A stretch of DNA of 64,000 nucleotides, taken from assembly GCA_045568995.1 (NCBI GenBank), contig JBJKZY010000046.1, positions 1,575-65,574 of the forward strand, given 5' to 3'. Position numbers and translations under genes: made by a program. This document shows positions 1 to 64,000 of this stretch, piece by piece. How positions within the stretch are numbered: position 1 is the stretch's first letter; the number at the start of each line of letters is the position of its first letter. Source of the DNA: Fidelibacterota bacterium. GTDB taxonomy: Bacteria; Fidelibacterota; Marinisomatia; Marinisomatales; UBA1611. Under the pieces are notes generated by a model, which worked only from the letters and a program-made list of their open reading frames with translations, had not been told where the DNA came from and made no database searches.

Positions 1-1268
1 TTATGACTTTTAGTCCAAATAGTAGCAGACAATCCATACTGAGTGTCATTCGCAATTTCAATAGCTTCTTTTTCTGATTGAAATGATTGGAGAGTAACCA
101 CAGGTCCAAAAATCTCTTCTTGGTTCAATCTACTTCTATTATCTAACCCCTCAATTACTGTAGGATCAATAAACCACCCCTTTTTGCATCTACCTTGTAA
201 TTGTATAGCATTGCCACCGAAAAGAATTTTACCATTCTCATCTTTTGCCACGTTTATATAATGCTTTATTTTTTTAAATTGACTCTCAGATGATATCGAT
301 CCAAATTGTGTTTTATCATCGATGGGATCTCCAATATTTAATTTTGAAATAGCATTGCAAAAACCAGTTTTAAATTTTTCAAATATAGAGTCCTCCACTA
401 ATATTCGAGAACTACAAAGACAAATCTGTCCTTGATTTGTAAAAGAAGATTTTACAACTGTTTTTAGCATAGATTCATAATCACAATCTGCAAAGATAAT
501 AGCCGGGTTTTTTCCACCCATTTCCAAAGATAATTTTTTAAAAGAATCAAATGAATTTTGATAAATTTGTTTACCAGTGGAAGTCCCACCTGTAAATGAA
601 ATAGCTTTTATATTTTTATTTTTTACTATTAAATCACCAGCAACTAATCCTGATCCATTTACAATGTTTAAAACACCTTTAGGAAGCCCAATATCTAAAC
701 AAATTTCAGCTAATTTTGATGCAGTCAGTGGTGTAATCTCAGATGGTTTGGCTAAAACAGTATTCCCAACAACTAGTGCAGGGGCAATCTTCCATGTAAA
801 AAGATACAGTGGCAGGTTCCAAGGAGAAATACATCCAACCACGCCCAAAGCTTGTTTAGAAACAGAATTAATAAAAAAATCACTTTCAATACGTGAATCA
901 AAATCAAATTTTTTTGAAAAATTTGCGAAAAAATTAAAATTCTTAACTGACCTTGGAATATCAACTTTTCTTGCTAAGGTAATTGGCTTACCCGTATCTC
1001 TAGATTCATATTCTGCTAAAATATTAGACCTGTTTTTTATTTCAACAGCAATTTTTTTTAGATAACCTGCCCGCTCAGCAACGGAAAGTCCAGACCAATA
1101 AGGAAAAGCATCTTTAGCAGACTCTACTGCTATTTTAATATCATGGATAGATGAATCAGCAACCTTACCATAGACTGAGCCAGTTGCAGGTTCGTATATA
1201 TCTAAATATTCTTTTTTATGGGGCTCTACAAATTCTCCATTAATAAAGTTATTTACTATTTCTAACAT
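1..1268 (-). CDS. Aldehyde dehydrogenase, ALDH8 / 2-aminomuconate (2-hydroxymuconate) semialdehyde dehydrogenase-like; C-terminus cut by window edge
   Basis: My translation of the minus strand from ATG at 1268 stays open to position 1: MLEIVNNFINGEFVEPHKKEYLDIYEPATGSVYGKV..DIPRSVKNFNFFAN..GCISPWNLPLYLFTWKIAPALVVGNTVLAKPSE..LSLEMGGKNPAIIF (catalytic Glu)..FTNQGQICLCSSRILV (catalytic Cys)..EEIFGPVV. Missing from the ORF track because it has no stop in the window; 577..1065(+) and 773..964(-) are shadow ORFs. Confidence 0.85.
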   Translation of the reverse strand, partial: MLEIVNNFINGEFVEPHKKEYLDIYEPATGSVYGKVADSSIHDIKIAVESAKDAFPYWSGLSVAERAGYLKKIAVEIKNRSNILAEYESRDTGKPITLARKVDIPRSVKNFNFFANFSKKFDFDSRIESDFFINSVSKQALGVVGCISPWNLPLYLFTWKIAPALVVGNTVLAKPSEITPLTASKLAEICLDIGLPKGVLNIVNGSGLVAGDLIVKNKNIKAISFTGGTSTGKQIYQNSFDSFKKLSLEMGGKNPAIIFADCDYESMLKTVVKSSFTNQGQICLCSSRILVEDSIFEKFKTGFCNAISKLNIGDPIDDKTQFGSISSESQFKKIKHYINVAKDENGKILFGGNAIQLQGRCKKGWFIDPTVIEGLDNRSRLNQEEIFGPVVTLQSFQSEKEAIEIANDTQYGLSATIWTKSH

Positions 1269-1298
1269 AAAATATATTGCTAATAAAATATATTCAGA

Positions 1299-2087
1299 TC
1301 AGGCACTGAACCTTCCTCCATCTACAGAGAAATTATGACCTGTTACGTAGCTTGATTCATTTGAGGCTAAAAACAAAACTGTATTTGCAATTTCATCAAC
1401 AGTTCCAATACGTTTAAGGGAAGTATTTTCAGCCCATTGATTCCGTATGTCTTCTATATCCACACCCAAAGATTTTGCCTTAGACTCTGCTAGATAATTC
1501 AATCTGTCTGTTGCAGTATATCCTGGTAAAATATTATTAACACATATTCCATTTTCTCCAAGCTCTAATGCCAAGGTCTTTCCCCACTGTGCAACACTTC
1601 CTCGAACGGTGTTCGAAACTCCTAACCCAGGAATTACCTGCTTAACAGATGTAGAAACAATATTAATTATTCTGCCTGATCCTTTCTCTTTCATTCCTGG
1701 AACAACTGCTTTAGCCATTACATGGTTACATATTAACAACCTTTCAAAAGCAACTCTAAACTCATCCTCACCTGCTTCAATTAGCGGACCTCCATGCGGC
1801 CCTCCTGAATTATTAACTAAAACATCAACCGATCTACCTAAAGAATCTATATGCATTTTTATTTTACTTTTCAGATCTAACGAATTATCAAAATCAGCAC
1901 AAACAGAATGATGTTTCTGATTGTGTTCTATATTCAATTCCGATTGCGTTTTATCTAGCTTATCTTGATTCCGGGCAACAAGAGTTATTTCACATCCTTG
2001 GTTTGCTAAAAGTAAAGCAGATGCCTTACCAATACCATCCGTACTTCCACAGATGATAGCGTGTTTATTCATTAATGATAGTTTCAT
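1299..2087 (-). CDS. Short-chain dehydrogenase/reductase, atypical BKR-like subgroup
   Basis: 262 aa; GSTDGIGKA dinucleotide motif, NNSGGP, PGYTATDR. The YxxxK position reads S-N-T-V-R (LGVSNTVRGSVAQWGKTLALEL). Its ATG overlaps the kynA stop (ATGA). Confidence 0.8.
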   Translation of the reverse strand: MKLSLMNKHAIICGSTDGIGKASALLLANQGCEITLVARNQDKLDKTQSELNIEHNQKHHSVCADFDNSLDLKSKIKMHIDSLGRSVDVLVNNSGGPHGGPLIEAGEDEFRVAFERLLICNHVMAKAVVPGMKEKGSGRIINIVSTSVKQVIPGLGVSNTVRGSVAQWGKTLALELGENGICVNNILPGYTATDRLNYLAESKAKSLGVDIEDIRNQWAENTSLKRIGTVDEIANTVLFLASNESSYVTGHNFSVDGGRFSA

Positions 2088-3172
2088 GGCTTAAATTGAT
2101 ATCCTAGGTTTTGTTTAATTTCTGCTGGTAGTTTAGGTAAAGCAGACCTGGGAATAAAAAAAGTAGAAAGATCTGCCAAATCCGAAAAAATTTTATGCTT
2201 ATCTACTGCTTCATGTAAATATTTATGTCCTGAAGACCCTCCTGTACCAATTTTAGCACCTATCATTCTTCTAACCATCAACGCATGTCTTTGTCGCCAG
2301 GAAGTAAATAATTCATCCATATCGATCAGTCTAGAAATCAGATTGAATGGTGAATGAAGGATAGGTTCATCTCGATACAATAATATTAACAGAGCAGCTT
2401 TTGTTGCCTTATGAGAGAGTCTCTTCCTACTATTTACTATTAATTCATTGTGCTTTTCCTCATCAATCATTGCCTCAAAAGATAAAACAGCATTTGCATG
2501 CTCATTTAAATGATATTCAACCTCTTTTTTTGAATAGTTTGGGTTGTTCTTTATAACAAGCTTTTCTTTTTTTAACATAGAGCGAACCGCTTTACTATAT
2601 TGTTCCCAAAAATCAAACCCCTTAAAAGACAGGAATGGTGTACGTTCCAACCAAGACTCAAGTAAATCAAAAAGTGATTTTTCTTCTTCTGAACTTTTGA
2701 CATTCGACTTCTCTTCTTCCTTAATAACAGAAGTATAGTCTTTCCCTCCATACATAATCCTATGATCATTTAAAAGCCCTAACTTGTTTTCCATTAGTCT
2801 AAACTGTGCACTCTGAAAACCAGAAGAAGGAAAAAGGTCATCTCTAAATTCTAGAAAATCCATCGGAGTCATCGTCTCTAAAACTCTTATTTGATCAATG
2901 AGAATTTTTTGTATTTCAATTATCCTGTGTAAACGCAAGACCACAAAACTAACATCTGATTCAATAATTGATTTTTGTTTAAAGATTTTAATCACTGAAT
3001 CAAGCTCATGCAAAATCTGTTTAAACCAAAGCTCATAAACTTGGTGGACAATAATAAATAACATCTCATCATGAGCAGGATTATCACGTTTAGCACTCAT
3101 TAGATCCTGACTTGATAAAATCTTTTCAAGTTTTAAATAGTCAGAATAATTCAACAATTTTTTATTTTTCAT
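2084..3172 (-). CDS. kynA: Tryptophan 2,3-dioxygenase
   Basis: 362 aa; HDEMLFIIVHQVYELWFKQILHEL, FRDDLFPSSGFQSAQFR and GTGGSSGHKYL are hallmark TDO motifs. Confidence 0.9.
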   Translation of the reverse strand: MKNKKLLNYSDYLKLEKILSSQDLMSAKRDNPAHDEMLFIIVHQVYELWFKQILHELDSVIKIFKQKSIIESDVSFVVLRLHRIIEIQKILIDQIRVLETMTPMDFLEFRDDLFPSSGFQSAQFRLMENKLGLLNDHRIMYGGKDYTSVIKEEEKSNVKSSEEEKSLFDLLESWLERTPFLSFKGFDFWEQYSKAVRSMLKKEKLVIKNNPNYSKKEVEYHLNEHANAVLSFEAMIDEEKHNELIVNSRKRLSHKATKAALLILLYRDEPILHSPFNLISRLIDMDELFTSWRQRHALMVRRMIGAKIGTGGSSGHKYLHEAVDKHKIFSDLADLSTFFIPRSALPKLPAEIKQNLGYQFKP

Positions 3173-3175
3173 ATC

Positions 3176-3553
3176 TTAATCCCATTCAAATCCAGATACA
3201 CTATCTGTTTTGGCACTTATTTCTATTATGTTGTAGTCTTGTATATCTGATATAAAATAATACAAAAATTTTGTGGTCTCCAAATCGTCCAACCAAACCG
3301 AATCAGGGAACCCAAAAGTATCTAGGACTTCCTTTTCTGATGGATTTTCTTTCAAAAACTCCCATATGTCATACTCTGACATATAGCCTAAAGTATAGAT
3401 TGTTTCTTGTTTTTCCTCACCCAAAGAATTTTTTAATGGAGGTATTAATATTGGACTTGGAGGTGGTGTAAAAACACAAGAATAGATAAAAATAAATAAA
3501 AATAGACGTAAAAACATTACCTGAAGATACCTAGAATGAATTTGTTCAATCAA
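3176..3553 (-). CDS. Hypothetical small lipoprotein, first gene of the kynA operon
   Basis: 125-aa ORF 3 nt upstream of kynA. Internal Met (start about 3517) gives MFLRLFLFIFIYSC, a lipobox-like signal; no recognisable domain. Confidence 0.5.
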   Translation of the reverse strand: MIEQIHSRYLQVMFLRLFLFIFIYSCVFTPPPSPILIPPLKNSLGEEKQETIYTLGYMSEYDIWEFLKENPSEKEVLDTFGFPDSVWLDDLETTKFLYYFISDIQDYNIIEISAKTDSVSGFEWD

Positions 3554-3565
3554 TACATTAGTTTC

Positions 3566-3587
3566 TAAAGAAAGATATCTTTCCTAG
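3566..3587. promoter_or_regulatory. 22-bp near-perfect palindrome CTAaGAAAGATATCTTTCcTAG in a divergent promoter region
   Basis: Core GAAAGATATCTTTC (3570..3583) is a perfect 14-bp palindrome; the outer CTA/TAG arms also pair, with one mismatch pair. It lies in the 83-nt spacer between the 3553(-) and 3637(+) starts. Confidence 0.4.
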
Positions 3588-3636
3588 AACCGTCAAAAGT
3601 TATATTTTTTTATCACCTTTAAAAGGAATTAACGAT

Positions 3637-4449
3637 ATGTCAAAAATCGATAAAAAAAATAGATTTTACTATGACTCCGATTTTCTTGGAAGCACTGGAG
3701 GAAGGTCATTAAGAATTTTATCTGAATATTATGGCCCTATACAGAAGCTGGACAGGAATAATGTATCCGAGACCATTGTCTTCTTTGGCTCTGCTAGAAT
3801 TCCATCTAAAGGAGAAGCAAAAGAAGCTCTTGAAAACCATTCAGATAAAACTGATATTCGAACAATTTCTAAACTAAAAATGGATCTTAAAATGAGTCGT
3901 TACTACGAAGAAGCAAGATCCCTGGCGAACAAATTCACCTCTTGGAGTAAAAACCTCAAAGATAGCAAACATCGTTACATTATTTGCTCTGGAGGAGGTC
4001 CAGGCATTATGGAAGCTGCTAATCGTGGTGCTTCAGAGGCGAATGGAATCAATGTTGGCCTTACCATCTCATTGCCTTTTGAATCTTCAGAAAATGAATG
4101 GATATCCGATGATCTGAATTTAAAATTTCATTACTTTTTCATGCGTAAATTTTGGTTCTTATACTTGGCTAAAGGATTAATTGTATGGCCAGGTGGTTTT
4201 GGAACACTAGATGAACTAATGGAATTATTAACCTTAATTCAAACTCGTAAAATTAAAAAACCTTTACCCATTGTTTTATATGGAAAGGAATTCTGGGAGA
4301 ATGTAGTTAATTGGGACTACCTTGTTGAAGTTGGAACTATATCTCCAGAAGATTTAGACTTATTTCATATTTCTGATGACGTAAATGATACTTTCGATTA
4401 TGTTACTAATTTTATAGAATCCAATGAATTAAAAGGGCCAAACTTTTGA
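3637..4449 (+). CDS. LOG-family / TIGR00730-type nucleotide 5'-monophosphate nucleosidase (lysine-decarboxylase-like)
   Basis: 270 aa; GGGPGIMEAANRGA and PGGFGTLDELMELLT motifs typical of the LOG family. Confidence 0.8.
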   Translation: MSKIDKKNRFYYDSDFLGSTGGRSLRILSEYYGPIQKLDRNNVSETIVFFGSARIPSKGEAKEALENHSDKTDIRTISKLKMDLKMSRYYEEARSLANKFTSWSKNLKDSKHRYIICSGGGPGIMEAANRGASEANGINVGLTISLPFESSENEWISDDLNLKFHYFFMRKFWFLYLAKGLIVWPGGFGTLDELMELLTLIQTRKIKKPLPIVLYGKEFWENVVNWDYLVEVGTISPEDLDLFHISDDVNDTFDYVTNFIESNELKGPNF

Positions 4450-7400
4450 TAAAAAAGATTTACCTACTTGTTTTTTCTCTTTTACTTGCACAGACCGAGC
4501 CTGTAAAGGATATCCGCGTTAATCCTCCGCGGGTGTGGGCACTTACCAATGCCATGATTCACACTGAGCCAGGTGATTCACTAAAAGATGCTACTGTGAT
4601 TATTCGCGATGGCCGAATTGATAAAGTAGGGAGATATATAAAAATTCCTCTGGATGCTTATGAAATTGATCTTGAAGGTGCCCACATATATCCTGGTTTT
4701 ATCGATGGTTGGTACGAAGTCAAAAAAGATGAAAAAATAATAAGCCCTGACGACCACTGGAATAAAAAAATTAGGGCAAACTATCGAGCAAAAGACGATC
4801 TTAAAATAAAAGAAAAGGATTTAAAATCTCTTAGAGCATTAGGTTTAACTGCTATACATATTGTTCCTCAAGAAGGCATTTTCAAAGGTAAATCTGACCT
4901 AGTTATGCTAGATAATGATTTTACATCGTTCAAAAAAGATGTCGCTCAAATTATAGAATTTAAAACAACAGGCTGGTCTGATAGAAGTTATCCAAACTCT
5001 CTTTTAGGTGTTATAGCGGTAATTCGACAAACACTACTGGATGCAAACTGGTATCAAGAATCAATTAAAATTGTTGAAAAATACCCAGAAGGGAACAAGC
5101 TTGTTCCTTTTCACCCTAGCCTAAGTCAACTGGCAGATTTTCAATTAAATAGGAAGCCCCTTCTTTTTATGACAAAAGAAGAACACGGCGCGCTACGCGC
5201 TCTAAAAATTGCGGATGAGTTCAATCTTACTCCGTGGCTTTTAGGAAGCGGATATGAGTACAGAAGAATTAATGAAATCGTAGAGCTCAATCCCTTTATC
5301 GTATTCCCTTTAGAATTTCCCTCGAAACCAAAAGTCAAAGATCCCCATATCGCTCTGCAATACTCTACGGAACAACTAAAGCACTGGGATATGGCTCCAG
5401 ATAATATTAAAAAAGTGTTTGAAAAAGGGATCCGATTTAGTTTCACTTCTGCAACACTAAAAAACAAAAAGGAATTTCGAAAAAATCTTCAAAAAATTAT
5501 TGATCGAGGTTTACCTAAGAGTGTAGCACTTTCTGCACTTACCACTTATCCAGCAGAGGCAATGGGAATCGAAAAAATAATGGGGAAAATCCAGCCTGGT
5601 TACCTTGCCAATTTGGTAGTTACAGACGGTGACTATTTTGACACCAAAAGTAGAGTAACATCTCTTTGGATGAATGGAAAAGAATACTATGTCGCAAATA
5701 AACATAAAACAGTTATAAAGGGAAATTGGGAGCTTGATATATCTGGAAAACTATATGAACTATCATTTAAAACTTCACAAAACAAAAAAGATGATAAAAA
5801 AGTGAACGTCCCTTTAAATAAAAAAGAAAAATTAATAGGAACTATTCAGGATAAAAATTTAATTGCGAACATAAGTGAAATAGAGACCTACGATACTACG
5901 ATTGAATTCAAGGCTGATGGATCCTTTTTGAATCAAGAAGGTATGCTTGCTTTTAAGGGACAGATCAGCAAAGATAAAATAATAGGGAAATTTTTTGATG
6001 GAGGTACTCAACAATCCTTTAAAGCAAAACGAGGAAAAAAAGGCAAAGATAAAAAAAGAACAAAGGAATTAAAAAGCGATACAAAACTCTTTTATCCAGA
6101 AGGCTCTTATGGTGTTGGTAAAGATCTACTTACTCCTAACGCAATTTTAATTGACAATGCTACCATATGGACCTGTGGTCCAAAAGGAGTTCTACAAGAT
6201 TGGGATATACTCTTTGTAAATGGTAAAATTGATAAAATAGCACCTGATATTAGCGTTCCTCTTGGGAGCGCTCTTACCATTGATGGAATGGGTAAACACG
6301 TAACTCCTGGTTTGATTGATTGTCATAGCCACTCCGCTGCATCTTCTATCAATGAGGGAGCACAATCTGTAACAGCAGAAGTAAGAATTCAAGATGTCCT
6401 CTACTCCGATGATATCAATATTTACAGGCAATTAGGTGGAGGATTGACTACAGCAAATATTCTACATGGTTCAGCAAACCCTATTGGTGGGCAAAATGCA
6501 GTTATTAAACTTCGTTGGGGATCTGCTCCTGATAAACTTCTTTTTAAGAATGCTCCTCAAGGCATCAAATTCGCCCTTGGTGAAAATGTAAAGCAAGCTA
6601 ACTGGCAAGGCACAGGAAGGTATCCTCAAACCAGAATGGGGGTGGAGCAAGTAATTAGGGATGCATTCCGTGCAGCACAAGACTATCGTCACACTCAAAA
6701 AACATATGAAAGAAATTCAAAGGCAAAAAAGAAAAATACACCGCCTAGAATAGATCTTGAGTTAGAGGCATTAGCCGAAATACTGGAAGGAAAAAGGCTA
6801 CTTCATTGTCACTCCTATCGCCAAGATGAAATTTGGATGCTCACCAGAATTGCTGAAGATTTTGGATTTACAATTGCAACCTTCCAACATGTTTTAGAGG
6901 GATATAAAGTAGCGGAGAGACTAGCAGAACATGGCGCTGGTGCTTCTACCTTTTCAGACTGGTGGCAATACAAATATGAAGTAATTGATGCTATACCATA
7001 CAACGGAACCATGATGGCAAAAAATAATGTTTTAGTATCTTTCAATAGCGATGACGCCGAGTTAGCACGAAGAATGAATACGGAAGCTGCAAAGGCAATA
7101 AAATATGGTGGACTCGATGAAATCGAGGCTCTCCATTTTGTAACGATCAATCCTGCAAAACAATTAAAAATTGAAAAATGGGTAGGGTCTTTAGAGGAAG
7201 AAAAAGATGCTGATTTTGTTATATGGGATGGCCCTCCTCTGTCCATTTATTCAAAAGTCCAAGAAACATGGATAGATGGCACCAGATATTGGTCAGTGGA
7301 TGAAAATGCCCAGATGGAAGACCGAGACCAGGCTCTCCGTGAAAATTTAATTAAAAAGATCTTGAATTCAACAACGCCTAATACTGGAAAAGATGTAAAA

Positions 7401-7481
7401 CCCAATGGGGAAACTCCGAACCATGGTCACAATTGCGATATAATTGACAGTGATCTTTTTAGTGGAGAATTTCTTCAATGA
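4446..7481 (+). CDS. Secreted two-domain amidohydrolase (degenerate N-terminal domain + catalytic C-terminal domain)
   Basis: 1011 aa; TTG start overlapping the LOG stop; signal peptide MIKKIYLLVFSLLLAQ. The N-domain has PGFIDGWYEV where HxH is expected. The C-domain has PGLIDCHSHSAAS (HxH), LHCHSYRQ, FQHVLEG, SFNSDDAE and a typical C-terminal DADFVIWDGPPL. Confidence 0.85.
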   Translation: MIKKIYLLVFSLLLAQTEPVKDIRVNPPRVWALTNAMIHTEPGDSLKDATVIIRDGRIDKVGRYIKIPLDAYEIDLEGAHIYPGFIDGWYEVKKDEKIISPDDHWNKKIRANYRAKDDLKIKEKDLKSLRALGLTAIHIVPQEGIFKGKSDLVMLDNDFTSFKKDVAQIIEFKTTGWSDRSYPNSLLGVIAVIRQTLLDANWYQESIKIVEKYPEGNKLVPFHPSLSQLADFQLNRKPLLFMTKEEHGALRALKIADEFNLTPWLLGSGYEYRRINEIVELNPFIVFPLEFPSKPKVKDPHIALQYSTEQLKHWDMAPDNIKKVFEKGIRFSFTSATLKNKKEFRKNLQKIIDRGLPKSVALSALTTYPAEAMGIEKIMGKIQPGYLANLVVTDGDYFDTKSRVTSLWMNGKEYYVANKHKTVIKGNWELDISGKLYELSFKTSQNKKDDKKVNVPLNKKEKLIGTIQDKNLIANISEIETYDTTIEFKADGSFLNQEGMLAFKGQISKDKIIGKFFDGGTQQSFKAKRGKKGKDKKRTKELKSDTKLFYPEGSYGVGKDLLTPNAILIDNATIWTCGPKGVLQDWDILFVNGKIDKIAPDISVPLGSALTIDGMGKHVTPGLIDCHSHSAASSINEGAQSVTAEVRIQDVLYSDDINIYRQLGGGLTTANILHGSANPIGGQNAVIKLRWGSAPDKLLFKNAPQGIKFALGENVKQANWQGTGRYPQTRMGVEQVIRDAFRAAQDYRHTQKTYERNSKAKKKNTPPRIDLELEALAEILEGKRLLHCHSYRQDEIWMLTRIAEDFGFTIATFQHVLEGYKVAERLAEHGAGASTFSDWWQYKYEVIDAIPYNGTMMAKNNVLVSFNSDDAELARRMNTEAAKAIKYGGLDEIEALHFVTINPAKQLKIEKWVGSLEEEKDADFVIWDGPPLSIYSKVQETWIDGTRYWSVDENAQMEDRDQALRENLIKKILNSTTPNTGKDVKPNGETPNHGHNCDIIDSDLFSGEFLQ

Positions 7482-8797
7482 AAAAACTGATTATTGCTCT
7501 GATTTTTTCAACAATATATGGGAACAATCAAATCCCTGGCACAGAACAAAAAAGACCAATCTTGCTTCGAGGAGGAACGCTCCATACTGTAACTGGCGAT
7601 GTTCTTGAAGAATATGACCTGCTTTTTGCTGAAGGTAAAATCATTACAATAGACGAACAGATTCAACCTTCACCGGAAACAGATGTACTTGATATTTATG
7701 GGAAACATGTAATCCCTGGTTTTATTGCTGGTTATACAAGAATCGGTCTCACAGAAATATCAGCGGTAAAGCAAACAAATGACCACTCTGAAATAGGTGA
7801 AATCAATCCAAATGTAAGAGCAAACGTAGCTTACAACCCAGACTCCGACTTAATACCAGTTACAAGATCCAATGGCGTATTAACTGTTAATTCAGCACCT
7901 ACCTCTGGAAGAATTGCAGGGCAATCTTCTGTGATGTATATGGATGGATGGACATGGGAAGATGCAACGCTTAAACATCCCAGCGCTTTAAATATAAATT
8001 GGCCATCTATGCGATTTAACTTTAGAAAAGATGCAAAGAAAAAAGAGAAGGAACAGAGAGAAGGATATAATAAAGCTGTCAGAGAGATGAATTTACTAGT
8101 CAGGGATGTTCGAGCCTACCACCATAGGAAAAATGCCAAAGAAAGAAAAGCAGAGCATAAACAAAAATCTGATCTAAGACTAGAATCCATGATCCCATTT
8201 ATAGTTTTCAAAGAACCCATTCACATTAAGGCAAACAATGTTAGACAAATTGAAGCTGCTGTAAAATGGTCTACGAAACATGACCTTAATATTGTAATCG
8301 TTGGCGGAGGAGACGCATGGAGAATATCTGAAATTCTTGTGGAGAAAAATATCCCAGTGATACTACTAGGCGTGCAAAATACACCAAGACGTAGATTTGA
8401 ACCAGTTCATACTCCATATAAAGTTCCTGCAATGCTACAAAAAGCAGGAGTGCATTTTTGTATATCCTTAGATCCTGGCTACCCTATGGATGGACATGTA
8501 AGGACATTACCAGATGAAGCTATGAGAGCAGCTTCATGGGGATTAACAAAAGATCAAGCACTTCGAGCGATCACTCTATCTGCTGCTGAAATACTAGGTG
8601 TTGATGAACAGATTGGATCTTTAGATCTTGGAAAAGATGCTACATTTTTTATTTCCGATAACGAACCTCTAACACAATCAAATCATCCCATTAAAGCTTA
8701 CATTCAAGGAAGAGAAATCGATTTATCAGATCGTCAAAAAAATCTTTGGAACAAATATAAAGAAAAATATAGACGACTAGGAAAACTTTCAGATTAA
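7478..8797 (+). CDS. Secreted amidohydrolase-fold protein lacking the HxH metal motif (probable non-catalytic partner)
   Basis: 439 aa; ATGA overlap with the upstream gene; signal peptide. PGFIAGYTRIG replaces PGxIDxHxH; amidohydrolase-like C-terminus DATFFISDNEPL..IKAYIQGREI. Confidence 0.75.
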   Translation: MKKLIIALIFSTIYGNNQIPGTEQKRPILLRGGTLHTVTGDVLEEYDLLFAEGKIITIDEQIQPSPETDVLDIYGKHVIPGFIAGYTRIGLTEISAVKQTNDHSEIGEINPNVRANVAYNPDSDLIPVTRSNGVLTVNSAPTSGRIAGQSSVMYMDGWTWEDATLKHPSALNINWPSMRFNFRKDAKKKEKEQREGYNKAVREMNLLVRDVRAYHHRKNAKERKAEHKQKSDLRLESMIPFIVFKEPIHIKANNVRQIEAAVKWSTKHDLNIVIVGGGDAWRISEILVEKNIPVILLGVQNTPRRRFEPVHTPYKVPAMLQKAGVHFCISLDPGYPMDGHVRTLPDEAMRAASWGLTKDQALRAITLSAAEILGVDEQIGSLDLGKDATFFISDNEPLTQSNHPIKAYIQGREIDLSDRQKNLWNKYKEKYRRLGKLSD

Positions 8798-8805
8798 TTT
8801 CATTT

Positions 8806-8839
8806 AGAAAACTTATTAAGATTATGCTGATAAGTTTCT
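8806..8839. terminator. Weak hairpin between convergent genes (possible bidirectional terminator)
   Basis: AAACTTAT (8809..8816) pairs with ATAAGTTT (8830..8837), plus 2-3 flanking bp after a 1-nt bulge; 13-nt loop; no clean U-tract. Confidence 0.25.
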
Positions 8840-8843
8840 AGTC

Positions 8844-8861
8844 TTAAAAAGCTATTTTTTG
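8844..8861. repeat. 18-nt exact repeat TTAAAAAGCTATTTTTTG, copy 1 (spans the TAG stop of TetR gene 8852..9451)
   Basis: Identical string at 10035..10052; both copies sit at convergent gene junctions. Confidence 0.9.
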
Positions 8862-9451
8862 GAAATGGTAGGGTCAGTTATAAGTTGATTTAAAAGTTTC
8901 TCAACGTCTTTGTCAGTAACAGGTTCTTCTCGATCCCCCATGAATACTAAACCCATAAAAAGGCCTCCCAGCGCCTTAAACATGTGATTTGGATTCACAT
9001 TGGGAAACTCGCCAGACTTCACACCATCTTCAAGTAAACCTTTTATAACACTATATAATCTCTCTTGATACTCTTTCCATGGCTGATTTTCAATTTTGAC
9101 AACTTTTGGAACATTGAATAAAAATTCAAATAGTCCTGGCCTGTTTTGCGCATTCTCAGCAATCTTTATTAAAACATTTATAAATGTTTTCCTTGGTGAT
9201 TTTTGTTCTCCGATAACGGGCTCAAGAGACTCCCAAATCTTTAACCATCCATCCAATAAAATTGCAGTCAATACATCTTCTTTTGATTTAAAATAATAAT
9301 ATAAAGTTGCCTTTCCAAAACCAGATGCATTTGCAATTTCATCCATAGTAGCGCCATCTATACCATTTTTCTTAAAAACTTGAAGAGCCCCAGATAAAAT
9401 CCGTTCCTTCCTCATTTGTCTTTCTTCTAATTGTCGTTGAGATTGTGGCAT
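8852..9451 (-). CDS. TetR/AcrR-family transcriptional regulator
   Basis: 199 aa; N-terminal HTH GATMDEIANASGFGKATLYYYFKSKEDV. Confidence 0.9.
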   Translation of the reverse strand: MPQSQRQLEERQMRKERILSGALQVFKKNGIDGATMDEIANASGFGKATLYYYFKSKEDVLTAILLDGWLKIWESLEPVIGEQKSPRKTFINVLIKIAENAQNRPGLFEFLFNVPKVVKIENQPWKEYQERLYSVIKGLLEDGVKSGEFPNVNPNHMFKALGGLFMGLVFMGDREEPVTDKDVEKLLNQLITDPTISKK

Positions 9452-9604
9452 TCTAATAAATATTTATCGAATTAATAGTCGAAAATTAGACTACAGAAGA
9501 TTATTTAACAACGTGTTTTGAATTATCTTTTATTGATTTAAACTTATAAATAAGTAGAAAAATCATTTAACTTTCATTTGTAATTATAAACAAGGTATAA
9601 AAAA

Positions 9605-10030
9605 ATGAAAGACGAAAAAGTAGTTACTTCGCTTAATAAAATTTTAGAATTAGAGCTAGCTGGAGTTGTAAAATATACTCACTATGCATTTATGGTACAG
9701 GGACCTTATCGTTTATCCATCGTAGAATGGCTCCGATCACAAGCACAAGAATCTCTTACCCATGCAGAAGCGGTTGGAGAACATATCACTAGTCTAGGTG
9801 AGCATCCTACTTTAAAAATAAGTGATCTTCTAGAAACTCATAAACATTCTACAGAAGATATCCTCAATGAATGCTTAGATCATGAAAGGACAGCAATTAA
9901 AGCTTATTATGAGCTTCTTCATTCAGTTAAAGATAATTCAATTATGTTAGAAGAATTTGCTCGTACACAAATTGCAGCAGAGGAAATGCACGAAGCAGAA
10001 TTGAAAAAAATGCTGAGAGATAACTTTTAA
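9605..10030 (+). CDS. Ferritin-like superfamily protein (bacterioferritin/Dps-like)
   Basis: 141 aa four-helix pattern; N-terminus VVTSLNKILELELAGVVKYTHYA resembles the Bfr N-terminus; C-terminal EEMHEAE (ExxH). The first-half ExxH is not clean, so the subfamily is uncertain. Confidence 0.6.
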   Translation: MKDEKVVTSLNKILELELAGVVKYTHYAFMVQGPYRLSIVEWLRSQAQESLTHAEAVGEHITSLGEHPTLKISDLLETHKHSTEDILNECLDHERTAIKAYYELLHSVKDNSIMLEEFARTQIAAEEMHEAELKKMLRDNF

Positions 10031-10034
10031 AAAA

Positions 10035-10052
10035 TTAAAAAGCTATTTTTTG
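10035..10052. repeat. 18-nt exact repeat TTAAAAAGCTATTTTTTG, copy 2 (spans the TAG stop of 10043..10468)
   Basis: Identical to 8844..8861. Confidence 0.9.
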
Positions 10053-10468
10053 ATTTTATCATAGGTATCCATGGCATTTTTAAAATCTAAAATTTCTAGA
10101 TGCCCATATCCCCGAAAAATAGCCTCAATTTGCATGGATAATCCCGATTGATAGTAATCAACTAGATAATCTAATCTTTTAACACCCTCATCATTTTGGT
10201 TCAGATTATTGGGATCAATTCTACCTATGGATTTTTTTACAGGAAGTAGTTCAATATTATCGAAATTTATAACTGCATCGTAAAACTCTTTATACGCTCT
10301 ATTTATATCACCCTCTTCCTCTCCTATCATTATGTGTAATTGATGATGATATATGCTTAAGAATTCAAATGCTTCTAGCTTCTGCTGAAGCAATGCTCTT
10401 TCATCTATCTTTGGTTTTGTTCCACAAGATGTCAATAATAAAGATAATACCAAACAAGAATACTTCAC
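10043..10468 (-). CDS. Hypothetical lipoprotein, last gene of the heme operon
   Basis: 141 aa; signal plus lipobox LLLTSCG; no recognisable domain. Confidence 0.6.
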   Translation of the reverse strand: MKYSCLVLSLLLTSCGTKPKIDERALLQQKLEAFEFLSIYHHQLHIMIGEEEGDINRAYKEFYDAVINFDNIELLPVKKSIGRIDPNNLNQNDEGVKRLDYLVDYYQSGLSMQIEAIFRGYGHLEILDFKNAMDTYDKIKK

Positions 10469-10499
10469 TACAAAACCATTTTAATGAAATTCAACTTAT

Positions 10500-11489
10500 T
10501 TACAAAGATTCTAAAAGAAACGGAGTAAAATATGATAAAATCCCGTCTGCTCCGGCTCTTTTAAAACAAATTATACTTTCTAAAATTGTATCTTTATTTC
10601 TTTTTTCACCAGCAAGGGATAAAATCATTGAATATTCACCAGAAACCTGGTAGGCAAATGTTGGAATATTAAATTCTTGTTTTGTTCGATAAACTATGTC
10701 TAAATATGGCATCCCAGGTTTTATAATTACCATATCAGCCCCCTCCTTTATGTCCAATGCAATCTCTTGCATAGCCTCATCAGAATTGGCTGAATTCATT
10801 TGGTATGTTTTTTTATCTTTTATTTCATCCAACTTTTGTGCCTTAATAGCATCTCGAAAAGGGCCATAAAATGAAGATGCATACTTTGCTGCATACGACA
10901 TAATTACTGTATCGTGCATTCCATTTTGCTCTAATTCTTTTCGAATAGAACCCACTCTTCCATCCATCATGTCTGAAGGAGCTAAGATATCGCATCCAGC
11001 TTCAGAAAAGACCATAGCTTGTTTTTTTAATACTTCTATAGTTTCATCATTTGCTATTTTACCACCCTTTATAATGCCATCGTGTCCATGTATCGTATAT
11101 GGATCCAAGGCAATATCAGCTATGATACCCAAATCAGGATAAGAAGATTTAATTTCTTTGATTGCTCTGCATACTAAATTATTTTGGTCATAAGAGTTGG
11201 TTCCATTTTCATCCTTTAAATCTTTTTCTATTTGAGGAAATAAAGCCACAGCCTGTAAACCATACTTCACTAAAATTTCCAATTCCTTAATTAGCTTATC
11301 AATTGAATACCGGTACACAAATGGCATTGATTTAATCTTTTGGTTCTGGTTTTCCCCTTCCACCAAAAATACGGGCCAAATTAAATCATTGCAGGATATT
11401 GATGCCTCAGAAACTATATTACGTATAAAAGGTTTCATCCTTAAGCGTCTCATACGAGAAAAAGGGAATTTTTTAATACTATAATTCAT
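10500..11489 (-). CDS. hemB: Porphobilinogen synthase (ALA dehydratase), Asp-rich Zn-independent type
   Basis: FPFSRMRRLRMKPFIRN, DIALDPYTIHGHDG (DxALDxYxxxGHDG instead of the Cys-rich Zn site), active-site Lys region MVIIKPGMPYLDI. I start it at the internal MNYSIKK (11489), because the track start 11531 would overlap hemJ by 32 nt. Confidence 0.9.
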   Translation of the reverse strand: MNYSIKKFPFSRMRRLRMKPFIRNIVSEASISCNDLIWPVFLVEGENQNQKIKSMPFVYRYSIDKLIKELEILVKYGLQAVALFPQIEKDLKDENGTNSYDQNNLVCRAIKEIKSSYPDLGIIADIALDPYTIHGHDGIIKGGKIANDETIEVLKKQAMVFSEAGCDILAPSDMMDGRVGSIRKELEQNGMHDTVIMSYAAKYASSFYGPFRDAIKAQKLDEIKDKKTYQMNSANSDEAMQEIALDIKEGADMVIIKPGMPYLDIVYRTKQEFNIPTFAYQVSGEYSMILSLAGEKRNKDTILESIICFKRAGADGILSYFTPFLLESL

Positions 11490-11499
11490 ATCATTATCC

Positions 11500-11934
11500 T
11501 TAAAAATTGAATTCGGGTTTGATAACAACAAAAAATAAAATTACAAACATGATTAAAAAAGGTATTTCATTTATTAACCTAAAAAACTTGGATGTTTTTT
11601 GATTATCATTTTGAGAAAACTTTACTAAGTATCGTCCAAGGTTGATATGATATAAAGTTAATAATATCACAAGGAAAAATTTTGCTATAAGCCAACCATA
11701 TAAACCTAAGGCATGAGCCATATACAAACCCGAAGCCCAAACAAGCAATGCCGAAGGGTGTCCAATATAGTAGTAAAGTCTCCTCTCCATTAGTTTAAAG
11801 ATATCGGATGTCTCACTAAAGTTTTTTACATTAGCATGATAGACGAAAATTCTAGGTAAGTATAATAAAACAGCCATCCAGGCTACTACAAAAGCAATAT
11901 GAATTATTTTTACCCATAAATAAGTATTACCCAT
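11500..11934 (-). CDS. hemJ: Protoporphyrinogen IX oxidase, HemJ type
   Basis: 144 aa, 4 TM; WVKIIHIAFVVAWMAVLLYLPRIFVYHA matches the HemJ/UPF0093 signature. Confidence 0.8.
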   Translation of the reverse strand: MGNTYLWVKIIHIAFVVAWMAVLLYLPRIFVYHANVKNFSETSDIFKLMERRLYYYIGHPSALLVWASGLYMAHALGLYGWLIAKFFLVILLTLYHINLGRYLVKFSQNDNQKTSKFFRLINEIPFLIMFVILFFVVIKPEFNF

Positions 11935-11937
11935 TAG

Positions 11938-12735
11938 TCATTCCCACTCTGCTAAAGGAGGAAGAGACATTAGAATTGCTTCTGTATTTCCACCTGTCTC
12001 CAATCCAAATTTTGTACCCCTATCATATAATAAATTAAATTCAACATACCTCCCCCTCTTAATTAGCTGACGCTTCCTTTCTTCCTGTGTCCAACTTTTA
12101 TCTTTATTCTTTATTATTATTTGATCTACATATTTATGAAAAAAACTTCCTACATCATGAATAAAATTAAAATCTTTTTCAAAATCATCGTTGTTCAGGT
12201 AATCAAAGAAAATTCCACCAATTCCTCTTGCTTCATTCCTATGTTTAAGAAAAAAATATTCGTCACACCACTTTTTATATTTTGGATAATAAGTACTATC
12301 ATGCCTTTCACACATTTGTTTGAGATTTTCATGAAATTTTTCTGTCTCTAATGTGAAATCAAGGCATGGCGTGATATCCATACCACCACCAAACCAACGC
12401 TTTTGAGTTACTAAGTATCGAGTGTTAAAATGCATAGATGGAACGTTAGGATTTACCGGATGCAACACTACGCTAATGCCTGTAGCCCAATAACTAGGAT
12501 CCTTATCAGCACCTGGAATGCGCTGTTGCATTTTTTCAGAAAATTTTCCTGCAACAGTTGATATGTTCACACCTCCTTTTTCAATAACATTTCCTTTTAT
12601 AACACTCATTGTTCCACCACCTTTCCCAGAGTGTTTCCAACGCTTTACCTTAAACTTAGCGCCATCATGATCTTCTATCATTTGCACTAAATTATTTCTT
12701 AAGCCTTCAAACCAATTTTTTGCTTTATTTCTCAT
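11938..12735 (-). CDS. hemF: Oxygen-dependent coproporphyrinogen III oxidase
   Basis: GGGTMSVIKGNVIEKGGVNIS, HPVNPNVPSMHFNTRY, WFGGGMDITP, RGIGGIFFDY, YVEFNLLYDRGTKFGL. Confidence 0.9.
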   Translation of the reverse strand: MRNKAKNWFEGLRNNLVQMIEDHDGAKFKVKRWKHSGKGGGTMSVIKGNVIEKGGVNISTVAGKFSEKMQQRIPGADKDPSYWATGISVVLHPVNPNVPSMHFNTRYLVTQKRWFGGGMDITPCLDFTLETEKFHENLKQMCERHDSTYYPKYKKWCDEYFFLKHRNEARGIGGIFFDYLNNDDFEKDFNFIHDVGSFFHKYVDQIIIKNKDKSWTQEERKRQLIKRGRYVEFNLLYDRGTKFGLETGGNTEAILMSLPPLAEWE

Positions 12736-13731
12736 TTACCATCCCAAAATATTTTCCTTCACAATAGATTGAAGCATATTTATTTGATCATCATTACTAT
12801 TCAAACAGGGAATATAAACAAGGTCCTCTCCTCCATTTTCTATAAACAATTCTTTATACTGAATTTGAATTTCTTCAAGAGTTTCTAAACAATCCACACT
12901 AAAGCCAGGAGAGATAATATGTAATTTTTTTACACCATTTTTTGCGAATTTTATTATTTCTTCATCAACATATGGCTTTAACCACTCTTCTCTGCCAAAC
13001 CTAGATTGAAAGGCGAGGCGGTATTTTTCTTTATCAATTTTAAGTTCTTCCGCAACTAATCTTGCTGTCTTATGACAAAAGCAATAGTATGGATCACCCT
13101 CTTTCAAATATCTAAAAGGCATACCATGGAAGCTGAAAACTAACATTTCAATTTCTTGCATATCAGGAATGAAAGCAGAAATAGATTTTTGTATAGCCTT
13201 GATATAATCTTCTCTATCATGATAGCCATTTACAAAACGTATATTAGGAACCCAAGGCCACTTATTTAATACGATATTTATTTTATCCAATGTGCTAGAT
13301 GAAGTGGGAGATCCTGCTTGAGGGTACAGAGGAATAATAAGAACTTTCATTATATTATTCTTTTTAAACTTTTCTAATGCATTTTCTATGGAAGGATTGC
13401 CATATCTCATACCCAATTCGATCATTAGGTTTTTTTGATCCATTTCAATTTTTAGTTTCTCCACAATTTCATTCATATATACCATCAACGGAGAGCCCTT
13501 TTCCGTCCATATTTTCTCATAAAGTTTTGCTGACCTTTTTGGTCGTACGTTTAAAATAATTCCATGAAGAATGAGAAACCATAAAACTCTATTATAATCA
13601 ACAACCCTCACATCCGATAAAAATTCTTTGAGGTATTTTCTTAGACTCTTTTTTGTTGGATTATCTGGAGTACCAAGATTGGTAAGCAAAACTCCTATTT
13701 TATTTTGATAATTTGGATCAAAGCCTTCCAT
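12736..13731 (-). CDS. hemH: Ferrochelatase
   Basis: 331 aa; GVLLTNLGTPDNPTKKSLRKYLKEFLSDVRVV N-terminal signature; SFHGMP; abuts hemF with no spacer. Confidence 0.9.
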   Translation of the reverse strand: MEGFDPNYQNKIGVLLTNLGTPDNPTKKSLRKYLKEFLSDVRVVDYNRVLWFLILHGIILNVRPKRSAKLYEKIWTEKGSPLMVYMNEIVEKLKIEMDQKNLMIELGMRYGNPSIENALEKFKKNNIMKVLIIPLYPQAGSPTSSSTLDKINIVLNKWPWVPNIRFVNGYHDREDYIKAIQKSISAFIPDMQEIEMLVFSFHGMPFRYLKEGDPYYCFCHKTARLVAEELKIDKEKYRLAFQSRFGREEWLKPYVDEEIIKFAKNGVKKLHIISPGFSVDCLETLEEIQIQYKELFIENGGEDLVYIPCLNSNDDQINMLQSIVKENILGW

Positions 13732-14761
13732 TTTTCACCTTTGAAAATGTATTCCTAATTTCTCTAACAAAATGTCGAACATTTTTTTCTGGAGTTTTTG
13801 GTAACACGCCATGGCTGAGACTGCAAAGCCATCCCTTTCGATCATTTTTACTTAGTTGCTGCATCCTACTTACAAATTGTTGGTAATCAGGTAGATATTC
13901 TGAGTGCTCTTTTCGCATAGAGTCGGGAGAAAAATTACCTTGGACAAAAAAGGATTTCTCATACTTTAAAAATTCAATGAAACCTTGATTATCTGGATAA
14001 ACAACTCCTGCTAAACCATAACTATTTAAATGCTCAATATTCTGTTCATAAAACTTTTTGTTTTTTGAGAAATAGGCAATTTTTTTCTTGAATTCTAAAA
14101 ATAAATCTGATTTCATTTTTTCCATATAAGTTCCAAGAAAATATTCTTTTTCTAATTGAATACTATTTGTATCGAAAACGTATACTAAATCAGCCCCTTC
14201 ATCGATCTGCATTTGAATATTTTTCCTTAAAATTGGAAACATAATATCATACAATAATTTTTCTATTACGCTATCATGCGTATCAATTTTTATTGAATGT
14301 TCATTCTTCATGTTCATTCCATAAGATAGAACAGTCCAAGGACCTCCAACAAACCCCACAAGACTTTTATTTTTTTCTAAAGATTTCCTTGTTAAATCAA
14401 GGGCTTTGGTTTGAAAATTTAATTTTTCCTCTACCTCATTATCACCTATTTTTAGCTTTATATGTTGCTCAGTCAAATAATTTTCAAAAGTAGGTCCTGG
14501 CTTATAACTTAATTTTAAACCCAATAACTCCAAGGGAAATAATATATCACTAAATAAGATTGCAATATCGTAATCAAAATCAGTCATAGGACCACATGCA
14601 ACCTCTGCCGCAAGCTCAGGAGTTTTGCAAAGTTCCTCAAAAGAATGTCTTTTCCTTAGCTCTTGATAATGTGAATGGTACCTTCCAGCTTGACGCATAA
14701 ACCATATCGGCGGAGTCGATTGCGGTATACCTTTTAGAAGTTTTTCAAATCTTTCATTCAT
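13718..14761 (-). CDS. hemE: Uroporphyrinogen decarboxylase
   Basis: PPIWFMRQAGRYHS signature. Start placed at MNERFEKLL (14761), 2 nt after the hemC stop; the track start 14794 overlaps hemC. Confidence 0.9.
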   Translation of the reverse strand: MNERFEKLLKGIPQSTPPIWFMRQAGRYHSHYQELRKRHSFEELCKTPELAAEVACGPMTDFDYDIAILFSDILFPLELLGLKLSYKPGPTFENYLTEQHIKLKIGDNEVEEKLNFQTKALDLTRKSLEKNKSLVGFVGGPWTVLSYGMNMKNEHSIKIDTHDSVIEKLLYDIMFPILRKNIQMQIDEGADLVYVFDTNSIQLEKEYFLGTYMEKMKSDLFLEFKKKIAYFSKNKKFYEQNIEHLNSYGLAGVVYPDNQGFIEFLKYEKSFFVQGNFSPDSMRKEHSEYLPDYQQFVSRMQQLSKNDRKGWLCSLSHGVLPKTPEKNVRHFVREIRNTFSKVKNGRL

Positions 14762-14763
14762 AA

Positions 14764-16281
14764 CTATTCTCTTTTTTTGTAATAAGATAACCAATGCTTA
14801 TAAGATAGAAAACATTCTATCGCACTAGGATTAGGTAATTTTGTTTTTAAGTAATCAAATGTTTTCCCAAAGCCGCTACTATGCTTTGCATCTAATATTT
14901 CAGGGTAGCGCTCAACTACTACTTCGAATTGAACTGGACTCATCCAATAAAAATATTTTTTTCCTTTAATAGAAAGATTCTCAAGAGCATCTTTATTTAC
15001 TTTTAGTTCATACGTAGGAATTAATTCATAACTATTTGAAGTAGCTTTTGTATGGCTAAGATTAAAACGTAGAATTTGTTCAGAAACAAAGTTCTTAAGA
15101 TCCTTAAGTTCATGATTGCCCATGCTATCACTGGATCCATTGATCCAATACCCTTTTTTTACAGCATAATACCAGCACTTTAATCCACTAGTCCAAAGAT
15201 AGTTACTATCTTTTAATTTATGATTGTTATCTAGAACATTTTTTCTACTTAAGTAAATAAAACTATTTTCTAACATACTTAATTTATCATTATTATCGAC
15301 CTGAACACGTTGAAATAAATTTTTATCACCTTGGAGTGGATAAAGTGATTTTTGTGGTATTTTCTTATAATTTTTATCGAAATCTTGATCAAAAAAATCA
15401 TGCTTATTAATGTCTTCACCCTGTTCTGTTTGCCCTTTCATAGAAAATATAGTTCTTCCATTTTTAGAATAAATGGAGACACCTATCTTTTGCTGACAAC
15501 CCCCACCATATTTACTTAAAATGTTTTTTTCTTTCAGAACATTATCAAAAACAACCTTATTGTTAATTTTATCAACTATATTTTTTAAATCTTTCCGATC
15601 TTTCCTTGCCTCTATTCCAATTGCACCTTGCCCAGGAGCAGTAGGAAATATAGAAAGAGGTAAAATTATCCATTTATTTTTGCTAATGATATTTTTAATG
15701 AACTCAATTGCTTTGCTATCATTGGATTCTAAGATTCTATCAATAGCTACTTTTGCCATTACAATTCCATCTGCGTCTCCTTGAACAAACTTTTTTAATC
15801 TTGTTTCAATATTTCCTCTTACATCTAAAAACGTTAAACGATCGATGTTAAATGGAACAAGTTTTTGCAAGTATATTTCTAGATTATGCTTTCTGCGTGG
15901 GGAAGATGAAAGTATTTGAAAAATTTCTTTCTTTTTATTTTTGATAATATTTTTTTTTACAATTAAGATATCTCTCATATCTCCTCTATTAACAGTACCA
16001 ATAATTTCCGTTTGAGTTGATGGCTCTACCGGAACATCTTTCCAAGAGTGAATCGCAATATCAAATTTTTTATTTATAATTTTATCACTTATGTCCTTCG
16101 TAAAAAGACCAACACTATCAGATTTTGCGATATTGATTTCCATATCCCTATCAGCAATTGTTGTGGTAGTGTGATATTCAATCTCTAATTCTGGATAGCA
16201 ATCTTCCAATTGCTTACCTATAATTTCAGCTTGAATTTTCGCAAGCATACTTGCTCTGGACACAATTTTTATTTTTTCCAA
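14764..16281 (-). CDS. hemC: Hydroxymethylbilane synthase with about 200-aa C-terminal extension (candidate uroporphyrinogen-III synthase domain)
   Basis: The N-terminal ~300 aa are HemC: KIVSRASMLAKIQAE, IHSWKDVP, RGNIETRL, PAPGQGAIGIE, cofactor Cys in GGGCQQKIG. Residues ~300-505 are extra; WMSPVQFEVV and SSGFGKTFDYL loosely resemble the HemD FTSxxAV / IGxxTA motifs. Confidence 0.85.
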   Translation of the reverse strand: MEKIKIVSRASMLAKIQAEIIGKQLEDCYPELEIEYHTTTTIADRDMEINIAKSDSVGLFTKDISDKIINKKFDIAIHSWKDVPVEPSTQTEIIGTVNRGDMRDILIVKKNIIKNKKKEIFQILSSSPRRKHNLEIYLQKLVPFNIDRLTFLDVRGNIETRLKKFVQGDADGIVMAKVAIDRILESNDSKAIEFIKNIISKNKWIILPLSIFPTAPGQGAIGIEARKDRKDLKNIVDKINNKVVFDNVLKEKNILSKYGGGCQQKIGVSIYSKNGRTIFSMKGQTEQGEDINKHDFFDQDFDKNYKKIPQKSLYPLQGDKNLFQRVQVDNNDKLSMLENSFIYLSRKNVLDNNHKLKDSNYLWTSGLKCWYYAVKKGYWINGSSDSMGNHELKDLKNFVSEQILRFNLSHTKATSNSYELIPTYELKVNKDALENLSIKGKKYFYWMSPVQFEVVVERYPEILDAKHSSGFGKTFDYLKTKLPNPSAIECFLSYKHWLSYYKKRE

Positions 16282-16377
16282 GATTTTAATCTTCTATTTG
16301 TTAAAACTGACGATATATTCGTATTTTCGACCGAGGATTCTAATTATATTTTAATTAGATCTAAAACATAAAATACT

Positions 16378-17640
16378 ATGGATTACAAAGAGTTACTTCA
16401 AAAACAGCTAAATCAATTTAGCTCTAAAGGATATAAAAGAACCTTTACATCTATTTATAGATACCAAGAAACATTTCCTTTTACCAAAATTGATTTACCA
16501 AACGAAGAACAGAAAAAAGAAAATATAAATCCCGATACTACTATTTGGTGCTCTAATGACTATCTAAACATGAGCCATAACAAAGAGGTTATCAATAGAA
16601 TGATCCAAGTAATTAAGGAAGTAGGAACAGGATCTGGAGGAACTCGAAATATTTCTGGTACTACGCCCTATCATGATCAACTTGAAAATAAATTAGCTAA
16701 TTTTCATGAACGGGATGCGGCTCTCATTTTTACTTCTGCGTATGTTGCAAATCAGACTACACTAGCAACATTGTGTAAGAGGATTCCAAATATAGAAGTG
16801 TTTTCTGATCAGCTAAACCACGCTTCCCTAATCGAAGGTATTAAAAATTCCAAAGCATCGTGCTCTATCTTTAGGCACAATGATCTAGAACATTTGGAAT
16901 TACTCCTTTCTGAAAAAAATTTAAATCAACCAAAAATTATTGTTTTTGAGTCTTTATATTCCATGGATGGAACGGAAACCAATGTTTCTGAATACGTAAA
17001 ACTTGCAAAAAAATACAATGCCCTCACATATCTTGATGAAGTCCACGCCGTAGGTTTATATGGAAAAGGTGGAAGAGGAGTTGCTTATGAAAATAATGTA
17101 TCAGACCAAATTGATATCATTAATGGAACTCTCGCAAAAGGCTTTGGGCAAATAGGAGGTTATATCGTTGCAGATCAAACTACTATAGATTTCATTAGAT
17201 CCTTTGCTCCTGGTTTTATTTTTACAACATCTATGATGCCTTCTATCGCTGCTGCTGCTTCAAAAAGTATTGAAATAGTAGAAAATCTTGATGAAGAACG
17301 AGATGATATTTTTAACAAAGCAAAGTACTTTAGACAAAAATTAAATCTTTTAGATATACCTTTCATTGATAGTAATAGCCATATAATTCCCATTCTCACC
17401 TATAGTACAAAAAAAGCAAAACTCTTTTCAAAACTTCTCCTAAAACAATTCAATAGTTACATACAGCCTATCTTCTATCCTACTGTACCTGAAGGGTCTG
17501 CTCGTTTAAGAATTACAATTACACCCAAGCATTCGATACAAGATATTGACAACTTAATTGCTGCTTTAAAGCGATTGTTTGATAACGAAAAATCAGAACA
17601 GCATATAAATACTGCAACCAGGCAAAATCAAGTCGCTTAA
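16378..17640 (+). CDS. hemA: 5-aminolevulinate synthase (C4/Shemin pathway)
   Basis: 420 aa; WCSNDYLNMS, GSGGTRNISGT, FTSAYVANQ, NHASLIEGI, FESLYSMDG, DEVHAVGLYG, GTLAKGFG (PLP Lys), GFIFTTS, SHIIPI, QPIFYPTVPEGSARLRITITPKH. This combination distinguishes ALAS from KBL/BioF. Confidence 0.85.
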   Translation: MDYKELLQKQLNQFSSKGYKRTFTSIYRYQETFPFTKIDLPNEEQKKENINPDTTIWCSNDYLNMSHNKEVINRMIQVIKEVGTGSGGTRNISGTTPYHDQLENKLANFHERDAALIFTSAYVANQTTLATLCKRIPNIEVFSDQLNHASLIEGIKNSKASCSIFRHNDLEHLELLLSEKNLNQPKIIVFESLYSMDGTETNVSEYVKLAKKYNALTYLDEVHAVGLYGKGGRGVAYENNVSDQIDIINGTLAKGFGQIGGYIVADQTTIDFIRSFAPGFIFTTSMMPSIAAAASKSIEIVENLDEERDDIFNKAKYFRQKLNLLDIPFIDSNSHIIPILTYSTKKAKLFSKLLLKQFNSYIQPIFYPTVPEGSARLRITITPKHSIQDIDNLIAALKRLFDNEKSEQHINTATRQNQVA

Positions 17641-17929
17641 GAAAGGTCCTTTACAACTAAATCCTACTTAAATTCATTTATAATTTTTCCATGGATCAGG
17701 ATCAATAAATATTAAACACCTTGAAGCTTTTTAAATCTAATTTTATTAAGTCCTGCATAGAATCATATAAACGTGGCGGGATAAAAAATCTCATTGAAGA
17801 AAAAGGACTCAAAGTAGTAATTATTTTCTTTCTATTTTTTTCCATTAAAGGATCTCTATATATTATAATACCTTGGCTAGGTTTATCATATTTCAGTACC
17901 TGTTTTTAAAAATTTTGATATTATTATAT

Positions 17930-20347
17930 TTAAAAATTAAATATTAAAGAGGAAATGTATTGTCTAGGCATTATTGGCCTAAAACCTGCTGGTCTAGTAG
18001 ATGCAACAGCACTAAGGTTTGTTAAATTATTAATTTTGAAATTTAAAGAAATGTTTTTATTAAATTGATAGTTAGTAACTAAGTCAAATATTTTAAGAGA
18101 GCTTGTACTGTTTGCCATTATAAAATCTCCTTGCCCTGCAACTGTTCGGGTTTTATCAACATACTTAAAACGAACATATGATTTTATATTTTTCTTATTG
18201 ACACCCAATTTTAGGTGTAACATTTTTTTAGGAATATAGGGTAGTTCATCATTTATTTTGACATTTCCCCAAGGATCAAAATCACTGTTAAAATTATTTT
18301 TAAATCTTGCGTCAGTAAACGTGAATGAAAGAGAAGCTGGAAATAGAAAATCATTAATAGAAATTAAATTACTTAGTGATAATTCAATTCCTTGAATCAA
18401 AACCTTACCACCATTAAACTGAGCATAGGTGCCTTCACCTGTTGCATCAGTATCTTCGCCTAATAAGTTCTTATAATTATTATGGAAAAGAACTAATTCT
18501 GACGATTGAAACCCCCTATTATATCTTGCACCTAATTCAAAGTTTACGCTTTCCTCAGGTAATATTTCATCTTCATCATCAATTCCTGGTCCTGGTGGAG
18601 AAAAGCCAGAATGAATACCTGCAAAACCTTGAATCCCATTAGCTAATTGGTATGAAAAAGCTAGACCTGGAATGAAAATATTAAGTGATGCTTTTTTGAT
18701 AGAATTTGCAGTCGAATCTCTATCCAAATCATTCCCCCAATCTTTTCTTTCAAGTGAAATAGTTTCAATTCGTGATCCTGCAGTTATTATAATTTTATCA
18801 TACTGTAATTCATTTTCTACAAAAAAAGATCTTGCATTAGCTGAGTATAATCTATTGTTTTTACTTCCTTCACCTTTGATTCCTGGTGATGTGATAAATA
18901 ATTCTCCACCTTGCATTTTATAGAGATCAGACCACTGAAATCGATCCATTTTATCTAAATGCTGCCTTACTCCAATCATCAGATTGTGGTTTGTTTTTAA
19001 AAAAGAAAAATTTGATCTCAAAATAGATTGAATTCCTCTTGAGTTATATTGTCTATTATTTGCTTTAATATTGTATTCATCATCATTTGAATTTAGAGCA
19101 GATAATAAATTGTATGCATATTCTGTACCTTCATCTTGATTAAGAATGGATCCTATTTTTTTTCCATTTACGGTGTTTAGCTTATACCAATTTCGGTGAA
19201 AATTATTGTTATATAATGTTGTTGTTATGTCAAAATTTGAGTTGAAACTAATGGCAGATGTAAGAGTAATTTGGTCATGATTTGCATTCATTTGATCATT
19301 TTTTGAGGCAAGATATCTCCTATATGGATTCTCATTATAATCATCAAAAGTTAAACCTAAATAAGTTTCATTACTTAATTCTTCAGTTTGACTAACCTTC
19401 AGTTCTAATGCAGCATTATTAGAACTAGTATTAATTCGGGTTTTAAGTAAAAAATCTTTTTTATCATAGCCCGTATTACCACCTAAATCTAATTCCTTAA
19501 ATCCTTCTGCATTATCCAAATGACTCTGAACCATTAATCCAAAATTTTTAGAAGAAACTCCGGTCTTAAATTTTGCAAGTTTTTTATTTTGATCACCGTA
19601 TGAAATAGTTCCTTTAAAATCTAATTTTTGTGGGATTGTAGCCGAAACATAGTTAATGGACCCCCCTGTAGAATGAGGTCCATATTTAATTTGTGATGAT
19701 CCTTTTCTTATTTCAAAGGACTCCATCCTGCCTGCAGTTGGGGAATAATATGCCGCTGGGGAAGAATAAGGTGCAGGAGCAATCAATATACCATCTTCCA
19801 TTAAATTAATTTTAGCACTTCTTTCTAGACCTGTTCCTCTCATGCCAATATTTGGTCTAAGACCATATCCATCCTCCTCTTGCGTATAAACTCCAGGAAT
19901 CTGAGAAACCACACGATTAATATCAGTGTCATTAAACTCCAGTACTTCTTTTTTTGAAATAAGACCTATAGATCCAGGTAACCTGTAATAGTTTTGCCCA
20001 AAACCTGAGATCCTAGATCTTTCAGCAATCACATCAATGGGAGAGAATTCAACGGTATTCTGTTCTAATTCAAACATCGTTAGATCGGTATTGTAATTAC
20101 TATTAAAAACTTCAAGTTTATCATAGCCTACTGCGGTAATTCTTAAGGATACTATTTCTGAAGTAAGTAATCTAAGGGAGAATATACCATTTTCATCGGA
20201 AGTTGTGCCTTCATTAGAATGTCCAATTAATTCAATATTCGCTTCAATAATAGGCATCCCCGATTTGGAGTCAATTACTTTTCCAAGAAAAGTGTTTGCT
20301 AAGGAAGGACTAATAATGATAAAAGTACTTATTATAAAATTTTTCAT
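17930..20347 (-). CDS. TonB-dependent outer-membrane receptor with CarboxypepD_reg-like N-domain
   Basis: 805 aa; signal peptide; N-domain GKVIDSKSGMPIIEANIELIG..TSDENGIFSL; plug region; beta-barrel repeats; terminal ..LIFNF. Confidence 0.9.
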   Translation of the reverse strand: MKNFIISTFIIISPSLANTFLGKVIDSKSGMPIIEANIELIGHSNEGTTSDENGIFSLRLLTSEIVSLRITAVGYDKLEVFNSNYNTDLTMFELEQNTVEFSPIDVIAERSRISGFGQNYYRLPGSIGLISKKEVLEFNDTDINRVVSQIPGVYTQEEDGYGLRPNIGMRGTGLERSAKINLMEDGILIAPAPYSSPAAYYSPTAGRMESFEIRKGSSQIKYGPHSTGGSINYVSATIPQKLDFKGTISYGDQNKKLAKFKTGVSSKNFGLMVQSHLDNAEGFKELDLGGNTGYDKKDFLLKTRINTSSNNAALELKVSQTEELSNETYLGLTFDDYNENPYRRYLASKNDQMNANHDQITLTSAISFNSNFDITTTLYNNNFHRNWYKLNTVNGKKIGSILNQDEGTEYAYNLLSALNSNDDEYNIKANNRQYNSRGIQSILRSNFSFLKTNHNLMIGVRQHLDKMDRFQWSDLYKMQGGELFITSPGIKGEGSKNNRLYSANARSFFVENELQYDKIIITAGSRIETISLERKDWGNDLDRDSTANSIKKASLNIFIPGLAFSYQLANGIQGFAGIHSGFSPPGPGIDDEDEILPEESVNFELGARYNRGFQSSELVLFHNNYKNLLGEDTDATGEGTYAQFNGGKVLIQGIELSLSNLISINDFLFPASLSFTFTDARFKNNFNSDFDPWGNVKINDELPYIPKKMLHLKLGVNKKNIKSYVRFKYVDKTRTVAGQGDFIMANSTSSLKIFDLVTNYQFNKNISLNFKINNLTNLSAVASTRPAGFRPIMPRQYISSLIFNF

Positions 20348-20430
20348 CTCAATAAACCTTTAATAATTATAAAATTTAAAATTGTGCAATTCTAACCACA
20401 GTAAATCAAGCCTAATTATTTTTAAATTTT

Positions 20431-20499
20431 GGGGCTTCAAATTATATCTTGGGATTTAGACCTTGGATTTCGAAACAAGGAAAAATATTTCAGAGCCCC
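20431..20499. promoter_or_regulatory. Nested inverted repeats in the 302-nt spacer between the TBDR and the fad regulator
   Basis: GGGGCT (20431..20436) pairs with AGCCCC (20494..20499). The inner hairpin is CCTTG (20461..20465) / CAAGG (20476..20480) with a loop containing TTTCGAAA. G/C-rich arms stand out in AT-rich DNA. Confidence 0.3.
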
Positions 20500-20626
20500 G
20501 GGATTACATATCTTATTGTTAATGAGACTTAATCTCAATAAGCTAAGCTACAAAAAGATTTATTATTCTGTCAACTATTATTTAGTTAATAATATTATTG
20601 TCACCAAATTTATTTCTTTTTAAATT

Positions 20627-20648
20627 ATACCGACCAGTCAGTCAATAT
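20627..20648. promoter_or_regulatory. Imperfect palindrome ATACCGAC-N6-GTCAATAT abutting the TetR start (candidate operator)
   Basis: 6 of 8 arm positions are complementary; it ends 1 nt before the ATG at 20650. Confidence 0.2.
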
Positions 20649-20649
20649 T

Positions 20650-21252
20650 ATGAATAAAGATCTAAAAGACATACGAAAAGAGCAAATAATGTCCGCTGCC
20701 CAAGCTGTTGTTGTTAGCAAAGGATATGACCAAAGTCGAATGGATGATATAGTAGAAAAAGCACAATTATCAAAAGGGGCTATCTACTGGTATTACAAAT
20801 CAAAAAAAGACGTCTATCTATCTTTAATAGATTACTGGTTTAATGAATATAGCGAAGGAATATTTAATTGCCTTGAAGACAAACAATCCTCGTCAGATAA
20901 ACTGAGAACATTATTTCAATATTTTGTAGATCAGTTTGATGAAAATCCGGACACTTTCAAAATTATGGTTGAATTTTGGAGAACTTCTGGATTAGACTCT
21001 GATTTTAATGCCAAGCTTCAAGAGATTTATTCTCATTTTTTAGAATACATAATTGATATTATCAAAAACGGCATTGATAATAATGAGTTCAAAAAAGTAG
21101 ACCCTAGGATTACCGCATTATCCATCCTTGTTAATATTGAAGGAATTCACTGGTTTACCCTATTTGATAAGTCGGGTGTGGAAGCACACGAATATATAAA
21201 TACCATTTCAAATTTTATTTTAAACGGTCTCAAAAAGAAGAGTGAAGAATGA
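20650..21252 (+). CDS. TetR-family regulator, FadR(YsiA)-like by context
   Basis: 200 aa; HTH SRMDDIVEKAQLSKGAIYWYYKSKKDV; ATGA overlap with the acyl-CoA dehydrogenase gene. Confidence 0.85.
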   Translation: MNKDLKDIRKEQIMSAAQAVVVSKGYDQSRMDDIVEKAQLSKGAIYWYYKSKKDVYLSLIDYWFNEYSEGIFNCLEDKQSSSDKLRTLFQYFVDQFDENPDTFKIMVEFWRTSGLDSDFNAKLQEIYSHFLEYIIDIIKNGIDNNEFKKVDPRITALSILVNIEGIHWFTLFDKSGVEAHEYINTISNFILNGLKKKSEE

Positions 21253-23039
21253 ATATTAAAGAAATACTTGATCTAAAAATTGGTGGACAGTGGCTAGTCT
21301 CTCCAGCTGCTAAAGAAAACATTCTTTGCAGGGAGAACTTTAGCCAGGAACATAAAGATATTGAAAAAATGGTTTTGAAATTCGTTAGTGAAAGATTGCA
21401 TCCTAATATTAAAAAAATTGAAAAATTGGATGAGGATTTTAGTCGATCTATTATGGAAGAAATGGGGAACCTTGGACTTATCGGCATAGATGCGCCAGAA
21501 GAATATGGAGGAACCGAGCTTGATAAGATTACGTCTTGCATTGTATCAGAAGGTGTTGGTTTTGGTGGATCTGCTTCTTTTGGATGTACCTTTGGAGTCC
21601 AAACTGGGATTGGTAGTCTAGGTATTGTATTCTTTGGTACTCCAGAACAAAAGAAAAAATACTTACCGAAGCTAATGAGCGGTGAATCGATTGCAGCCTA
21701 CGGACTCACAGAACCTTCTTCTGGATCTGATGCACTGTCAGCCAAAACATCTGCGGTTTTATCTGAAGATGGTACACATTACGTATTAAATGGAGAAAAA
21801 CAATTTATCAGCAATGGTGGATGGGCAGATGTCTATACAGTACTTGCCCAGGTCGATGGAAATAAATTTTCAGGTTTTATCGTAGATCGAGATACAAAAG
21901 GGTTTTCTATAGGACCAGAAGAAAAAAAAATGGGGATGAAAGGTTCGTCTACCACATCCTTAAAATTCACCAATGCTGAAGTTCCAGTAGAAAATCTACT
22001 TTATGAAGTTGGTAAAGGAGCAAGTATTGCTTTTAATGCATTAAATATTGGTCGTTATAAGCTTGCAGCAGCAAGCGTTGGAGGATCAAAACTAGCAATC
22101 CGTGAAACCATAAGCTACGCGCTTCAAAGAAGACAATTTGGTCAACCTCTTTCCAAATTTGACTCTATTATAGGAAAAATTGCAGATATAACGATTCAGA
22201 CTTATGTGGCAGATACGATGCTATATCGAACGGTTGGTATGATTCAAGATGCTGTTGAAGACTTAGATAAATCTGACTCCAGTTATTATAAAAAGATGGG
22301 CGAAACCATGGAAAGATTTGCTGTAGAAGCATCGATGGCAAAAATTTATGGCAGCGAGACTTCTTCGATGGTCGTAGATCATTGTCTCCAAATTTTTGGA
22401 GGATATGGATTTATCGAAGAGTACCCTATGGCAATGCCTTATCGAGATGATAGGATAAATCAAATTTGGGAAGGAACCAATGAAATAAACCGTGCAATCA
22501 TCACTGGATACATGATGAAAAAAGTTCTTATGGAGGAAATTTCACTACGAGATTATTTAAAAAATCTGGATGACTTTTTGGGTACTTCTGCTAAGGAAAA
22601 TAAAAAAGATCTTTTCCATAAAGAAAAACACGCTCTAGAATCAGCAAAAATGTTGACAGCTTTGATTTTTCAAGAAGCGCTTTGTTCCTTTGGCCAGGAT
22701 CTAAAACATGAACAACAGCTAAGTGAAACTTTAGCAGATATGTTTACTCACCTTTTCACGTCTGAATCATTGATCGCAAGAGTAAAGCAAACAATGTCCT
22801 CAGAGAGAAACTCTGCCATGGCAATGAACATTGCAAAAATTGATGTAACAGAGTCCTTTCTAGATATCATTCTCATGAGTGGGAAATGTTTAAATAGAAT
22901 TTTTGAAGAAAAGACTCCAGGACATATATCAGATACAGTAAAAAAACTTACATCTAAAATGAAACTGAATACAGATACCATCATGCTTAAGAAGTTGTTA
23001 GGTGAGTATATGTTTGAACAAAAAAAATACCCCTTTTAG
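21249..23039 (+). CDS. fadE: Long-form acyl-CoA dehydrogenase (B. subtilis FadE/YusJ-like)
   Basis: 596 aa; YGLTEPSSGSDA, QIFGGYGFIEEYPMAMPYRDDRINQIWEGTNEI. Confidence 0.9.
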   Translation: MNIKEILDLKIGGQWLVSPAAKENILCRENFSQEHKDIEKMVLKFVSERLHPNIKKIEKLDEDFSRSIMEEMGNLGLIGIDAPEEYGGTELDKITSCIVSEGVGFGGSASFGCTFGVQTGIGSLGIVFFGTPEQKKKYLPKLMSGESIAAYGLTEPSSGSDALSAKTSAVLSEDGTHYVLNGEKQFISNGGWADVYTVLAQVDGNKFSGFIVDRDTKGFSIGPEEKKMGMKGSSTTSLKFTNAEVPVENLLYEVGKGASIAFNALNIGRYKLAAASVGGSKLAIRETISYALQRRQFGQPLSKFDSIIGKIADITIQTYVADTMLYRTVGMIQDAVEDLDKSDSSYYKKMGETMERFAVEASMAKIYGSETSSMVVDHCLQIFGGYGFIEEYPMAMPYRDDRINQIWEGTNEINRAIITGYMMKKVLMEEISLRDYLKNLDDFLGTSAKENKKDLFHKEKHALESAKMLTALIFQEALCSFGQDLKHEQQLSETLADMFTHLFTSESLIARVKQTMSSERNSAMAMNIAKIDVTESFLDIILMSGKCLNRIFEEKTPGHISDTVKKLTSKMKLNTDTIMLKKLLGEYMFEQKKYPF

Positions 23040-23048
23040 GAGAAAATA

Positions 23049-23192
23049 ATGAGCGAGTTACAAGAATCAATTGTTAGAAGTCAAGCTATATTAATGCTGA
23101 ACAGAAATCCAGGAAAAACTTACATTTGGAAACGTGTGCATAATCGATTTATGAGATGTATCAACATATCAAAAAAAATTAATAAACTTTAA
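23049..23192 (+). CDS. Small basic ORF (47 aa) between fadE and fadA
   Basis: Not in the track (<60 aa). ATG at 23049 is preceded by AGGAG with a 6-nt spacer (TAGGAGAAAATAATG). Product MSELQESIVRSQAILMLNRNPGKTYIWKRVHNRFMRCINISKKINKL. No homology recognised. Confidence 0.4.
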   Translation: MSELQESIVRSQAILMLNRNPGKTYIWKRVHNRFMRCINISKKINKL

Positions 23193-23208
23193 TTGGTAGG
23201 ATAAAAAT

Positions 23209-24339
23209 ATGAATGAATCAGTAATTATTGATGCGGTTCGATCTCCAATCGGTCTAAAAAATGGCGGATTAGTTGGTATACGGCCAGATGACCTTACAGC
23301 ACAGGTGGTAACAGGGCTTTTAGATAGAAATCCAAATCTCAATTCAAATAAAATTGAGGATTTTATTTTAGGATGCGCATTTCCAGAAGGTCCCCAGGGT
23401 ATGTTAATGGCAAAAGGAGTCGCTATACTATCAAGAATTCCAGAGAATTGTGCAGGTGCAGTGGTAAATCGATTTTGTGGTTCCTCTATGGATGCATTGC
23501 ATCAGATAAGCTCAAAAATTGAGACGGGGGATATTCAATGTGGGATCGCTGCAGGTGTTGAAGATATGTTTTCAGTTCCTATGGGAGGATTCAATCCTGA
23601 TTTTCATCCAGACCTCGCAGAACAGGAATACTATATTGGTATGGGCGAAACAGCAGAGATACTGGCTAAAGAGGGAAACATATCACGTGAGCAACAGGAA
23701 GAATTTTCAGTTAAGTCACACGAAAAGGCTCTAAAGGCGTGGAAAGAAAATCATTTTGAAAATGAAATTGTTCCTATTGATATGTATGGTGAATCGACAA
23801 TAGAACAAGATGAAGGCCCAAGAGAACCTAATTTAAAAAAGATTAAGAGTCTTGATCCTGCATTTTTAGAGGGGGGTACTATTACCGCAGCAACTTCTAG
23901 CCCTGTATCTATTGGTGCAGCCGCAGTATTGCTAACAAGCAGAGATTTTGCTGAAAAAAACGGACTAAAAATACGAGCTAACATTAAAGGCAGATCAGTC
24001 GCCGGAGTTGACTGGAGACGAATGGGAATGGGGCCACTACCAGCAACGCAAAAAATTCTATCTAAGACAGGATTATCCATGGATGAAATTGATGTAATTG
24101 AACTTAATGAAGCTTTCGCTGCACAATCCCTTTACGTTATTCAAAAAGGAAACTGGGATATATCTAAAGTGAATCATAATGGCGGAGCAATCGCATTGGG
24201 ACATCCTCTAGGTTGTTCTGGGGCAAGAATCATTACAACACTGGTGAATGTTTTAGAACAACAAGATGCCAAAAGAGGCCTCGCTACTATGTGTATTGGT
24301 ACCGGACAGGGCATTGCAACTATTTTGGAAAGGGACTGA
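23209..24339 (+). CDS. fadA: Acetyl-CoA C-acyltransferase (3-ketoacyl-CoA thiolase)
   Basis: 376 aa; NRFCGSSMDAL (nucleophilic Cys), NEAFAAQ, NGGAIALGHPLGCSGARI. Confidence 0.9.
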   Translation: MNESVIIDAVRSPIGLKNGGLVGIRPDDLTAQVVTGLLDRNPNLNSNKIEDFILGCAFPEGPQGMLMAKGVAILSRIPENCAGAVVNRFCGSSMDALHQISSKIETGDIQCGIAAGVEDMFSVPMGGFNPDFHPDLAEQEYYIGMGETAEILAKEGNISREQQEEFSVKSHEKALKAWKENHFENEIVPIDMYGESTIEQDEGPREPNLKKIKSLDPAFLEGGTITAATSSPVSIGAAAVLLTSRDFAEKNGLKIRANIKGRSVAGVDWRRMGMGPLPATQKILSKTGLSMDEIDVIELNEAFAAQSLYVIQKGNWDISKVNHNGGAIALGHPLGCSGARIITTLVNVLEQQDAKRGLATMCIGTGQGIATILERD

Positions 24340-24342
24340 TCT

Positions 24343-26688
24343 ATGGAAAAAAAGATTAAAAAAGTAGCAGTACTTGGTGCCGGAGTAATGGGAGCCCAAA
24401 TAGCAGGACACTTGGGCAACGCTGGTATCCCCTCTTATCTTTTTGATATGAATAAAGAATTATCAGAGAAAGGCAAGAGCACACTGACATCCCTAAAACC
24501 AAAACCACTATACAAACCAAAAAATGTGGATCTGGTTACGACCTGCACCTATGATGATGACATAGAAAAAATTTCTGAAGTGGACTGGGTAATTGAGGTA
24601 GTAGTGGAACGCCTAGATATTAAAGAAACAATATACCAAAAATTATTACCACACCTTAAGAAAAAAGCCATACTTACCTCAAACACCTCGGGAATCCCTT
24701 TACAGGACCTCACTAAAAATCTGCCAGATAATGTAAAAGAACGTTTCATGATCACTCACTTTTTCAATCCACCTAGGTACATGCAATTATTAGAATTGGT
24801 ACGTGGAAAGGAGACTACAGATGAAACCTATGAAACAATGATGGAATTTGGAGAATCTATTTTAGGGAAAGGAATTGTTCATGCTAAAGATACTCCAAAC
24901 TTTATTGGAAATCGTATCGGTGTCTATGGTATGATGATCGCAATTAATCTTGCTCAAGAATACGGACTCACAGTTGAAGAGGTTGATAAATTAACTGGTC
25001 CGATTTCAGGTCGGCCAAAAAGCGCGACCTTCCGAACTGCTGATGTTGTCGGTCTGGATACATTAAAGAGCGTATCGCTTACAACCTATGATAAGGCTCA
25101 GGAGGATGAAGAGCGTGATATATTTCAGATTCCAGCCATTTTAGAAAGCCTAATAGCATCAGACCGATTGGGACAAAAAACAAAAGCAGGTTTTTATAAA
25201 AAAAATGAAGACCGTTCTATCCACTCAGTAGATCTAAAAACTGGTGAATATAGTCCAATGGGGCAGGTACGATTTGACTGCTTCAGAATCGCAAAAGACA
25301 GGCAACGATTATCGGATAAAATTACAGCCCTGTGCTTTGGTGATGATAGAGGTAGTAAATATTTTTGGGAGATTACTGCCAAAATGTTTATCTATAGCGC
25401 AAATCGCGTTCCTGAAATTTCAGATAACATTCTAAATATAGACAATGCTATGAAATGGGGATTTGGCTGGGAGGCAGGTCCTTTTGAAACCTGGGATATG
25501 CTTGGAATTAAAAAAACTATCGATAGAATGAAATCAGAAGGTAAAACTGTTCCCCAATGGGTATTGGATATGTTAAAATCAGGGAGAGAAACATTCTACC
25601 AAGTTGATAATGGTATAAAATCTTATTGGTGCCCCATAGAAAAGAGCGCACTAAACATTAATAACAATTCAAAGGTTTTCAATATATCAATCCACAAGAC
25701 TGGGAACAATACCATTAAAAGAGACCTTAGTGCTAGTCTTAATGATATGGGAGATGGCGTACTAAATGTTGAATTCCATTCTATTCTACAGCCTACCCTT
25801 CATCCTATCGACAGCTCGTATATTGAGATGATCAATCTTGCAATTGACATGATTGAAAAAGGTGACTATATGGCCATGGTTCTTGGTCATCAGGGTGCAA
25901 ATTTTTGTGCTGGAGCTAACCTGAACCTACTACTGGAATTAAGCCAAAACAATCAATGGGAGGCACTTGATTTTGCAGTAAAGACATTGCAAGACATGAC
26001 TCAAAGGATCAGATTCTCTCCAGGGCCCGTTGTAGCAGCACCATTTCAGCTAACACTAGGTGGAGGTGTCGAACTGGTACAGCCTGCAGCCCACAGAATT
26101 GCAGCAGCGGAGACCTATATGGGTCTGGTTGAAGTAGGCGTAGGACTAATTCCTGGCGGCGGTGGTAATCTAAGAATGATTTTGAATGCTATGGATGGAG
26201 GAACCGGTAGAATGGGAGCCTTTCAAAAAATACAAAAAACATTTGAGACAGTTGGATTTGCTAAAATTGCGACCAGTGCAGATGAGGCAAAACACCTTGG
26301 TTATTTAAAAAAAGATGACACGGTTATATTGAACCGGGACTACCTCATTCAGGCTGCCAAAGATAAGGCTATTGAACTAGCTCAAAACTATACTTTACCT
26401 ACCTATCGAGATGATCTAAAACTTCCTGGAGCTGGTGGTAGAACTGCCATGGCTATGGCACTAAAAGGATTTAAGATGCAGGGGAAAATTTCTGATCATG
26501 ACCAAAAAATAGGAGAAAAGCTTGCTTATGTTTTAACAGGAGGAGACAAAGCTGGACTTACCAAATCAGTGGATGAACAATACATCCTTGATATTGAGAG
26601 AGAGGCTTTTGTCTCTCTTGCTGGAGAACAATTAACCCAGGACCGAATTAAATATATATTAAAGAAAGGAAAACCCTTACGAAATTAG
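24343..26688 (+). CDS. fadN: Bifunctional 3-hydroxyacyl-CoA dehydrogenase (N-terminal) / enoyl-CoA hydratase (C-terminal), FadN type
   Basis: 781 aa; KVAVLGAGVMGAQIAGH Rossmann motif, NTSGIP, HFFNPPRYM; C-terminal crotonase-like NFCAGANL..GGGVEL. Confidence 0.9.
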   Translation: MEKKIKKVAVLGAGVMGAQIAGHLGNAGIPSYLFDMNKELSEKGKSTLTSLKPKPLYKPKNVDLVTTCTYDDDIEKISEVDWVIEVVVERLDIKETIYQKLLPHLKKKAILTSNTSGIPLQDLTKNLPDNVKERFMITHFFNPPRYMQLLELVRGKETTDETYETMMEFGESILGKGIVHAKDTPNFIGNRIGVYGMMIAINLAQEYGLTVEEVDKLTGPISGRPKSATFRTADVVGLDTLKSVSLTTYDKAQEDEERDIFQIPAILESLIASDRLGQKTKAGFYKKNEDRSIHSVDLKTGEYSPMGQVRFDCFRIAKDRQRLSDKITALCFGDDRGSKYFWEITAKMFIYSANRVPEISDNILNIDNAMKWGFGWEAGPFETWDMLGIKKTIDRMKSEGKTVPQWVLDMLKSGRETFYQVDNGIKSYWCPIEKSALNINNNSKVFNISIHKTGNNTIKRDLSASLNDMGDGVLNVEFHSILQPTLHPIDSSYIEMINLAIDMIEKGDYMAMVLGHQGANFCAGANLNLLLELSQNNQWEALDFAVKTLQDMTQRIRFSPGPVVAAPFQLTLGGGVELVQPAAHRIAAAETYMGLVEVGVGLIPGGGGNLRMILNAMDGGTGRMGAFQKIQKTFETVGFAKIATSADEAKHLGYLKKDDTVILNRDYLIQAAKDKAIELAQNYTLPTYRDDLKLPGAGGRTAMAMALKGFKMQGKISDHDQKIGEKLAYVLTGGDKAGLTKSVDEQYILDIEREAFVSLAGEQLTQDRIKYILKKGKPLRN

Positions 26689-26704
26689 TATAAAAAAGAT
26701 GTAG

Positions 26705-27445
26705 TTATTTTGGCAAGCGTTTCAGGTTCTTTTCGTGAAAAAGATCATCTCTCAAGCCTTTATCAATTTTTATATCTGTAAAAGTAATTTCTGTGGAATG
26801 TTTTTTTGTAATATTTTCCACAAATACCTTTTTTAAAACATGATAGGGTTTTATATGTTCATATTGAAAGACTTTGTTCTTTTCAATGTCCCCTCTTTTA
26901 TTATAAGAACTTTCTTTCAATAGATTTAGCGTCTTTTTTTCTATCCATGATATATGTTTACCATAAGAGGACTTAACTTTCTTTTTTGGAATAATTTCTA
27001 ATACGTAACAATCTAAATTATCTACAATTTCATCACTCAAGCGTGTATAGTTATTATTATTAACGTTACGGTTTGAAAGATCTTCAAAGCTTAAATCAGA
27101 TCCCATAAATGAATCACCTTTTTTCTTAGCAGAAATACGACGAACTCTTTTAAACGCCGGAAGCCACATACGCATATCATCGCCAGAATCATGTTCCACT
27201 TTTAAAAAAGATACCCCTCGATCATCTTTCGGCTCTTGAAACCAAATCATTTGTTTCTTATTTTTATTTAGTGATTTTGAAATCATTATGTTGGTACGAG
27301 ACTTACCCTTTTGATTGGTAAGAATCATTCTTGTTGTATTACTTAAATCTTTTGGAGCAGGTTTTTGATCTAACATTTGGGCAATTTCAAGTCCCGTTTG
27401 TGCACACAAAAAAATTTGAGTAAGCAATATAAATATCCATTTCAT
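26705..27445 (-). CDS. LolA-like outer-membrane lipoprotein-sorting family protein (module A)
   Basis: 246 aa; signal peptide; family motif SFMGSDLSFEDLSNR; ATGA overlap with the upstream RND gene. Confidence 0.75.
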   Translation of the reverse strand: MKWIFILLTQIFLCAQTGLEIAQMLDQKPAPKDLSNTTRMILTNQKGKSRTNIMISKSLNKNKKQMIWFQEPKDDRGVSFLKVEHDSGDDMRMWLPAFKRVRRISAKKKGDSFMGSDLSFEDLSNRNVNNNNYTRLSDEIVDNLDCYVLEIIPKKKVKSSYGKHISWIEKKTLNLLKESSYNKRGDIEKNKVFQYEHIKPYHVLKKVFVENITKKHSTEITFTDIKIDKGLRDDLFHEKNLKRLPK

Positions 27446-29766
27446 TCCATCTTACCTTTTTGGATTAATCTATTTTTCAATAACTCAGTTGTAGTAGCCA
27501 AAAGAGTAATGGTACCTAGAGATGTAGAGATCATTGCAAAAACCATCAGTCCACCAATATATTGGACAGGAATAAAAGCAGAAAACAGAAGAGCACCAAA
27601 TCCCATATTGGACCCTGCATCCAACATTATAGGGTAGCCTACATCTTGAATGACATCCTTGCTAATATTTGATTTATCGGATGTTTTAGCAAGACTACGA
27701 AATTGTGAAATAAAGTGAATTGCAAAGTCAACACCAACTCCAATGATAATTGATGATAGAATAGCAGTAACATGATTAAAAGTAATACCAAAATGTCCCA
27801 TCAGACCAAAGTTAAGTATTATCGCACCGGTAAGAGGTATAATAGAAATCACACCCCATAAAAAACGTTTAAAAAAGAAAGAAATAATTCCTCCTATCAA
27901 GACTAAAGATATTAAAATACTTAATAATGATGATTCAATAACCATCACAACCATATCTCTTATAACAACAATCATTCCTGTCACATCTACTTGACCATGG
28001 AAAGAAGAATTATCTTGAAAGTATTTTGATATTTTGCTGACAAAAGAAAACACCTCCTCTGTACTCATTGTAGAGGAAAAAGATGTAATAAGTGCAGTAG
28101 TATACTCAAAGTTAACAAGGCTCGAAAAACTTTCTGAATCTCCTGACATGGAGTACGCAGTAAACAAATTATTTATCTTTTCTCTTTCCTCCGGTATCGT
28201 TTCATATTTTAGACTATCATCCATAACTGCTCTGTGCATTTGCTTTACAACGTCTGCTACTGAAAAAGAAACCGATATCTTTTCATTTTGATCTATAAAT
28301 ACCTGCAATGAGTCCATGCTTTTCAAAACTCTAGGCTCTTTTATGTCACCTTCCACAAGTACCCTTAAATCCATCGTCCCGCTCATTTCTCTATCCATAA
28401 AATCCATGCTATCTCTTATTTCAGAGCCCTGCTTAAAAAAACTTGCGACATTCACATCTACATTTACCTTAAATAATCCTGCGATGCCAAAAACAACAAT
28501 TAAAATTCCAGAAATCAAGACAGTTCTAGGAGACTTAACTACAAGTTCACTTAATTTTTCCATAATTCTTTCAAATATACTAGAGTCAGTTATTGCTTTG
28601 GACTTTAGGTCCCAATCTTTCAACTTTATTAAAGCAGGTAATGTTAAAGAGCTTAGTAACCATGCCCAAACTATACCAACAGAAATACTAATCCCATATC
28701 CTACTAGAGGTTCTAGCGGAGATGTACTCAAGGTTAAAAAAGCTCCTACGGTTGTGATACTGGTTAAAAAAATTGGTGTTAGAAGAGCATCCATGCTGGA
28801 GGCTATGGCATTATCAACATTCTTATCCTTTCTAATCTCTCGAAAGAATTTGGTCATTACATGTACACCGTCTGAATTCGCAATGGTTAGTAATATAATT
28901 GGCATGGAAGTACTCAATAATGCAAACAAAAACTTATCTGATCCGGTAAATTTAAATGCCCATCCCATAAATCCCATCATGGCTAATAAAGAAAAAACAA
29001 TTACTACCAATACCATACCTACAGCTGGTATGCTACGAAGATTCATTAATAGAACAGATATCATTATTAGCAAACCTGTTTTAACCAATGATTGAACATC
29101 ATCTCGTATCATTCCAGGTATTGAACCTGTTACATAGGCAGTTCCTCCAAAATGAATATCATAGTCAGTTAATACAGATTTACTCAACTCTACAACCTCA
29201 TTTCTAAATTGATCCAAACCTCCTGCATCATACGGATGAACGGTAGTTAACAAATAATCATTTGATTGACTAACATATTGATTTTTTATATTATCATTTT
29301 TTCGAAGATAAGACTCTACCCTTTCAATTCCTTCCTCAGAGAGATTTTGTGATTTCTGAAGGTCTTCAACTTCTATAAAACCATCTATCTGATCAATTCG
29401 AGAAGAAGTGGATATACTAGAAACTTTTTTTACAGTAGAAAGATTTACTAACCCATTTGATAAAACCCAAAGATCGGATAAAGCTCGAGAATTGTAGATG
29501 GACTCACCCTTGTTTCCATAAGCTATAAAAATGATTTCAGTACTTCCAAATTCATTTTGAACCGCATCCCATGTTATTTTTGATTTTAAATTATTTGGCA
29601 ACATTTTCATCATGTCATCATCCATAATAAGAAACTGTATACCCGATGCCATAAAAATGGTAACCAACACAGTGAATAGAATAGTTCTTTTTGGATGAAT
29701 CAAAGCTTGATCTATGCACCAAGCCTTGATGGGTGATTTTGAGGAATTATTCTTCATAGCATTCAA
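27442..29766 (-). CDS. COG1033-type RND/MMPL-family exporter (module A)
   Basis: 774 aa; two blocks of about 6 TM, each preceded by a large periplasmic loop; architecture of predicted lipid exporters (HpnN/MMPL-like). Confidence 0.85.
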   Translation of the reverse strand: MNAMKNNSSKSPIKAWCIDQALIHPKRTILFTVLVTIFMASGIQFLIMDDDMMKMLPNNLKSKITWDAVQNEFGSTEIIFIAYGNKGESIYNSRALSDLWVLSNGLVNLSTVKKVSSISTSSRIDQIDGFIEVEDLQKSQNLSEEGIERVESYLRKNDNIKNQYVSQSNDYLLTTVHPYDAGGLDQFRNEVVELSKSVLTDYDIHFGGTAYVTGSIPGMIRDDVQSLVKTGLLIMISVLLMNLRSIPAVGMVLVVIVFSLLAMMGFMGWAFKFTGSDKFLFALLSTSMPIILLTIANSDGVHVMTKFFREIRKDKNVDNAIASSMDALLTPIFLTSITTVGAFLTLSTSPLEPLVGYGISISVGIVWAWLLSSLTLPALIKLKDWDLKSKAITDSSIFERIMEKLSELVVKSPRTVLISGILIVVFGIAGLFKVNVDVNVASFFKQGSEIRDSMDFMDREMSGTMDLRVLVEGDIKEPRVLKSMDSLQVFIDQNEKISVSFSVADVVKQMHRAVMDDSLKYETIPEEREKINNLFTAYSMSGDSESFSSLVNFEYTTALITSFSSTMSTEEVFSFVSKISKYFQDNSSFHGQVDVTGMIVVIRDMVVMVIESSLLSILISLVLIGGIISFFFKRFLWGVISIIPLTGAIILNFGLMGHFGITFNHVTAILSSIIIGVGVDFAIHFISQFRSLAKTSDKSNISKDVIQDVGYPIMLDAGSNMGFGALLFSAFIPVQYIGGLMVFAMISTSLGTITLLATTTELLKNRLIQKGKME

Positions 29767-29803
29767 AAATGATAAACGAGAATACTATAGCAAGCAAAGA
29801 CTA

Positions 29804-31261
29804 TTAATTATTTAGAATGAACTGTACCAAAGTAATCCAATCGGAAGTATTTACTAATCCATCTCCAGTGTAGTCGGCCGCAGGAGTTTCATCATAGCCG
29901 TATCCAAAATCCATATCTAATATCATAAGAACATCTTGAATATTCATAGCGCTATCAAAATTAACATCACCAGCTACATATTCAGGAAATCCAGGGCCTA
30001 AATAGTCCATAGCATATTTTTGCGCTCTTGCAATCATAGTCTGTCCTCCACCATAATCAAGATCCCAAACAACATTTCCATCACTGGTGACTTCAAACAT
30101 ATGAGCATCATCGCAATCAGTGATAAGGGTGTTCCCATTGGGAAGCCTAAATGCACCCCCCTGCATTTGAGTGTGAAAATTATCTGTGTAAGACCAAATT
30201 GGTGATTCTGGTCCAAAAGGATCCCCATCTAAAATATCATACGCACCACTGTCATTTATTGGTGTTACAAGCTCGAGAACCGCAGAATTGTTTCCATTAT
30301 CATTATTATTGAATAATATGAGATTCCCCGCACCTGGATATCCTTCAGGAATCCAATTCACACTATGCTGATCTCCTAGAAGATGATTAGAATTATTTCC
30401 TCTACCATACGACTGTGGGTTTCCCCATCTGTATAAATAATCTCCTCCCATTCCTGAATTTCCACCCGTGTGCCCTGATGCCTCTTCAGTAGTTGTGCTA
30501 TGATCGATAATATAAATTTCATCATGGTGTCTTGAAGAAAGTGCTATTTGATCAAGCTCTTCATTGTATGCGATGGCATTAAAATGCTTCCAATCAGCAT
30601 TCGATCCTCCAGGCCCTCCGTTACTTCCTACTGTGCCATAGTTTACATCCTGAAGTTCTGGGTGATCTGATACTACTCCGTAATTTGGTAATTCAGGATC
30701 CACATCTTGAACCAAATGATCCCATATGTGCCACTCCCAAACTATGTTGGCATCATTACTGCCTACTGGTTCAATTTCTAAAACTGCTTCTGCCCACATC
30801 TCGTTTAATGAATTATCTATAGTTTCTCTTCCAACAGCATAGGCCTCATTTGCAGTTTTTCTTTCCCAAACAATAACTAATATATTTCCATTTGGAAGTG
30901 GTTCCACATCATGATGATGTTGGTAGGTGTTATTTGCAATTTCATAACTCCAAAGCAGTTCACCATCCCAAGAATATTTCGATATGCCACCACCAACCCC
31001 TCCAGAATTCATCGTAACATTTTGTACTCTGTATGGATATAAAAGTGTACTATCTTGGAGCAAATAAGGCATGCTAGCAGCACCTCTAGTATGACTCCAA
31101 ACATTAATTTCATTTAGGTCATTATCAATTAAATAAGAATAGAAGGTACCTCCACCTCCGCCTCCACCTTGAGCAGGTGAGAATATAGTCATGCCTTCAA
31201 AGGCTTGCCCAATTAATAGGCTAAGTAAATAAAAAGAAAGAATGGTAATTTTTTTCATCAT
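29804..31261 (-). CDS. Secreted arylsulfotransferase (ASST)-family beta-propeller with C-terminal dockerin-like repeats
   Basis: 485 aa; signal peptide; HHHDVEPLPNGNILV, WEWHIWDH, WKHFNAIAYN..ALSSRHHDEIYIIDH, FRLPNGNTLI. C-terminus GDVNFDSAMNIQDVLMIL and DYTGDGLVNTSDWITLVQFIL (two dockerin/EF-hand loops). Confidence 0.7.
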   Translation of the reverse strand: MMKKITILSFYLLSLLIGQAFEGMTIFSPAQGGGGGGGTFYSYLIDNDLNEINVWSHTRGAASMPYLLQDSTLLYPYRVQNVTMNSGGVGGGISKYSWDGELLWSYEIANNTYQHHHDVEPLPNGNILVIVWERKTANEAYAVGRETIDNSLNEMWAEAVLEIEPVGSNDANIVWEWHIWDHLVQDVDPELPNYGVVSDHPELQDVNYGTVGSNGGPGGSNADWKHFNAIAYNEELDQIALSSRHHDEIYIIDHSTTTEEASGHTGGNSGMGGDYLYRWGNPQSYGRGNNSNHLLGDQHSVNWIPEGYPGAGNLILFNNNDNGNNSAVLELVTPINDSGAYDILDGDPFGPESPIWSYTDNFHTQMQGGAFRLPNGNTLITDCDDAHMFEVTSDGNVVWDLDYGGGQTMIARAQKYAMDYLGPGFPEYVAGDVNFDSAMNIQDVLMILDMDFGYGYDETPAADYTGDGLVNTSDWITLVQFILNN

Positions 31262-31370
31262 ATTTATAAAAAAATCTAATTGAATATTTATAAAAACAAA
31301 ATAGGAGTCTATGCAATTATTTGTTTTTTTATCCTTTTAAAATGAAAGTAAATTTACATTAAGATATACA

Positions 31371-32453
31371 ATGACACTTAAAAGAATTTCACGGTTATAC
31401 ATCATACTTGGAAAAAATTTTTCCATCTGGGTATCACCGATTTTTTCAGGTATTTTTGTTTTCTTTCTTCGATTATTTGTTGGAGTAGGACGATTTTTAG
31501 ATCGCATCTTCTACAAATCATTAAAAAATGACCTTTACAATCCAATAATTATTGTTGGAAATCCTAGATCCGGGACCACTTTCCTCCATCGTTTTTTAAT
31601 TAAACAAAATATCGGAAGCGGATCTCAATTATGGCAAATGATTTATCCTTCTATTTTTATTCAAAAACTAATAAAACCACTACTGCCAATCCTGGAAAAA
31701 ATTAGTCCTGCCCGACACCATTCAACAGAAGCTCATAAAACAAGCTTATCTTCCGTTGAAACGGATGACGTTTCTTTATTATTTAGATATCTAGATGGTT
31801 TCTTTTTTTATGGTTTTTTTCTTACGTTTGATGAAAAAAACCTTTTTCATTGGGTAGATCCAAAATTAAGAGATTCATCCGTTCGAGACTTTGCGTGGTT
31901 TGAATCCATGTGGAAGCGAAACCTAATCTCAAATAAAAGAGACAGATATATTGGGAAATTATTTAGTCTGAGTAGCAACCTCCCTTTGTTCCAAAAAAAG
32001 TTTCCTGATGCGAAAATATTGTACATGGTTCGAGATCCATTAAGTGTTATACCTTCTGGTTTGAGTTTAGTGACTGGAGTACTACATAAAAGATTTAATT
32101 TTTGGTCTCTAAATGATAAAATAAAAAATCGTTTTATTAAAAGACTATATAGAGCATTGGTTGAACTTTTAATTAGATTTCACGAAGACTGGGAAAATGG
32201 AAAAATAAATAAGGAAAAAGTGTTTATAGTTCGTTTTGATAGTATGATGAGTGAATTTGATATTCTTATGGATAGTGTACTTGATTTTCTTGACGTGGAT
32301 AAGGATGATGAATTGATCAAAGAAATCAAAATAACATCAGAAAAGCAAAAGCAATATAAAAGTGGGCACAAATATGATCTTGAAAAATTTGGGTTAACTG
32401 AAAATGAAATCAGAACCGATTGTAAAAAAATATATGATACATTTCTTACGTAG
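31371..32453 (+). CDS. PAPS-dependent sulfotransferase with hydrophobic N-terminus
   Basis: 360 aa; 5'-PSB loop IIVGNPRSGTTFLHRFL, 3'-PB motif YMVRDPLSVIPS; N-terminal hydrophobic stretch FSIWVSPIFSGIFVFFLRLFVGV. Confidence 0.8.
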   Translation: MTLKRISRLYIILGKNFSIWVSPIFSGIFVFFLRLFVGVGRFLDRIFYKSLKNDLYNPIIIVGNPRSGTTFLHRFLIKQNIGSGSQLWQMIYPSIFIQKLIKPLLPILEKISPARHHSTEAHKTSLSSVETDDVSLLFRYLDGFFFYGFFLTFDEKNLFHWVDPKLRDSSVRDFAWFESMWKRNLISNKRDRYIGKLFSLSSNLPLFQKKFPDAKILYMVRDPLSVIPSGLSLVTGVLHKRFNFWSLNDKIKNRFIKRLYRALVELLIRFHEDWENGKINKEKVFIVRFDSMMSEFDILMDSVLDFLDVDKDDELIKEIKITSEKQKQYKSGHKYDLEKFGLTENEIRTDCKKIYDTFLT

Positions 32454-32456
32454 AAC

Positions 32457-33059
32457 ATGAAATTGTTTTTCCTACTTATTTTTATCCATAGTTTTTCCGT
32501 AGGCTTAGATCTTCGAGATATTAAAAGTCTGAAAAACTGGAATCTATTGAAAGATAATTCCATAAAAATAGAGTCGTGCATTTATAAAGGCTATCCCATT
32601 AGCAAAGCGGAAACAATACTTGAGCATGATATAAAAGATGTAGCAAGCATTATTAAAGACCTTGATAATTATCCAAAAATCTTTGAAAGAGTGACAAATA
32701 CTCATCGTCTTGGTGAAAATTTAGTCCATATTATTTTGGATATGCCTTTTCCATTTGATGGTCGAGATTATATAGTTGAATATGAAATAATAGAAAAAGT
32801 TGATTCCTGGGTGTTCTCGTTTTCTGCGCAAAAGAACAAGAGGAATCCAAAAATAGATGGCCACATTCGTCTTCCAAATGCTGCGGGTGTATGGATCTTA
32901 AATAAGACTTCAGAGAATAGTACAAAAGTTACCTATGCTTGGAATGGAGAGTTATTAGGAAGTTTCCCTGATTTTGGTTTAGAAAGAGCCTGGATCCAAC
33001 AAGGATCAGAGGTATTAGAGTGGCTTAATCAAGCACTTATAAATAAACAAAAAATATGA
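32457..33059 (+). CDS. Secreted START/SRPBCC-fold lipid-binding protein
   Basis: 200 aa; signal peptide MKLFFLLIFIHSFS; ..MPFPFDGRDYIVEY.. (START-type RD[FY]V motif); length typical of a single START domain. Confidence 0.65.
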   Translation: MKLFFLLIFIHSFSVGLDLRDIKSLKNWNLLKDNSIKIESCIYKGYPISKAETILEHDIKDVASIIKDLDNYPKIFERVTNTHRLGENLVHIILDMPFPFDGRDYIVEYEIIEKVDSWVFSFSAQKNKRNPKIDGHIRLPNAAGVWILNKTSENSTKVTYAWNGELLGSFPDFGLERAWIQQGSEVLEWLNQALINKQKI

Positions 33060-35092
33060 AAAATTTTATACTAATCTTCTTTATATCCTCTGCATTTAGT
33101 AACCTAATTACTCCCGAAGATGGTGCTACCCTTAATCATATTCATGTCTTATTTAAATGGAAGCAAGTTCCAGAAGCTATCAGCTATGACATTCAAATTT
33201 CTGAAGATATAAATTTTTCTTCGATAATTTATGAAGCAACAGATTCGAGCCTTGCGCATATAGATAGAAATAATCTAAGCTGGCAAACAACCTACTACTG
33301 GCGAATTCGAGCTAATTTTAATAACCAAAGCTCCAACTGGTATACACCTTTTTCATTTACAACAACCCAGGCTCTTTCCTCATCATCTATAGATTATGTA
33401 GATGAATCACAATACCAAGGTGGGATAACCGTTTTTGGAGCATTTTTCAATTATTTTTCTGCCGCTATTGATCAAACAGGAAAAGAGATATGGAACTCTG
33501 GAGCAAATAACTTTGTTTACTATAGCTCAAATTCATTTGGTAATGTTTTTGGGTGTAATCTTTTATCAGGTGCTGAAAATAATCTACCGGGAATGGAAAT
33601 TTCCTTTCAAAACGAGATAATCTGGGAAGAACCAAATGATGAATTCCTCCATCATGATATCATTAAACTTCCCAATGGTAATTATTTAGGAATTGTTGAA
33701 ACGAATTCTTTAGGACCTATACCAATAGGAGGATGGACTGCCTCTTTTCAAAACCTAGGATTCCAAGCAGATGGTGTAACGATTGAATTCCCATGGGTAG
33801 GAGATAAACTAGTTGAGTGGGATAAGGACACAAAAGAAGTAGTCTGGACCTGGAGTACTTTTGACCACTTCAGCATGCTAGACTATGATCAGTTTGGAGG
33901 AACCTGGACAGAGGCATACCTAAGTTTACACTATGACTGGACCCATGTGAATGCAGTAATATTTGATGAAAGCGAAAGCGCAATTTATATATCCACCAGA
34001 CATCTTTCTCGCATAACAAAGATTGATTATCCATCTGGTGAAATCATATGGAACCTCGGACATGAAATGCCCTCGGGTCAAGTAAATATAGGAACAGAAA
34101 TCGGATTTAGTTTTCAACATAGTCTTCAAAAATTGGAAAATGGAAATATTCTAACATTCGATAATGGAAACCTTTCTCCTGAATTTCGTGGTACAGACCA
34201 GCCTATTTCGCGAGCAATTGAAATTGAGATAAATGATACCAATGCTAGTCTTGCATGGTCTTATGATTTGCCTCCTGATCTTTTTGGATTTGCTTCCGGA
34301 AATGCACAAAAGCTAGAAAATGGGAATGTGTTAATGACTACAGTAGGAGGAGGTGGTCGGAGTCTTGAAATTAACCCTCAAGGTGAACTTATTTGGGAAG
34401 GTTTATATAATCTTAGTCTACCTGACGGTGCTGTTTACAGAGCTCACAGGATACCAGGACTTTATCCAGCAGCATTTAGCATTATAATTAATAATTATAT
34501 GGAAAATAATGGAGATCCTGGAATTTATCTTCAGCCAGGGTCATCAAATATTTCATTCTCGATTACGAACGAGGGTAGATACATTTTACCATTATTGATC
34601 CAGATTACTGATAGTGAGAATTGGTTTGGATCCCAGACAACAGAAATAATCATAGGCCCTGAGTCAACGCAATCAGTTTCTTTTTCCGGGAACATCACAA
34701 ACTCCACGTACGCGAACCCTATTCAATTGATTGCAGAGCCTATTCATCACCCAAATAAGACTAAAACAGTTTCTGTTAATGCATTCACCAACCCTCTTAG
34801 CAATGACAACCCTAAGAATATTATCTCTAACTTTTTTTCTTTAGAAAGCCCATTCCCAAATCCCTTTAATTCAAATATTTCTATTCATTATAAACTCGAA
34901 AAAGATCAGACAGTACTTCTCCAGATTTTCAATATAAATGGTAAACCAATTCACACATTAATTCATGAAAGACTATCAGCAGGTAGTCACCATAGCCATT
35001 GGAACGCTTTGAATGAATCTACAGGAGTATATATAGTTAAATTAACTTCCTCTAATCAGGTAGAAACTCAAAAGATCCTTTATCTTAAATAA
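33056..35092 (+). CDS. Secreted ASST-family beta-propeller with T9SS-type C-terminal sorting domain
   Basis: 678 aa; ATGA overlap with the START gene; FLHHDIIKLPNGNYLGIVE, HYDWTHVNAVIFDE..YISTRHLSRITKID, FQHSLQKLENGNILTFDNGN. C-terminus PFPNPFNSNISIHY..GVYIVKLTS..QKILYLK. Confidence 0.7.
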   Translation: MKNFILIFFISSAFSNLITPEDGATLNHIHVLFKWKQVPEAISYDIQISEDINFSSIIYEATDSSLAHIDRNNLSWQTTYYWRIRANFNNQSSNWYTPFSFTTTQALSSSSIDYVDESQYQGGITVFGAFFNYFSAAIDQTGKEIWNSGANNFVYYSSNSFGNVFGCNLLSGAENNLPGMEISFQNEIIWEEPNDEFLHHDIIKLPNGNYLGIVETNSLGPIPIGGWTASFQNLGFQADGVTIEFPWVGDKLVEWDKDTKEVVWTWSTFDHFSMLDYDQFGGTWTEAYLSLHYDWTHVNAVIFDESESAIYISTRHLSRITKIDYPSGEIIWNLGHEMPSGQVNIGTEIGFSFQHSLQKLENGNILTFDNGNLSPEFRGTDQPISRAIEIEINDTNASLAWSYDLPPDLFGFASGNAQKLENGNVLMTTVGGGGRSLEINPQGELIWEGLYNLSLPDGAVYRAHRIPGLYPAAFSIIINNYMENNGDPGIYLQPGSSNISFSITNEGRYILPLLIQITDSENWFGSQTTEIIIGPESTQSVSFSGNITNSTYANPIQLIAEPIHHPNKTKTVSVNAFTNPLSNDNPKNIISNFFSLESPFPNPFNSNISIHYKLEKDQTVLLQIFNINGKPIHTLIHERLSAGSHHSHWNALNESTGVYIVKLTSSNQVETQKILYLK

Positions 35093-35093
35093 A

Positions 35094-36161
35094 ATGAGAA
35101 GACAAATACTTATCATCATTATTACCCTTACAGCGGAGGCAGTATACAGTCAATGTGATAGCACTTTTACCTATTTTTCTGATCTGCCTAATAATGTTAC
35201 TATTTTAGTAGGAGATTCCTGCCTTTCCAATAGTGATCTTGCAGTCCTAGACAGTATTATATCACAAAATAATTTAGATTATAGCTCAGCTTTAGATATT
35301 GGTACACAGACATGGTTTAATGGTAGACTTCGATTTTTTGTAGGAGGAAACTATGGAAATAGTTCCGGAGTTAACGATACTATTTATTTACTTCCAGAAA
35401 ACTTTGGAGATCTTACTGGACTTGCTACACTTTACTTGGAATGGCATAGAATATCCGAACTTCCTGAGTCCTTCAGTAATTTGACAGGGCTAATGTCTTT
35501 ATATGTAAATAATAATATTCTAACTTCAATTGGAGACAGCATTGGAAACCTTACGAACCTATATTTTTTAGATCTTGGATATAATGAACTTCTTGAAATC
35601 CCTACATCTATCTGTAGCCTACAAAACCTAACCTACTTGTGGCTTTTCAATAATAATCTCCAAAACCTACCAGATTGCTTTTGCGATATGGGTTTAGATT
35701 GGATTAATGATGATAATGGAGGATATCCTTATTTCGCGATAGGAGCCAACCAGCTTTGTGATAATATAGCAAGCTGTATTGATAGCACTGAACATTTTAC
35801 ATTGAGCCTGGATCAATTTTATTATTCCTTTCCAGTTTATTCCCCTCAAGACTGCGACACAACAACTGCGGCTATTAGAGATCCTATTTTGCCCTACCAA
35901 TTCCAAGTTTCCCCCCCCTATCCCAATCCATTTAATCCAACAGTTCACCTAGATATATATATTCCCCATGATCGAAGAATGGATATCCGAGTATTTGATA
36001 TATTAGGGAATGAGGTTGATATTATTTCCAACCATTCAATCTATGAGTTTGGTCCTCACAGAATATATTGGACATCAAAAAATCATCCATCTGGAGTGTA
36101 TTATATCAGGTTTTCAGATGGTATAGATTCTCAAGTAAAAAAACTAATGTTGATAAAGTAG
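35094..36161 (+). CDS. Leucine-rich-repeat surface protein with T9SS-type C-terminal sorting domain
   Basis: 355 aa; LRRs LTGLATLYLEWHRISELPESFSNLTGLMSLYVNNNILTSIGDSIGNLTNLYFLDLGYNELLEIP..LQNLTYLWLFNNNLQNLP; C-terminus PPYPNPFNPTVHLDI..SGVYYIRFS..VKKLMLIK. Confidence 0.8.
   Translation: MRRQILIIIITLTAEAVYSQCDSTFTYFSDLPNNVTILVGDSCLSNSDLAVLDSIISQNNLDYSSALDIGTQTWFNGRLRFFVGGNYGNSSGVNDTIYLLPENFGDLTGLATLYLEWHRISELPESFSNLTGLMSLYVNNNILTSIGDSIGNLTNLYFLDLGYNELLEIPTSICSLQNLTYLWLFNNNLQNLPDCFCDMGLDWINDDNGGYPYFAIGANQLCDNIASCIDSTEHFTLSLDQFYYSFPVYSPQDCDTTTAAIRDPILPYQFQVSPPYPNPFNPTVHLDIYIPHDRRMDIRVFDILGNEVDIISNHSIYEFGPHRIYWTSKNHPSGVYYIRFSDGIDSQVKKLMLIK
35911..35918 (+). repeat. C8 homopolymer inside the LRR gene, immediately upstream of its T9SS sorting domain
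   Basis: GTT TCC CCC CCC TAT (V-S-P-P-Y). It is the longest G/C homopolymer I saw in the window; others are 6-7 nt. Confidence 0.95.
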
Positions 36162-36168
36162 CATTTAT

Positions 36169-37623
36169 ATGACAAATCGAATCCTATTTTTGGCAAAATT
36201 TTCCTTTCTTATACATCTTATTTTCTTTTCAAAAATCTTATCTGAAAATACAAAACCTCTTTTTTCTGGCTACTTAGACTTCACCTATATAGCAAGACAA
36301 TCCGATCAATCTCTCATTAATATCCCATACAGAATGGGTATTCTTAATATGGAAAGAGAAAGTGAAAATCTTATTTTAAATACCACCTTTGCTCTTGAAT
36401 ATCATGTCAGAGAGGATTCCTATTTCTTAAGTACTAGCAGCCCTCAGGACTTTATCCTTGATATGCGTGAATTATATTTAACCTATAGATCTGGCTCTTA
36501 TGAATTCCGTATGGGCAAGCAGATACACTCATGGGGAAGCGTAGACGAAAATAGCCCCATTGACAATGCTAGTTCATTTGATTATTATTATATGTTTTTC
36601 GGAGGGACAGAGAGAAAAATGGCAACTCTCTCTGGTTCACTGGATTATTATATCGGTAATCTGAAAATAAATACGGTTTTTTCACCATTGCATTCGACCA
36701 ATCGAATCCCACTTGGTGATGATGATTTTCCTGTTGAACTTCCTGTATATCCAGATGCTACAGAAATTCTCCCTATTTCTGGTAGGCCCTATGAAGGTGG
36801 AATACATGGAACTTATTCCTTTGGTTTTGGGGATATCTCTCTTTCTTATTTTTCTGGATATGATAGGACCTTTAATCTTACTGGAGTGAATGTCTATGGC
36901 AGAGGTAGTGATATATCTTTTCCCTATGTTGATATTGTTTATGGGTATAGAAAGACAAATGTTTTGGGTCTTGGAGGTGTGCTACTTAATGATTGGTTTA
37001 CTCTCAGGCTTGATGTTGGATATTTTTCAACTAAAGATAAAAATAAAACTATTGATAGACCTAGCTCTTTTAACACCGTGTATTATGACTCGCTCCATTT
37101 TTCATATCCTCTACATGAAGAATCAATCTATCAACAGGCTACTTTACAGATAGAAATGGAACTACCTTTTAATATTAACCTTTCTGCTCAATATTTTACC
37201 CATGACACACTTAGCTATAGCTCGGACAGTCTACCCGTTGATCAGGAAATAAACATTCCTAATCTTCAGATAGATCCGGAGAATATAACTCCATCTAACT
37301 TTTTTACTCCAGGCATGGGAGTACCAATAGCAATTCTAACCAAAAGCGCTGTCTTTGTTGTAATGGATAGAAAATTTTTCAATAACAGGTTAACTGTTTC
37401 TCTAACATCTATGTTAGATATAGCTGAATATCCTAATATATCTGGAGTCGCAGGTTCCTTGTCAGAGCTTAAAGCTGAATACTCTATCATCCAAAACCTC
37501 CATGGGCTCATTGGTATAACTAGTGTCAAGGGTAACGATTCACATCCAGATAAAGAACTTTACCCATTTAATAAGATGGAAGATTTTTCACATACTAGAT
37601 TTGAAGTAAAATATTTTTTCTAA
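36169..37623 (+). CDS. Outer-membrane beta-barrel protein, DUF1302-like
   Basis: 484 aa; signal peptide; MRELYLTYRSGSYEFRMGKQIHSWGSVDENSPID (the R-E-x-Y..G-[KR]-Q-x-x-x-W-G motif I associate with DUF1302/alginate-export-type barrels); alternating beta pattern; terminal ..FEVKYFF. Confidence 0.65.
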   Translation: MTNRILFLAKFSFLIHLIFFSKILSENTKPLFSGYLDFTYIARQSDQSLINIPYRMGILNMERESENLILNTTFALEYHVREDSYFLSTSSPQDFILDMRELYLTYRSGSYEFRMGKQIHSWGSVDENSPIDNASSFDYYYMFFGGTERKMATLSGSLDYYIGNLKINTVFSPLHSTNRIPLGDDDFPVELPVYPDATEILPISGRPYEGGIHGTYSFGFGDISLSYFSGYDRTFNLTGVNVYGRGSDISFPYVDIVYGYRKTNVLGLGGVLLNDWFTLRLDVGYFSTKDKNKTIDRPSSFNTVYYDSLHFSYPLHEESIYQQATLQIEMELPFNINLSAQYFTHDTLSYSSDSLPVDQEINIPNLQIDPENITPSNFFTPGMGVPIAILTKSAVFVVMDRKFFNNRLTVSLTSMLDIAEYPNISGVAGSLSELKAEYSIIQNLHGLIGITSVKGNDSHPDKELYPFNKMEDFSHTRFEVKYFF

Positions 37624-37636
37624 AAAGGGAAAAAGA

Positions 37637-38602
37637 TTGAAAATAAAGATCAGTGGAACGGGACTATATCTTCCACCAGATATAGAAACATCTAAAAATA
37701 TTGCACCATTAATTGGTAAATCTGAGAATTGGATTCTTGAAAAATCAGGAGTATCAGAGCGTCGTGTTTCAAAAATTGATGTAGATAAAATGGGTGCTAT
37801 AGCAGGTAAACAGGCGCTTGGAGAGCTAAAAAAACCTGACCTAATTATTAATGCATCTGGAGTCCCAAAGCAGACTATACCTGACACATCTACATTTTTT
37901 CAAAAAGAGATGGGGTTTGAAGGAATTCCCTCTTTTAGTATCCATGCTACCTGCCTATCTTTTATAACAGCCTTTCATACTGCCTCAACTCTAATCTCAT
38001 CTAATGCATATAAAAGAATATTAATTATCTCATCTGACAGAGGAACGCGGGGAAGAAATTTTGATGAGCCTGAAAGTTCATCTTTACTTGGAGATGGAGC
38101 AGCTGCAATTTTAGTAGAAGCTTCTACAAAACCAGATCAAAGTGAGTTAATATATTTTAATATGAAGACCTGGCCCAGTGGTGCAAATTTAACTGAAGTT
38201 AAAGGAGGTGGGACAAACAAACATCCACAAGATGATTCTACATCAGTCGCTGATAATTTATTCACAATGGACGGTCCTGCGATCTATAAGATTGCACGAA
38301 AACAAGTTTATAAAATGATGCTTAAAACTCTAAAAAATACTAAGTTAGAAAAAAAAGATATAAATTGGATTATCCCACACCAAGCATCAGGGAAAGCCGT
38401 AGAGGCTTACACTTCAGCTGGTGGTTTTGAAAAAGATAAAGTCATCAATATCGTTTCAAAATTTGGTAACTGTGTTGCTGCTTCTGTTCCAATGGCACTT
38501 TCAATAGCTGTACAAGATGGTAGGATAAAACGTGGAGATATAATTTTATTAATCGGAACTGGAGCTGGTTTATCAGCTGCCTGCGCATTAATTAAGTATT
38601 AA
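37637..38602 (+). CDS. KAS III (FabH)-like condensing enzyme, orphan
   Basis: 321 aa; TTG start. Cys-His-Asn triad motifs are intact: SIHATCLSFITA, IIPHQASGKAVE, FGNCVAASVPMAL. No ACP or other FAS/PKS genes in the locus. Confidence 0.8.
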   Translation: MKIKISGTGLYLPPDIETSKNIAPLIGKSENWILEKSGVSERRVSKIDVDKMGAIAGKQALGELKKPDLIINASGVPKQTIPDTSTFFQKEMGFEGIPSFSIHATCLSFITAFHTASTLISSNAYKRILIISSDRGTRGRNFDEPESSSLLGDGAAAILVEASTKPDQSELIYFNMKTWPSGANLTEVKGGGTNKHPQDDSTSVADNLFTMDGPAIYKIARKQVYKMMLKTLKNTKLEKKDINWIIPHQASGKAVEAYTSAGGFEKDKVINIVSKFGNCVAASVPMALSIAVQDGRIKRGDIILLIGTGAGLSAACALIKY

Positions 38603-39372
38603 TTTCTATTTTTTACTAAAAAATCTTTTGTGAAGATATCATCTTTCAGACCCATATCTGGTTTGTAAGACATTACAGACATTATAGTTTTATTACCGTT
38701 CTCTTTTTCCATTATCATTCTACCAGCGATACTAAAGCCATTTTTAATAATAAAATCAGATACGTATAGGGTTTTATCTTTATTAGACTCACTGATATAA
38801 TATTCAACCTTAGATATGCGCCATGTTTGGCTGTTTACCCATATTTTTCTTGAAAAATAAGAGCTAACATCTTTAGGCCAAGCCATAATGACCTTACATT
38901 GAACACCATCATAATATTCATTTCCGATGTTCATAAGACTATCGGATCCCACATCCCTATTCTCTAAATCTTCATAAGTAAAATCCGTATTTAAAAAAGT
39001 CTTAGATTTTTCTTTAGCTTTTACTTTTTTCGCTTTTTTTATTTTTGGTAAAGAGAACCACTGATCTGTTTTTCCATTGGCATAGACCCAACTTAAAAAG
39101 CCAGTCCCTTTTACAATCTTTGGCTTATGAAATCGTGCCAATGATTTTGATTTAAATATTCCAACATTGTAAAATTTTTCATAGCGCGTAAATTCTCTAA
39201 TTTTGGTTTTTATTTTACGTTTTTTCTTTCTTGTTATTTCGAGCTTTATTTCCGTGATAGAAGTTTCAGGTTTTGGATGGGAGGCCACATATGATAAAAT
39301 CTCTTCAGGTGTTAAATCTTGAGCAATAATAAAGCCACTAATTAAAAAGATTCTAATAATTTGAATTATCAT
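38599..39372 (-). CDS. LolA-like outer-membrane lipoprotein-sorting family protein (module B)
   Basis: 257 aa; signal peptide; family motif TFLNTDFTYEDLENR; paralog of 26705..27445. Confidence 0.75.
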   Translation of the reverse strand: MIIQIIRIFLISGFIIAQDLTPEEILSYVASHPKPETSITEIKLEITRKKKRKIKTKIREFTRYEKFYNVGIFKSKSLARFHKPKIVKGTGFLSWVYANGKTDQWFSLPKIKKAKKVKAKEKSKTFLNTDFTYEDLENRDVGSDSLMNIGNEYYDGVQCKVIMAWPKDVSSYFSRKIWVNSQTWRISKVEYYISESNKDKTLYVSDFIIKNGFSIAGRMIMEKENGNKTIMSVMSYKPDMGLKDDIFTKDFLVKNRN

Positions 39373-39674
39373 TTTTTTTCTTTGTAGACAAAAAAGATCG
39401 ATAATGGAGTAAACAATATACTTACAATAGAAATTGTTAAAAAATCTTGTTTATGTTTAAGCTCCAAATAACCTGCAATTTGCAAGCACAAGAAAACATA
39501 ACCAATAATAATAAAATCAAAATAAAATTGAAAAATATATGTTCCAAGTTCTTTTATTGTCATAGAGTATTTTAATGATAAGCCACCATCTGCACCCAAT
39601 ATGTACATAATACATAATAGAGTAACTAATATTAAGGCACCACTTAAATTCTTATCTTTATTGACTGATTTCAT
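39369..39674 (-). CDS. Small 3-TM membrane protein specific to module B
   Basis: 101 aa; ATGA overlaps on both sides (with the RND and LolA-like genes); three hydrophobic segments. Confidence 0.6.
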   Translation of the reverse strand: MKSVNKDKNLSGALILVTLLCIMYILGADGGLSLKYSMTIKELGTYIFQFYFDFIIIGYVFLCLQIAGYLELKHKQDFLTISIVSILFTPLSIFFVYKEKK

Positions 39675-41974
39675 TTAAATAAAAATTTTGGTTTTGTTAA
39701 ACTAGTTAATGCTGGAAGAGTTGCTAGTGCACCAAATAGACAAAAAGATATAGATCCCATCACCAAAGTTCCAAATATTTGCACAGGAACAAATACAGAA
39801 AAAAGAAGAGCTGAAAAACCAATAACAACCGATAAACCATTAAACAATATTCCTTTACCAGATATACGAAAGGTATTTGTAATCGCCTGATCAAGAGAAT
39901 CACCATTTCTAATATGGTCACGTAAGTGCCAGAGAAAATGAACCGTATAATCAACACCAACACCAACAAGAATACTCGTAAGAAGCATTGTCGTAACATC
40001 CAAGGGAATATTTAAATAACCCATTAATCCAAACATCATAATTACCGAAACTCCCATAGGTAGTGTTGCAAATAGTCCACCTACGAAAGACCGAAATACA
40101 ATGGCCATGATAATAAAGATAATAATTACAGAAACAAGGAGACTAATTAATTGTCCATTTACAATCATTCGACTCAAAACTCCAAGCAATGTGGCTCCTC
40201 CTGTCAATTCCATAGGTGCATCATCATAAAAATTAGCTTTAATAAATTGTTCAGTATCATCGACAATATCAGCTATTGTACTCGTTCTAACCTCTTTCAT
40301 TCTAAGCAGTATTTGCGTATAGTTAGGCTCTTCCATATCATCTAAAAGGACATCAAACTCATCATCATCACCTGCGATCGAATATAAAAACATGTATTGA
40401 GATATTAAATCTCTCTCTTTAGGGATCACGTCATACTCAGACTTTCCAGCATTAAACCCAGAGTGCATTTTTTTTATTACATCAACAATGGAATATGATT
40501 TAGTGACAATATTATATTTATTTTTGATATGATCAGTCAATTGTTCGATATTCTTTAATACTTTTGGATCAAAGATATCACCCTCAACAAGAATACTCAA
40601 TTGCGTTGATCCTCCAAATGCATTACTAATTTTACTATTCGCAATTTTGACGCTAGAGTTTGCAGGAAAATAACTGTCAGGATTTGTGTCAACTTTTAAA
40701 TCTTTTATCCCCATACTCAACCATAAACCACCAAATATCAAAATTGATAATACTTGAATATTATATTTTGTGAAAAATCTTCCCATAGACACTAAAAATG
40801 CATTTATATAAACCATACTTTTTTCTTTTGATAAATAAGTTGGTCGCGGTAACAAAATAAGTATCGATGGTATTAATAAAATACTAAGTACAAACCCTAC
40901 TAATATACCAAAAGAAACTAATACACCCATTTCTCTAGCGCGAGGTAAGAGATGTGATAATAATGATAAAAAGCTAACCATTGTAGTTAATCCAGCAAGC
41001 AAAATAGGAATCCCAACCTTTCGAATTGTCCTTTTTAATATTTGCTCTCTTTGACCGTTAGGGTCTACTTTAGAATATTCAAAATAATGGGAAATGATAT
41101 GAATCCCATAATTACTCGCAATAGCAACAAGCATAACAGGGATTAATGTTCCCACAAATGCTAAGGGTAAATCAAGCCATCCCATAATTCCAAATGTCCA
41201 TATTATAGATAGGACCACAACAAAAAAGGGCAGGAATACACCAGTCCAGCTCCTAAAAGATATCATAAGCAGAAGAATACCTAAACCCAATGCTATGGGA
41301 GTATATACCCTCATATCACGCTGCATACTTTCTACAACTGTTGCCCTAGTGATAGGCAAACTGGAAACATAAAATTCTTCTGGTCCATTATACCTATTCA
41401 CTAACTCAAATATTTTTTTTCTGAATTCAAATTCATCATATTCAAAAGAAGAATTTATTTGGCCTATAAAACACATTGTCTTAAAATCGATAGAAACTAG
41501 GTTACCCAAAGCTCCCGATTTTTCAATGCGATCTCTTAGTACAGAAAAACTGAGAGAATCACCAGGGATTTCCTCCAAAATAGATTCAATATTAAAGCCA
41601 TTTTGATCTGGTATGATTTGCTTTTGATTGAATATTGATGTCACTTTACTTATCAGACTAATTGATTCTAAAGAGTCATTAAACGAAGCTAATTTACTTA
41701 GAGTGCTTTTAGAGAATAGGCTATCGGATTCAACCCCAATAATTACGATATCACTACCTGAAAATAATTCATCAATTTTTTCCATTGACTTGACAATCGC
41801 ATGTTCTCTTGGCAATCCTGATCTTAATCCCGCATCCATCTCTAATTTAAAAATTTTCCAACCAAGTATTACTGTCAGCAATAATACTGCGGCTATGATG
41901 CTCCTAGGATAATGTGCATCAAATTCAAATAGTTTGTTTGAAATTCTTCTCAGATTCATAATATTACAGATCAT
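39671..41974 (-). CDS. COG1033-type RND/MMPL-family exporter (module B)
   Basis: 767 aa; same 2 x (loop + ~6 TM) architecture as 27442..29766. An alternative start MNLRRISNK at 41959 is possible. Confidence 0.85.
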   Translation of the reverse strand: MICNIMNLRRISNKLFEFDAHYPRSIIAAVLLLTVILGWKIFKLEMDAGLRSGLPREHAIVKSMEKIDELFSGSDIVIIGVESDSLFSKSTLSKLASFNDSLESISLISKVTSIFNQKQIIPDQNGFNIESILEEIPGDSLSFSVLRDRIEKSGALGNLVSIDFKTMCFIGQINSSFEYDEFEFRKKIFELVNRYNGPEEFYVSSLPITRATVVESMQRDMRVYTPIALGLGILLLMISFRSWTGVFLPFFVVVLSIIWTFGIMGWLDLPLAFVGTLIPVMLVAIASNYGIHIISHYFEYSKVDPNGQREQILKRTIRKVGIPILLAGLTTMVSFLSLLSHLLPRAREMGVLVSFGILVGFVLSILLIPSILILLPRPTYLSKEKSMVYINAFLVSMGRFFTKYNIQVLSILIFGGLWLSMGIKDLKVDTNPDSYFPANSSVKIANSKISNAFGGSTQLSILVEGDIFDPKVLKNIEQLTDHIKNKYNIVTKSYSIVDVIKKMHSGFNAGKSEYDVIPKERDLISQYMFLYSIAGDDDEFDVLLDDMEEPNYTQILLRMKEVRTSTIADIVDDTEQFIKANFYDDAPMELTGGATLLGVLSRMIVNGQLISLLVSVIIIFIIMAIVFRSFVGGLFATLPMGVSVIMMFGLMGYLNIPLDVTTMLLTSILVGVGVDYTVHFLWHLRDHIRNGDSLDQAITNTFRISGKGILFNGLSVVIGFSALLFSVFVPVQIFGTLVMGSISFCLFGALATLPALTSLTKPKFLFK

Positions 41975-42057
41975 AAATTTAAGAGTTTAAAACTCATTAT
42001 GGAATTTTATATCCATTTCAAATTTTTAAATTTTAAACACATAAAAGAATACAAATA

Positions 42058-42678
42058 ATGAATTTGAAGCAACCATATGCATTAATTGGAAATGGTCCAG
42101 AACCAACACATCCAATCGTTAAAGACAAACTAAAAAAGATGAAAACATTTTTATGTGTTGACGGCGGTGCTGATAAGGCGTTAAAAATGGGTTATAAACC
42201 CGATGTTATTATTGGAGATATGGATTCAATTATTAAGAGCAAGACCAAATACGATTGTCATATCGTTCTGATGGAAGATCAATCAAAAAATGATTTAGAG
42301 AAAAGTTTAGCCTGGTGTTTAAAAAACAATATTAAAGCACTTAACCTTTTTGGATTTTCTCATGGCCGAGATGATCATAATTTAGCTAATCTTTTCATCA
42401 TGCAATTCTTTTCTGAAAGAATAAAAATGAAAATGTATACTGATAAATCCGAAATTTATTACATCAAGAAGCACACAAATTTTTCTTCAGCGCCAAATCA
42501 AATTGTTTCTATTTTTTCATATAACAAAGACACAAAAATTTCAACAACAGGATTAAAATACAAATTAAATGATTCCTCTCTAAAATTTCCAAGCCATGGA
42601 TTAAGTAATTTATCAAAAGGATCTGAGTTTTCGATACACCCTTCTGATTGGGTTTGTGTTATACTGAATTATATGTAA
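42058..42678 (+). CDS. thiN: Thiamine pyrophosphokinase
   Basis: 206 aa; CVDGGADKALKMGYKPDVIIGDMDSI and DQSKNDLEKSL match TPK catalytic-domain motifs. Confidence 0.8.
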   Translation: MNLKQPYALIGNGPEPTHPIVKDKLKKMKTFLCVDGGADKALKMGYKPDVIIGDMDSIIKSKTKYDCHIVLMEDQSKNDLEKSLAWCLKNNIKALNLFGFSHGRDDHNLANLFIMQFFSERIKMKMYTDKSEIYYIKKHTNFSSAPNQIVSIFSYNKDTKISTTGLKYKLNDSSLKFPSHGLSNLSKGSEFSIHPSDWVCVILNYM

Positions 42679-44069
42679 TGGCGTCCTTACACTTATTAGA
42701 TTGGGCTATTATAACGACCTACTTCCTTTTTATTCTTTGGGTAGGCGTTTTTAAATTCAAAAAGCAGCTCAGAACAGAAAATGAATTTATTCTTTCTGGT
42801 AGAAGATTAAGTTTGGTTGGCTTTATAGCCACATTAGTTACTACATGGTATGGAGGGATACTAGGCGTTGGTGAAAACACGTTATTATACGGAATTCAGA
42901 CTTGGTTTATCTTTGCTCTTCCTTACTATTTTTTTGCAATTATTTACGCATTTTTTATAGCACCAAAAATACGAGAAAAAGGGTTTTTATCTCTACCGGA
43001 TCATTTTCATAATAGCTTTGGAGAGCGAGCAGGAATCACCTCCGCTCTTATCATATCTTTTCTTGCCAGTCCCGCACCTTATATTTTAAGTCTAGGTGTA
43101 ATCTTACAATTTTTATTTGGAATTGAATTAGGCATTAGTCTTCTTTTATCTACTTTTATTAGCATTATATATATATGGAATGGTGGTTTTTCAGCAATTG
43201 TGGCCACAGACAGGATACAATTTATTTTAATGTTTGCTGGATTCATCAGTCTTTTCACATTTCTTTATATAGATAGTGGCTCTCCAATAAAATTATTGCA
43301 TAGTCTTCCAGTAGCCATGATGGATCCGTTAGGAGGAAATAGTTTACAATACTTACTTGTTTGGTTTTTTATTGCTTCATGGACATTTATTGATCCTGGT
43401 TTTTATCAGAGGTGCTCTGCTGCTGAAAACCCAGATACTGCGAAAAAAGGAATTCTACTTTCTATTTTTTTCTGGGCTATATTTGATTTTCTAACCCTAG
43501 TTTGTGGCTTATATGCAATAGGAAAAATTTCTCCGGAACAAGCACTCCTTACTTATCCCTTATTAGCATTTGAAGTTCTTCCTAGTGGCTTTCTAGGCGT
43601 ATTTCTTATAGGAACAATAGCTACTATTATGTCAACAATTGATTCACTGAGCCTAGTAAGCGCCATAACATTTGGAAGGGATATTTTATGGAGGATTGAG
43701 AACAACAGGTCTACACAAAACCCCATCTCCTACATGAAAAAAGGGTTAATCATTATTTCTTTTTTTTCTTTAGTCATATCTTATTTGTTACCCTCTGTAG
43801 TAGCTCTTTTTTATACTCTCGGATCCATATTAATTCCAGGTCTTATCCTTCCTTTCCTTTACAGCCTTAAACAAGAGAATAGTTTGGTTAAGAAAAATAT
43901 TACATGGTGGATGACTCTTCCAATTTTTGTCTCTGCGTTCTGGTTTATGCTTTCAAAGTTAACAAATCAATTACCTTTGGGGATGGAACCTTTTTACCCA
44001 GGGATGGCTACATCTTTCCTATATTACACAATTCTAAAATTAAAGGTTTATAATGGCAATAGAGATTGA
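42678..44069 (+). CDS. Sodium:solute symporter family transporter (ThiV-like by context)
   Basis: About 463 aa from ATG at 42678 (TAATG junction with the thiN stop; the track's TTG start at 42648 overlaps thiN); 12-13 TM; SSS-like WYGGILGVGEN region. Confidence 0.8.
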   Translation: MASLHLLDWAIITTYFLFILWVGVFKFKKQLRTENEFILSGRRLSLVGFIATLVTTWYGGILGVGENTLLYGIQTWFIFALPYYFFAIIYAFFIAPKIREKGFLSLPDHFHNSFGERAGITSALIISFLASPAPYILSLGVILQFLFGIELGISLLLSTFISIIYIWNGGFSAIVATDRIQFILMFAGFISLFTFLYIDSGSPIKLLHSLPVAMMDPLGGNSLQYLLVWFFIASWTFIDPGFYQRCSAAENPDTAKKGILLSIFFWAIFDFLTLVCGLYAIGKISPEQALLTYPLLAFEVLPSGFLGVFLIGTIATIMSTIDSLSLVSAITFGRDILWRIENNRSTQNPISYMKKGLIIISFFSLVISYLLPSVVALFYTLGSILIPGLILPFLYSLKQENSLVKKNITWWMTLPIFVSAFWFMLSKLTNQLPLGMEPFYPGMATSFLYYTILKLKVYNGNRD

Positions 44070-44520
44070 ACGAAAATTTCTTGTAAAAAGAATCCCAAAA
44101 GATAAAATCAAATACTCACATTACATAAAACAAGGTTATATAGTAAGTGACAAACATAAGGCAATACGAATAAGACAAAAAAAGGATGATTTTTTTATCA
44201 CCATTAAAGGTAATAAAACTGGATTATCAAGATTTGAGTTTGAGTATAAGATCCCAAAAGATGATGCAGAGCAATTATTTAAAAATTTCTGTAATGAAGG
44301 TATAATTGAAAAAACACGACACTACATTGAACACAAGGAGCATACTTGGGAATTGGATGTTTTCCATGGTGAAAATGAAGGGCTAATAGTTGCGGAAATT
44401 GAACTAAAATCAGAAAAAGAAACTTTTTCTGTACCTGAATGGGTGGATCAGGAGGTTACAGAACAAGATAAGTATTACAATGTGAACCTAATAACAAAGC
44501 CGTTTAAAAACTGGCCTTAG
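44053..44520 (+). CDS. CYTH-domain (triphosphate tunnel metalloenzyme) protein
   Basis: 155 aa; begins MAIEIERKFLV (ExExK signature), later WELDVFHGENEGLIVAEIEL; overlaps the SSS gene by 17 nt. Confidence 0.85.
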   Translation: MAIEIERKFLVKRIPKDKIKYSHYIKQGYIVSDKHKAIRIRQKKDDFFITIKGNKTGLSRFEFEYKIPKDDAEQLFKNFCNEGIIEKTRHYIEHKEHTWELDVFHGENEGLIVAEIELKSEKETFSVPEWVDQEVTEQDKYYNVNLITKPFKNWP

Positions 44521-44540
44521 TTTTTACAAACTCAATTAAA

Positions 44541-45614
44541 TTAGACAGCTAAAGTCTTACCAGTTGATCCTAAATCAGAAAATGCTTCATCTAATCGATC
44601 CACCATAGAAACCTCTCCTGCTCTAAGCCATACTCTCGGATCATATTTCTTTTTATATGGCGTGCCATCATCAGGATCGATCTGATATTTAAATGCTTTT
44701 GAATTTTCTTCTACATACTTGCCTACAGCATTAGAAAAAGCGAACTGAGTATCTGTATCAATATTCATTTTAAAAACTCCATAAGATAAAGCTTCAGAAA
44801 TTTTTGCTTTATCAGATCCAGATCCACCATGGAAAACAAGATCCAGTGGTTTTTCCTTGGTATTGCAAGTACTCTGAACAAGCTCTTGTGCGTTTTTTAA
44901 AATTTCTGGAGTTAACTTAACATTCCCTGGTTTATAAACACCATGAACGTTGCCAAATGAAGCAGCTAAACTAAAATGACCAATCGGAGATAGAAGCTTA
45001 TAGGCTCTCAAACAATCCTCTGGTTGAGTATATAGCAAAGGATTATCAGCTCCAATATCATCATCCGATCCAACTCCATCTTCCTCACCTCCAGTTACTC
45101 CAAGCTCTATTTCTAAACTCATACCAATTGGAGACATCCTTTTTAATAAACGTTCGCACTCTGATAAATTAAATTCAATATCTTCTGCAGATAAATCTAA
45201 CATATGGGAGGAAAAAAGAGGACTCCCTGTTTTTTTATAGTGTTCTTCGCTAAATCCAACAAGTGCCTCTACCCAGGGGATAAGTGCTTTATTTGCATGA
45301 TCCGTATGGATTACAACACAGACTCCATATTTTTCTGCTAGTAAATGTATGTGCTGGGCTGCAGAAACGGTTCCAAGAACTTTTGCCTCAAATGCATCGG
45401 TTAAGCTCTTACCTGCAAAAAATTGCCCCCCGCTATTTGAAAACTGGATTATAACATCTGATTTGTTTTTCGCAGCAGATTCCATAACAGCATTTAGCGA
45501 GTTTGTTCCAACTACATTAACAGCTGGAAGTGCATATCCACCCTCTTTAGCAGCCTTTAATAAAACTTTATAATCTTCTCCAGTTACCACACCAGGTTTA
45601 AGTGAATATGACAT
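44541..45614 (-). CDS. fba: Fructose-bisphosphate aldolase, class II (type A)
   Basis: VVIHTDHA, LVFHGGSGS, FKMNIDTDTQ. Start placed at MSYSLKPGVVTGEDY (45614; AGGA lies 6 nt upstream); the track's TTG start at 45641 overlaps the pfp stop. Confidence 0.9.
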   Translation of the reverse strand: MSYSLKPGVVTGEDYKVLLKAAKEGGYALPAVNVVGTNSLNAVMESAAKNKSDVIIQFSNSGGQFFAGKSLTDAFEAKVLGTVSAAQHIHLLAEKYGVCVVIHTDHANKALIPWVEALVGFSEEHYKKTGSPLFSSHMLDLSAEDIEFNLSECERLLKRMSPIGMSLEIELGVTGGEEDGVGSDDDIGADNPLLYTQPEDCLRAYKLLSPIGHFSLAASFGNVHGVYKPGNVKLTPEILKNAQELVQSTCNTKEKPLDLVFHGGSGSDKAKISEALSYGVFKMNIDTDTQFAFSNAVGKYVEENSKAFKYQIDPDDGTPYKKKYDPRVWLRAGEVSMVDRLDEAFSDLGSTGKTLAV

Positions 45615-45627
45615 ATTCATTCCTTTA

Positions 45628-46818
45628 TTATTGTTGACCAATATTCTTAGTCATTGTTTGAAACCAATCCAACGAAAGGTCAAAAGGTTTTCCACCTTTT
45701 ATTCTTTCAAATTCTATTAACCTTAACTGATTGTCGTTATCTTCATCTAAACCAGCAAGTCCACTTTTTCCATTCAGCCCTTGTTCGGCAGCAAAAAATG
45801 CAGAACGCTTAATTAATTCAAGATCCTGAGCATTTGCTTTAGCAGATCGGGCAAAATAACCACTTTTTTGCACAAGCGTTTTTTCAGCTTTTAGTGCAGA
45901 TGAAAACTGTTTTGCAAACCACTGCCCGGGATTTATTTCATCTAAACGAACATGGCCAAAAGCGTCCCTGGGAACTTTCTCACCCTTCTCTTCCATTTCT
46001 CTAACAATCGCATCTTGCCCCGCACCTTCACTCAAAAAAATATTAATATTATCTTTTTTGTCCATAAGACTTCGTAAACGATCTACTTCATGTTGAAAAT
46101 TAAAATCCTGCTCCGGGATATAGATTGCATCTATATCCCATTTTGACTTTTCCACCATTAATTCTGGTAAAAATACTTTTTTATTTAACCTTTCTCGATA
46201 ATCTTTGGCAGTTTTTGCAGTTAACCATCCACAGTGTCTTCCCATCACCTCATGAATAATCAGTTGTCTGGTGCTAGTTGTATTTTCATTCACAATATTT
46301 TCAAAAAATATTGCTCCTTGCTCTGCTGCAGTCCAGGCTCCTAAAGTTTGAGAAACTGGAAACACATCATTATCCACAGTTTTTGGAAGACCTACGACTG
46401 TTAATTCATATCCATTTTTTTCTAGGTAGAAGGAGAGTTGTGCAGCCATTGTATTGGTGTCATCTCCCCCAATTGTATGTAAAATATTTATTTTATCTTT
46501 TGTTAGCTGGTTCGCAGCCACTTCTAAAGGATCTAAACCTTCTTTCACATATCCTTTTTTCACACAATCTTCAACATTCGTGAGCTTTACTCTACTATTT
46601 CCAATAGGTGAGCCTCCATAATCATATAATACCTCGAAATTTATTTTTACTGATTCCGGAAATACGATGGTTTCGCCTAGAAGTAGACCTCGATAACCGT
46701 TGAGATAACCAACGAGTTCAGCATCTGGATATAAATCATTATATTTATGAATAAGAGATCCTATCGATGCGGATAAACATGGTGCTATGCCACCAGCGGT
46801 AAGAAATGCTATTTTCAT
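45628..46818 (-). CDS. pfp: Pyrophosphate-dependent 6-phosphofructokinase
   Basis: 396 aa; TIGGDDTN (Asp rather than the Gly of ATP-PFK GGDGS) and LPKTVDNDV (Lys rather than Gly), MGRHCGWL: residues diagnostic of PPi specificity. Confidence 0.8.
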   Translation of the reverse strand: MKIAFLTAGGIAPCLSASIGSLIHKYNDLYPDAELVGYLNGYRGLLLGETIVFPESVKINFEVLYDYGGSPIGNSRVKLTNVEDCVKKGYVKEGLDPLEVAANQLTKDKINILHTIGGDDTNTMAAQLSFYLEKNGYELTVVGLPKTVDNDVFPVSQTLGAWTAAEQGAIFFENIVNENTTSTRQLIIHEVMGRHCGWLTAKTAKDYRERLNKKVFLPELMVEKSKWDIDAIYIPEQDFNFQHEVDRLRSLMDKKDNINIFLSEGAGQDAIVREMEEKGEKVPRDAFGHVRLDEINPGQWFAKQFSSALKAEKTLVQKSGYFARSAKANAQDLELIKRSAFFAAEQGLNGKSGLAGLDEDNDNQLRLIEFERIKGGKPFDLSLDWFQTMTKNIGQQ

Positions 46819-46931
46819 TTATTCGTAGAAAACCCTTTAAAAGCCACGATAGAACTTAAAAAAAAGAAACGACCTGTCTATATAGCAATTACTATTATTA
46901 CTAAAAATATTTTTATAATTTTTATACTAGA

Positions 46932-48875
46932 ATGACAAAAATACTCTGGAGACCCAAAAATATTCACAGCACCCATATGATGAAATTCATGGATCGTATA
47001 AATAATGTTTATGATTTACATCTCAAGTCTTATCAAGACCTACACAATTGGTCCATTAAAAATATCCCTGATTTTTGGAAAGAGGTTTGGAATCAATCAG
47101 AAATAATTCATTCAAATACATACACAGATATAGTTGACGACGCGAATAAAATACCTGGTGCTAAATGGTTTTCAGGATCACGATTAAATTTCGCTGAAAA
47201 TTTATTACGCTATCGCAATGATCATATTGCAATCTATGCTAAAGCTGAGAACCTTCCATTGAGAAGTATTACATACAATGAACTCTTTAACAAGGTAGAA
47301 GCACTTGCACATTCATTGAAATCTTTAGGCATAAAAGAAGGTGATCGTGTTGCTGGCTTTATCCCTAATATTCCTGAAGCTGTGATCGCAATGCTTGCGA
47401 CAAGTGCAATCGGAGCCATCTGGAGTTCTGCCTCTCCGGATTTTGGTGTAAAGGGAGTATTAGACAGGTTCAAACAAATAGAACCAAAAATAGTTTTTGC
47501 ATCTGATGGCTATTACTATAATGGTAAAGAATTTGACTCTTTAGAAAAATTAAATAATATATTAAAAGATCTTCCTTCAGTTGAAAAAACTATAATCATA
47601 AATCAAATAAATAATCAAAAAAGTACTGGGCTTTCTTTTGATTTTGTTAATTTTGATGAATTTCTAAGTAAATCTCCAGACAAACTTCATTTTACTCAAC
47701 TTCCTTTTGATCATCCACTTTATATAATGTACTCTTCAGGGACAACCGGACTTCCAAAATCTATTGTCCACTCTTCAGGAGGTACACTTATCCAGCATTG
47801 GAAAGAATTACGCCTGCATTGCAATTTAAGCAAAGAGGATACGATTTTTTACTTTACAACATGTGGTTGGATGATGTGGAATTGGCTTATTTCTGCTTTG
47901 TCTATTGGATCCTCAATCGTTTTATTTGATGGTGGTCCCTTTTATCCAGATAATAAAAAATTATGGGAGATAGCAGAACAATTAAAAATTACTATTTTTG
48001 GAACAAGCGCAAAATATATTGACTCCTGTAAAGAATCTGGATTAAAACCAAAAGACGTATTCAATCTTTCAAAGCTAAAGACTATCCTTTCCACGGGATC
48101 TCCATTGTCAAACGAAAATTTTAGATATGTTTATGAAAATATAAAATCTAATGTCTTGTTAGGATCAATTTCAGGAGGTACAGATATTATATCTTGCTTT
48201 GCCTTGGCAAATCCAATTTTACCTGTTGAAGAAGGCGAATTACAATCTATTGGGCTAGGAATGGATGTTCATGCTTTTGATGAAAATGGGCAACAATTTC
48301 TCAATCAGAAAGGAGAATTGGTTTGCACTTCAATATTTCCTTCAATGCCAATTTATTTCTGGAACGATCCTGATCACCAAAAATATCAGAATGCTTATTT
48401 CAATAAATTTGAAAAAGTTTGGTATCATGGGGATTATATCAGAATATCAAAAAATGGTAGTATGAAAATTTATGGCAGAAGCGATGCCACACTTAATCCT
48501 GGAGGAGTCAGAATTGGGACAGCAGAAATTTATCGAGTCATTGAAAAAATAGATGGGATATCAGATAGCCTTGTTGTTGGCCAATCATGGAAAGGGGATC
48601 AACGAATTATACTATTTTTAAAAATGAATAAAAATCATGTTTTTAATAAAAGAATAGTAGAAGAAGTAAAACAAATGATCAAAAACAGCTGTTCACCTAG
48701 ACATATCCCCGAGATCATATTAGAAACAAACGGAATACCATATACGATGAATGGAAAAAAAATAGAAATAGCTGTAAAAGAGATTATTGATGGCAAAAAA
48801 GTTGATAATATTGATTCTATTCAGAACCCTGAAGTACTTAACTATTACAAAAATATTTCTGAGCTAAGTGCTTAA
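46932..48875 (+). CDS. aacS: Acetoacetyl-CoA synthetase
   Basis: 647 aa; N-terminal LWRPKN..KFM..SYQDLHNWSI..DFWKEVW typical of AacS; AMP-binding motif YSSGTTGLPKSIVHS. Confidence 0.8.
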   Translation: MTKILWRPKNIHSTHMMKFMDRINNVYDLHLKSYQDLHNWSIKNIPDFWKEVWNQSEIIHSNTYTDIVDDANKIPGAKWFSGSRLNFAENLLRYRNDHIAIYAKAENLPLRSITYNELFNKVEALAHSLKSLGIKEGDRVAGFIPNIPEAVIAMLATSAIGAIWSSASPDFGVKGVLDRFKQIEPKIVFASDGYYYNGKEFDSLEKLNNILKDLPSVEKTIIINQINNQKSTGLSFDFVNFDEFLSKSPDKLHFTQLPFDHPLYIMYSSGTTGLPKSIVHSSGGTLIQHWKELRLHCNLSKEDTIFYFTTCGWMMWNWLISALSIGSSIVLFDGGPFYPDNKKLWEIAEQLKITIFGTSAKYIDSCKESGLKPKDVFNLSKLKTILSTGSPLSNENFRYVYENIKSNVLLGSISGGTDIISCFALANPILPVEEGELQSIGLGMDVHAFDENGQQFLNQKGELVCTSIFPSMPIYFWNDPDHQKYQNAYFNKFEKVWYHGDYIRISKNGSMKIYGRSDATLNPGGVRIGTAEIYRVIEKIDGISDSLVVGQSWKGDQRIILFLKMNKNHVFNKRIVEEVKQMIKNSCSPRHIPEIILETNGIPYTMNGKKIEIAVKEIIDGKKVDNIDSIQNPEVLNYYKNISELSA

Positions 48876-49873
48876 TCTAAACTATATAATTTACCTAATA
48901 AATCTGCCACTCTGTTTGAATAACCCCACTCATTATCATACCAATTAAGTGTCTTTACAAAATTACCATCGATCACGCGTGTAAAGGGTGCATCGAAAAT
49001 AGATGAATGTGGGTTTCCAATAATATCTGTTGAAACTACAGGCATGGTCGAATATTCCAAAACATTTTTTAAAGTCCCAGATTCTGCAGAGCTGTATACA
49101 GCATCATTTATCTGATCTACTGTGACATCTTTTTCTAGACGAACGTTGAAGTCTACTACAGATCCATCTGGTACAGGAACACGCATTGCAATGCCATCAA
49201 GCTTCCCATTTAATTCAGGTAAAACTTTTCCAACAGCTCTTGCAGCACCTGTTGTTGTTGGTATAACATTCTCAGCAGCAGCTCTACTTCTTCTCCAATC
49301 GGAGTGAGGAACATCAGCAAGTCTTTGGTCATTGGTATATGCATGAATAGTATTGATCACGCCAAGTTCAATTCCAAATGCATCATTTAAAACTTTTGCC
49401 ATAGGAGCTAAACAATTTGTAGTACAGGAAGCATTCGACACAATTTTATGCTCAGGCAATAAACCATCATCATTAACACCTAAAACAACTGTGTAGTCTA
49501 TTTCATCTTTTGCGGGAACTGTAAGAACTACTCTTTTCGCTCCAGCCTTGAGATGATTCTCAAGCTGCGATTTTTGACGAAAAATTCCTGTTGATTCAAT
49601 AACTATATCTACTCCCATATCTCCCCATGGCAGAGAAGCTGGATCTCGCTCCGCTAAGAGCTTAACAGATTGACTATTTGTTTTTAATATATCCCCATCG
49701 AGGGTCACCTCTCCTGGGAATCGACCCATTACTGTATCATATTTAAGTAGATAGGTGAGAGCCTCTTTATCAAAAATATCATTGATTGCGACAAGATTAA
49801 CATCTTCTTTAGAGTCCAAAATTCGAAAAACTGAACGTCCTATTCTTCCAAAACCATTTATAGCTATATTCAT
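48872..49873 (-). CDS. gap: Glyceraldehyde-3-phosphate dehydrogenase, canonical type I
   Basis: 333 aa; INGFGRIGR, SNASCTTNCLAP (catalytic Cys), TIHAYTNDQ, RRSRAAAENVIP, TGAARAVGKVLPEL, MRVPVP, WYDNEWGYS. Confidence 0.95.
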   Translation of the reverse strand: MNIAINGFGRIGRSVFRILDSKEDVNLVAINDIFDKEALTYLLKYDTVMGRFPGEVTLDGDILKTNSQSVKLLAERDPASLPWGDMGVDIVIESTGIFRQKSQLENHLKAGAKRVVLTVPAKDEIDYTVVLGVNDDGLLPEHKIVSNASCTTNCLAPMAKVLNDAFGIELGVINTIHAYTNDQRLADVPHSDWRRSRAAAENVIPTTTGAARAVGKVLPELNGKLDGIAMRVPVPDGSVVDFNVRLEKDVTVDQINDAVYSSAESGTLKNVLEYSTMPVVSTDIIGNPHSSIFDAPFTRVIDGNFVKTLNWYDNEWGYSNRVADLLGKLYSLD

Positions 49874-50889
49874 GATGTCTCCTCTAATTTTGCATATGCA
49901 TCCACTACTTCAAGAATTCTTTTTGAAAATCCCCACCCATTATCATACCAGCAAAGTGTTTTTAATAAAGCGTCCTTAGTAATCATCGTTGCTTTTTCAT
50001 CAAAAACCATCGTCTCCTCTCTACCACTAACATCACTTGAGACTATTGGATCAGAAGTATAACCAACAATTCCATTTAATTTATTTTCCGAGAATTCTTT
50101 AATGGCTTTGTTTGCCTGTTCAACTGTTGGTGTTCGCTCTAGCTCTGTAGTTAAATCCACACAAGAACCATTTGGAACAGGCACATTAAAAGCAATGCCA
50201 TCAATCTTATCTTTATACTCAGGCATAATTTTCTCCACAAGGTCTGGAGACTGCGTACTATTTGGGATAATATTTTCAACAGCTGATCTACTTCTTCTTA
50301 AATCTGCCCCGGCTACATCTGCCAATGGCTGATCTGCAGTGTAAGCATGAACCGTGGTCATCATTGCCCTCTTTAATCCAAATGCCTCATCAAGCATTTT
50401 AACCATAAGAGCAAGCACCTGGGTCGTAGAGGATGTAGTAGAAATAATTTTATCCGACAATAAAATACTTGATTCATTTAAACCTGGAATCACATACCTA
50501 TCAATTTCATTTTTTGGATTCCTTGTAAGGAAAACTCTCTTTGCTCCTGATTCAAGATGGGGTACTAGTTTTTCTCGAGTTAAAAATCTACCCGTAGCAT
50601 CAATCACTACATCTGCCTGCAAGGCATCCCAAGGAATAGTACCAGGATCTCCGCCACTAATCACCCTTACACGCTGATCTTTTACCTTTAGATAGTTTCC
50701 ATCTAATTCAACAGGATCTTCCATAGCACCATGGATAGAATCTCTTGCTAATAAATATTGAAGGGTTTCTGCGGATCCAAAGTCACTTATTGCTACAAAA
50801 TTATAATTTGGGTTATCGTATCCTAGCCTAAAAAGATTTCTTCCAATTCTTCCAAAACCATACAATGCTATGTTTATTTTTTTTGTCAT
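49870..50889 (-). CDS. GAPDH paralog lacking the catalytic cysteine
   Basis: 339 aa; YGFGRIGR retained, but SNASCTTNCLAP is replaced by STTSSTTQVLAL (Cys->Ser, codon TCT at 50428..50430). MRVP becomes FNVP (Arg->Asn) and STGAAKAVGKV becomes STQSPDLVEKI. TVHAYTADQ and RRSRSAVENIIP are retained. ATGA overlap with canonical gap. Confidence 0.85.
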   Translation of the reverse strand: MTKKINIALYGFGRIGRNLFRLGYDNPNYNFVAISDFGSAETLQYLLARDSIHGAMEDPVELDGNYLKVKDQRVRVISGGDPGTIPWDALQADVVIDATGRFLTREKLVPHLESGAKRVFLTRNPKNEIDRYVIPGLNESSILLSDKIISTTSSTTQVLALMVKMLDEAFGLKRAMMTTVHAYTADQPLADVAGADLRRSRSAVENIIPNSTQSPDLVEKIMPEYKDKIDGIAFNVPVPNGSCVDLTTELERTPTVEQANKAIKEFSENKLNGIVGYTSDPIVSSDVSGREETMVFDEKATMITKDALLKTLCWYDNGWGFSKRILEVVDAYAKLEETS

Positions 50890-51009
50890 ACCGAAATTTC
50901 TTTTAATTATTAAAAAATGAAGAGCAAATATTACTAATTATATCTACACAAAAATAGGTTCAAATACTTAAAATGGATATTATAACAGATCTATTCAAAA
51001 TATCATTTT

Positions 51010-51873
51010 TTAATTAACCCATTTCTCATGTTTAACCCAGTCTATTTCCATTTCCCATCCACCATCTGTGTAGTCATTACTAATTTTAGCATAATTTAAA
51101 ATAGCAAACATAGGTTCACGTAGTTTTTCAGCAATACCAATATTTCTACCAACTTCTATACCATTTAAACGAAAGACTAAATCGTTTTCTGTCCATTCAA
51201 CAGAATATTCATTATACTCAGTTAATTTTGATGATAGATTTACCTGATTAGTCCACCAATCTCCTCCATCATCACATGTACCTAATGGCAAAATACTACG
51301 ACCAACATATCCAGTTTGGCCTCCGTGTTGGCCATGATGCTCCATTATATCAATTTCACCAGAACCAGGTAATGGCCAGCAAATGTTTTCATCTGGCTCT
51401 TGGATAGGAGGCTCATTGTTACGGGCACCTAATATCCACCAAGCGGGGAACATCCCAACTTCACCTGCATTATTCAGTTTTATCTTTGCTGTCCAACGCC
51501 CTCCAGTAAATTCTTGAAGATTCTTAGATGCTAAGCGTCCCGAAACATAGCGTGTATCAGGATGATACTCTCCAAATTTAGAAACATTGCTTGAGCAAGG
51601 CCTTTCATGTTCTAATTTGATAAGTCTTAACTTTAAAGAACCATTGCTAACTTCACGGGTTTTGTATTCGCCTTCCCTTACATAGCATTGATCTTCGTTA
51701 TTTACCCAAAGTAATTGATCTTGCCAATTTTTATCATTAAAAAATTCAAACTCATCTATAAAGTCAATTACCCATCCTTTTTTTTTAATATTTTGTTTAG
51801 ATTTTTCTGTACATGAAAAAAAAGCCATACCTAAAGCTAATAAAGTAATTATTATGAAATTTACATTTTGCAT
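51010..51873 (-). CDS. Glycoside hydrolase family 16 (laminarinase/beta-glucanase-like) lipoprotein
   Basis: 287 aa; signal plus Cys (GMAFFSC); catalytic GEIDIMEH (ExDxxE). Confidence 0.85.
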   Translation of the reverse strand: MQNVNFIIITLLALGMAFFSCTEKSKQNIKKKGWVIDFIDEFEFFNDKNWQDQLLWVNNEDQCYVREGEYKTREVSNGSLKLRLIKLEHERPCSSNVSKFGEYHPDTRYVSGRLASKNLQEFTGGRWTAKIKLNNAGEVGMFPAWWILGARNNEPPIQEPDENICWPLPGSGEIDIMEHHGQHGGQTGYVGRSILPLGTCDDGGDWWTNQVNLSSKLTEYNEYSVEWTENDLVFRLNGIEVGRNIGIAEKLREPMFAILNYAKISNDYTDGGWEMEIDWVKHEKWVN

Positions 51874-51891
51874 TTTAAGATGATTTACTAT

Positions 51892-52245
51892 TTATTTTTT
51901 ACCAGTCTGAGTATATCCTACCGCACCATATCGATCACTTAGTACAATGACTCCATCCATATCTCTATTGGAACCAATATAGGCTGTTGGTTCTTCGTAT
52001 TTATTATAGGTTTGTACATAACCATTAGCATCTTTACCCGTACCTAGATAAAGTGTGCGCTTTTGATCTTGATTATAAGCAGTAATAAATCCCCCATGCC
52101 CATCATCTTTAATGGTAATTGAATTCACAACAATGTCACCAAAATTTTTATTGTCTGATTCTAAATCATCTGCTGCAATTAACACAAAAATCAGACACGA
52201 TCCTAAGAATCCTATTAAAACACTTTTTATATCAATTTGGTTCAT
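51892..52245 (-). CDS. Hypothetical membrane-anchored protein
   Basis: 117 aa; one N-terminal TM; no recognised domain. Confidence 0.5.
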   Translation of the reverse strand: MNQIDIKSVLIGFLGSCLIFVLIAADDLESDNKNFGDIVVNSITIKDDGHGGFITAYNQDQKRTLYLGTGKDANGYVQTYNKYEEPTAYIGSNRDMDGVIVLSDRYGAVGYTQTGKK

Positions 52246-52289
52246 ATTCTTCTCCTATTTAAATAATTTTTTTAAAAAACATCTCAAAC

Positions 52290-52556
52290 TTATTCTTCTT
52301 CGGCTAAGGCATCCATTTTTTCAAGAAAATCACTCATTTTTTGAATATTCTTATCACCACTTATTTTGGATGTTTGAGGATCAGTGTGCCATTCTTTTTT
52401 TGCATAAAGAATTTTTGAAACTAATATTACAGTATATAATAGCAGTAAAATAATATATCCTGTAACATGAGCAAAGTTATCTCGATCTAGAAATATCAAT
52501 AAGAAAAACAGTATTACCGGCATCCATTTTATTAATATTTGAAGAACTCGAAACAT
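52290..52556 (-). CDS. Hypothetical 2-TM membrane protein
   Basis: 88 aa; two hydrophobic helices, acidic C-terminus. Confidence 0.45.
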   Translation of the reverse strand: MFRVLQILIKWMPVILFFLLIFLDRDNFAHVTGYIILLLLYTVILVSKILYAKKEWHTDPQTSKISGDKNIQKMSDFLEKMDALAEEE

Positions 52557-52560
52557 ATAA

Positions 52561-53337
52561 CTAGTCTAAGACTTGCTCAATAAATTTCAACATTTTTTTT
52601 TGCTTGGATAGATAACCTAATCTTGTTTCGACATTTAGATATCTAACATTTCTTCTTAACGCTTCCCATGATAGACTTCCATCATCATTTTCTGGTAATT
52701 TATTTTGTAATACTACATTAAAAGGGCCAGAACTTAATTTTTCATAATCATTTGCATCTGTGCATATAATAAAGTCCCTTGGGTTTTCAGTTTTTTTAAT
52801 GGATACCTTTTGACTTTTACTTTTTTCTTTGTGAACGTTATAACCACGAAAATTATTATGCAATGAAATGAGGTAACCAGATTCTGCAGGCATAAGGATA
52901 TCCAAGAAATCCTCTCTTTCTCTATCTAAGATATCCAAAGCCTTTTTTAAGTTGCCTGGAGGCCAATCTGGTTTAAATTTTCTCAAGGCATGGTAAGAAC
53001 CTTTTCTAGAAAAAATTCTATTTGGGTCTATTATGGTTGATTGGAAAGGTACCTCACGAGTTTCACTATCAATAAAAAATGCTATCCCTTGATATTTTTT
53101 TATATGGTACTCCAAAGCCATCTTAGCAGTTTGTTCATCTCCATGCAACCATATGTAACGATTAGATGAATTACCATTTGAAATAATATCAAATTTTGCT
53201 TTCGCAAAAGAAATATAGGAATGTGGAAAAGAAACATTCTTAGTTTCTCCTGCAAAAACAAAAGAGAGAATATGTATGATTATAGTTTTATTTAAGAAGG
53301 ATTGCCTTCTGAGTATCATAAGATTGCTTTGATTCAA
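52561..53337 (-). CDS. Hypothetical protein with M14-carboxypeptidase-like metal motifs (tentative)
   Basis: 258 aa; WLHGDEQTA (HxxE), IIDPNRIFS (resembles DxNRNF), LISLHNN (third His). Order and spacing resemble a minimal M14/MpaA-like fold. The 5' end overlaps the upstream gene. Confidence 0.35.
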   Translation of the reverse strand: MNQSNLMILRRQSFLNKTIIIHILSFVFAGETKNVSFPHSYISFAKAKFDIISNGNSSNRYIWLHGDEQTAKMALEYHIKKYQGIAFFIDSETREVPFQSTIIDPNRIFSRKGSYHALRKFKPDWPPGNLKKALDILDREREDFLDILMPAESGYLISLHNNFRGYNVHKEKSKSQKVSIKKTENPRDFIICTDANDYEKLSSGPFNVVLQNKLPENDDGSLSWEALRRNVRYLNVETRLGYLSKQKKMLKFIEQVLD

Positions 53338-54826
53338 CTTTTATAAAATAAATTCCGCTCGGTAATTTTCGAGCATCCCATATGAAAACATGGTTCCCAA
53401 TTTCAAGAAATGTATTCCATTTTTCAACCAATTTACCCTGCAAATCATGAACTGTTAAATCAATAAAACTAGGATCATTAATAGAAATTGAAATATTAGT
53501 AATAGGGTTAAATGGATTAGGATAATTAGGACTCAAATGAAAGCTACTCAGTGGAATTACTGGATCAATTTTAGTAAAATCAATATCATGACAACTATCT
53601 AAATCCCAAGCATTCAAAGGGTATACTTCAAATGAGTCTGGAGGGCATTCTTCAAAATAATTATGATGTGCATAAATTTGGTCCAAAATCAATGAATCTG
53701 CTGGAAAATTTTTATACAGATCCTCTCCTATATCTGCATAATTATCATAGAAAATATTTCCAATTGTGACAGAACCTCCAAGGATAGGCCAAGAAAGAGA
53801 GTCCACATAAATACCACCACCGAAATAACAGATACAATCACAATCCCCTTGGACAGTATTATCAAAAATTTCATTTCCAAATATATGAGGATAAGATGTG
53901 CCTATAATTGCAATTCCGCCTCCGCCTCCACCACAGGAACCTGCGATGTTGTTATGTATAATATTACGATCAATGGTAGGACTAGAATCTTCAATCAATA
54001 TTCCTCCACCATAATTTTGGCTATATCCATTTTGAATTTCAAACCCTAACAATATAGATGATTGATCCTGCCCATTATTTATTGTGACAACGCTACCTTG
54101 CCCTCCTCCATCCAGCACTACAGGTCCTGAAGTATTATCTTCATATCCACTATAAGGAAGAGCAACCAAAGAAATATTTTTATCTAAAAAATTAATATGT
54201 TCATAATAAACCCCTGGGTCTACTAATATTATATCACCATCGCTTGCATTCTCTATTGCATTTTGAATTACTATAAAATCTTCACTCACTCTCAAAACAT
54301 TAGGCCCATTATTTGCTCTAAAGTCTAGAATCAAATTTATGAAATAACTATAATCCTCAGGATTTTCTGGATCCAAAGTGGTTATGTTAAATTGATAAAT
54401 CAATTCGCCTTGTCTATCCAAAAAATATGTACTTCGCTGTACTGCTTCATAATCTTCCCATACAGGATAGCCTTCTTCTTCTATATCCTCTACCCATGGT
54501 AATATATTTTGATCAATCATGCCATCCAGACTACTATTATATGCATCTTTTCCTACCCCAACCATATTCACATCTTCTATGCCAATGGCAAGTAAGTCAT
54601 TATAAACTAGGTTTAGAAAATCGAACCGACTTCTACAAGCGCTTCAATATTCATGTCCAAAAAATATAATACTGATTTCACCTAAAAAATCGTCTGGCCC
54701 AATTACCTGTCCATAGAATTCGGAATTTGGATTTAAGTCTTCTAATTCAAAGTTGCTTTGAGAAAAAAGAGATTTAACGAAAAAAAATATAAGGAGGGGG
54801 AAAAACTTACTCATCCTGATCTTCAT
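53288..54826 (-). CDS. Candidate selenoprotein: signal peptide + thioredoxin-fold U-x-x-C domain + right-handed beta-helix + T9SS-type C-terminal sorting domain (in-frame TGA at 54644..54646)
   Basis: Track ORFs 54644..54826 and 53288..54571 are in the same frame. My translation across the gap reads ..GEISIIFFGHEY-TGA-SACRSRFDFLNLVYNDLLAIGIEDVNMVGVGKDAY.. with no other stop. Beta-helix repeats (NNIAGSCGGGGGGIAI, YFGGGIYV). C-terminus YPNPFNPITNISISI..SGIYFIKVES..QKAILLK. The start may be 54814 (MSKFFPLL). Confidence 0.6.
54614..54635 (-). promoter_or_regulatory. SECIS-like hairpin 9 nt downstream of the in-frame UGA
   Basis: RNA UAGAAGUCGGUUCGAUUUUCUA: stem U-A, A-U, G-C, A-U, A-U, G.U, (bulged U), U-A, C-G; apical loop GGUUC beginning 16 nt after the UGA. 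Confidence 0.45.
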
Positions 54827-54908
54827 TCATCCTATACCAAAGCGCGAGCAATAATGACCCAACCACAAAGACAACCATGACTATAAATATTATTAATTTT
54901 AAATTCAA
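54807..54908 (-). CDS. Small single-TM ORF (33 aa) overlapping the start of the candidate selenoprotein gene
   Basis: TTG start preceded by AGAGGA with a 7-nt spacer. Product (M)NLKLIIFIVMVVFVVGSLLLALWYRMNEDQDE. Its TAA lies 2 nt after the ATG at 54814. Not in the track (<60 aa). Confidence 0.3.
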   Translation of the reverse strand: MNLKLIIFIVMVVFVVGSLLLALWYRMNEDQDE

Positions 54909-55012
54909 AATAAAGTCCTCTAAAAAATAGTAATTATAAAATTAATTTATAATTCCAAAAATGTTACATCTCATTCAAGAATACCACATAAAAATTACGA
55001 AGATTTAAAACT

Positions 55013-56029
55013 TCAATCCCATACTAGAATTTTTTTTGGCACAATATATTTGGATAATTCTTGTTTTAATTTTTCCATCATGAAAATCCTTATGTTTTTT
55101 GGAAGTGCTACAGTATTTTTTTCAGTAACATATTCTGAGTAATATATTTCGGATTGTGGATTTCTACGATTTATTCGATTAAAATAATCTTTATTCATTC
55201 GAAAAGTTCCCAAAGTTATATCATATAATTTTTTATTATTTATTTTTTGAAATAAATATAAAAAAAACTCGGAATATATTTTATCCCAATTTTCTATGTT
55301 CATCACAGGATCAAAACATAGTCTGACCTTCCATCCTCTATCCATAGCAGATTGTATAGCTGAGATCCTTCGAGAAAGTGGAGGTGCTAAATGTTCATAT
55401 GCCTTACTGACTTCCTCAGGAGATATTGTCCAACTAAGTAATACATTCTGGTTCGAATCCATGGTATCAATTGGCTTAAAATTAGAGCTCTTTGTTCTTA
55501 TCTCAATTATAAGGTTTTTGCTCTCTGAAGCAAATTTTATCCAACTTTTTGTTATGGGAAATAAATTTTCCATAGCTAATAAATCGGTATTATAAGATAT
55601 TGAAACAGTTACGACTTCTTTTGAAGCTTTGTTTTGTTGTAATTTTAATTTTATATAATCCTGAAAGTCCTCCTGATTTACAAATATAACGATATTCCCG
55701 CTGGAATACATCCCCTGCAAAAAACAATATTCACAATTATATAAACAGTTAAGCATAGGCGTAGTATAAAAAAAACCTGGCATATGATGTCCCTGAACCA
55801 TATCCGTTACTTGATAAAGAAAAGGTGGGCTTTTTTTGGCAAGAATTATATTCATCGACTTTTTTTGAGTTTGAAAATCTTGTTTCGGTCGATTAAAAAC
55901 ATCCTTATAATTCTTAATACCTACGATTGAAGAATTGGGGAATTTATTGAGGATGGTATCTGACAAACGGTACCCGTAGGCTTCTTCCTCAATGTATATA
56001 TGTGAAAATTTAGGCTGTAAGATTTTCAC
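55013..56029 (-). CDS. Spore-photoproduct-lyase-family radical SAM enzyme
   Basis: 338 aa; CLYNCEYC (CxxxCxxC, residues 95-102) followed by FLQGMY; the overall length and N-terminal region (IYIEEEA..) resemble the SplB family. Confidence 0.75.
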   Translation of the reverse strand: MKILQPKFSHIYIEEEAYGYRLSDTILNKFPNSSIVGIKNYKDVFNRPKQDFQTQKKSMNIILAKKSPPFLYQVTDMVQGHHMPGFFYTTPMLNCLYNCEYCFLQGMYSSGNIVIFVNQEDFQDYIKLKLQQNKASKEVVTVSISYNTDLLAMENLFPITKSWIKFASESKNLIIEIRTKSSNFKPIDTMDSNQNVLLSWTISPEEVSKAYEHLAPPLSRRISAIQSAMDRGWKVRLCFDPVMNIENWDKIYSEFFLYLFQKINNKKLYDITLGTFRMNKDYFNRINRRNPQSEIYYSEYVTEKNTVALPKNIRIFMMEKLKQELSKYIVPKKILVWD

Positions 56030-56828
56030 AAATTTTTTTAAATATTTGATTTCTTTCGAACTTGGATTCTGGTTTTTTCAAAGGTATTCTTGAATACAAA
56101 TAACTGGGATCCCGAATCATTTTACCTTTGAAATATTTTTCTATTAACACACTCTGTGTCTTTGTTAATCTAAGGATTGCTATTATTTGCGCTAACCATT
56201 TCTGATCAAGATCATTAAGAATCTTATGAGTCTTATCATTACTTGGATTGCTATTTTTAATAAGATTCGCTATCTCTTCTATGTTCAATTTTATCAAATT
56301 TGAAAAATGATTTTTACCAAAATTTTCAAGACTTTTATCCATGTAATCAGAAACAATTTTTATAAAAATCAAATTGTGTACAGGGGTTAATTTAGAGCAA
56401 ACCTTGAAAATTTCAGAAGCCTCCATATCCACTAAGCCTGAGAATTCAGCACCCCCATTAGTTATTTCTTCACAAACTGTTGTAATCCCAGATTCTTTAA
56501 ATGAATGTTTGTATAGAATATCTGGGAAGTAAAACTTCTTAGAATTTTCATATCTTATTTTATTTATAATAAAAATATCACCGATAACATGGTTGTTTTT
56601 TTTGCCTCCAGCTAATCCCACATTTATAAATTGAATCGGTGTCTTCCCTACTTTTTGAATGAAATCATTTACTCTTTTTTCGATATATTTTTTACCTACA
56701 CCAATTCCGACAAGATAAAGATCTTTATTTCTAAAAACTGGAAATGAGAATCTTCTTTCCTTCTTTAAGTTGTAGAGTTCTATGAAAGGCTGAGATTCAG
56801 ATTTTAAAGCAGAAAGGATACACTGCAT
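56010..56828 (-). CDS. PNP/MTAN-fold nucleosidase-like protein with C-terminal extension
   Basis: 272 aa; INVGLAGGKKNNHVIGDIFII and GLVDMEASEIFKVC match the phosphorylase-superfamily (Pfs-like) motifs. About 100 extra C-terminal residues. 20-nt overlap with the radical SAM gene. Confidence 0.6.
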   Translation of the reverse strand: MQCILSALKSESQPFIELYNLKKERRFSFPVFRNKDLYLVGIGVGKKYIEKRVNDFIQKVGKTPIQFINVGLAGGKKNNHVIGDIFIINKIRYENSKKFYFPDILYKHSFKESGITTVCEEITNGGAEFSGLVDMEASEIFKVCSKLTPVHNLIFIKIVSDYMDKSLENFGKNHFSNLIKLNIEEIANLIKNSNPSNDKTHKILNDLDQKWLAQIIAILRLTKTQSVLIEKYFKGKMIRDPSYLYSRIPLKKPESKFERNQIFKKICENLTA

Positions 56829-56837
56829 ATTAATTAT

Positions 56838-57455
56838 TTAAAAAAATGAAAATCGAACTATTTTCTTTTTTGGTTTATATTTCGTTTTCCAAGGCTTTTT
56901 TCCTTCCCATGATAATTTCAGGCCTTCTAATCTTCCTTCTGGCCCAGGCATAAACTTACTTTCTTTATTCTTCTTTTGGACATCTAAGCTTATAGATTCT
57001 AATATGAGTTTTTTCGTAGAACTTGATAAACGGTCAAAATCTTCATAAATGATATCTCTGCCAAATCTAAATCCTATAAGTCTTAATAATTTCCCAAAAT
57101 AAAAAAGAGCTATCCCACCTCCAACACCGATTAGGATTCCTTGTGAATTTTCAAAAGCTGTATTTAGCTGCCCTGCTGCTCCAAGCCCTGCTGTAGCTGC
57201 AAGCGTGACAGATCCTAGAAAGACAAATGGCGTTCCGCAATACCGATAAGATTTTTCTGAATAACGGACCTCAACCAAATTTTTTATTGGAACTGTCATA
57301 AGTACTACACCATCCTCTTCAATAAATACTACCTCTCGGGGCTTTACTTTAAACTGATTGGATGATGTGAAAACATCGTTTGCTTTTGTAAAAAGTTGAA
57401 CACGCTGTGCATACCCAATAGAAAGGAGAATTAATGTAATAACTAATTTTTTCAA
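56838..57455 (-). CDS. Hypothetical secreted/membrane protein
   Basis: 205 aa; signal peptide; two Gly-rich hydrophobic segments; Lys-rich C-terminus. Confidence 0.55.
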   Translation of the reverse strand: MKKLVITLILLSIGYAQRVQLFTKANDVFTSSNQFKVKPREVVFIEEDGVVLMTVPIKNLVEVRYSEKSYRYCGTPFVFLGSVTLAATAGLGAAGQLNTAFENSQGILIGVGGGIALFYFGKLLRLIGFRFGRDIIYEDFDRLSSSTKKLILESISLDVQKKNKESKFMPGPEGRLEGLKLSWEGKKPWKTKYKPKKKIVRFSFF

Positions 57456-57480
57456 AACAGGATCCTAATATTATGCAAAT

Positions 57481-58617
57481 TTAAATAATTGATCGCAATG
57501 CATTCATCAAAGAATCTATATCTTTTTGATCATTATAGATATGGATAGATAATCGTATAAATTTTTCTTTATTCCATTCAAAAATAGGAATTTCAATTTT
57601 ATAATTTTCCCAAAGTATATTTTTAATCTTATTATTAGTATTTTTTGGCAGAGGGAATGAAATCATTTGCCCTAAGAAATCATCGCCTCTAGATATGGGA
57701 TCAGTTCGTAAAACTTTCTGAAATTGATCCCCTGTATTCAGAATTAGTTTTTTACTATCCTCTTGAAAACTTTCTATATCATTTTTAAAAAAATTAATTA
57801 CCTTAGGAACCGTTAAAAATGCTGACATATCTCGGGTCCCTTGCCATTGAAAATCTTGCAAAAACTCAGAACGTTCTGGGTCATCTCCATCTTTACCCCA
57901 GCTATATATAACAGGCTTAATCCATTTTTGGTGTTCCTTTTTGACAAATAAAAAAGAGGCTCCTTTGGGACCACACATCCATTTATGCAAAGCCCCTGTA
58001 TAAAAGTCACACCCAAGTTTATGAATATTTAAATCAATATGACCTGGTACATGAGCACCGTCCACTATAGTAATTATTTTCCTTTTCTTTGCATAATCAA
58101 TTATGTCTTGTATTGGAAAGATTAAACCTGTTGGACTAGTAATTTGAGAAAGGAAAATGACTTTTGTTTTTGATGATATCTTGTTATAAATATCCTCAAA
58201 GAACTTATCTTTTGATTCTAAAGGCAATGTAATATGTGCATTTTTAATATATACCTTAGACTTTTTACCCCAGGCATTCCAAGCTCTAACCAAAGCTCCA
58301 TATTCATGATCTGTCATAAGAACTTCATCTCCAGGCTTTAAGTCTAAATTATAAATGATATTGGATATAGCTGTGGTGGGGTTTGGGAAAAACAAAACTT
58401 CATCTTGATCGCATCCTAAAAATGCAGCCAAAGATTCCCTAGATTCTTTCAAAGCGGGATATAATTCTTCCGTTAAAAACTGTACTGGTTGTTTTTCCAA
58501 TTTAACTTGCCAATTTTGATAATCTTCAAAGATTTCTCTAGGACAAGCACCAAAGGATCCGTGATTTAAATAGGTAATACCTTCTTCAAGTAAAAAAGAG
58601 TTTTTATTTCCATTCAT
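57481..58617 (-). CDS. Class V aminotransferase-fold PLP enzyme (isopenicillin-N-epimerase / cysteine desulfurase-like)
   Basis: 378 aa; ITYLNHGSFGACP N-terminus, DGAHVPGH, GALHKWMCGPKGASFLFV (PLP Lys). Confidence 0.8.
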   Translation of the reverse strand: MNGNKNSFLLEEGITYLNHGSFGACPREIFEDYQNWQVKLEKQPVQFLTEELYPALKESRESLAAFLGCDQDEVLFFPNPTTAISNIIYNLDLKPGDEVLMTDHEYGALVRAWNAWGKKSKVYIKNAHITLPLESKDKFFEDIYNKISSKTKVIFLSQITSPTGLIFPIQDIIDYAKKRKIITIVDGAHVPGHIDLNIHKLGCDFYTGALHKWMCGPKGASFLFVKKEHQKWIKPVIYSWGKDGDDPERSEFLQDFQWQGTRDMSAFLTVPKVINFFKNDIESFQEDSKKLILNTGDQFQKVLRTDPISRGDDFLGQMISFPLPKNTNNKIKNILWENYKIEIPIFEWNKEKFIRLSIHIYNDQKDIDSLMNALRSII

Positions 58618-58657
58618 ATAGAAGTTTATGAAATATTAATTATTAGAATAAATCATA

Positions 58658-59350
58658 TCAATAAGGGAGAGGCTTGAATAATTTATACGCTTTGAAAAAT
58701 ATGTATATATGGATAAAGCCTAAAACCTCAAATCCAAGGATATACCACGGCCAATATCCAATAATCATTGGATTCCTCACCAATGGTCTTTCTGCTAAGT
58801 ACATGTAATTAGCATCCAATATATAATTGGATAAACCAATAAACACCAATAAAAACTGAAGCAAAATAAATACCTGTACCCAGGCTTTATCTTGGATCCT
58901 ATATCCTAATACAATTGCAAATATGATGGGAGTTAAGATTATACCTGTGTGACTAGCATAATACTCGAAAATCATAAAATCGGTTCTACCATGATTTAGT
59001 TGAGGTGTAAGCAAAGCATGTAGTGCACCTGGAGATCCAATTAATGCTAAAAATTGGAACCCTGTTTTATTTGGCTTTATCAGAAGAATACCTGCTAATA
59101 TTCTAGAGATACCGCAAAGATGAATAGGTAAAGATGCGGAAACCGACCAGCGACCTAATTCATATAGGTGATAATGTCGTATCAGTTCTAAAGAAAGCAA
59201 AAATAGTCCAAGAAAAACCATAAGCATTTTTCTACGATCGGGGGGGATTCTTATAGCCAACTGAATAATCAAAATAGAAATGGTAATTGAAAAAATAATT
59301 CCAAACCACCAAAGATTAGAAAAAACATTTATTATTTCAGGAACTACCAT
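58658..59350 (-). CDS. Integral membrane protein (YwaF/TIGR02206-like, tentative)
   Basis: 230 aa; 6-7 TM; LPIHLCGISRIL resembles the family signature as I recall it. Confidence 0.6.
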   Translation of the reverse strand: MVVPEIINVFSNLWWFGIIFSITISILIIQLAIRIPPDRRKMLMVFLGLFLLSLELIRHYHLYELGRWSVSASLPIHLCGISRILAGILLIKPNKTGFQFLALIGSPGALHALLTPQLNHGRTDFMIFEYYASHTGIILTPIIFAIVLGYRIQDKAWVQVFILLQFLLVFIGLSNYILDANYMYLAERPLVRNPMIIGYWPWYILGFEVLGFIHIYIFFKAYKLFKPLPY

Positions 59351-59358
59351 TCGACATC

Positions 59359-60165
59359 TTAAAATCTTCTGATTCGTTTTTTAAATGTTATGGCTTGTTC
59401 TATCATACTTGATATAAGATTATCGCCTAATGATTTCGGAAAGTGATAATTCGATATATTCTGAATATCTTTATCAGTTTTGTTGAGATAATCTAACGCA
59501 GGCTTTTGCAATGATATTTTAATATTATCTCTGTCTCCTTCTTTCCAGTCCACATCAAATGTATTGAATAAGTTTTGTACGATAGTGATTTGATCTTTCT
59601 GGGTAAATCTGATGGTTTTAAGATTTCTAAAAAATTTTCCCATTGCAATTTGAAGGCCAGTTAAATGTCCTGCTCTTGGCATATTTTTCCTATAATTATG
59701 CTCTATTTCTAAATCTTTTTTTATTATCGTAAGTATATCAAAAACAATGGATATACCCTTATGCTTAGAAATTGGATCATTGAATTGTTTTGGTGCTAAT
59801 AATTCAGGATCTTGAATAATTATATTAATCCTATCCAAGTAATTACTTAACAACCCAGAATAAAAAGCTCTCATTTTTTGGGTGATATCTAATCTGTCTT
59901 TTTTTGAAAGTCCCATAAAATAGGTACTATCTTTCAATGTAGACAATAAATCATTGATTAAATGGTTATAATGATGATTATTGGTATCTGCTTCTAAAAA
60001 GGATAGCTGCTGAACTGTATTATAATTATGAATAGGACTATCTTTATGAGAAATACAGGATCTAAGTTTTTCAATATTTCTTTCATAAGTGACATTAATA
60101 TCTTTTAAAACAGTTTCTGGATCATACTTGGATCGAATTTGCTTAGTAGTCAATAAATTTTTCAC
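59359..60165 (-). CDS. Hypothetical cytoplasmic protein
   Basis: 268 aa; no signal peptide, no recognised motifs. Confidence 0.55.
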   Translation of the reverse strand: MKNLLTTKQIRSKYDPETVLKDINVTYERNIEKLRSCISHKDSPIHNYNTVQQLSFLEADTNNHHYNHLINDLLSTLKDSTYFMGLSKKDRLDITQKMRAFYSGLLSNYLDRINIIIQDPELLAPKQFNDPISKHKGISIVFDILTIIKKDLEIEHNYRKNMPRAGHLTGLQIAMGKFFRNLKTIRFTQKDQITIVQNLFNTFDVDWKEGDRDNIKISLQKPALDYLNKTDKDIQNISNYHFPKSLGDNLISSMIEQAITFKKRIRRF

Positions 60166-60218
60166 AGAGGGCTAAATGTAGTTGAGGATTACAATTAAAT
60201 GCAATAAAGCATAATATC

Positions 60219-63200
60219 TTACTTTAAGAAAATAACCTTTTGATTTTTTACCATTCCGCCATAGCGAAGCTGAGCAAAATATATACCGGAAGCATGGTGC
60301 TGTGCATACCATTTCACTTTGTATGTCCCAGGAATTAATTCCTGCTTCAATAGAGTATCAACTACCCTACCCTTAACATCATAAATTAATAGAAGAACAT
60401 TTTGTGAACCTTCTATCGATAAAGGAATATCAAATTTAAATGTAGCAATAGGATTAAATGGGTTGGGATAGGCAGGAAACAAAGATAATTTTTTAGGTAG
60501 AGGTTCATGATTTAGCATATAGTCGCCTTTTTGTATACCATTTTTATTTTTAAATGTATACAATAATTTTCCTTGCGAAATAGAGCTGATATCTATCTTA
60601 ATCGTGTCATTGACCAATAATCCTGATCGAGCAAATTCAATTATAGAATAGCCTCTTTCTGGAAAATGGTTATTTAAATACAACTTGTTTTCTTTGGATG
60701 CCGGTAAGTGAAAACTGGGAGTATTTCCTCCCTTATCATAAACAAATTGAATTTGACCACATAACGCGCTGTCGTTTATTGGAATCGACAGAAATTTATC
60801 TGTCTGAAAAATATTCACAAGACTTCCATAAGATGCAGAATCATCAATGATTTCTCCAAAGCTACTCTGATACCATGACCATATTTGTACAAAAGCCATA
60901 CCATCATCTATATTAAATTTTGAATCTGGTAATGATATTAGATGGGGAACTGTTCCTTCAAAAGGGCCAAGTTCATAATTAAAGTTTTTCGCCTCCCAAT
61001 TTTCTACTAAATCCCACATGTCATTGTATGATATCTTCCCATCAAAATCATAATCTCCTAAAATCGGTGTCCGGTAAGTATATGCAATATCAACCGTTGT
61101 AAGACTTGACTGATCCTCTAAGTATGGGAAATCAATTGAAATCGAATCATAACTCGCAAAAGGAGGTTCAAGAGTTATTTGTAGATAATCATCTGTTAGT
61201 ATTGAGGAAAACTTAACTGTATCCATTGCATACGAAGAGACGGTAAAAGCAACTGAATCTAATTTTTCATTAAACCGGAAAATAATAGGGTTACTTTCCA
61301 TTAATACAATAAATGAATCTATCGGTACTGAAATTGAATCAATACTTGGAGGTAGCATATCATTCAACTCCAATTGTCCTGTGAAATTATTACTAGGGAA
61401 AGGTATCCCAGCATCATCATATAGGAAGAGACTGTCCGAAGGACTTAAGGATATTTTCTCTCCTCCTTCCGGTGTACCATTATATTCCAGATTTATCCGA
61501 ATACTGTCTTCTCCACCAATTAAAAAATTACTATTTGTATTGGATACACTTGTAACAAAACATGAATCAACATTACTACCATCAGCATCAATAAACACCT
61601 GTACATTATTAACTTCTAAAGGCGATGATGCCTCTTCGTCTCCAAAAATTTTATCATTGAAAATTAAATCAACATAGGAGTTATCTTCTGCTAATTGGTA
61701 AGTAAGAATCGCAGGAGGAATATTATCAACTGTTTCAAAATATAAGTCTAAGTTAAGTAACGATTCGTTACCCTTCCCATCTCCAAACAGACCACTAAAA
61801 TTAAAATAAACTGTTTGATCACTTAATAAAGCTATATTTGGAACAATCTTTATCGTAGTGTTGTCGTCCTCTAATTCAATATCAAATGGGATGTCAATCC
61901 CAAGACTATCACCATATTTCAGAGTGAAAAATTCCTCTAGATCTATGTTACTAAGTAGTTCATTTGTTTCCACATTATAGAGAGGCTCTGATAATGAAAT
62001 CTCTATTTCTGAATCTAATGAAATACTTTCAGATCCATCCGGAAAGTTTGTATCCACAACCGTTGGTGGTGAACTATCTGATAAACTTTGAGTAATGGAT
62101 GCACTTCTTTTCATGCCCATCCCAAATGAGTTAAATATAGATGCATTGTTTTGCGTCCTAATCGTAATTAACTCTTGTCCTGTAGATTCACCAATAACTG
62201 TAATATAAAACCGAATTGTATCTTCACCGCTAGAAAGTGGATTCCCATCATTATCCGCTATATATTCCAAATTTATGCCAGTTGCGGTACCACCTGTATT
62301 TTGATCAAAAATCATTTCAAAATCAGAAGGATCAACTGCTCCTTCTGCTGTTGCATTTGTATACATATTTTCACTAAAACGTATCTCTAAATAACTATCA
62401 TCTTCCGCAATATCGGAAGAAACAATCTCAGGAAGAGTTCCCACAGAAAGTGCATAATTTCCTAGGACTCCACTGTATCCATCTACAATTAAGTAATAAG
62501 TCCCTGCCTGTAACGTTATGCTATCAATAATACTAGCGTAGTAAGCGGGTTCAACACTTGAAATAGGACAAAAAAGACTATCTCCGTCATCAAATTCTGT
62601 AATAGAAACAGGATTCCCGCAAGTGTCTTTAACGGCAAGTATGGTATCAAAATCAGTTAAAGGGTCACATGTATCAATGAAAAGACTTTTTTGTGTAGGC
62701 AAATTAATTTGGTAAGAATAATCATTCCCATTTGGATAATTTTGAAAGCTCCAATCATCTCCCATATTATTTTCTAGGGCAGATAGATGGTAAAATGGGA
62801 AGCTAGTTATCACCGTATCCACGCATGACCCTAAGCAAGCACCCTCATAAACATCTGCATCCCAATATCCTTCGCCTCCAATAACTAGAGTACCATTATT
62901 TCCATTACCTGTTAGATCTGATATGGTTGCATCATTTCCATCATTGAAACTCCAATAAGCCATCAAAAAACTAGCTCCTGCAGTTGGGGGTATACACATT
63001 GTACTTTGTATTTGGTTTGCTTCAAGAGAGTAATTCCAAAGTCGAACTTCATCAATAGATCCACTAAAATATCCATCCAATTCTCCAATATCTACGTTTA
63101 CACTTCTACCAATTTTCATATCCATGTCTGAAATATAGTTCCAATTTATAAGACCTCCTTGTGTAGCAAAGCTATCTTGTTCATATCCGTTTTTAAAAAT

Positions 63201-63602
63201 TTTTGCAATCCCCGTTTCAGAATCATATGTCCCTGCAATATGAGTCCAGGTATCACTATTTACTGTAACTCCAGGCCAGAGCTCAAGGCCATCTTCAAAA
63301 ATTCCATTTTGTCCACTTCCAACACTTACAATAAATCGAAACATATCTTCATAATATATAATAGAAAAACCAGATTCTTCATCTATCCCATTAAATCTTA
63401 AATATTGTATAATAGGGTCGAAATTTTCATAATTTACCTGATCTGGGTTTACCCAACATTCAATTGTCATAGCATTCTCTGGTTGAATAGTGCTCGCGCT
63501 CTGAATATTTACATAATCATTTTGTTGAAATGTAAAACTTGAATCCTGTGCAAAAACGAATCCAATTAGAAGAGATGTAATCCAAAAATGTCTATTCAAC
63601 AC
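60219..63602 (-). CDS. Large surface protein: LamG/ConA-like domain, PPC-like domain, Ig-like repeats, dockerin-like Ca loop, T9SS-type C-terminal sorting domain
   Basis: 1127 aa; signal peptide; GSIDEVRLWNYSLEANQI (LamG_3-type), AGTYYLIVDGYSGVLGNYALSV (pre-peptidase C-terminal type), DYDFDGKISYND (DxDxDGxIxxxD). C-terminus YPNPFNPIATFKFDI..SGIYFAQLRY..QKVIFLK. Confidence 0.8.
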   Translation of the reverse strand: MLNRHFWITSLLIGFVFAQDSSFTFQQNDYVNIQSASTIQPENAMTIECWVNPDQVNYENFDPIIQYLRFNGIDEESGFSIIYYEDMFRFIVSVGSGQNGIFEDGLELWPGVTVNSDTWTHIAGTYDSETGIAKIFKNGYEQDSFATQGGLINWNYISDMDMKIGRSVNVDIGELDGYFSGSIDEVRLWNYSLEANQIQSTMCIPPTAGASFLMAYWSFNDGNDATISDLTGNGNNGTLVIGGEGYWDADVYEGACLGSCVDTVITSFPFYHLSALENNMGDDWSFQNYPNGNDYSYQINLPTQKSLFIDTCDPLTDFDTILAVKDTCGNPVSITEFDDGDSLFCPISSVEPAYYASIIDSITLQAGTYYLIVDGYSGVLGNYALSVGTLPEIVSSDIAEDDSYLEIRFSENMYTNATAEGAVDPSDFEMIFDQNTGGTATGINLEYIADNDGNPLSSGEDTIRFYITVIGESTGQELITIRTQNNASIFNSFGMGMKRSASITQSLSDSSPPTVVDTNFPDGSESISLDSEIEISLSEPLYNVETNELLSNIDLEEFFTLKYGDSLGIDIPFDIELEDDNTTIKIVPNIALLSDQTVYFNFSGLFGDGKGNESLLNLDLYFETVDNIPPAILTYQLAEDNSYVDLIFNDKIFGDEEASSPLEVNNVQVFIDADGSNVDSCFVTSVSNTNSNFLIGGEDSIRINLEYNGTPEGGEKISLSPSDSLFLYDDAGIPFPSNNFTGQLELNDMLPPSIDSISVPIDSFIVLMESNPIIFRFNEKLDSVAFTVSSYAMDTVKFSSILTDDYLQITLEPPFASYDSISIDFPYLEDQSSLTTVDIAYTYRTPILGDYDFDGKISYNDMWDLVENWEAKNFNYELGPFEGTVPHLISLPDSKFNIDDGMAFVQIWSWYQSSFGEIIDDSASYGSLVNIFQTDKFLSIPINDSALCGQIQFVYDKGGNTPSFHLPASKENKLYLNNHFPERGYSIIEFARSGLLVNDTIKIDISSISQGKLLYTFKNKNGIQKGDYMLNHEPLPKKLSLFPAYPNPFNPIATFKFDIPLSIEGSQNVLLLIYDVKGRVVDTLLKQELIPGTYKVKWYAQHHASGIYFAQLRYGGMVKNQKVIFLK

Positions 63603-64000
63603 TTATATAACCTTTACCAAAATCCTTAATACGAACCGAATCATTGTTTGCATCTCTAAGAATTGTATTTGATCCATACAATAGTTCAGATTCTCCTGTA
63701 GATATTGTTGAAAGATATACCGTTGCCAGGGACCATGTTCCTCCTTCATTCTGGTTATTTTGTACATCTGGTAAATAGTAGAGATATATATCAAGTACTC
63801 CTTGCTCATCCACCGTTATTTCCATTGGATTATTTTGTCCTGCAAAAAAAGGTCCCGGAATCACAGAGTCAACGGTTACACTTCCCCAGTCATATCTAAT
63901 ATCTAAATGAGCTGCTGCTGCAGGCTCGAGCTCTAATCCATACAATTCAATGGAAATAGAGGTATCAATTGTGGTAAGTATTTCCGGAGGATGAAAGAAA
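63592..64000 (-). CDS. C-terminal part of a secreted protein, possibly cohesin-like; N-terminus lies beyond the window
   Basis: The frame stays open from 64000 (..FFHPPEILTTIDTSISIELYGLELEPAAAAHLDIRYDWGSVTVDSVIPGPFFAG..). The track's start at 63945 is only an internal TTG. Overlaps the downstream gene by 11 nt. Confidence 0.6.
   Translation of the reverse strand, partial: FFHPPEILTTIDTSISIELYGLELEPAAAAHLDIRYDWGSVTVDSVIPGPFFAGQNNPMEITVDEQGVLDIYLYYLPDVQNNQNEGGTWSLATVYLSTISTGESELLYGSNTILRDANNDSVRIKDFGKGYISVE

Follow-up and report, generated by a model that had tools for sequence, protein, structure and literature searches.

Reviews place 5-aminolevulinate synthase (ALAS) in Alphaproteobacteria and mitochondria. 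The alphaproteobacterial enzymes (HemA/HemT/AlaS), with the R. capsulatus structure 2BWN, are the closest described relatives of the enzyme reported here. Among bacteria only Alphaproteobacteria use ALAS, according to recent literature (PMC11480375). For SAR406, heme auxotrophy was predicted and its pattern read as repeated loss (Kim et al., 2021; bioRxiv 10.1101/2021.01.11.426183); ALAS is absent from the main text of that paper. In sister families of the phylum (genome G026), heme genes form a C5-type cluster, TetR-gtrR-hemC-hemD-hemE-hemF-hemN-hemH-hemY-hemB-hemL.

Here we describe an ALAS-headed heme locus in the window, the whole stretch of 64,000 nucleotides that was analyzed. Like the C5-type cluster, it packs the whole pathway to the same end product into one locus and adjoins a TetR gene, the two TetR homologues being 53-54% identical. 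The C5-type cluster differs in drawing ALA from glutamyl-tRNA, in keeping hemC and hemD as separate genes, in encoding HemY where the window has HemJ, and in an extra HemN. No paper describing this SAR406 ALAS heme cluster was found in the literature. We consider it likely (probability about 0.75) that the locus is a self-contained, Shemin-route, oxygen-dependent and protoporphyrin-dependent heme pathway, which replaced an older cluster as a whole long ago and was later rearranged, lost and regained. The enzymes themselves are known already; the interest lies in host, packaging, and the dynamics of gain and loss.

Host genome

The host is a Marinimicrobia/SAR406 (Marinisomatota) metagenome-assembled genome of an uncultured marine bacterium, 52% complete, and the near-identical contig NZIX01000091 (Candidatus Neomarinimicrobiota) bears the same cluster. 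An earlier note on this DNA had correctly judged the host not to be alphaproteobacterial; the Bacteroidota host suggested by T9SS-type markers did not hold up, such domains being common to the FCB group. The genome contains one ALAS. Two checks proposed in the note came out negative within the 52% of the genome that is assembled: glutamyl-tRNA reductase was not found, the sole HemL-like gene scoring as a GntE-type transaminase and below the HemL cut-off, and tblastn returned no second copies of hem genes. As the genome is just 52% complete, the absence of the C5 route from it rests on the relatives. ALAS is the entry to the apparently sole heme route in part of SAR406.

Gene content and layout

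The cluster spans 10500-17640 of the window, with ALAS on the plus strand diverging from hemC/D-hemE-hemH-hemF-hemJ-hemB on the minus strand (Table 1), in a locus of 7.6 kb. Profile scores recovered ALAS and all six minus-strand hem genes where the earlier note had placed them (10043-17640), but not in the order it had listed, the true order being CD-E-H-F-J-B. HemE, HemF, HemJ and HemH are encoded in one uninterrupted block, completing the protoporphyrin-dependent set. The cluster occupies one conserved chromosomal site, and no integrase or transposase was found among the Pfam-searched ORFs in or beside it.

Table 1. Features of the heme locus and its flanks, in window coordinates.
Feature	Position	Strand	Evidence
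TetR-family regulator (flank)	8852..9451	-	PF00440 58.4 bits
Ferritin-like protein (flank)	9605..10030	+	PF00210 82.8 bits
Lipoprotein, 141 aa, lipobox LTSC	10043..10468	-	no family match
hemB, predicted porphobilinogen synthase, Asp-rich (zinc-independent) type	10500..11531	-	NF006762 451 bits vs cut-off 297
hemJ-family predicted protoporphyrinogen oxidase, 144 aa, membrane protein	11500..11934	-	PF03653 161.5 bits
hemF, predicted oxygen-dependent coproporphyrinogen oxidase	11938..12735	-	PF01218 333.9 bits; NF003727 373.8 vs 297
hemH, predicted protoporphyrin ferrochelatase	12736..13731	-	PF00762 355.6 bits; TIGR00109 294.5 vs 124.6
hemE, predicted uroporphyrinogen decarboxylase	13718..14794	-	PF01208 211 bits
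Fused hemC with extension, whole gene	14764-16281	-	TIGR00212 186.7 vs 164
Cryptic hemD-like C-terminal domain, residues 285-505, probable uroporphyrinogen-III synthase	14764..15429	-	predicted fold
hemC part, residues 1-284, predicted hydroxymethylbilane synthase	15430..16281	-	PF01379 156.9 bits
Divergent spacer hemCD/ALAS, 96 bp	16282..16377		conserved element at 16318-16343
ALAS, 420 aa, predicted first step (glycine + succinyl-CoA to ALA)	16378..17640	+	TIGR01821 507.5 bits vs cut-off 338.55
TonB-dependent receptor, N-terminal CarboxypepD_reg domain (flank)	17930..20347	-	Pfam Plug, beta-barrel, CarbopepD_reg_2

In the proposed pathway, whose activities are predicted from sequence, ALAS would enter via the Shemin (C4) route by condensing glycine and succinyl-CoA to ALA, Asp-rich HemB would convert ALA to porphobilinogen, and the fused HemC-HemD would form hydroxymethylbilane and then close the ring to uroporphyrinogen III. 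HemE would yield coproporphyrinogen III, HemF, with O2, protoporphyrinogen IX, and HemJ protoporphyrin IX, before iron insertion by HemH.

The hemE product scores 210 with TIGR01464, below the cut-off of 303, and contains PPIWFMRQAGR and ILFSDIL, which we take to be family motifs of HemE; translation probably begins at Met12, for a product of 347 aa. HemH carries FHGMP...GDPY and DCLETLEE. All PDB matches of HemF are oxygen-dependent coproporphyrinogen oxidases (210-232 bits), and HemJ scores 123.7 with TIGR00701, below the cut-off of 138. The active site of HemB, DIALDPYTIHGHDG, aligns with that of P. aeruginosa 1B4K, its closest solved relative, and fits the pattern D-x-A-L-D-x-Y-x3-G-H-D-G that replaces the Cys-rich zinc site, in agreement with the Asp-rich type recognized earlier; the true start of HemB is probably Met15, giving 329 aa. 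The layout C clusters of family f9 encode a Cys-rich HemB instead (DLCLCSFTITGHCC).

The two transcription units would diverge from the 96-bp spacer, whose element TTCGTATTTTCGACCGAGGATTCTAA follows the consensus TA(A/T)TTTCGAC-N4-6-G(A/T)(G/T)TCTAA, conserved in the corresponding spacer of each of the three cluster-bearing families. It has no Rfam match. A regular expression for the commoner AGTC-arm variant, which does not match the GATTC variant of the window, gave no regulon-like matches in the host genome and the hemH-only loci. The element may act as a promoter or operator, and could thereby regulate the cluster.

Identity of the ALAS gene

The competing models all remained under their cut-offs on the ALAS gene (BioF 336.5 against 426, KBL 305 against 460, SPT 245 against 640). 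With the ALAS model passed, a KBL/BioF-type enzyme is not supported for 16378-17640; this was the outcome against which the earlier note had set its reading, and the gene scores as ALAS. The closest solved structure is R. capsulatus ALAS 2BWN (E 6e-109, end-to-end alignment). Relative to it the PLP lysine, the Gly-rich GTGSGGTRNISG loop, R21, N60, H148, D220, H223, K254 and R378 are kept, and the catalytic residues do not vary across 16 diverse ALAS sequences. From 2BWN, the lysine presumably binds PLP, the Asp and His residues hold it, and the Arg and Thr residues bind the carboxylates of glycine and succinyl-CoA. By model score and residues, the product is assigned as 5-aminolevulinate synthase (EC 2.3.1.37) of the alpha-oxoamine synthase family.

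An artefact, either a mis-binned contaminant contig or an ALAS-like gene that is really of KBL/BioF type, has a negligible probability. The genome is an incomplete bin, and in one other bin (G368) a 335-kb contig carries an additional ALAS of ordinary type; however, the same cluster with its flanks occurs in 17 independent bins from three families, the flanks are common to cluster-less relatives, and the gene has the model scores and active-site residues expected of an ALAS.

The probable HemC-HemD fusion

The hemC part carries the motifs SRxSxLA and HSWKDVP and the cofactor Cys in GGGCQQKIG. Its C-terminal extension was put forward in the earlier note as a candidate HemD domain, which fold comparison supports and sequence comparison does not. 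The extension has no match to Pfam HEM4 (PF02602) even at E<=10, none to PDB sequences, and none by hhalign to a relative's C5-type HemD (probability <1%). Its AlphaFold2 model (pLDDT 83) was searched with Foldseek, and all ten significant matches are uroporphyrinogen-III synthases, from five organisms, with E-values of 2e-5 to 7e-4, a probability of 1.0 and TM-scores of 0.36-0.52, spanning about 205-220 columns. The fusion (483-521 aa) is kept in every ALAS-type cluster examined. From the model, the extension is a probable uroporphyrinogen-III synthase with the two-domain alpha/beta fold.

Were the extension something else, the pathway would be incomplete, with hemD either missing or located in the half of the genome that was not assembled. 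This is very unlikely: the lack of sequence similarity to any HemD, TM-scores of just 0.36-0.52 and a genome 52% complete speak for it, but they are set against ten structural matches out of ten over that length, a hinged two-domain architecture of uroporphyrinogen-III synthase that depresses global TM-scores, the retention of the extension not only in the ALAS-type clusters but also in an unrelated cluster (L131), and a tblastn search with the HemD of relatives that found no separate hemD-like gene in the genome. Surveys of pathway completeness that rely on Pfam or KEGG would count step 4 as absent from such genomes.

Flanking genes

The ferritin-like, TetR and TonB receptor genes named as flanks in the earlier note were all confirmed, as was its lipoprotein of no known family. 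The lipoprotein has no Pfam or NCBIfam match and 829 homologues, none of them named; its model is a helical bundle (pLDDT 77) with no fold match in the PDB. Because it adjoins ferritin also in relatives without the cluster, it is regarded as conserved flank and not as part of the pathway. The ferritin-like gene is syntenic in relatives with or without the cluster, and TetR orthologues (73-100% identity) occupy the same locus across the family, while the more distant homologue in G026 sits immediately upstream of the C5-type hem genes. The closest solved relative of the TonB-dependent receptor is FecA.

Distribution in the phylum

Glutamyl-tRNA reductase was detected in 52 of 401 phylum genomes (31 genera, all classes), and the C5 route is the phylum's ancestral state. 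ALAS was detected in 17 genomes from eight genera of families f1, f8 and f9, all of one order. The two exclude each other, with 0/401 genomes encoding both, and 332 of the 401 encode neither ALA route. Families f8 and f9 each include C5-type as well as ALAS-type genera. In 41 relatives, HemB was found only alongside ALAS (8 genomes) or glutamyl-tRNA reductase (3 genomes), and heme-copper oxidase subunit I in 34. Since most pathway-less relatives encode this oxidase, they must import heme.

The counts reproduce the heme auxotrophy predicted for SAR406 by Kim et al. (2021). In addition to what was described there, prototrophs of the window's family use the ALAS-type cassette, and auxotrophs often retain a lone hemH at the same site, with one case that resembles regain.

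Origin and age of the ALAS-type set

SAR406 ALAS shares with the alphaproteobacterial enzymes the fold family, the length of about 400 aa and the catalytic residues. It differs in sharing no more than 51% identity with any other ALAS, in forming a separate deep clade, and in heading a complete heme operon; loci L130, L135 and L136, alphaproteobacterial-looking by gene content, have a single further hem gene or none within 9 kb of ALAS. The identity bound comes from the closest non-SAR406 ALAS among 1.84 billion representatives, and no donor lineage was identified for the set. In the ALAS tree, all SAR406 sequences form one clade (support 100) outside the clade of 60 other ALAS. The hem proteins of the window are 23-49% identical to the C5-type proteins of G026, from the same order. 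A comparison of codon usage with the rest of the genome, as suggested in the earlier note, gave no foreign signal, GC3 of the cluster genes being 0.21-0.28 against 0.238 +/- 0.032 for the genome.

That the set arrived recently by horizontal transfer, whether from an alphaproteobacterium, a eukaryote or a phage, is extremely unlikely. ALAS is typical of all three, phage-borne ALAS genes are known from aquatic viromes (PMC11480375), and more than 566 ALAS genes lie on viral contigs; yet viral ALAS are at most 48% identical, none of 80 examined adjoins other hem genes, and the bound on all non-SAR406 ALAS, the native GC3 and the deep, monophyletic SAR406 clade likewise argue against such a transfer. 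We infer instead, as to both the direction and the age of the original acquisition, that the ALAS-type set, which is confined to three families, took the place of the entire ancestral C5-type cluster long ago. The earlier note had weighed an acquired cassette against a lineage-specific replacement of the C5 route. Each is right in part: C5 is ancestral and the enzyme set differs as a whole from the C5-type one, and within the order the cluster behaves like a cassette, lost and regained.

The earlier note had also held ALAS to be essentially limited to Alphaproteobacteria, eukaryotes and a few clusters, but outside Alphaproteobacteria it is less rare than believed. Locus L131, for example, reads hemH | ALAS-hemC(508 aa)-hemB-hemE-hemN-hemY. 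Its HemC aligns full length with that of the window, extension included, and identities are 47% for ALAS, 29% for HemCD and 28% for HemH; the terminal oxidases differ. The ALAS tree gives no specific sister relationship. One may speculate, tentatively, that ALAS-headed clusters with fused HemC-HemD are a portable, cross-phylum 'heme self-sufficiency cassette' among streamlined marine bacterioplankton (SAR406 and the low-GC lineage of L131), repeatedly turning auxotrophs into prototrophs, with a common origin that predates or lies outside Alphaproteobacteria.

Rearrangement, loss and apparent regain within the order

Within the order the ALAS-type cluster has three layouts, and the same neighbourhood (amidohydrolase pair, TetR, ferritin, lipoprotein, TonB receptor) in f1 and f9. 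The lone hemH of cluster-less genomes lies at the same site, is nested in the ALAS-type HemH clade, and is clearly a product of decay; the HemH of the window falls in one clade with it, far from C5-type HemH.

One bin of a sister genus (G007) holds two alleles, a full cluster and a hemH-only locus, flanked alike by the TonB receptor. In the full allele (contig C29), a type A cluster that shares 97% identity with its counterpart in G301 is joined to a truncated copy of the resident hemH, and the protein of this copy is 100% identical to that of the hemH-only allele. What is left of the resident gene is a 3' piece of 94 aa; the allele also keeps a donor-type tail, and exact microhomology at the joint extends over only about 8 bp. 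Apparently the cluster was re-imported by recombination into a hemH-only locus in this genus, an import that used flank homology and an illegitimate joint. Between the window and MED586, identity is about 100% over a 14-kb stretch, except for a 2.8-kb hemCD-ALAS patch at 85-94%. In the ALAS tree, one genus of f1 groups together with one of f8. Metagenome bins are population composites, and contig G008:C32 is probably a mis-binned contig from the window's own genus.

Vertical inheritance only, with the cluster in the common ancestor of f1, f8 and f9, many independent losses and no transfer within the order, would account for the shared neighbourhood in f1 and f9, the hemH relics and the native composition. 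We consider it unlikely in view of the G007 joint, the pairing of f1 and f8 genera in the ALAS tree, the co-occurrence of C5-type and ALAS-type genera within f8 and within f9, and the divergent patch in an otherwise identical stretch; loss-only and transfer histories are told apart mainly by that single joint and by a moderately supported tree incongruence. In the preferred history of old replacement followed by loss and regain, the cluster would have shrunk repeatedly, leaving hemH alone or no gene at all, and recombination would have returned it at least once to a genome that had only hemH.

Implications

ALAS-based heme entry in part of an abundant ocean phylum runs contrary to the view that confines it to Alphaproteobacteria. 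Heme prototrophy in the window's family is carried by one locus of 7.6 kb, whose presence varies even among members of a genus, and auxotrophs often keep only the ferrochelatase at the site, beside an iron-type receptor and a ferritin-like gene. Carriers would be self-sufficient in heme among respiring members of the lineage that for the most part have to import it, which makes heme a testable 'public good' in the plankton, made by some cells and taken up by others. The distribution predicts which SAR406 lineages would grow without added heme, and which might use protoporphyrin.

Composition of the heme cluster

All genes that the earlier note had assigned to a complete heme pathway headed by 5-aminolevulinate synthase (ALAS) were confirmed with an ORF map and two profile libraries, with positions and scores listed in the table. 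The six minus-strand hem genes are tightly packed and diverge from ALAS over a 96-bp spacer. The product of the head gene scores as an ALAS and not as a KBL or BioF protein: it exceeds the TIGR01821 cut-off, falls under those of the BioF, KBL and serine palmitoyltransferase models, and aligns over its full length with R. capsulatus ALAS (2BWN, E 6e-109). Its PLP lysine and Gly-rich loop are conserved, as are those Arg, Asn, His and Asp positions found invariant across 16 diverse ALAS. The Asp-rich site of HemB reads DIALDPYTIHGHDG, the nearest enzyme being that of P. aeruginosa. HemE and HemJ, which pass Pfam but score under the stricter NCBIfam equivalog cut-offs, have intact family motifs, and every enzyme of the cluster belongs to a known kind.

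Positions of the features described (positions without a locus or contig prefix are those of the window)
Feature	Positions	Strand	Remarks
Tryptophan 2,3-dioxygenase	2084-3172	-	Pfam 360 bits
Amidohydrolase pair	4446-8797	+	1011-aa tandem protein (4446-7481), then 439-aa protein
hemB	10500-11531	-	Asp-rich type
hemJ	11500-11934	-	above Pfam, below NCBIfam equivalog cut-off
hemF	11938-12735	-	ORF map, two profile libraries
hemH	12736-13731	-	ORF map, two profile libraries
hemE	13718-14794	-	above Pfam, below NCBIfam equivalog cut-off
hemC with 220-residue extension	14764-16281	-	ORF map, two profile libraries
Spacer element	16318-16343		conserved in families f1, f8 and f9
ALAS	16378-17640	+	420 aa; TIGR01821 507.5 bits, cut-off 338.55
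Segment divergent from MED586 contig	14876-17576		85-94% identity
HemL-like gene, own genome	C28: 8845-10170		GntE model 534.6 bits, cut-off 525
hemB fragment, own genome	L030: 4010-4127		last 120 bases of contig C12
Region with resident hemH remnant, bin G007	L022: 12108-12493		last 94 codons
Insertion between hemB and lipoprotein	L021: 5685-7917
Insertion between hemB and lipoprotein	L023: 14747-15864
Second ALAS in a SAR406 bin	L033 (G368:C57): 8829-10007		335-kb contig
ALAS on JGI 3300041085 contig	L146: 2189-3397

The C-terminal extension of HemC, in which the earlier note had seen a candidate HemD domain, gave no similarity to uroporphyrinogen-III synthase by Pfam at E ≤ 10, in a phmmer search of the PDB, or by hhalign against the HemD of relatives. 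For structural comparison, an AlphaFold2 model of the extension was built on 22 homologues (mean pLDDT 83) and searched against the PDB with Foldseek. All 10 significant matches were uroporphyrinogen-III synthases (E 2e-5 to 7e-4, ~205-220 columns), from Thermus, Shewanella, Pseudomonas and human; the Helicobacter enzyme followed at rank 15, under the significance cut-off. The fused protein measures 483-521 aa in all ALAS-type clusters examined. Given the fold matches and the retention of this fusion, we read the extension as a putative cryptic HemD at the level of the predicted fold, so that the candidate domain stands by fold and not by sequence. Only ordinary HemC of 304-331 aa turned up when 400 genomes of Pseudomonadota, to which locus L020 belongs, were searched for the fusion.

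Host and distribution of ALA routes

A contig of the SAR406 bin MED586 (Candidatus Neomarinimicrobiota) carries the same heme cluster, with most proteins 98-100% identical to those of the window. The host is SAR406, neither Bacteroidota nor Alphaproteobacteria; the earlier note had argued for a non-alphaproteobacterial host, and with this correction its observation is confirmed and its interpretation supported. The MED586 bin itself is assigned to another genus: its contig C32 is almost identical to the window and its contig C36 holds its own cluster-less TetR-ferritin locus, C32 probably having been mis-binned from the window's genus.

The two entry enzymes were surveyed in 401 genomes sampled evenly from the phylum, with ALAS counted above cut-off. 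ALAS occurs in 17 genomes from 8 genera, all within families f1, f8 and f9 of the window's order, and glutamyl-tRNA reductase in 52 genomes from 31 genera, both inside the order and elsewhere in its class and phylum. No genome has both, and 332 have neither. Of the 41 nearest relatives, those with HemB are exactly the 8 that have ALAS and the 3 that have glutamyl-tRNA reductase; 34 encode heme-copper oxidase subunit I and 16 encode ferrochelatase, six of the latter having no other gene of the pathway. This distribution reproduces the heme auxotrophy predicted for SAR406 (Kim et al., 2021) and indicates that the C5 route is ancestral.

The window's own genome, a bin of 1.56 Mb at 52% completeness, gave no second hem copies and no HemL when searched; its sole HemL-like gene falls under the HemL cut-off and scores as a GntE-type (guanitoxin) transaminase. 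At the end of its contig C12 lies a 40-codon 3' fragment of a second hemB with stop codons upstream, 56-59% identical to both ALAS-type (bin G007) and C5-type (bin G026) HemB, which may be what is left of an earlier heme cluster or part of a stray contig. The SAR406 bin G368 holds a second ALAS that is 46% identical to that of the window and groups with ordinary ALAS; its contig is probably a contaminant from another lineage.

For comparison with the C5 route, we used the C5-type supercluster of G026, a genome of a sister family, with the order TetR-gtrR-hemC-hemD-hemE-hemF-hemN-hemH-hemY-hemB-hemL. It uses HemY, has HemN in addition and a separate HemD, whereas the window has HemJ and a putative HemC-HemD fusion. 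Identities between the two sets are 43% for HemB, 49% for HemF, 30% for HemE, 29% for HemC and 23% for HemH. As judged from these sequences, the whole set of predicted enzymes differs from the C5-type, beyond the first step.

Layouts, decay and probable regain

Synteny in relatives, to which the earlier note had pointed, revealed the cluster in three layouts within the order. In layout A (the window's genus and genera g4 and g12), hemB-J-F-H-E-CD lie on one strand and ALAS on the opposite one; in layout B (g14 of f1, g51 of f8), hemB-ALAS lie on one strand and CD-E-H-F-J on the opposite one, so that inverting the ALAS-to-hemJ block of B yields A. In layout C (f9), the order is ALAS / CD-hemB'-E-H-F-J, and the product of hemB' is a Cys-rich HemB sharing just 32% identity with that of the window. 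Where genomes of the family lack the cluster, the corresponding site reads TetR-ferritin-lipoprotein-hemH-(TonB receptor), with hemH in the orientation of layout B. The HemH proteins of these genomes group together inside the ALAS-type HemH and stand very far from the C5-type HemH; the lone genes are accordingly taken as relics left by the decay of an ALAS-type cluster.

Both alleles occur in bin G007, with contig C44 (L048) carrying hemH only and contig C29 (L022) a full layout A cluster. Their right flanks are 99.1% identical over 3.9 kb and their left flanks just 83.6%; the cluster and left flank of C29 are 97% identical to those of genome G301. Past ALAS, C29 retains ~120 bp of G301-type sequence, inside which the 3' end of the resident hemH begins, its protein 100% identical to C44. 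The joint has only ~8 bp of exact shared sequence, too short for a k-mer chimera. We read C29 as a probable import that was anchored at one flank by homologous sequence and closed at the opposite end by an illegitimate joint; the pathway would thereby have been regained. No hemH remnant was found downstream of ALAS in the window.

Compared with the MED586 contig (L019), the window is ~100% identical over 14 kb (~100% at 7676-14800, 97-100% beyond 17876) save across hemCD, spacer and ALAS. This divergence represents either a recombination patch of 2.8 kb or an allele that is hypervariable within the population.

Age and origin

A search of 1.84 billion representative proteins yielded no ALAS from outside SAR406 with more than 51% identity to that of the window, and many of the best such matches are of eukaryotic length. 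The SAR406 ALAS are monophyletic with support 100 in an 80-sequence tree, where they fall outside a clade of 60 other ALAS. The earlier note had considered a laterally acquired cassette; GC and GC3 of every cluster gene lie within the range of its own genome, with no foreign signal in any of them, by which a recent distant transfer is rejected. Phages were likewise rejected as vector: a scan of viral contigs yielded many ALAS genes, all ≤ 48% identical to the window's, and none of the 80 examined was linked to other hem genes. Taken together, the low identities, the separate clade, the native composition and the unlinked viral genes argue that the ALAS-type replacement of the heme pathway is probably old.

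SAR406 is not alone outside Alphaproteobacteria in having ALAS. For one representative the annotated source is a Saprospiraceae genome, another sits in a sulfite-reductase/siroheme operon, and locus L131 reads hemH / ALAS-hemC(508 aa)-hemB-hemE-hemN-hemY, its HemC aligning with that of the window over the entire length. The gene contexts of nine ALAS representatives included no cluster of SAR86 type or with a cytochrome b561. The JGI contig bears a very AT-rich ALAS together with a 1428-aa protein and small ORFs that lack annotation; it has a phage-like appearance, in line with the viral ALAS genes already published.

Flanks and regulation

The conserved flank comprises a 141-aa lipoprotein, a ferritin-like gene, a TetR and a FecA-like TonB receptor. 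The lipoprotein had no family match, and its helical predicted model no structural match. Species of the same genus vary in what lies between hemB and the lipoprotein, where a flavodoxin, a peroxiredoxin of AhpC type, a CMD-family protein and a 100-aa ORF can be inserted; the first three suggest a neighbourhood of iron and oxidative stress. An Rfam search of the hemCD-ALAS spacer drew a blank, and a pattern written for the commoner version of its element, which misses the window's own variant, gave no regulon-like matches or other copies in the own genome. A sigma-70 promoter scan performed no better than on shuffled sequence.

The amidohydrolase pair is syntenic with the TetR-ferritin locus throughout the family and adjoins the cluster in f9 too. 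The heme-dependent tryptophan 2,3-dioxygenase, 7 kb from the heme cluster, shares an operon with a short-chain dehydrogenase.

Significance

A limited literature search found no description of this cluster. It is unusual in holding an entire heme pathway at a single locus, in its predicted cryptic HemD fused to HemC, and in a locus that alternates among full, relic and empty forms. Here, within a non-alphaproteobacterial phylum, heme synthesis appears to rely on the C4 entry alone.

Follow-up and report, generated by a model that had tools for sequence, protein, structure and literature searches.

The window analysed here, 64,000 nucleotides of DNA from a member of the Marinimicrobia (SAR406), an abundant uncultured ocean bacterium, contains a 15-kb cluster of envelope genes. 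An initial annotation, made from the sequence alone, had placed 12 ORFs in this cluster; their coordinates were all reproduced in the ORF list, and the domain calls were all upheld. Most were made directly when the proteins of the window were searched with Pfam and NCBIfam profiles; the START domain, the dockerin, the 3-TM protein and the DUF1302-like nature of the barrel were confirmed by further tests. Six genes lie on the plus strand, encoding in order a PAPS-dependent sulfotransferase (ST), a START-domain protein, a secreted aryl-sulfate sulfotransferase-type protein (ASST9), an LRR protein, an outer-membrane barrel (BAR) and a KAS III-type condensing enzyme (KAS). They are as tightly spaced as had been claimed, with intervals of 3, −4, 1, 7 and 13 nt, and presumably form one operon. 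On the minus strand, the coordinates of the groups ASSTd-RND1-LolA1 and RND2-TM3-LolA2 leave only 4-nt overlaps or a 37-nt gap, the first group having one of each. A divergent intergenic region of 109 bp (31262..31370) separates the ASSTd operon from the ST operon and presumably contains promoters. This divergence is kept in nearly all related loci, the gap being 126-153 bp in the five loci listed for it.

The ST gene (31371..32453, plus strand) encodes a protein matching Pfam Sulfotransfer_3 (E 2e-19) and Sulfotransfer_1 (E 5e-10), in which the motifs PRSGTT (residues 65-70) and RDP...S (221-229) are invariant among 13 homologs. The hydrophobic N-terminus described earlier was found again as one strong segment, at residues 21-39, and ST may be attached to the inner membrane, as first proposed. 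The closest solved relatives by sequence were 2z6v and 2zq5, at marginal E values (0.009 and 0.13), which are mycobacterial Stf sulfotransferases.

Two secreted β-propellers of the ASST type are encoded on either side of ST. ASSTd (29804..31261, minus strand; Pfam Arylsulfotrans, E 1e-19) ends in a type I dockerin, detected at E 3.5e-4 with the isolated tail and at E 7e-6 when the family profile was compared to solved dockerins; in four loci (L039, L040, L051 and L068) it is swapped for a T9SS C-terminal sorting domain (CTD). ASST9 (33056..35092, plus strand; Arylsulfotrans, E 2e-25) itself carries such a domain (Por_Secre_tail, E 1.5e-10) and matches the PDB entry 9kf6, named 'Sulfotransferase', at E 2.5e-14. 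It is followed by its partner, the LRR protein (35094..36161, plus strand; LRR_8 and Por_Secre_tail), also with a T9SS sorting domain. The active site of E. coli AssT consists of His252, His356, Arg374 and the sulfo-histidine His436 (PMC13426309). Both ASSTs are very distant from AssT, the relationship being seen only by profile comparison (hhalign; probability 94.7% for ASST9), and the invariant residues H200, H297, R315 and H355 of ASST9 aligned with His252, His356, Arg374 and His436, respectively. In ASSTd, the invariant H226, R244 and H299 corresponded to His356, Arg374 and His436, and an HHHD motif to His252. Both families look catalytically competent, as the AssT residues, sulfo-histidine included, are kept. 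Both proteins have a signal-like N-terminus in addition to the T9SS CTD or dockerin; being exported, they seem cut off from the PAPS of the cytoplasm, and would therefore depend on an aryl- or enol-sulfate as donor.

The remaining proteins of the cluster, KAS and TM3 apart, are putative lipid carriers and transporters. LolA1 (26705..27445, minus strand), a predicted periplasmic carrier of hydrophobic ligands encoded by the last gene of the ASSTd-RND1-LolA1 operon, has an N-terminal hydrophobic signal-like segment and matches Pfam LolA_like (E 1.7e-50); its DUF1329 score is above the cutoff too (33 vs 23.1 bits). RND1 (27442..29766, minus strand) is an HAE3/MMPL-type inner-membrane RND transporter with 12 predicted TM segments and matches to Pfam MMPL, Patched and Sterol-sensing; it scored 189 bits against TIGR00921 (HAE3), under the cutoff of 352 bits. 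RND2 (39671..41974, minus strand; MMPL, E 2e-46), a paralog with about 25% identity to RND1, reached 285 bits against the same model, again under the cutoff. Its operon ends with a second predicted periplasmic carrier, LolA2 (38599..39372, minus strand; LolA_like, E 9e-40), and between the two always lies TM3 (39369..39674, minus strand), a protein of 101 aa with three predicted TM segments and no family match in the profile searches. The START protein (32457..33059, plus strand), a predicted periplasmic lipid-binding carrier with a signal peptide, matched Pfam itself at only E 0.016, but many homologs 52-59% identical to it carry PF01852, and its AlphaFold model (pLDDT 86) matched START structures in Foldseek with TM 0.73-0.81 and E 2e-11. 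BAR (36169..37623, plus strand), a predicted outer-membrane β-barrel of a small family, has a signal peptide and a C-terminal ...KYFF. It gave no direct Pfam match; PF06980 was nevertheless matched by 24 of 47 distant full-length relatives, which bears out its assignment as DUF1302-like. The BAR model is a β-barrel, whose best structural matches were AlgE and Occ porins (TM about 0.5), as published for DUF1302 too (PMC13499233). In some loci a second barrel lies within the LolA1/RND1 module.

KAS (37637..38602, plus strand) is a stand-alone condensing enzyme of the FabH clade, within which CorB and MxnB also fall (PMC4578411). It scored below all NCBIfam FabH cutoffs, and its best solved-structure matches were CorB and MxnB, the α-pyrone-forming ketosynthases of corallopyronin and myxopyronin (PMC5506619, PMC5724707, PMC4578411), with 200 bits and 37% identity, compared to at most 155 bits for FabH. 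In related genomes the canonical FabH, which scores above the TIGR00747 cutoff, is encoded by another gene. Judged from these comparisons, KAS is not the housekeeping FabH. With CorB/MxnB it has in common a GNC(I/V)xAS motif, the Cys-His-Asn triad and an insertion that FabH lacks, a likeness that points to a pyrone product. The identity is moderate, however, and pyrone formation by this subclade outside myxobacteria is putative; moreover, CorB and MxnB act on carrier-protein-bound chains from PKS lines, and both PKS lines and carrier proteins are absent near KAS.

Conservation of the neighbourhood was analysed using the ST gene as anchor. More than 1800 ST homologs were found in metagenomes, with 365 species-level loci, and 80 related Marinimicrobia loci were compared; counts out of 27 refer to complete loci. 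Dozens of species-level genomes show the arrangement again, around an invariant core in which ASSTd adjoins the ST gene (63/65 loci), START lies directly 3' of ST (73/73) and the barrel is present (53/53). START and barrel were co-operonic with ST in every locus examined, so that the carriers of hydrophobic ligands and the barrel appear, as first suggested, to be integral to the system. ASST9 was found in 26 of the 27 complete loci and LRR in 24, always next to ASST9, with which it forms a single fused ORF in five loci (L030, L039, L044, L054 and L067). KAS follows BAR in 18/27 complete loci (in L063 a PAP2 lipid phosphatase takes its place), the LolA1 and RND1 module is found in 18/27, and RND2, TM3 and LolA2 occur together in 10/27. 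The KAS and RND/LolA modules are thus frequent, not obligatory. As to the initial view of the 15 kb as a single system, the core stands, its synteny being kept throughout the 80 loci, which argues for one system rather than chance neighbours; the whole 15 kb, however, is not an invariant unit, the two RND/LolA modules and KAS each being confined to some two thirds of the complete loci.

The same comparison provided information on the origin of PAPS. In several relatives, a bifunctional PAPS synthase (ATP-sulfurylase/APS-kinase) and CysQ, both identified above curated cutoffs (NF004040, 878 bits; TIGR01331, 299 bits), are encoded within the ASST and RND/LolA operons. Locus L079 has, on one strand and with overlapping genes, the order RND, PAPS synthase, CysQ, LolA, ASST, LRR. 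In L065 and L066 the order is RND2, TM3, LolA2, PAPS synthase, ASST, LRR, with the synthase gene between LolA2 and ASST9, and in L067 it is PAPS synthase, CysQ, ASST. Such insertions between RND and LolA and upstream of ASST (L079, L063, L065, L066) indicate that the system is PAPS-dependent, as had been supposed from ST.

We tentatively propose that the locus encodes a cell-envelope sulfation relay, a reading we find quite possible, if somewhat short of an even chance. In the cytoplasm, KAS would condense a pair of acyl thioesters to give a lipophilic product of enol or phenol-like character, for instance a dialkyl-4-hydroxy-2-pyrone, for which genomes lacking KAS at the locus may substitute another hydroxylated lipophile. 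ST, which belongs to the PAPS-dependent class and would be membrane-associated, could then sulfate this carrier, PAPS being supplied by the bifunctional synthase and the by-product PAP cleared by CysQ. The HAE3 RND pumps would pull the amphiphilic sulfate ester out of the inner membrane, the LolA-like and START proteins would carry it over the periplasm, and it would exit via the DUF1302-related barrel. At the surface, the two PAPS-independent ASST-type enzymes, delivered via T9SS with the LRR partner or via the dockerin, would load the sulfuryl group on their catalytic histidine, from which it would move on to acceptors outside the cell or on its surface (possibly phenolics, glycans or proteins), and the carrier would be regenerated. 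As both synthesis and use of PAPS are intracellular, such a carrier would be one way to bring activated sulfate to the surface.

A precedent exists in caprazamycin (liponucleoside) biosynthesis, where, according to PMC4257720 (citing Tang 2013), the PAPS enzyme Cpz8 sulfates triketide pyrones, which then serve the ASST Cpz4 as donors. The Cpz6/Cpz8/Cpz4 system (PMC4257720, PMC13426309) shares with our locus a co-encoded pyrone-type condensing enzyme, a PAPS-sulfotransferase and a PAPS-independent ASST, and in both, the ASST is proposed to receive sulfate from PAPS via a small sulfated carrier. This precedent, together with the CorB/MxnB-like KAS, argues for a sulfated carrier feeding the ASSTs rather than a structural sulfolipid. 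The proposed relay would follow the two-step logic of Cpz6/Cpz8/Cpz4, spread over a Gram-negative envelope. There are differences. Cpz6 is a type III PKS, whereas KAS belongs to the FabH clade, which counts against the relay, and the caprazamycin ASST is cytoplasmic whereas those of the locus are secreted. The locus also adds START, LolA-like, HAE3 RND and barrel proteins, lacks antibiotic biosynthesis genes, and belongs to an uncultured marine phylum of the FCB group instead of Streptomyces. Other observations weigh against the relay as well. With a single predicted hydrophobic segment, the catalytic domain of ST is not confidently cytoplasmic; no PAPS synthase or CysQ gene lies within the 64-kb window; and KAS, like RND/LolA, is absent from about one third of complete loci, so that either these genes are elsewhere in the genome or the carrier is independent of them. 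RND pumps of this class could equally efflux unrelated hydrophobic compounds.

The initial annotation had favoured a sulfated lipid, or lipid-like, end product. On this reading it would be made by KAS and ST and installed in the outer membrane by RND/LolA/START/barrel, and the ASSTs and LRR would remodel it or be peripheral. PAPS dependence and the lipid-carrier parts are as it would predict, the parts list and synteny fit it equally, and START and LolA folds bind lipids. The PAP2 lipid phosphatase replacing KAS in L063 and the marginal matches of ST to mycobacterial Stf structures also speak for it, and in the mycobacterial SL-1 locus a sulfotransferase is coupled to an MmpL exporter. We nevertheless consider this reading rather unlikely, though it stays in contention: the two secreted ASSTs, which keep their sulfo-histidine sites and are the tightest-linked partners of ST (in 63/65 and 26/27 loci), are left without a role, a PAPS synthase co-operonic with ASST is not explained, and the core has no acyltransferase, ACP or other lipid-assembly gene, KAS itself missing in a third of loci. 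Outward export of membrane lipids by HAE3 relatives such as HpnN (PMC6394551) is on its side.

Alternatively, barrel, LolA, START and RND may form an uptake or efflux conduit of the AmeABCD/DUF1302 type for exogenous hydrophobic or phenolic compounds, leading to β-oxidation or expulsion, with sulfation by ASST and ST serving detoxification or solubilisation. Cassettes of this kind have been linked to the use of fatty esters, monoterpenes and aromatics for growth (10.1101/2020.07.04.188060, PMC6394551, 10.1101/072470), and a TetR-ACAD-thiolase-FadB operon abuts LolA1 in the window; loci with as little as about 46% identity still have FadB, LolA1 and RND1 adjacent. In 13 related loci a TetR gene separates RND1 from the ASST gene, and the second barrel of some LolA1/RND1 modules would fit as well. 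FadB and LolA1 are convergent, however, and so not co-transcribed, and in 9/27 loci the ST-START-barrel core and the ASSTs have no RND or β-oxidation gene nearby. A sulfuryl donor would still be required by the ASSTs at the surface, which brings the relay back, and the presence of PAPS synthase and CysQ within the operons suggests that the main function is sulfation rather than transport; we hold this reading to be improbable. More improbable still is that two or three unrelated modules lie side by side, namely the ST/START/barrel/ASST core, a generic RND/LolA efflux unit and a stray FabH paralog. The absence of RND/LolA and of KAS in about a third of complete loci, the RND2 module in only 10/27 and the common occurrence of TetR-regulated RND pumps as stand-alone units would be expected. 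Against it, the window has ASSTd, RND1 and LolA1 on one strand with hardly any space between them, and in L065 and L066 these genes overlap; PAPS synthase and CysQ genes are interspersed in the four loci given above, and KAS follows the barrel by 13 nt or less in 18 loci covering 57-90% ST identity.

No description of the locus was found in the literature searched, and the sulfation relay would, if true, give secreted bacterial aryl-sulfotransferases their first proposed natural donor pathway. The initial annotation had likened the locus to the DUF1302/DUF1329/propeller/COG1033 cassette as well as the aryl-polyene LolA/RND module, and both resemblances agree with published work (10.1101/072470, PMC6394551, PMC8253772). 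The cassettes, whose genes cofit and which act on hydrophobic compounds (10.1101/072470, PMC6394551), are exemplified by AmeABCD of Castellaniella defragrans (DUF1302/DUF1329/COG4447/COG1033; PMC6394551, 10.1101/072470, 10.1101/2020.07.04.188060, PMC13499233). They share with the locus a DUF1302-related barrel, a LolA fold passing DUF1329, an HAE3 RND, secreted propellers, and an implication in movement of hydrophobic molecules across the envelope. Their propellers are Ycf48-like BNR proteins, whereas those of the locus are of the ASST type with catalytic histidines; unlike theirs, the barrel of the locus is too diverged for a direct PF06980 match, and its RND/LolA genes are not obligatorily linked. 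ST, START, LRR and KAS (and PAPS synthase/CysQ in relatives) are additions to that set. In the aryl-polyene/flexirubin module ApeL (LolA-like)-ApeM (RND)-ApeN, whose proposed task is to bring aryl-polyene lipids to the outer membrane (PMC8253772), a LolA-like and COG1033-type RND pair likewise lies beside genes for a lipophilic product destined for that membrane; the locus has neither an ApeN/DUF3261 homolog nor type II FAS-like polyene machinery, but does have sulfotransferases. With AssT of E. coli CFT073, encoded with DsbL/DsbI (PMC13426309), the ASSTs have in common the fold family, the active-site residues and an extracytoplasmic location. AssT is periplasmic and has no known donor pathway (PMC13426309), whereas the Marinimicrobia enzymes are surface-displayed via T9SS or dockerin and genetically coupled to the PAPS pathway. 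Just as dsbL/dsbI adjoin assT, some of the Marinimicrobia loci have thioredoxin-fold genes beside the cluster.

All gene coordinates of the initial annotation for the envelope locus (26705-41974) were reproduced by the ORF list. Six plus-strand genes, coding for a PAPS-dependent sulfotransferase (ST, 31371-32453), a START protein (32457-33059), an ASST with a T9SS domain (ASST9, 33056-35092), an LRR protein (35094-36161), an outer-membrane barrel (BAR, 36169-37623) and a KAS III (KAS, 37637-38602), are spaced by 3, -4, 1, 7 and 13 nt over 31371-38602. They are flanked by two minus-strand triplets, ASSTd-RND1-LolA1 (31261-26705) and RND2-TM3-LolA2 (41974-38599), with 4-nt overlaps or a 37-nt gap between genes. 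A scan for sigma-70 promoters and intrinsic terminators between 26 and 42.6 kb was uninformative, its counts being those expected from shuffled sequence, and the operon structure is therefore read from spacing only. Pfam and NCBIfam directly confirmed the two LolA_like proteins, the two MMPL/HAE3-type RND proteins, the two ASST-type beta-propellers, the Sulfotransfer_3/_1 domain, the LRR protein, the T9SS CTD on both ASST9 and the LRR protein, and the FabH-type KAS III. Four calls made by eye (START, barrel, dockerin and 3-TM protein) hold after additional analyses, the last being a 101-aa ORF with three hydrophobic segments (TM3, 39369-39674). The anatomy first proposed for the locus is correct, the finding itself is genuine, and its conservation is strong. 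Two antisense ORFs, at 28316-29095 (+) within RND1 (259 aa) and at 32180-32581 (-) within ST/START (133 aa), have low-complexity translations and are probably not genes.

ST has abundant homologs in marine metagenomes. Scanning a single genome for each GTDB species gave 365 loci with an ST relative, and the best 80 of these 365 were compared (numbered loci such as L079 belong to these 80). They came from Marinimicrobia/SAR406 MAGs and SAGs in essentially all cases, with ST identities of 57-90%. All proteins of the window were mapped onto the 80 loci, each viewed over ±10 kb around ST, and the following counts cover the loci extending far enough to show the gene. START directly followed ST in 73 of 73 loci, the barrel was present in 53/53, and a divergent ASST gene adjoined ST in 63/65. 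A second ASST was seen in 26 of 27 loci and the LRR protein in 24/27. KAS lay directly after the barrel in 18/27, at least one RND/LolA module was found within about 10 kb (18/27), and the RND2-TM3-LolA2 module was present in 10/27. The core is syntenic, so chance juxtaposition, which the initial annotation had raised against its own proposal, does not hold for it. The view of the 15 kb as one system stands for this invariant core; the remainder consists of accessory modules, linked frequently and not always, and the core had no RND or beta-oxidation neighbours in 9/27 loci. In L034 and L045, two loci without RND, lipid-biosynthetic flanks were considered and rejected, the genes being RecJ, a canonical FabH, an acyl-CoA dehydrogenase, YbeY, CorC and MazG.

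ST scored 71 bits on PF13469 (cutoff 27) and 39.6 bits on PF00685 (cutoff 22). Two of its motifs are invariant, PRSGTT (residues 65-70) and RDP...S (221-229), which correspond to the 5'-phosphosulfate loop and the 3'-phosphate motif of PAPS-dependent sulfotransferases. The solved structures nearest by sequence, at marginal E-values, were 2z6v and 2zq5, presumably the mycobacterial Stf9 and Stf1. Genes for PAPS supply were found by clustering and family-scanning the unassigned neighbours of related loci. A bifunctional sulfate adenylyltransferase/APS kinase (Sat/CysC fusion; NF004040, 878 bits) and CysQ (TIGR01331, 299 bits) lie within the cluster in L063, L065, L066, L067 and L079, and one or the other also in L025 and L054. 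In L079 the order, on a single strand and with overlapping genes, is RND, PAPS synthase, CysQ, LolA, ASST, LRR; in L065 and L066 it is RND2, TM3, LolA2, PAPS synthase, ASST, LRR, and in L067 PAPS synthase, CysQ, ASST. These gene orders make PAPS supply co-operonic with a PAPS-independent type of enzyme and with lipid-transport genes. The search for PAPS synthesis suggested by the initial annotation was thus positive inside the cluster of relatives and negative in the window itself: no homologs of the PAPS synthase, CysQ, TetR and redoxin genes of related loci were found elsewhere in its 64 kb.

On the ASST propeller domains PF05935 and PF14269 (gathering cutoffs 24.2 and 27), ASSTd (29804-31261) scored 71.1 and 40 bits and ASST9 89.9 and 65.6 bits. 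A 33-sequence alignment of each Marinimicrobia ASST family was compared by hhalign with the fetched sequence of AssT, the periplasmic ASST of E. coli CFT073. ASST9 aligned over 249 columns with a probability of 94.7%, and its invariant H200, H297, R315 and H355 correspond to the AssT active-site residues His252, His356, Arg374 and sulfo-histidine His436, whose roles are described in PMC13426309. The equivalents in ASSTd, H117, H226, R244 and H299, are invariant or nearly so. Since these residues, including the sulfo-histidine, have counterparts in both families, both look catalytically competent. When ASSTd alone was searched against the PDB with phmmer, the dockerin was the sole match; kinship with AssT emerged with profiles and the E. 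coli sequence. For ASST9, the best PDB match was 9kf4/9kf6, titled "Sulfotransferase".

Both ASSTs have signal-like N-termini, and their predicted export signals include the T9SS CTD of ASST9 and the tail of ASSTd (29804-29986, (-)), which is a type I dockerin, as had been claimed. In four loci the dockerin is swapped for a T9SS sorting domain, giving proteins of about 800 aa (L039:7472-9877, L040:7521-9950, L051:7523-9880 and L068:4449-6878). The surface-targeting module thus appears interchangeable and both ASSTs consistently targeted outside the cell, so that an extracytoplasmic site is predicted for both. In five loci ASST9 and the LRR protein were fused into a single ORF with the ASST domain, the LRR and then usually a T9SS CTD (L030:3226-6807, L039:13217-16801, L044:7260-9977, L054:5298-7877 and L067:14237-17119). 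These fusions are Rosetta-stone evidence that the ASST9 and LRR proteins of the window act together. Type I dockerins were also seen on other secreted, non-cellulolytic Marinimicrobia proteins, an AhpC/TSA redoxin and a trypsin-like peptidase (L046:4893-5384 (-) and L034:17236-19641 (-)), which may point to surface display by cohesin-dockerin pairing in this group. A 406-aa protein of thioredoxin/redoxin fold is encoded beside the LolA1 end in L008 (4020-5240 (-)), at the same position in L013, and in L074; this is reminiscent of dsbL/dsbI next to assT in E. coli (PMC13426309).

The condensing enzyme KAS carries the motifs HATCLSF, IIPHQAS and GNCVAAS, so that the Cys-His-Asn triad is intact as first described. 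Against solved structures, CorB/MxnB scored best (200 bits, 37% identity) and any FabH reached at most 155 bits; an insertion and a GNC(I/V)xAS motif are common to KAS and CorB/MxnB. KAS misses every curated NCBIfam FabH cutoff, and related genomes have a separate FabH gene that passes TIGR00747 with 358-368 bits. In Pfam, it matched Chal_sti_synt_N below the cutoff (E 0.0055). By sequence, KAS is a FabH-clade enzyme nearest CorB/MxnB. These two enzymes form an alpha-pyrone by head-to-head fusion of two acyl chains (PMC5506619, PMC5724707). The likeness extends to the triad and to the scores; the partner PKS lines that deliver two carrier-bound chains to CorB/MxnB are a difference, as neither the locus nor its relatives contained a PKS, ACP or CoA-ligase gene. 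KAS is missing at the locus in 9/27 loci. In L063 a gene of the PAP2 superfamily (lipid phosphatase type) occupies its position after the barrel (13088-13666 (+)). An 810-aa BAR-KAS ORF in L004 (14799-17231 (+); barrel 1-484, KAS 496-810) is probably not a real fusion but an artefact of assembly or of a frameshift, because an outer-membrane barrel and a cytoplasmic enzyme in one chain are topologically implausible.

The START protein itself matched the START family at E 0.016. Many of its homologs (52-59% identity) carry PF01852, and its AlphaFold model (pLDDT 86) gave Foldseek TM scores of 0.70-0.81 to START structures (3qsz, StAR/STARD). The call first made by eye is borne out by both, and the model indicates a helix-grip START fold. 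BAR belongs to a small family (360 representatives among 1.84 billion proteins) and had no direct match in Pfam or NCBIfam, PF06980 included; a search of PDB sequences with the family profile was also empty. Its link to DUF1302 (PF06980) came solely via distant representatives, as 24 of 47 distant full-length relatives matched this family, with a best E-value of 2e-10. Its AlphaFold model is a beta-barrel with AlgE and Occ channels as best matches (pLDDT 61, loops <50), and this mediocre model supports only a beta-barrel of AlgE/Occ-like type. Together, the relatives and the model point to a beta-barrel probably related to DUF1302. AlgE and Occ are also published fold matches for DUF1302 (PMC13499233).

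LolA1 (26705-27445) matched LolA_like with 171.7 bits and DUF1329 (PF07044) with 33.3 bits (cutoff 23.1), and LolA2 (38599-39372) matched LolA_like only. For RND1 (27442-29766) and RND2 (39671-41974), TIGR00921 was the best NCBIfam match, at full length and with 189 and 285 bits, below the 351.9-bit cutoff; both matched Pfam MMPL. In 13 loci RND1 and the ASST gene are separated by a TetR gene. A second barrel paralog, about 30% identical, adjoins LolA1-RND1 in L015, L016 (2862-8254), L021, L029, L058, L059 and L073, and in L015 and L016 a canonical FabH, passing TIGR00747, is located between LolA1 and RND1. In the window, a beta-oxidation operon (20650-26688 (+); TetR, acyl-CoA dehydrogenase, thiolase and a FadB-like 3-hydroxyacyl-CoA dehydrogenase/enoyl-CoA hydratase) stops 17 nt short of the LolA1 gene, which runs towards it, and the FadB-LolA1-RND1 adjacency is kept in relatives down to about 46% identity. 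This operon could supply beta-ketoacyl and acyl thioesters to KAS, or the arrangement could be plain synteny.

Because both synthesis and use of PAPS are intracellular, it is not evidently accessible to the secreted ASSTs, which need an aryl- or enol-sulfate donor. Their genes are those most tightly tied to ST and, in relatives, to PAPS synthase. Caprazamycin biosynthesis provides a precedent: Cpz8, a PAPS-dependent enzyme, sulfates the pyrones that Cpz6 makes, and the ASST Cpz4 then uses them as donors (PMC4257720, summarising Tang 2013; PMC13426309). On these grounds we propose a trans-envelope sulfate relay. A lipophilic hydroxylated carrier would be made by KAS (where KAS is missing, it would come from elsewhere) and sulfated by ST. 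It would then travel to the surface via the HAE3-type RND pumps, two kinds of periplasmic carrier protein (LolA-like and START) and the DUF1302-related barrel, and the displayed ASSTs, one with its LRR partner, would pass the sulfuryl group to external acceptors. Part identities, active sites, export signals and genetic linkage are shown by the analysis, and the cargo, the transport direction, the carrier's role as donor and the acceptors are inferred. The four steps taken together are put forward tentatively, their chances being somewhat short of even. A more modest claim, namely a single conserved system of PAPS-dependent sulfation with coupled transport of hydrophobic ligands, is likely. 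Rather doubtful is the fullest version, an extracellular sulfation in SAR406 in which a PAPS-charged lipophilic pyrone-type shuttle, carried by the RND/LolA/START/DUF1302 conduit, would be discharged by T9SS- or dockerin-displayed ASSTs onto surface glycans, proteins or dissolved or particulate phenolic organic matter.

The proposal of the initial annotation, in which a sulfated lipid is the end product, is a live if unlikely rival: it fits the transport parts and leaves the ASSTs unexplained, which shifts the reading towards a sulfate relay. Alternatively, the locus might take up, expel or detoxify hydrophobic or phenolic compounds of external origin, as DUF1302/DUF1329/RND cassettes have phenotypes on fatty esters and monoterpenes (10.1101/2020.07.04.188060, PMC6394551) and the adjoining TetR-beta-oxidation operon is conserved. 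The loci whose core stands apart from RND and beta-oxidation genes speak against this, and we regard it as improbable. Less probable still is that unrelated modules merely lie side by side, given that PAPS synthase and CysQ are inserted between RND, LolA and ASST genes in relatives.

By analogy, the locus would work like a two-step sulfation of the Cpz type joined to a conduit of the AmeABCD type, the DUF1302/DUF1329/COG4447/COG1033 cassette, and it is a member of neither. As in Cpz, a PAPS-dependent ST and an ASST are encoded together, adjacent and divergent, here with a second ASST; the type III PKS of Cpz was tested for and is not present, KAS being of the FabH clade instead. The likeness to AmeABCD lies in LolA1, which passes the DUF1329 cutoff, the DUF1302 and HAE3 assignments of the window proteins being below family cutoffs. 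In contrast to AmeABCD, no ORF carries a Ycf48-like BNR propeller (COG4447), and the propellers here are ASST-type. The pairing of LolA-like and RND proteins recalls the aryl-polyene export proteins ApeL/ApeM (PMC8253772).

A literature search on Marinimicrobia/SAR406 and sulfotransferases returned nothing relevant, and no description of the locus was found in the paper library searched. PAPS-independent bacterial aryl sulfotransferases have for decades found use in biocatalysis. A 2026 review still notes that, Cpz4 excepted, neither the substrates they use in nature nor their physiological roles are known (PMC13426309). The locus ties secreted ASSTs genetically to ST, to PAPS synthase/CysQ, to a pyrone-synthase-like enzyme and to a trans-envelope lipid conduit. 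It offers a concrete, testable route for activated sulfate out of a Gram-negative cell, makes natural ASST donors directly testable, and provides a candidate cargo for the functionally uncharacterised DUF1302/DUF1329/HAE3 family. If true, the relay would give secreted bacterial ASSTs their first physiological donor pathway and a DUF1302-type conduit its first assigned cargo, and it would add a hitherto unrecognised microbial source of organosulfates in the ocean interior. In the dark ocean, few uncultured bacterial groups are as abundant as Marinimicrobia/SAR406, and the core occurs in hundreds of species-level genomes, so this chemistry could matter for marine organic-sulfur cycling and cell-surface biology.

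Elsewhere in the window, two tandem glyceraldehyde-3-phosphate dehydrogenase paralogs (48872-50889 (-)) lie near a phosphofructokinase and a class II aldolase (44541-46818). A heme biosynthesis cluster (10500-16281 (-)) encodes ALAD, coproporphyrinogen oxidase, ferrochelatase, URO-D and porphobilinogen deaminase; the deaminase ORF, of 505 aa, may be a fusion, since its deaminase domain covers residues 4-233 only. Further secreted proteins, encoded at 51010-54571 (-) and 60219-63602 (-), are a GH16-like protein and two that carry a T9SS CTD, a beta-helix protein and a Laminin_G_3/Big_5 protein of 1127 aa, making the window rich in surface proteins.

What the first reader, a model, noticed from the sequence alone, without database searches (positions are those of the whole stretch)
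48872..50889. Tandem GAPDH genes: the upstream, translationally coupled copy has lost the catalytic Cys and a phosphate-binding Arg
Both ORFs are full-length type I GAPDH homologs (roughly 40% identical by eye) joined by an ATGA overlap. The downstream copy is canonical (SNASCTTNCLAP, MRVPVP). The upstream copy keeps the NAD-binding GFGRIGR, His (TVHAYT) and RRSR. However, it reads STTSSTTQVLAL at the active site, FNVPVP instead of RVP, and STQSPDLVEKI instead of STGAAKAVGKV. The Ser codon TCT is one substitution from TGT. The surrounding active-site changes show real divergence, not a base-call error. A thiol-less GAPDH cannot form the thiohemiacetal intermediate. The protein is therefore either a non-catalytic subunit of a heterotetramer (regulatory, oxidant-insensitive scaffold) or has a new activity or moonlighting role. 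I am not aware of a described bacterial Cys-less GAPDH paralog operonic with gap.
Basis: partly seen in the sequence, partly recalled or inferred. Interest (0 to 1): 0.65.

Follow-up and report, generated by a model that had tools for sequence, protein, structure and literature searches.

The report
Thiol-less GAPDH paralogue coupled to gap
A marine Marinimicrobia (SAR406) genome carries, just upstream of its normal glycolytic GAPDH gene and overlapping it by four bases, a well-conserved GAPDH copy without the catalytic cysteine; it belongs to a widespread family I found described nowhere and most likely makes a non-catalytic partner subunit.

Summary
On the minus strand, gapX (49870-50889, 339 aa) and a canonical gapA (48872-49873, 333 aa) overlap by ATGA and are 43% identical. 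GapX has Ser for Cys149, Asn for Arg231, Gln for Gly209 and Gly for Glu314.

This is not a lesion:
- All 120 closest database proteins and about 65 Marinimicrobia species genomes lack Cys at that position (Ser, Ala or Thr).
- dN/dS is about 0.06, the same as for gapA.
- The order gapX then gapA held in all 77 complete gene pairs found by genome scan; in 75 the junction runs from a 4-nt overlap to a 3-nt gap.

GapX belongs to an old paralogue family also found in Acidimicrobiia (Cys to Asn), Acidobacteriota, Thermoanaerobaculia and Eisenbacteria. Arg231Asn and Glu314Gly, with Gly209 replaced, mark the family. Many Acidobacteriota-type members keep Cys149, which was lost at least ten times. The NAD-binding motifs, His176 and the S-loop are kept.

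Best explanation (inferred, not shown): a non-catalytic, NAD(H)-binding subunit made together with GapA and assembled into mixed tetramers. Databases name these proteins type I GAPDH. I found no paper or solved structure for a natural member.

The parts
49870..50889 (-). gapX: 339-aa type-I-GAPDH-fold paralogue without the catalytic Cys. Ser154 stands at Cys149, Asn235 at Arg231, Gln213 at Gly209 and Gly318 at Glu314. It keeps GFGRIGR, Asp32, His176, Thr179, the RRSR motif and Asn313.
   Evidence: ORF, motifs, Pfam, below the TIGR01534 cut-off; conservation; dN/dS; AF2 pLDDT 87; Foldseek TM 0.89-0.90 to GAPDH structures
48872..49873 (-). gapA: canonical type I phosphorylating GAPDH (SNASCTTNCLAP, His176, TTGAA, MRVPVP, WYDNEWG), the downstream partner.
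   Evidence: TIGR01534 428.8 bits, above the 367.2 cut-off; catalytic residues invariant in 72 partner copies
49870..49873 (-). ATGA overlap: the gapX stop codon TGA overlaps the gapA start codon ATG (translational coupling).
   Evidence: In 77 related loci the junction is -4 nt in 46, -1 nt in 17, 0 to +3 nt in 12, and larger in only 2.
49879..49884 (-). Shine-Dalgarno-like GAGGAG inside the last codons of gapX, 5 nt before the gapA ATG.
   Evidence: Read. GGAG-like motifs at the same place in most of the 77 loci.
50428..50430 (-). TCT codon: Ser at the position of the catalytic Cys149.
   Evidence: Ser in 119 of the 119 close homologues whose motif the pattern matched and, by eye, in the remaining one (STTYSTTQVL). 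Ser, Ala or Thr in Marinimicrobia species genomes.
50185..50187 (-). AAT codon: Asn at the position of the phosphate-binding Arg231, a family-wide signature.
   Evidence: Asn in 71 of 72 paired X copies and in 218 of 233 family members.
49936..49938 (-). GGG codon: Gly at the position of Glu314 (WYDNGWG), a family-wide signature.
   Evidence: Gly in 72 of 72 paired X copies and in 221 of 233 family members.
50979..51006 (-). Candidate sigma-70-like promoter (ATGATA, 16 nt, TG-TATAAT) about 90 nt upstream of gapX. Weak evidence only.
   Evidence: best-scoring site, but the number of sites in the region is not above the shuffled controls.

Best explanation
gapX encodes a non-catalytic (or at most ligand-binding) GAPDH paralogue. 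It still folds like type I GAPDH and most likely still binds NAD(H). It is translated from the same mRNA as the active GapA by termination-reinitiation at the ATGA overlap. It most likely assembles with GapA into mixed tetramers, for example A2X2.

In such a tetramer, GapX would contribute its conserved S-loop and subunit interfaces but no thioacyl chemistry. That would change the cooperativity, the NAD(H) response or the stability of the glycolytic enzyme.

Shown here: the sequence state, its conservation, purifying selection, the conserved coupled gene pair and membership of a multi-phylum family. Inferred: NAD(H) binding, from retained motifs. Inferred and untested: heteromer formation and any regulatory effect.
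For: 1. No nucleophile is required. The Cys149 position is Ser, Ala or Thr in Marinimicrobia and Asn in 116 of 116 Acidimicrobiia-type proteins. It is Val, Ile, Pro or Gly in other branches. Parsimony gives at least 10 independent losses. Residues universal in active GAPDH are gone family-wide: Arg231 to Asn in 218 of 233 and Glu314 to Gly in 221 of 233. Gly209 is hypervariable (entropy 3.3 bits).

2. Selection is strong. Over 30 close species pairs, median dN/dS is 0.059 for gapX and 0.051 for gapA. GapX changes about 1.55 times faster in amino acids.

3. The pair is obligate. gapX sits directly upstream of a canonical gap in all 77 complete pairs found. The junction runs from a 4-nt overlap to a 3-nt gap in 75 of them, across Marinimicrobia, Eisenbacteria, Acidobacteriota and Acidimicrobiia. 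The same holds for Cys-retaining members. Divergence of X and A is correlated (r = 0.88).

4. What GapX keeps fits a subunit that binds dinucleotide and packs into a tetramer. Of 128 sites invariant in the partners, 60 are kept. These include GFGRIGR, Asp32, Thr-Gly96, Asn313, Ser148, Thr150, His176, Thr179, Arg194 and Arg197. The S-loop is the most conserved region of GapX (mean entropy 0.67 bits; 1.06-1.44 for the other six regions).

5. Five of the 14 residues that distinguish partner GapA from other GAPDHs lie in the S-loop. Two of these (Ala186, Glu201), and Thr308 outside the loop, are shared with GapX.

6. In the AF2 monomer model only the S-loop (183-206) has low confidence. This fits a segment that is ordered by neighbouring subunits.

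7. Engineered Cys149Ser and Cys149Ala B. stearothermophilus GAPDHs are the best PDB matches. From my own knowledge, these mutants were made to trap unreacted substrate complexes.

8. Precedents for dead paralogues that work as partner subunits: trypanosomatid AdoMetDC prozyme (PMC6221367) and deoxyhypusine synthase (PMC3663545).
Against: - There is no physical evidence of a GapX-GapA complex. No multimer prediction was available and no reliable natural X-A fusion was found. The one fused ORF, P0129, comes from a frameshifted contig.
- Adjacency and coupling also fit two separate proteins that only need to be co-expressed.
- His176 is kept in 228 of 233 members and Asn at position 231 in 218 of 233. 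Ser148, Thr150 and Thr179 are also kept. The pocket is therefore still under selection, which a purely structural subunit would not need.
- In the largest sample of the wider family (best matches to a profile of non-Marinimicrobia members), most proteins keep Cys149 (89 of 116). The ancestral GapX may therefore have been, or may still be, an enzyme.
- The r = 0.88 correlation largely reflects shared phylogeny.
- Interface roles for the S-loop and the DPIVSSD block come from my recollection of GAPDH structures, not from contacts computed here.
Confidence: 0.5

Rival explanations
1. GapX is a stand-alone protein, homotetrameric or otherwise, with a non-glycolytic role. Examples are an NAD(H) or triose-phosphate sensor or buffer, or a moonlighting binder. 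It would be co-expressed with GapA only because both respond to the same metabolic state.
For: The NAD-binding motifs and the His176/Ser148/Thr150/Thr179 pocket are conserved. Coupling is looser in some lineages, with 77-107 nt spacers in Eisenbacteria loci L086 and L087 and +8 and +17 nt in two others. The trypanosome flagellar GAPDH-like protein is an inactive GAPDH homologue with a separate location and role (PMC4106842).
Against: The gene order X then A with overlapping or abutting codons is kept across phyla whose X proteins are only about 37-50% identical to the window's. That is tighter than co-regulation requires. S-loop residues are shared specifically with the partner GapA clade.
Confidence: 0.22
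2. GapX is still an enzyme that uses NAD and His176 without a thiol. It would transfer hydride directly to or from an activated acyl or another carbonyl or alcohol substrate. Some Cys-less clades of the wider GapDH superfamily work this way. The product or substrate would be linked to the GapA reaction.
For: His176, Asn313, Ser148, Thr150, Thr179 and the NAD motifs are retained even in Cys-less lineages. The changes at 231 and 314 are to specific conserved residues (Asn, Gly), not random decay. A 2025 review notes that Cys-less clades of the GapDH superfamily (CAR, alpha-aminoadipate reductases, bacterial malonyl-CoA reductase) remain active (PMC12041015).
Against: The residue at position 149 and its neighbours 147, 148, 153 and 154, the loop around 209-215 and, outside Marinimicrobia, Arg195 vary widely between clades. 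No common substrate pocket is apparent. No conserved third gene suggests a new pathway. Both phosphate sites are degraded.
Confidence: 0.12
3. The Cys-less copy is a decaying pseudogene, an assembly or base-call error, or a strain-specific lesion.
For: A single TGT to TCT change would produce the Ser.
Against: The ORF is intact. The identical protein heads a database cluster of 169 member sequences. None of the 120 closest clusters has Cys at that position; 119 read STTSSTTQVL. About 65 species genomes share the state. dN/dS is about 0.06. Many co-occurring conserved substitutions are present.
Confidence: 0.01

Closest known systems
Type I phosphorylating GAPDH (GapA, EC 1.2.1.12; e.g. Geobacillus stearothermophilus 1GD1)
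   Same: Same two-domain architecture and fold. About 40-45% identity. NAD-binding GxGxxG, Asp32 and Asn313, His176, Thr179 and the S-loop are retained.
   Different: Lacks Cys149, Arg231, Gly209 and Glu314. Scores below the curated family cut-off. Always accompanied by a true GapA encoded immediately downstream.
Engineered Cys149Ser and Cys149Ala mutants of B. stearothermophilus GAPDH (PDB 1NQ5/1NQO, 1NPT/1NQA)
   Same: Best sequence-profile and fold matches in the PDB. Same replacement at the nucleophile as natural GapX (Ser or Ala).
   Different: These are laboratory mutants with intact Arg231 and Pi site. GapX is a natural, selected protein with further family-specific substitutions.
Trypanosomatid flagellar GAPDH-like protein TbGAPDHL (PMC4106842)
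   Same: A natural GAPDH homologue that lost the nucleophilic Cys (to Pro) and flanking residues. Its cofactor site may be retained. A free-living relative keeps a competent version, which parallels the Cys-retaining GapX members.
   Different: Eukaryotic and part of the paraflagellar rod. Not encoded next to, or coupled with, an active GAPDH. Poorly conserved among orthologues according to that paper, whereas GapX is under strong purifying selection.
Dead-paralogue partner subunits ('prozymes'): trypanosomatid AdoMetDC prozyme and deoxyhypusine synthase (PMC6221367, PMC3663545)
   Same: A catalytically dead paralogue maintained by selection alongside the active enzyme. This is the proposed logic for GapX.
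   Different: Those heteromers are demonstrated biochemically and are eukaryotic. For GapX the heteromer is only inferred from gene coupling and sequence.
Chloroplast A2B2 GAPDH (GapA/GapB heterotetramers)
   Same: A GAPDH tetramer built from two paralogous subunits with a regulatory division of labour (from my own knowledge; related PDB entries 7q53-7q57 are listed).
   Different: Both plant subunits are catalytically active, and regulation comes from a C-terminal extension. GapX has no such extension and lacks catalytic residues.
USG-1 / inactive Asd-like branch of the GapDH superfamily (PMC12041015)
   Same: Bacterial members of the same superfamily that lost the catalytic residues and have no known function.
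   Different: A different subfamily (aspartate-semialdehyde dehydrogenase-like). Not paired with an active paralogue in the way gapX-gapA is.

Membership tests
Type I phosphorylating GAPDH (TIGR01534 / EC 1.2.1.12) | Gp_dh_N plus Gp_dh_C domain architecture and GAPDH fold | tested here: met
   Pfam E = 3.4e-29 and 3e-50. AF2 model pLDDT 87. Foldseek TM 0.89-0.90 to many GAPDH structures.
Type I phosphorylating GAPDH (TIGR01534 / EC 1.2.1.12) | Score at or above the curated equivalog cut-off | tested here: not met
   313.1 bits against a cut-off of 367.2. The neighbouring gapA scores 428.8.
Type I phosphorylating GAPDH (TIGR01534 / EC 1.2.1.12) | Nucleophilic Cys149 in the S-C-T-T motif | tested here: not met
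   Ser (codon TCT) in the window. Ser, Ala or Thr in all Marinimicrobia orthologues.
Type I phosphorylating GAPDH (TIGR01534 / EC 1.2.1.12) | His176 general base | tested here: met
   TVHAYT is present. His in 228 of 233 family members.
Type I phosphorylating GAPDH (TIGR01534 / EC 1.2.1.12) | Anion sites: Arg231 (Ps/Pi) and Thr208-Gly209 (Pi) | tested here: not met
   Arg231 is Asn, and Gly209 is Gln here and hypervariable in the family. Thr208 and Thr179 are kept.
Type I phosphorylating GAPDH (TIGR01534 / EC 1.2.1.12) | NAD-dependent oxidative phosphorylation of glyceraldehyde 3-phosphate | not testable with these tools
   Needs an enzyme assay. Predicted absent from the missing Cys149 and Arg231.
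Erythrose-4-phosphate dehydrogenase (Epd; NF010058 / TIGR01532) | Score above the cut-off, and the catalytic Cys | tested here: not met
   253.9 against 539 bits, and 244.7 against 530.55 bits. No Cys.
ArsJ-associated GAPDH (NF033735) | Score above the cut-off, and an adjacent arsJ transporter gene | tested here: not met
   259.2 against 450 bits. The neighbours are gapA, an acyl-CoA synthetase-like gene, PFK, an aldolase and a GH16-like gene.
Non-catalytic partner paralogue (pseudoenzyme / 'prozyme' type) | Paralogue of an active enzyme present in the same genome | tested here: met
   43% identical to the adjacent canonical gapA.
Non-catalytic partner paralogue (pseudoenzyme / 'prozyme' type) | Essential catalytic residues missing, yet purifying selection | tested here: met
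   Cys149 and Arg231 are absent. Median dN/dS is 0.059.
Non-catalytic partner paralogue (pseudoenzyme / 'prozyme' type) | Forms a heteromer with the active paralogue and changes its activity | not testable with these tools
   Only indirect support: conserved translational coupling, a conserved S-loop and S-loop residues shared with the partner.
GapX family as defined here (GAPDH paralogue clade upstream of gap) | Signature Asn231 and Gly314, non-Gly at 209, and shared derived Asn14, Gly79, Pro121, Ala297, Met299 (gapA numbering) | tested here: met
   All are present in the window protein. Eight derived positions are shared by the Marinimicrobia, Cys-retaining and other Cys-less subgroups. In 100 of 100 NJ bootstraps the best-matching split differs from the signature-defined set by only 1-3 taxa.
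GapX family as defined here (GAPDH paralogue clade upstream of gap) | Located directly upstream of a canonical gap on the same strand | tested here: met
   Window. All 77 complete pairs found. L084-L087.

The most novel reading that the evidence does not exclude
GapX is not dead. The NAD pocket it keeps (His176, Ser148, Thr150, Thr179, Asn313), together with the fixed Asn231 and Gly314, would carry out thiol-independent hydride transfer or bind a specific metabolite. This would happen inside a mixed GapA-GapX tetramer. Several bacterial phyla, including the abundant ocean clade SAR406, would then run glycolysis with a previously unrecognised two-subunit form of GAPDH that has an extra activity or sensing site.
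Probability: 0.12. Interest if true: 0.85.

Novelty: new variant of a known kind. Interest (0 to 1): 0.62.

Why it matters
GAPDH is one of the most studied enzymes, and bacterial GAPDH is taken to be a homotetramer of four active subunits. Here a conserved second subunit-like gene without the catalytic thiol is translationally coupled to gap. It occurs in about 65 species genomes of a globally abundant marine phylum, and related forms occur in Acidimicrobiia, Acidobacteriota and Eisenbacteria.

If the two proteins form mixed tetramers, this would be a bacterial dead-paralogue partner ('prozyme') in central metabolism. It would also be a natural experiment on half-of-the-sites reactivity and NAD cooperativity.

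There is a practical consequence too. In every source name seen here, these proteins are called type I glyceraldehyde-3-phosphate dehydrogenase or something similar. Metabolic reconstructions therefore count a GAPDH that almost certainly cannot do the reaction.

The repeated, independent loss of Cys149 after the Arg231Asn and Glu314Gly changes is a clear example of stepwise pseudoenzyme evolution. It can be tested with synthetic genes.

Tried and rejected
- **Sequencing error, pseudogene or strain lesion:** rejected.
- **Membership of Epd, ArsJ-associated GAPDH or other curated GAPDH equivalogs:** all scores are far below the cut-offs.
- **A solved structure of a natural family member:** none found. 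PDB scores fall off smoothly from B. stearothermophilus GAPDH and its Cys149 mutants.
- **Natural X-A fusion proteins as evidence of interaction:**
  - P0125 is an internal duplication.
  - P0138 is a chimera.
  - P0129 is an in-frame X-A read-through, but on a contig with an obvious frameshift. I do not count it.
- **A conserved third gene next to the pair in other phyla:** none. There is no pgk or tpi downstream. Neighbours differ between lineages, apart from a PFK-family gene in Marinimicrobia and in one Acidobacteriota-type locus.
- **Promoter and terminator scan:** uninformative, because counts were not above the shuffled controls.
- **Literature:** seven full-text searches for a bacterial Cys-less or inactive GAPDH paralogue found only the trypanosome GAPDH-like protein and general pseudoenzyme papers. 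Subscription-only literature was not searchable.
- **Phylogeny:** a first tree gave a single GapX clade. A larger tree placed the partner-GapA clade between Marinimicrobia GapX and the other GapX sequences, on very short branches. Strict monophyly is therefore supported by shared derived residues but not settled by NJ trees.
- **Multimer structure prediction:** not available. Only a monomer model could be made.

Full report
**1. The observation**

Two ORFs lie head to tail on the minus strand. gapX runs 49870..50889 (339 aa) and gapA runs 48872..49873 (333 aa). The gapX stop TGA and the gapA start ATG overlap as ATGA at 49870-49873. A GAGGAG Shine-Dalgarno-like motif lies 5 nt before that ATG, inside the last gapX codons (read).

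The proteins are 43% identical over 333 residues with a single gap. Both have the Gp_dh_N and Gp_dh_C domains.

- gapA is canonical: SNASCTTNCLAP, TIHAYT, TTGAA, MRVPVP, WYDNEWG. It passes the curated type I GAPDH model (428.8 bits, cut-off 367.2).
- gapX fails the same model (313.1 bits).
- gapX reads STTSSTTQVLAL (Ser, codon TCT, for Cys149), FNVPVP (Asn for Arg231), STQSPD (Gln for Gly209) and WYDNGWG (Gly for Glu314).
- gapX keeps GFGRIGR, Asp32, TVHAYT (His176, Thr179), RRSR and Asn313.

**2. Not a lesion**

The identical protein heads a database cluster of 169 member sequences. The 120 closest clusters (77-100% identity, marine metagenomes, one named Fidelibacterota) all lack Cys: 119 read STTSSTTQVL and one reads STTYSTTQVL.

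A scan of one genome per GTDB species returned about 65 Marinimicrobia / Neomarinimicrobiota / Fidelibacterota species. Their gapX orthologues are 50-81% identical to the window's. Each has Ser, Ala or Thr at the Cys149 position and [FLMI]-N-V-P at the Arg231 position. Each is followed by a canonical SNASCTTNCL / xRVP gene.

Nei-Gojobori dN/dS was computed for 30 closely related species pairs. The median is 0.059 for gapX (range 0.024-0.225) and 0.051 for gapA (range 0.022-0.111). GapX accumulates amino-acid changes about 1.55 times faster than GapA. gapX is therefore under purifying selection about as strong as that on the real glycolytic enzyme.

**3. A conserved coupled pair across phyla**

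I examined 77 loci with both genes complete. The distance from the X stop to the A start is:

| Junction | Loci |
|---|---|
| -4 nt (NTGA overlap) | 46 |
| -1 nt | 17 |
| 0 to +3 nt | 12 |
| +8 nt or +17 nt | 2 |

Most loci have a GGAG-like motif inside the X 3' end.

The same arrangement occurs outside Marinimicrobia, always with the degenerate paralogue upstream and canonical gap downstream. It is found in Eisenbacteria, Polarisedimenticolaceae and other Acidobacteriota, Thermoanaerobaculia and Acidimicrobiia / Actinomycetota.

The pair is usually self-contained. In the window it is followed by a convergent acyl-CoA-synthetase-like gene. A PFK-family gene and a class II aldolase lie just beyond that gene. 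No pgk or tpi is attached in the other phyla.

**4. The family and its signature**

Twenty of the 142 representatives (of the 150 closest) that were aligned lack Cys149. The replacements are Ser, Ala, Val, Asn, Pro or Gly.

I aligned 276 GAPDH-type sequences and defined a signature set as those lacking both Arg231 and Glu314. In 100 of 100 neighbour-joining bootstraps, the best-matching split differs from this set by only 1-3 taxa.

In Acidimicrobiia-type members, all 116 sequences have Asn at position 149. Asn231 occurs in 115 of the 116, Asn209 in 113 and Gly314 in all 116.

A profile search with the remaining diverse members gave an unexpected result. Of the 116 best full-length hits (Acidobacteriota, Thermoanaerobaculia, Eisenbacteria), 89 retain Cys149 (SNASCTAHCA and similar). 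They still have Asn231 (109 of 116), Gly314 (112 of 116) and a non-Gly residue at 209. These Cys-retaining members also sit directly upstream of a canonical gap.

Over 233 family members the counts are:

| Position | State | Members |
|---|---|---|
| 231 | Asn | 218 |
| 314 | Gly | 221 |
| 176 | His | 228 |
| 149 | Cys | 91 |
| 149 | Ser | 65 |
| 149 | Asn | 49 |
| 149 | Ala | 12 |
| 149 | Val | 10 |
| 149 | Other | 6 |

Parsimony on an NJ tree requires 13 Cys-state changes on the whole tree, of which roughly ten or more are losses within the family. The Marinimicrobia loss is one old event shared by the whole phylum-level clade.

Eight derived residues are shared by the Marinimicrobia, Cys-retaining and other Cys-less subgroups. 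They are rare in canonical GAPDH. In gapA numbering they are Asn14, Gly79, Pro121, Asn231, Ala297, Met299, Thr308 and Gly315. This argues for a single origin.

In the largest tree, the partner-GapA clade groups with the GapX sequences rather than with other canonical GAPDHs. This fits an old tandem duplication inherited as a unit. The internal branches are short, however, and the exact topology is unsettled.

The defining events were Arg231Asn, Glu314Gly and loss of Gly209.

**5. What is kept and what is lost**

I compared 72 X/A pairs at the 128 sites that are invariant in the partners.

- **Kept in GapX, same residue (60 sites):** GFGRIGR, Arg17, Asp32, Thr-Gly96, Ser148, Thr150, His176, Thr179, Gln182, Arg194, Arg197, ENxIP, VPxxxGS, VSxD and WxDNxWG.
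- **Fixed on a different residue (3 sites):** Ala211Pro, Arg231Asn and Glu314Gly.
- **Variable (65 sites):**
  - Cys149 and its neighbours 147, 148, 153, 154 and 157.
  - Gly209 (entropy 3.3 bits) and the 209-215 phosphate loop.
  - The S-A-P motif region.
  - The S-loop tip Pro188-His190.

By region, the S-loop is the best-conserved part of GapX (mean entropy 0.67 bits; 1.06-1.44 for the other six regions).

The AF2 monomer model is confident overall (pLDDT 87, pTM 0.87), except for the S-loop at residues 183-206. It superposes on many GAPDH structures at TM 0.89-0.90. The top matches are the engineered Cys149Ala and Cys149Ser B. stearothermophilus enzymes.

Fourteen residues are at least 90% conserved in partner GapAs but rare in other canonical GAPDHs. 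Five of them lie in the S-loop (184, 186, 188, 193, 201). Ala186, Glu201 and Thr308 are shared with GapX.

**6. Mechanism**

*Established knowledge:* phosphorylating GAPDH needs the Cys149 thiolate to form the thiohemiacetal and thioacyl intermediates. It needs Arg231 and the Thr208-Gly209 loop for the substrate and inorganic phosphate sites. The S-loop forms the core of the tetramer and borders the NAD site of the neighbouring subunit.

*Shown here:*
- GapX lacks the nucleophile and Arg231.
- The residue at position 149 is interchangeable (Ser, Ala, Thr, Asn, Val and others), so it has no chemical role.
- GapX is nevertheless as constrained as GapA.
- It is encoded so that its translation is coupled to that of GapA.

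*Inferred:* GapX is a non-catalytic, probably NAD(H)-binding subunit that co-assembles with GapA into mixed tetramers and tunes cooperativity, NAD(H) response or stability. I give this a probability of 0.5.

*The main unresolved point:* the nicotinamide-side pocket (His176, Ser148, Thr150, Thr179, Asn313) and the specific Asn231 and Gly314 remain under selection, and many relatives keep Cys149. Ligand sensing, or residual or novel chemistry, is therefore not excluded.

The rival explanations are:
- a stand-alone sensor or moonlighting protein (0.22);
- thiol-independent catalysis, as in the Cys-less CAR, AAA-reductase and bacterial MCR clades of the same superfamily (PMC12041015) (0.12);
- a pseudogene or sequencing error (0.01, refuted).

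**7. Comparison with what is known**

Source names in the databases are 'type I glyceraldehyde-3-phosphate dehydrogenase' or 'glyceraldehyde 3-phosphate dehydrogenase NAD-binding domain-containing protein'. No curated NCBIfam model separates these proteins from true GAPDH. No natural member has a solved structure.

Seven full-text literature searches found no bacterial Cys-less or inactive GAPDH paralogue. [quoted passage not shown]

The nearest precedents are:
- the trypanosomatid flagellar GAPDH-like protein (Cys to Pro; PMC4106842);
- dead-paralogue partner subunits (prozymes) of trypanosomatid AdoMetDC and deoxyhypusine synthase (PMC6221367, PMC3663545);
- plant A2B2 GAPDH, in which both subunits are active (from my own knowledge).

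GapX has the fold and ancestry of type I GAPDH. It fails four membership tests for that enzyme family: Cys149, Arg231, the Pi loop and the curated score.

**8. Verdict**

This is a real, conserved and apparently undescribed variant of a known kind: a degenerate GAPDH paralogue family obligatorily paired with gap. The window's copy is a member of the Marinimicrobia branch, which lost the catalytic thiol long ago.

Interest is moderate to high (0.62). The enzyme is a textbook one, the carriers are abundant, current annotation is misleading, and the hypothesis can be tested directly with synthetic genes. The functional model remains inference.

Noticed in passing
window 48872-48875: The convergent genes gapA (-) and the acyl/acetoacetyl-CoA-synthetase-like gene 46932..48875 (+; ACAS_N plus AMP-binding) share overlapping stop codons (TTAA). 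No terminator-like hairpin lies between them. The same arrangement is seen in L001-L003.
   Followed up: partly
window 44541-46818 (-): A PFK-family gene (45628..46818) and a class II fructose-bisphosphate aldolase (44541..45641, overlapping it) lie just beyond the convergent synthetase gene. Together with the pair they form a small glycolytic neighbourhood. A PFK-family gene also abuts a Cys-retaining gapX-gapA pair in the unrelated locus L085.
   Followed up: partly
P0123 (from the representative search): A 2,089-aa metagenomic protein with four GAPDH-like domains, all with the catalytic Cys. Between the second and third domains lies a stretch of about 470 residues that looks like phosphoglycerate kinase by eye; no tool was run on it. 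The N terminus looks like a signal peptide. This would be an unusual multi-GAPDH fusion.
   Followed up: no
L075 3995-5023; L084 5001-6029; L085 5001-6023; L086/L087 5001-6005: GapX-family members from Acidobacteriota- and Eisenbacteria-type genomes keep Cys149 and His176 but have Asn231, Gly314 and a non-Gly residue at 209. They may be intermediates or still-active variants, and would be the best proteins for testing what the family's ancestral function was.
   Followed up: partly
L072 127-1143; L073 153-1175; L083 2988-3995: In some Actinomycetota/Acidobacteria-type GapX proteins His176 is also replaced (TTVKAMS, Lys), in addition to Cys149 to Asn. This is a further step of active-site decay within the family.
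   Followed up: no
window 53288-54571 (-) and 51010-51873 (-): A beta-helix protein with a Por/T9SS C-terminal sorting domain, and a weak GH16-like glycoside hydrolase, lie upstream of gapX. They fit an FCB-group polysaccharide-degrading lifestyle.
   Followed up: no
P0129: A metagenomic ORF in which a GapX C terminus runs in frame into a GapA N terminus through an approximately 10-residue linker. The same contig shows a frameshifted 3' end, so this may be an artefact rather than a natural fusion.
   Followed up: partly
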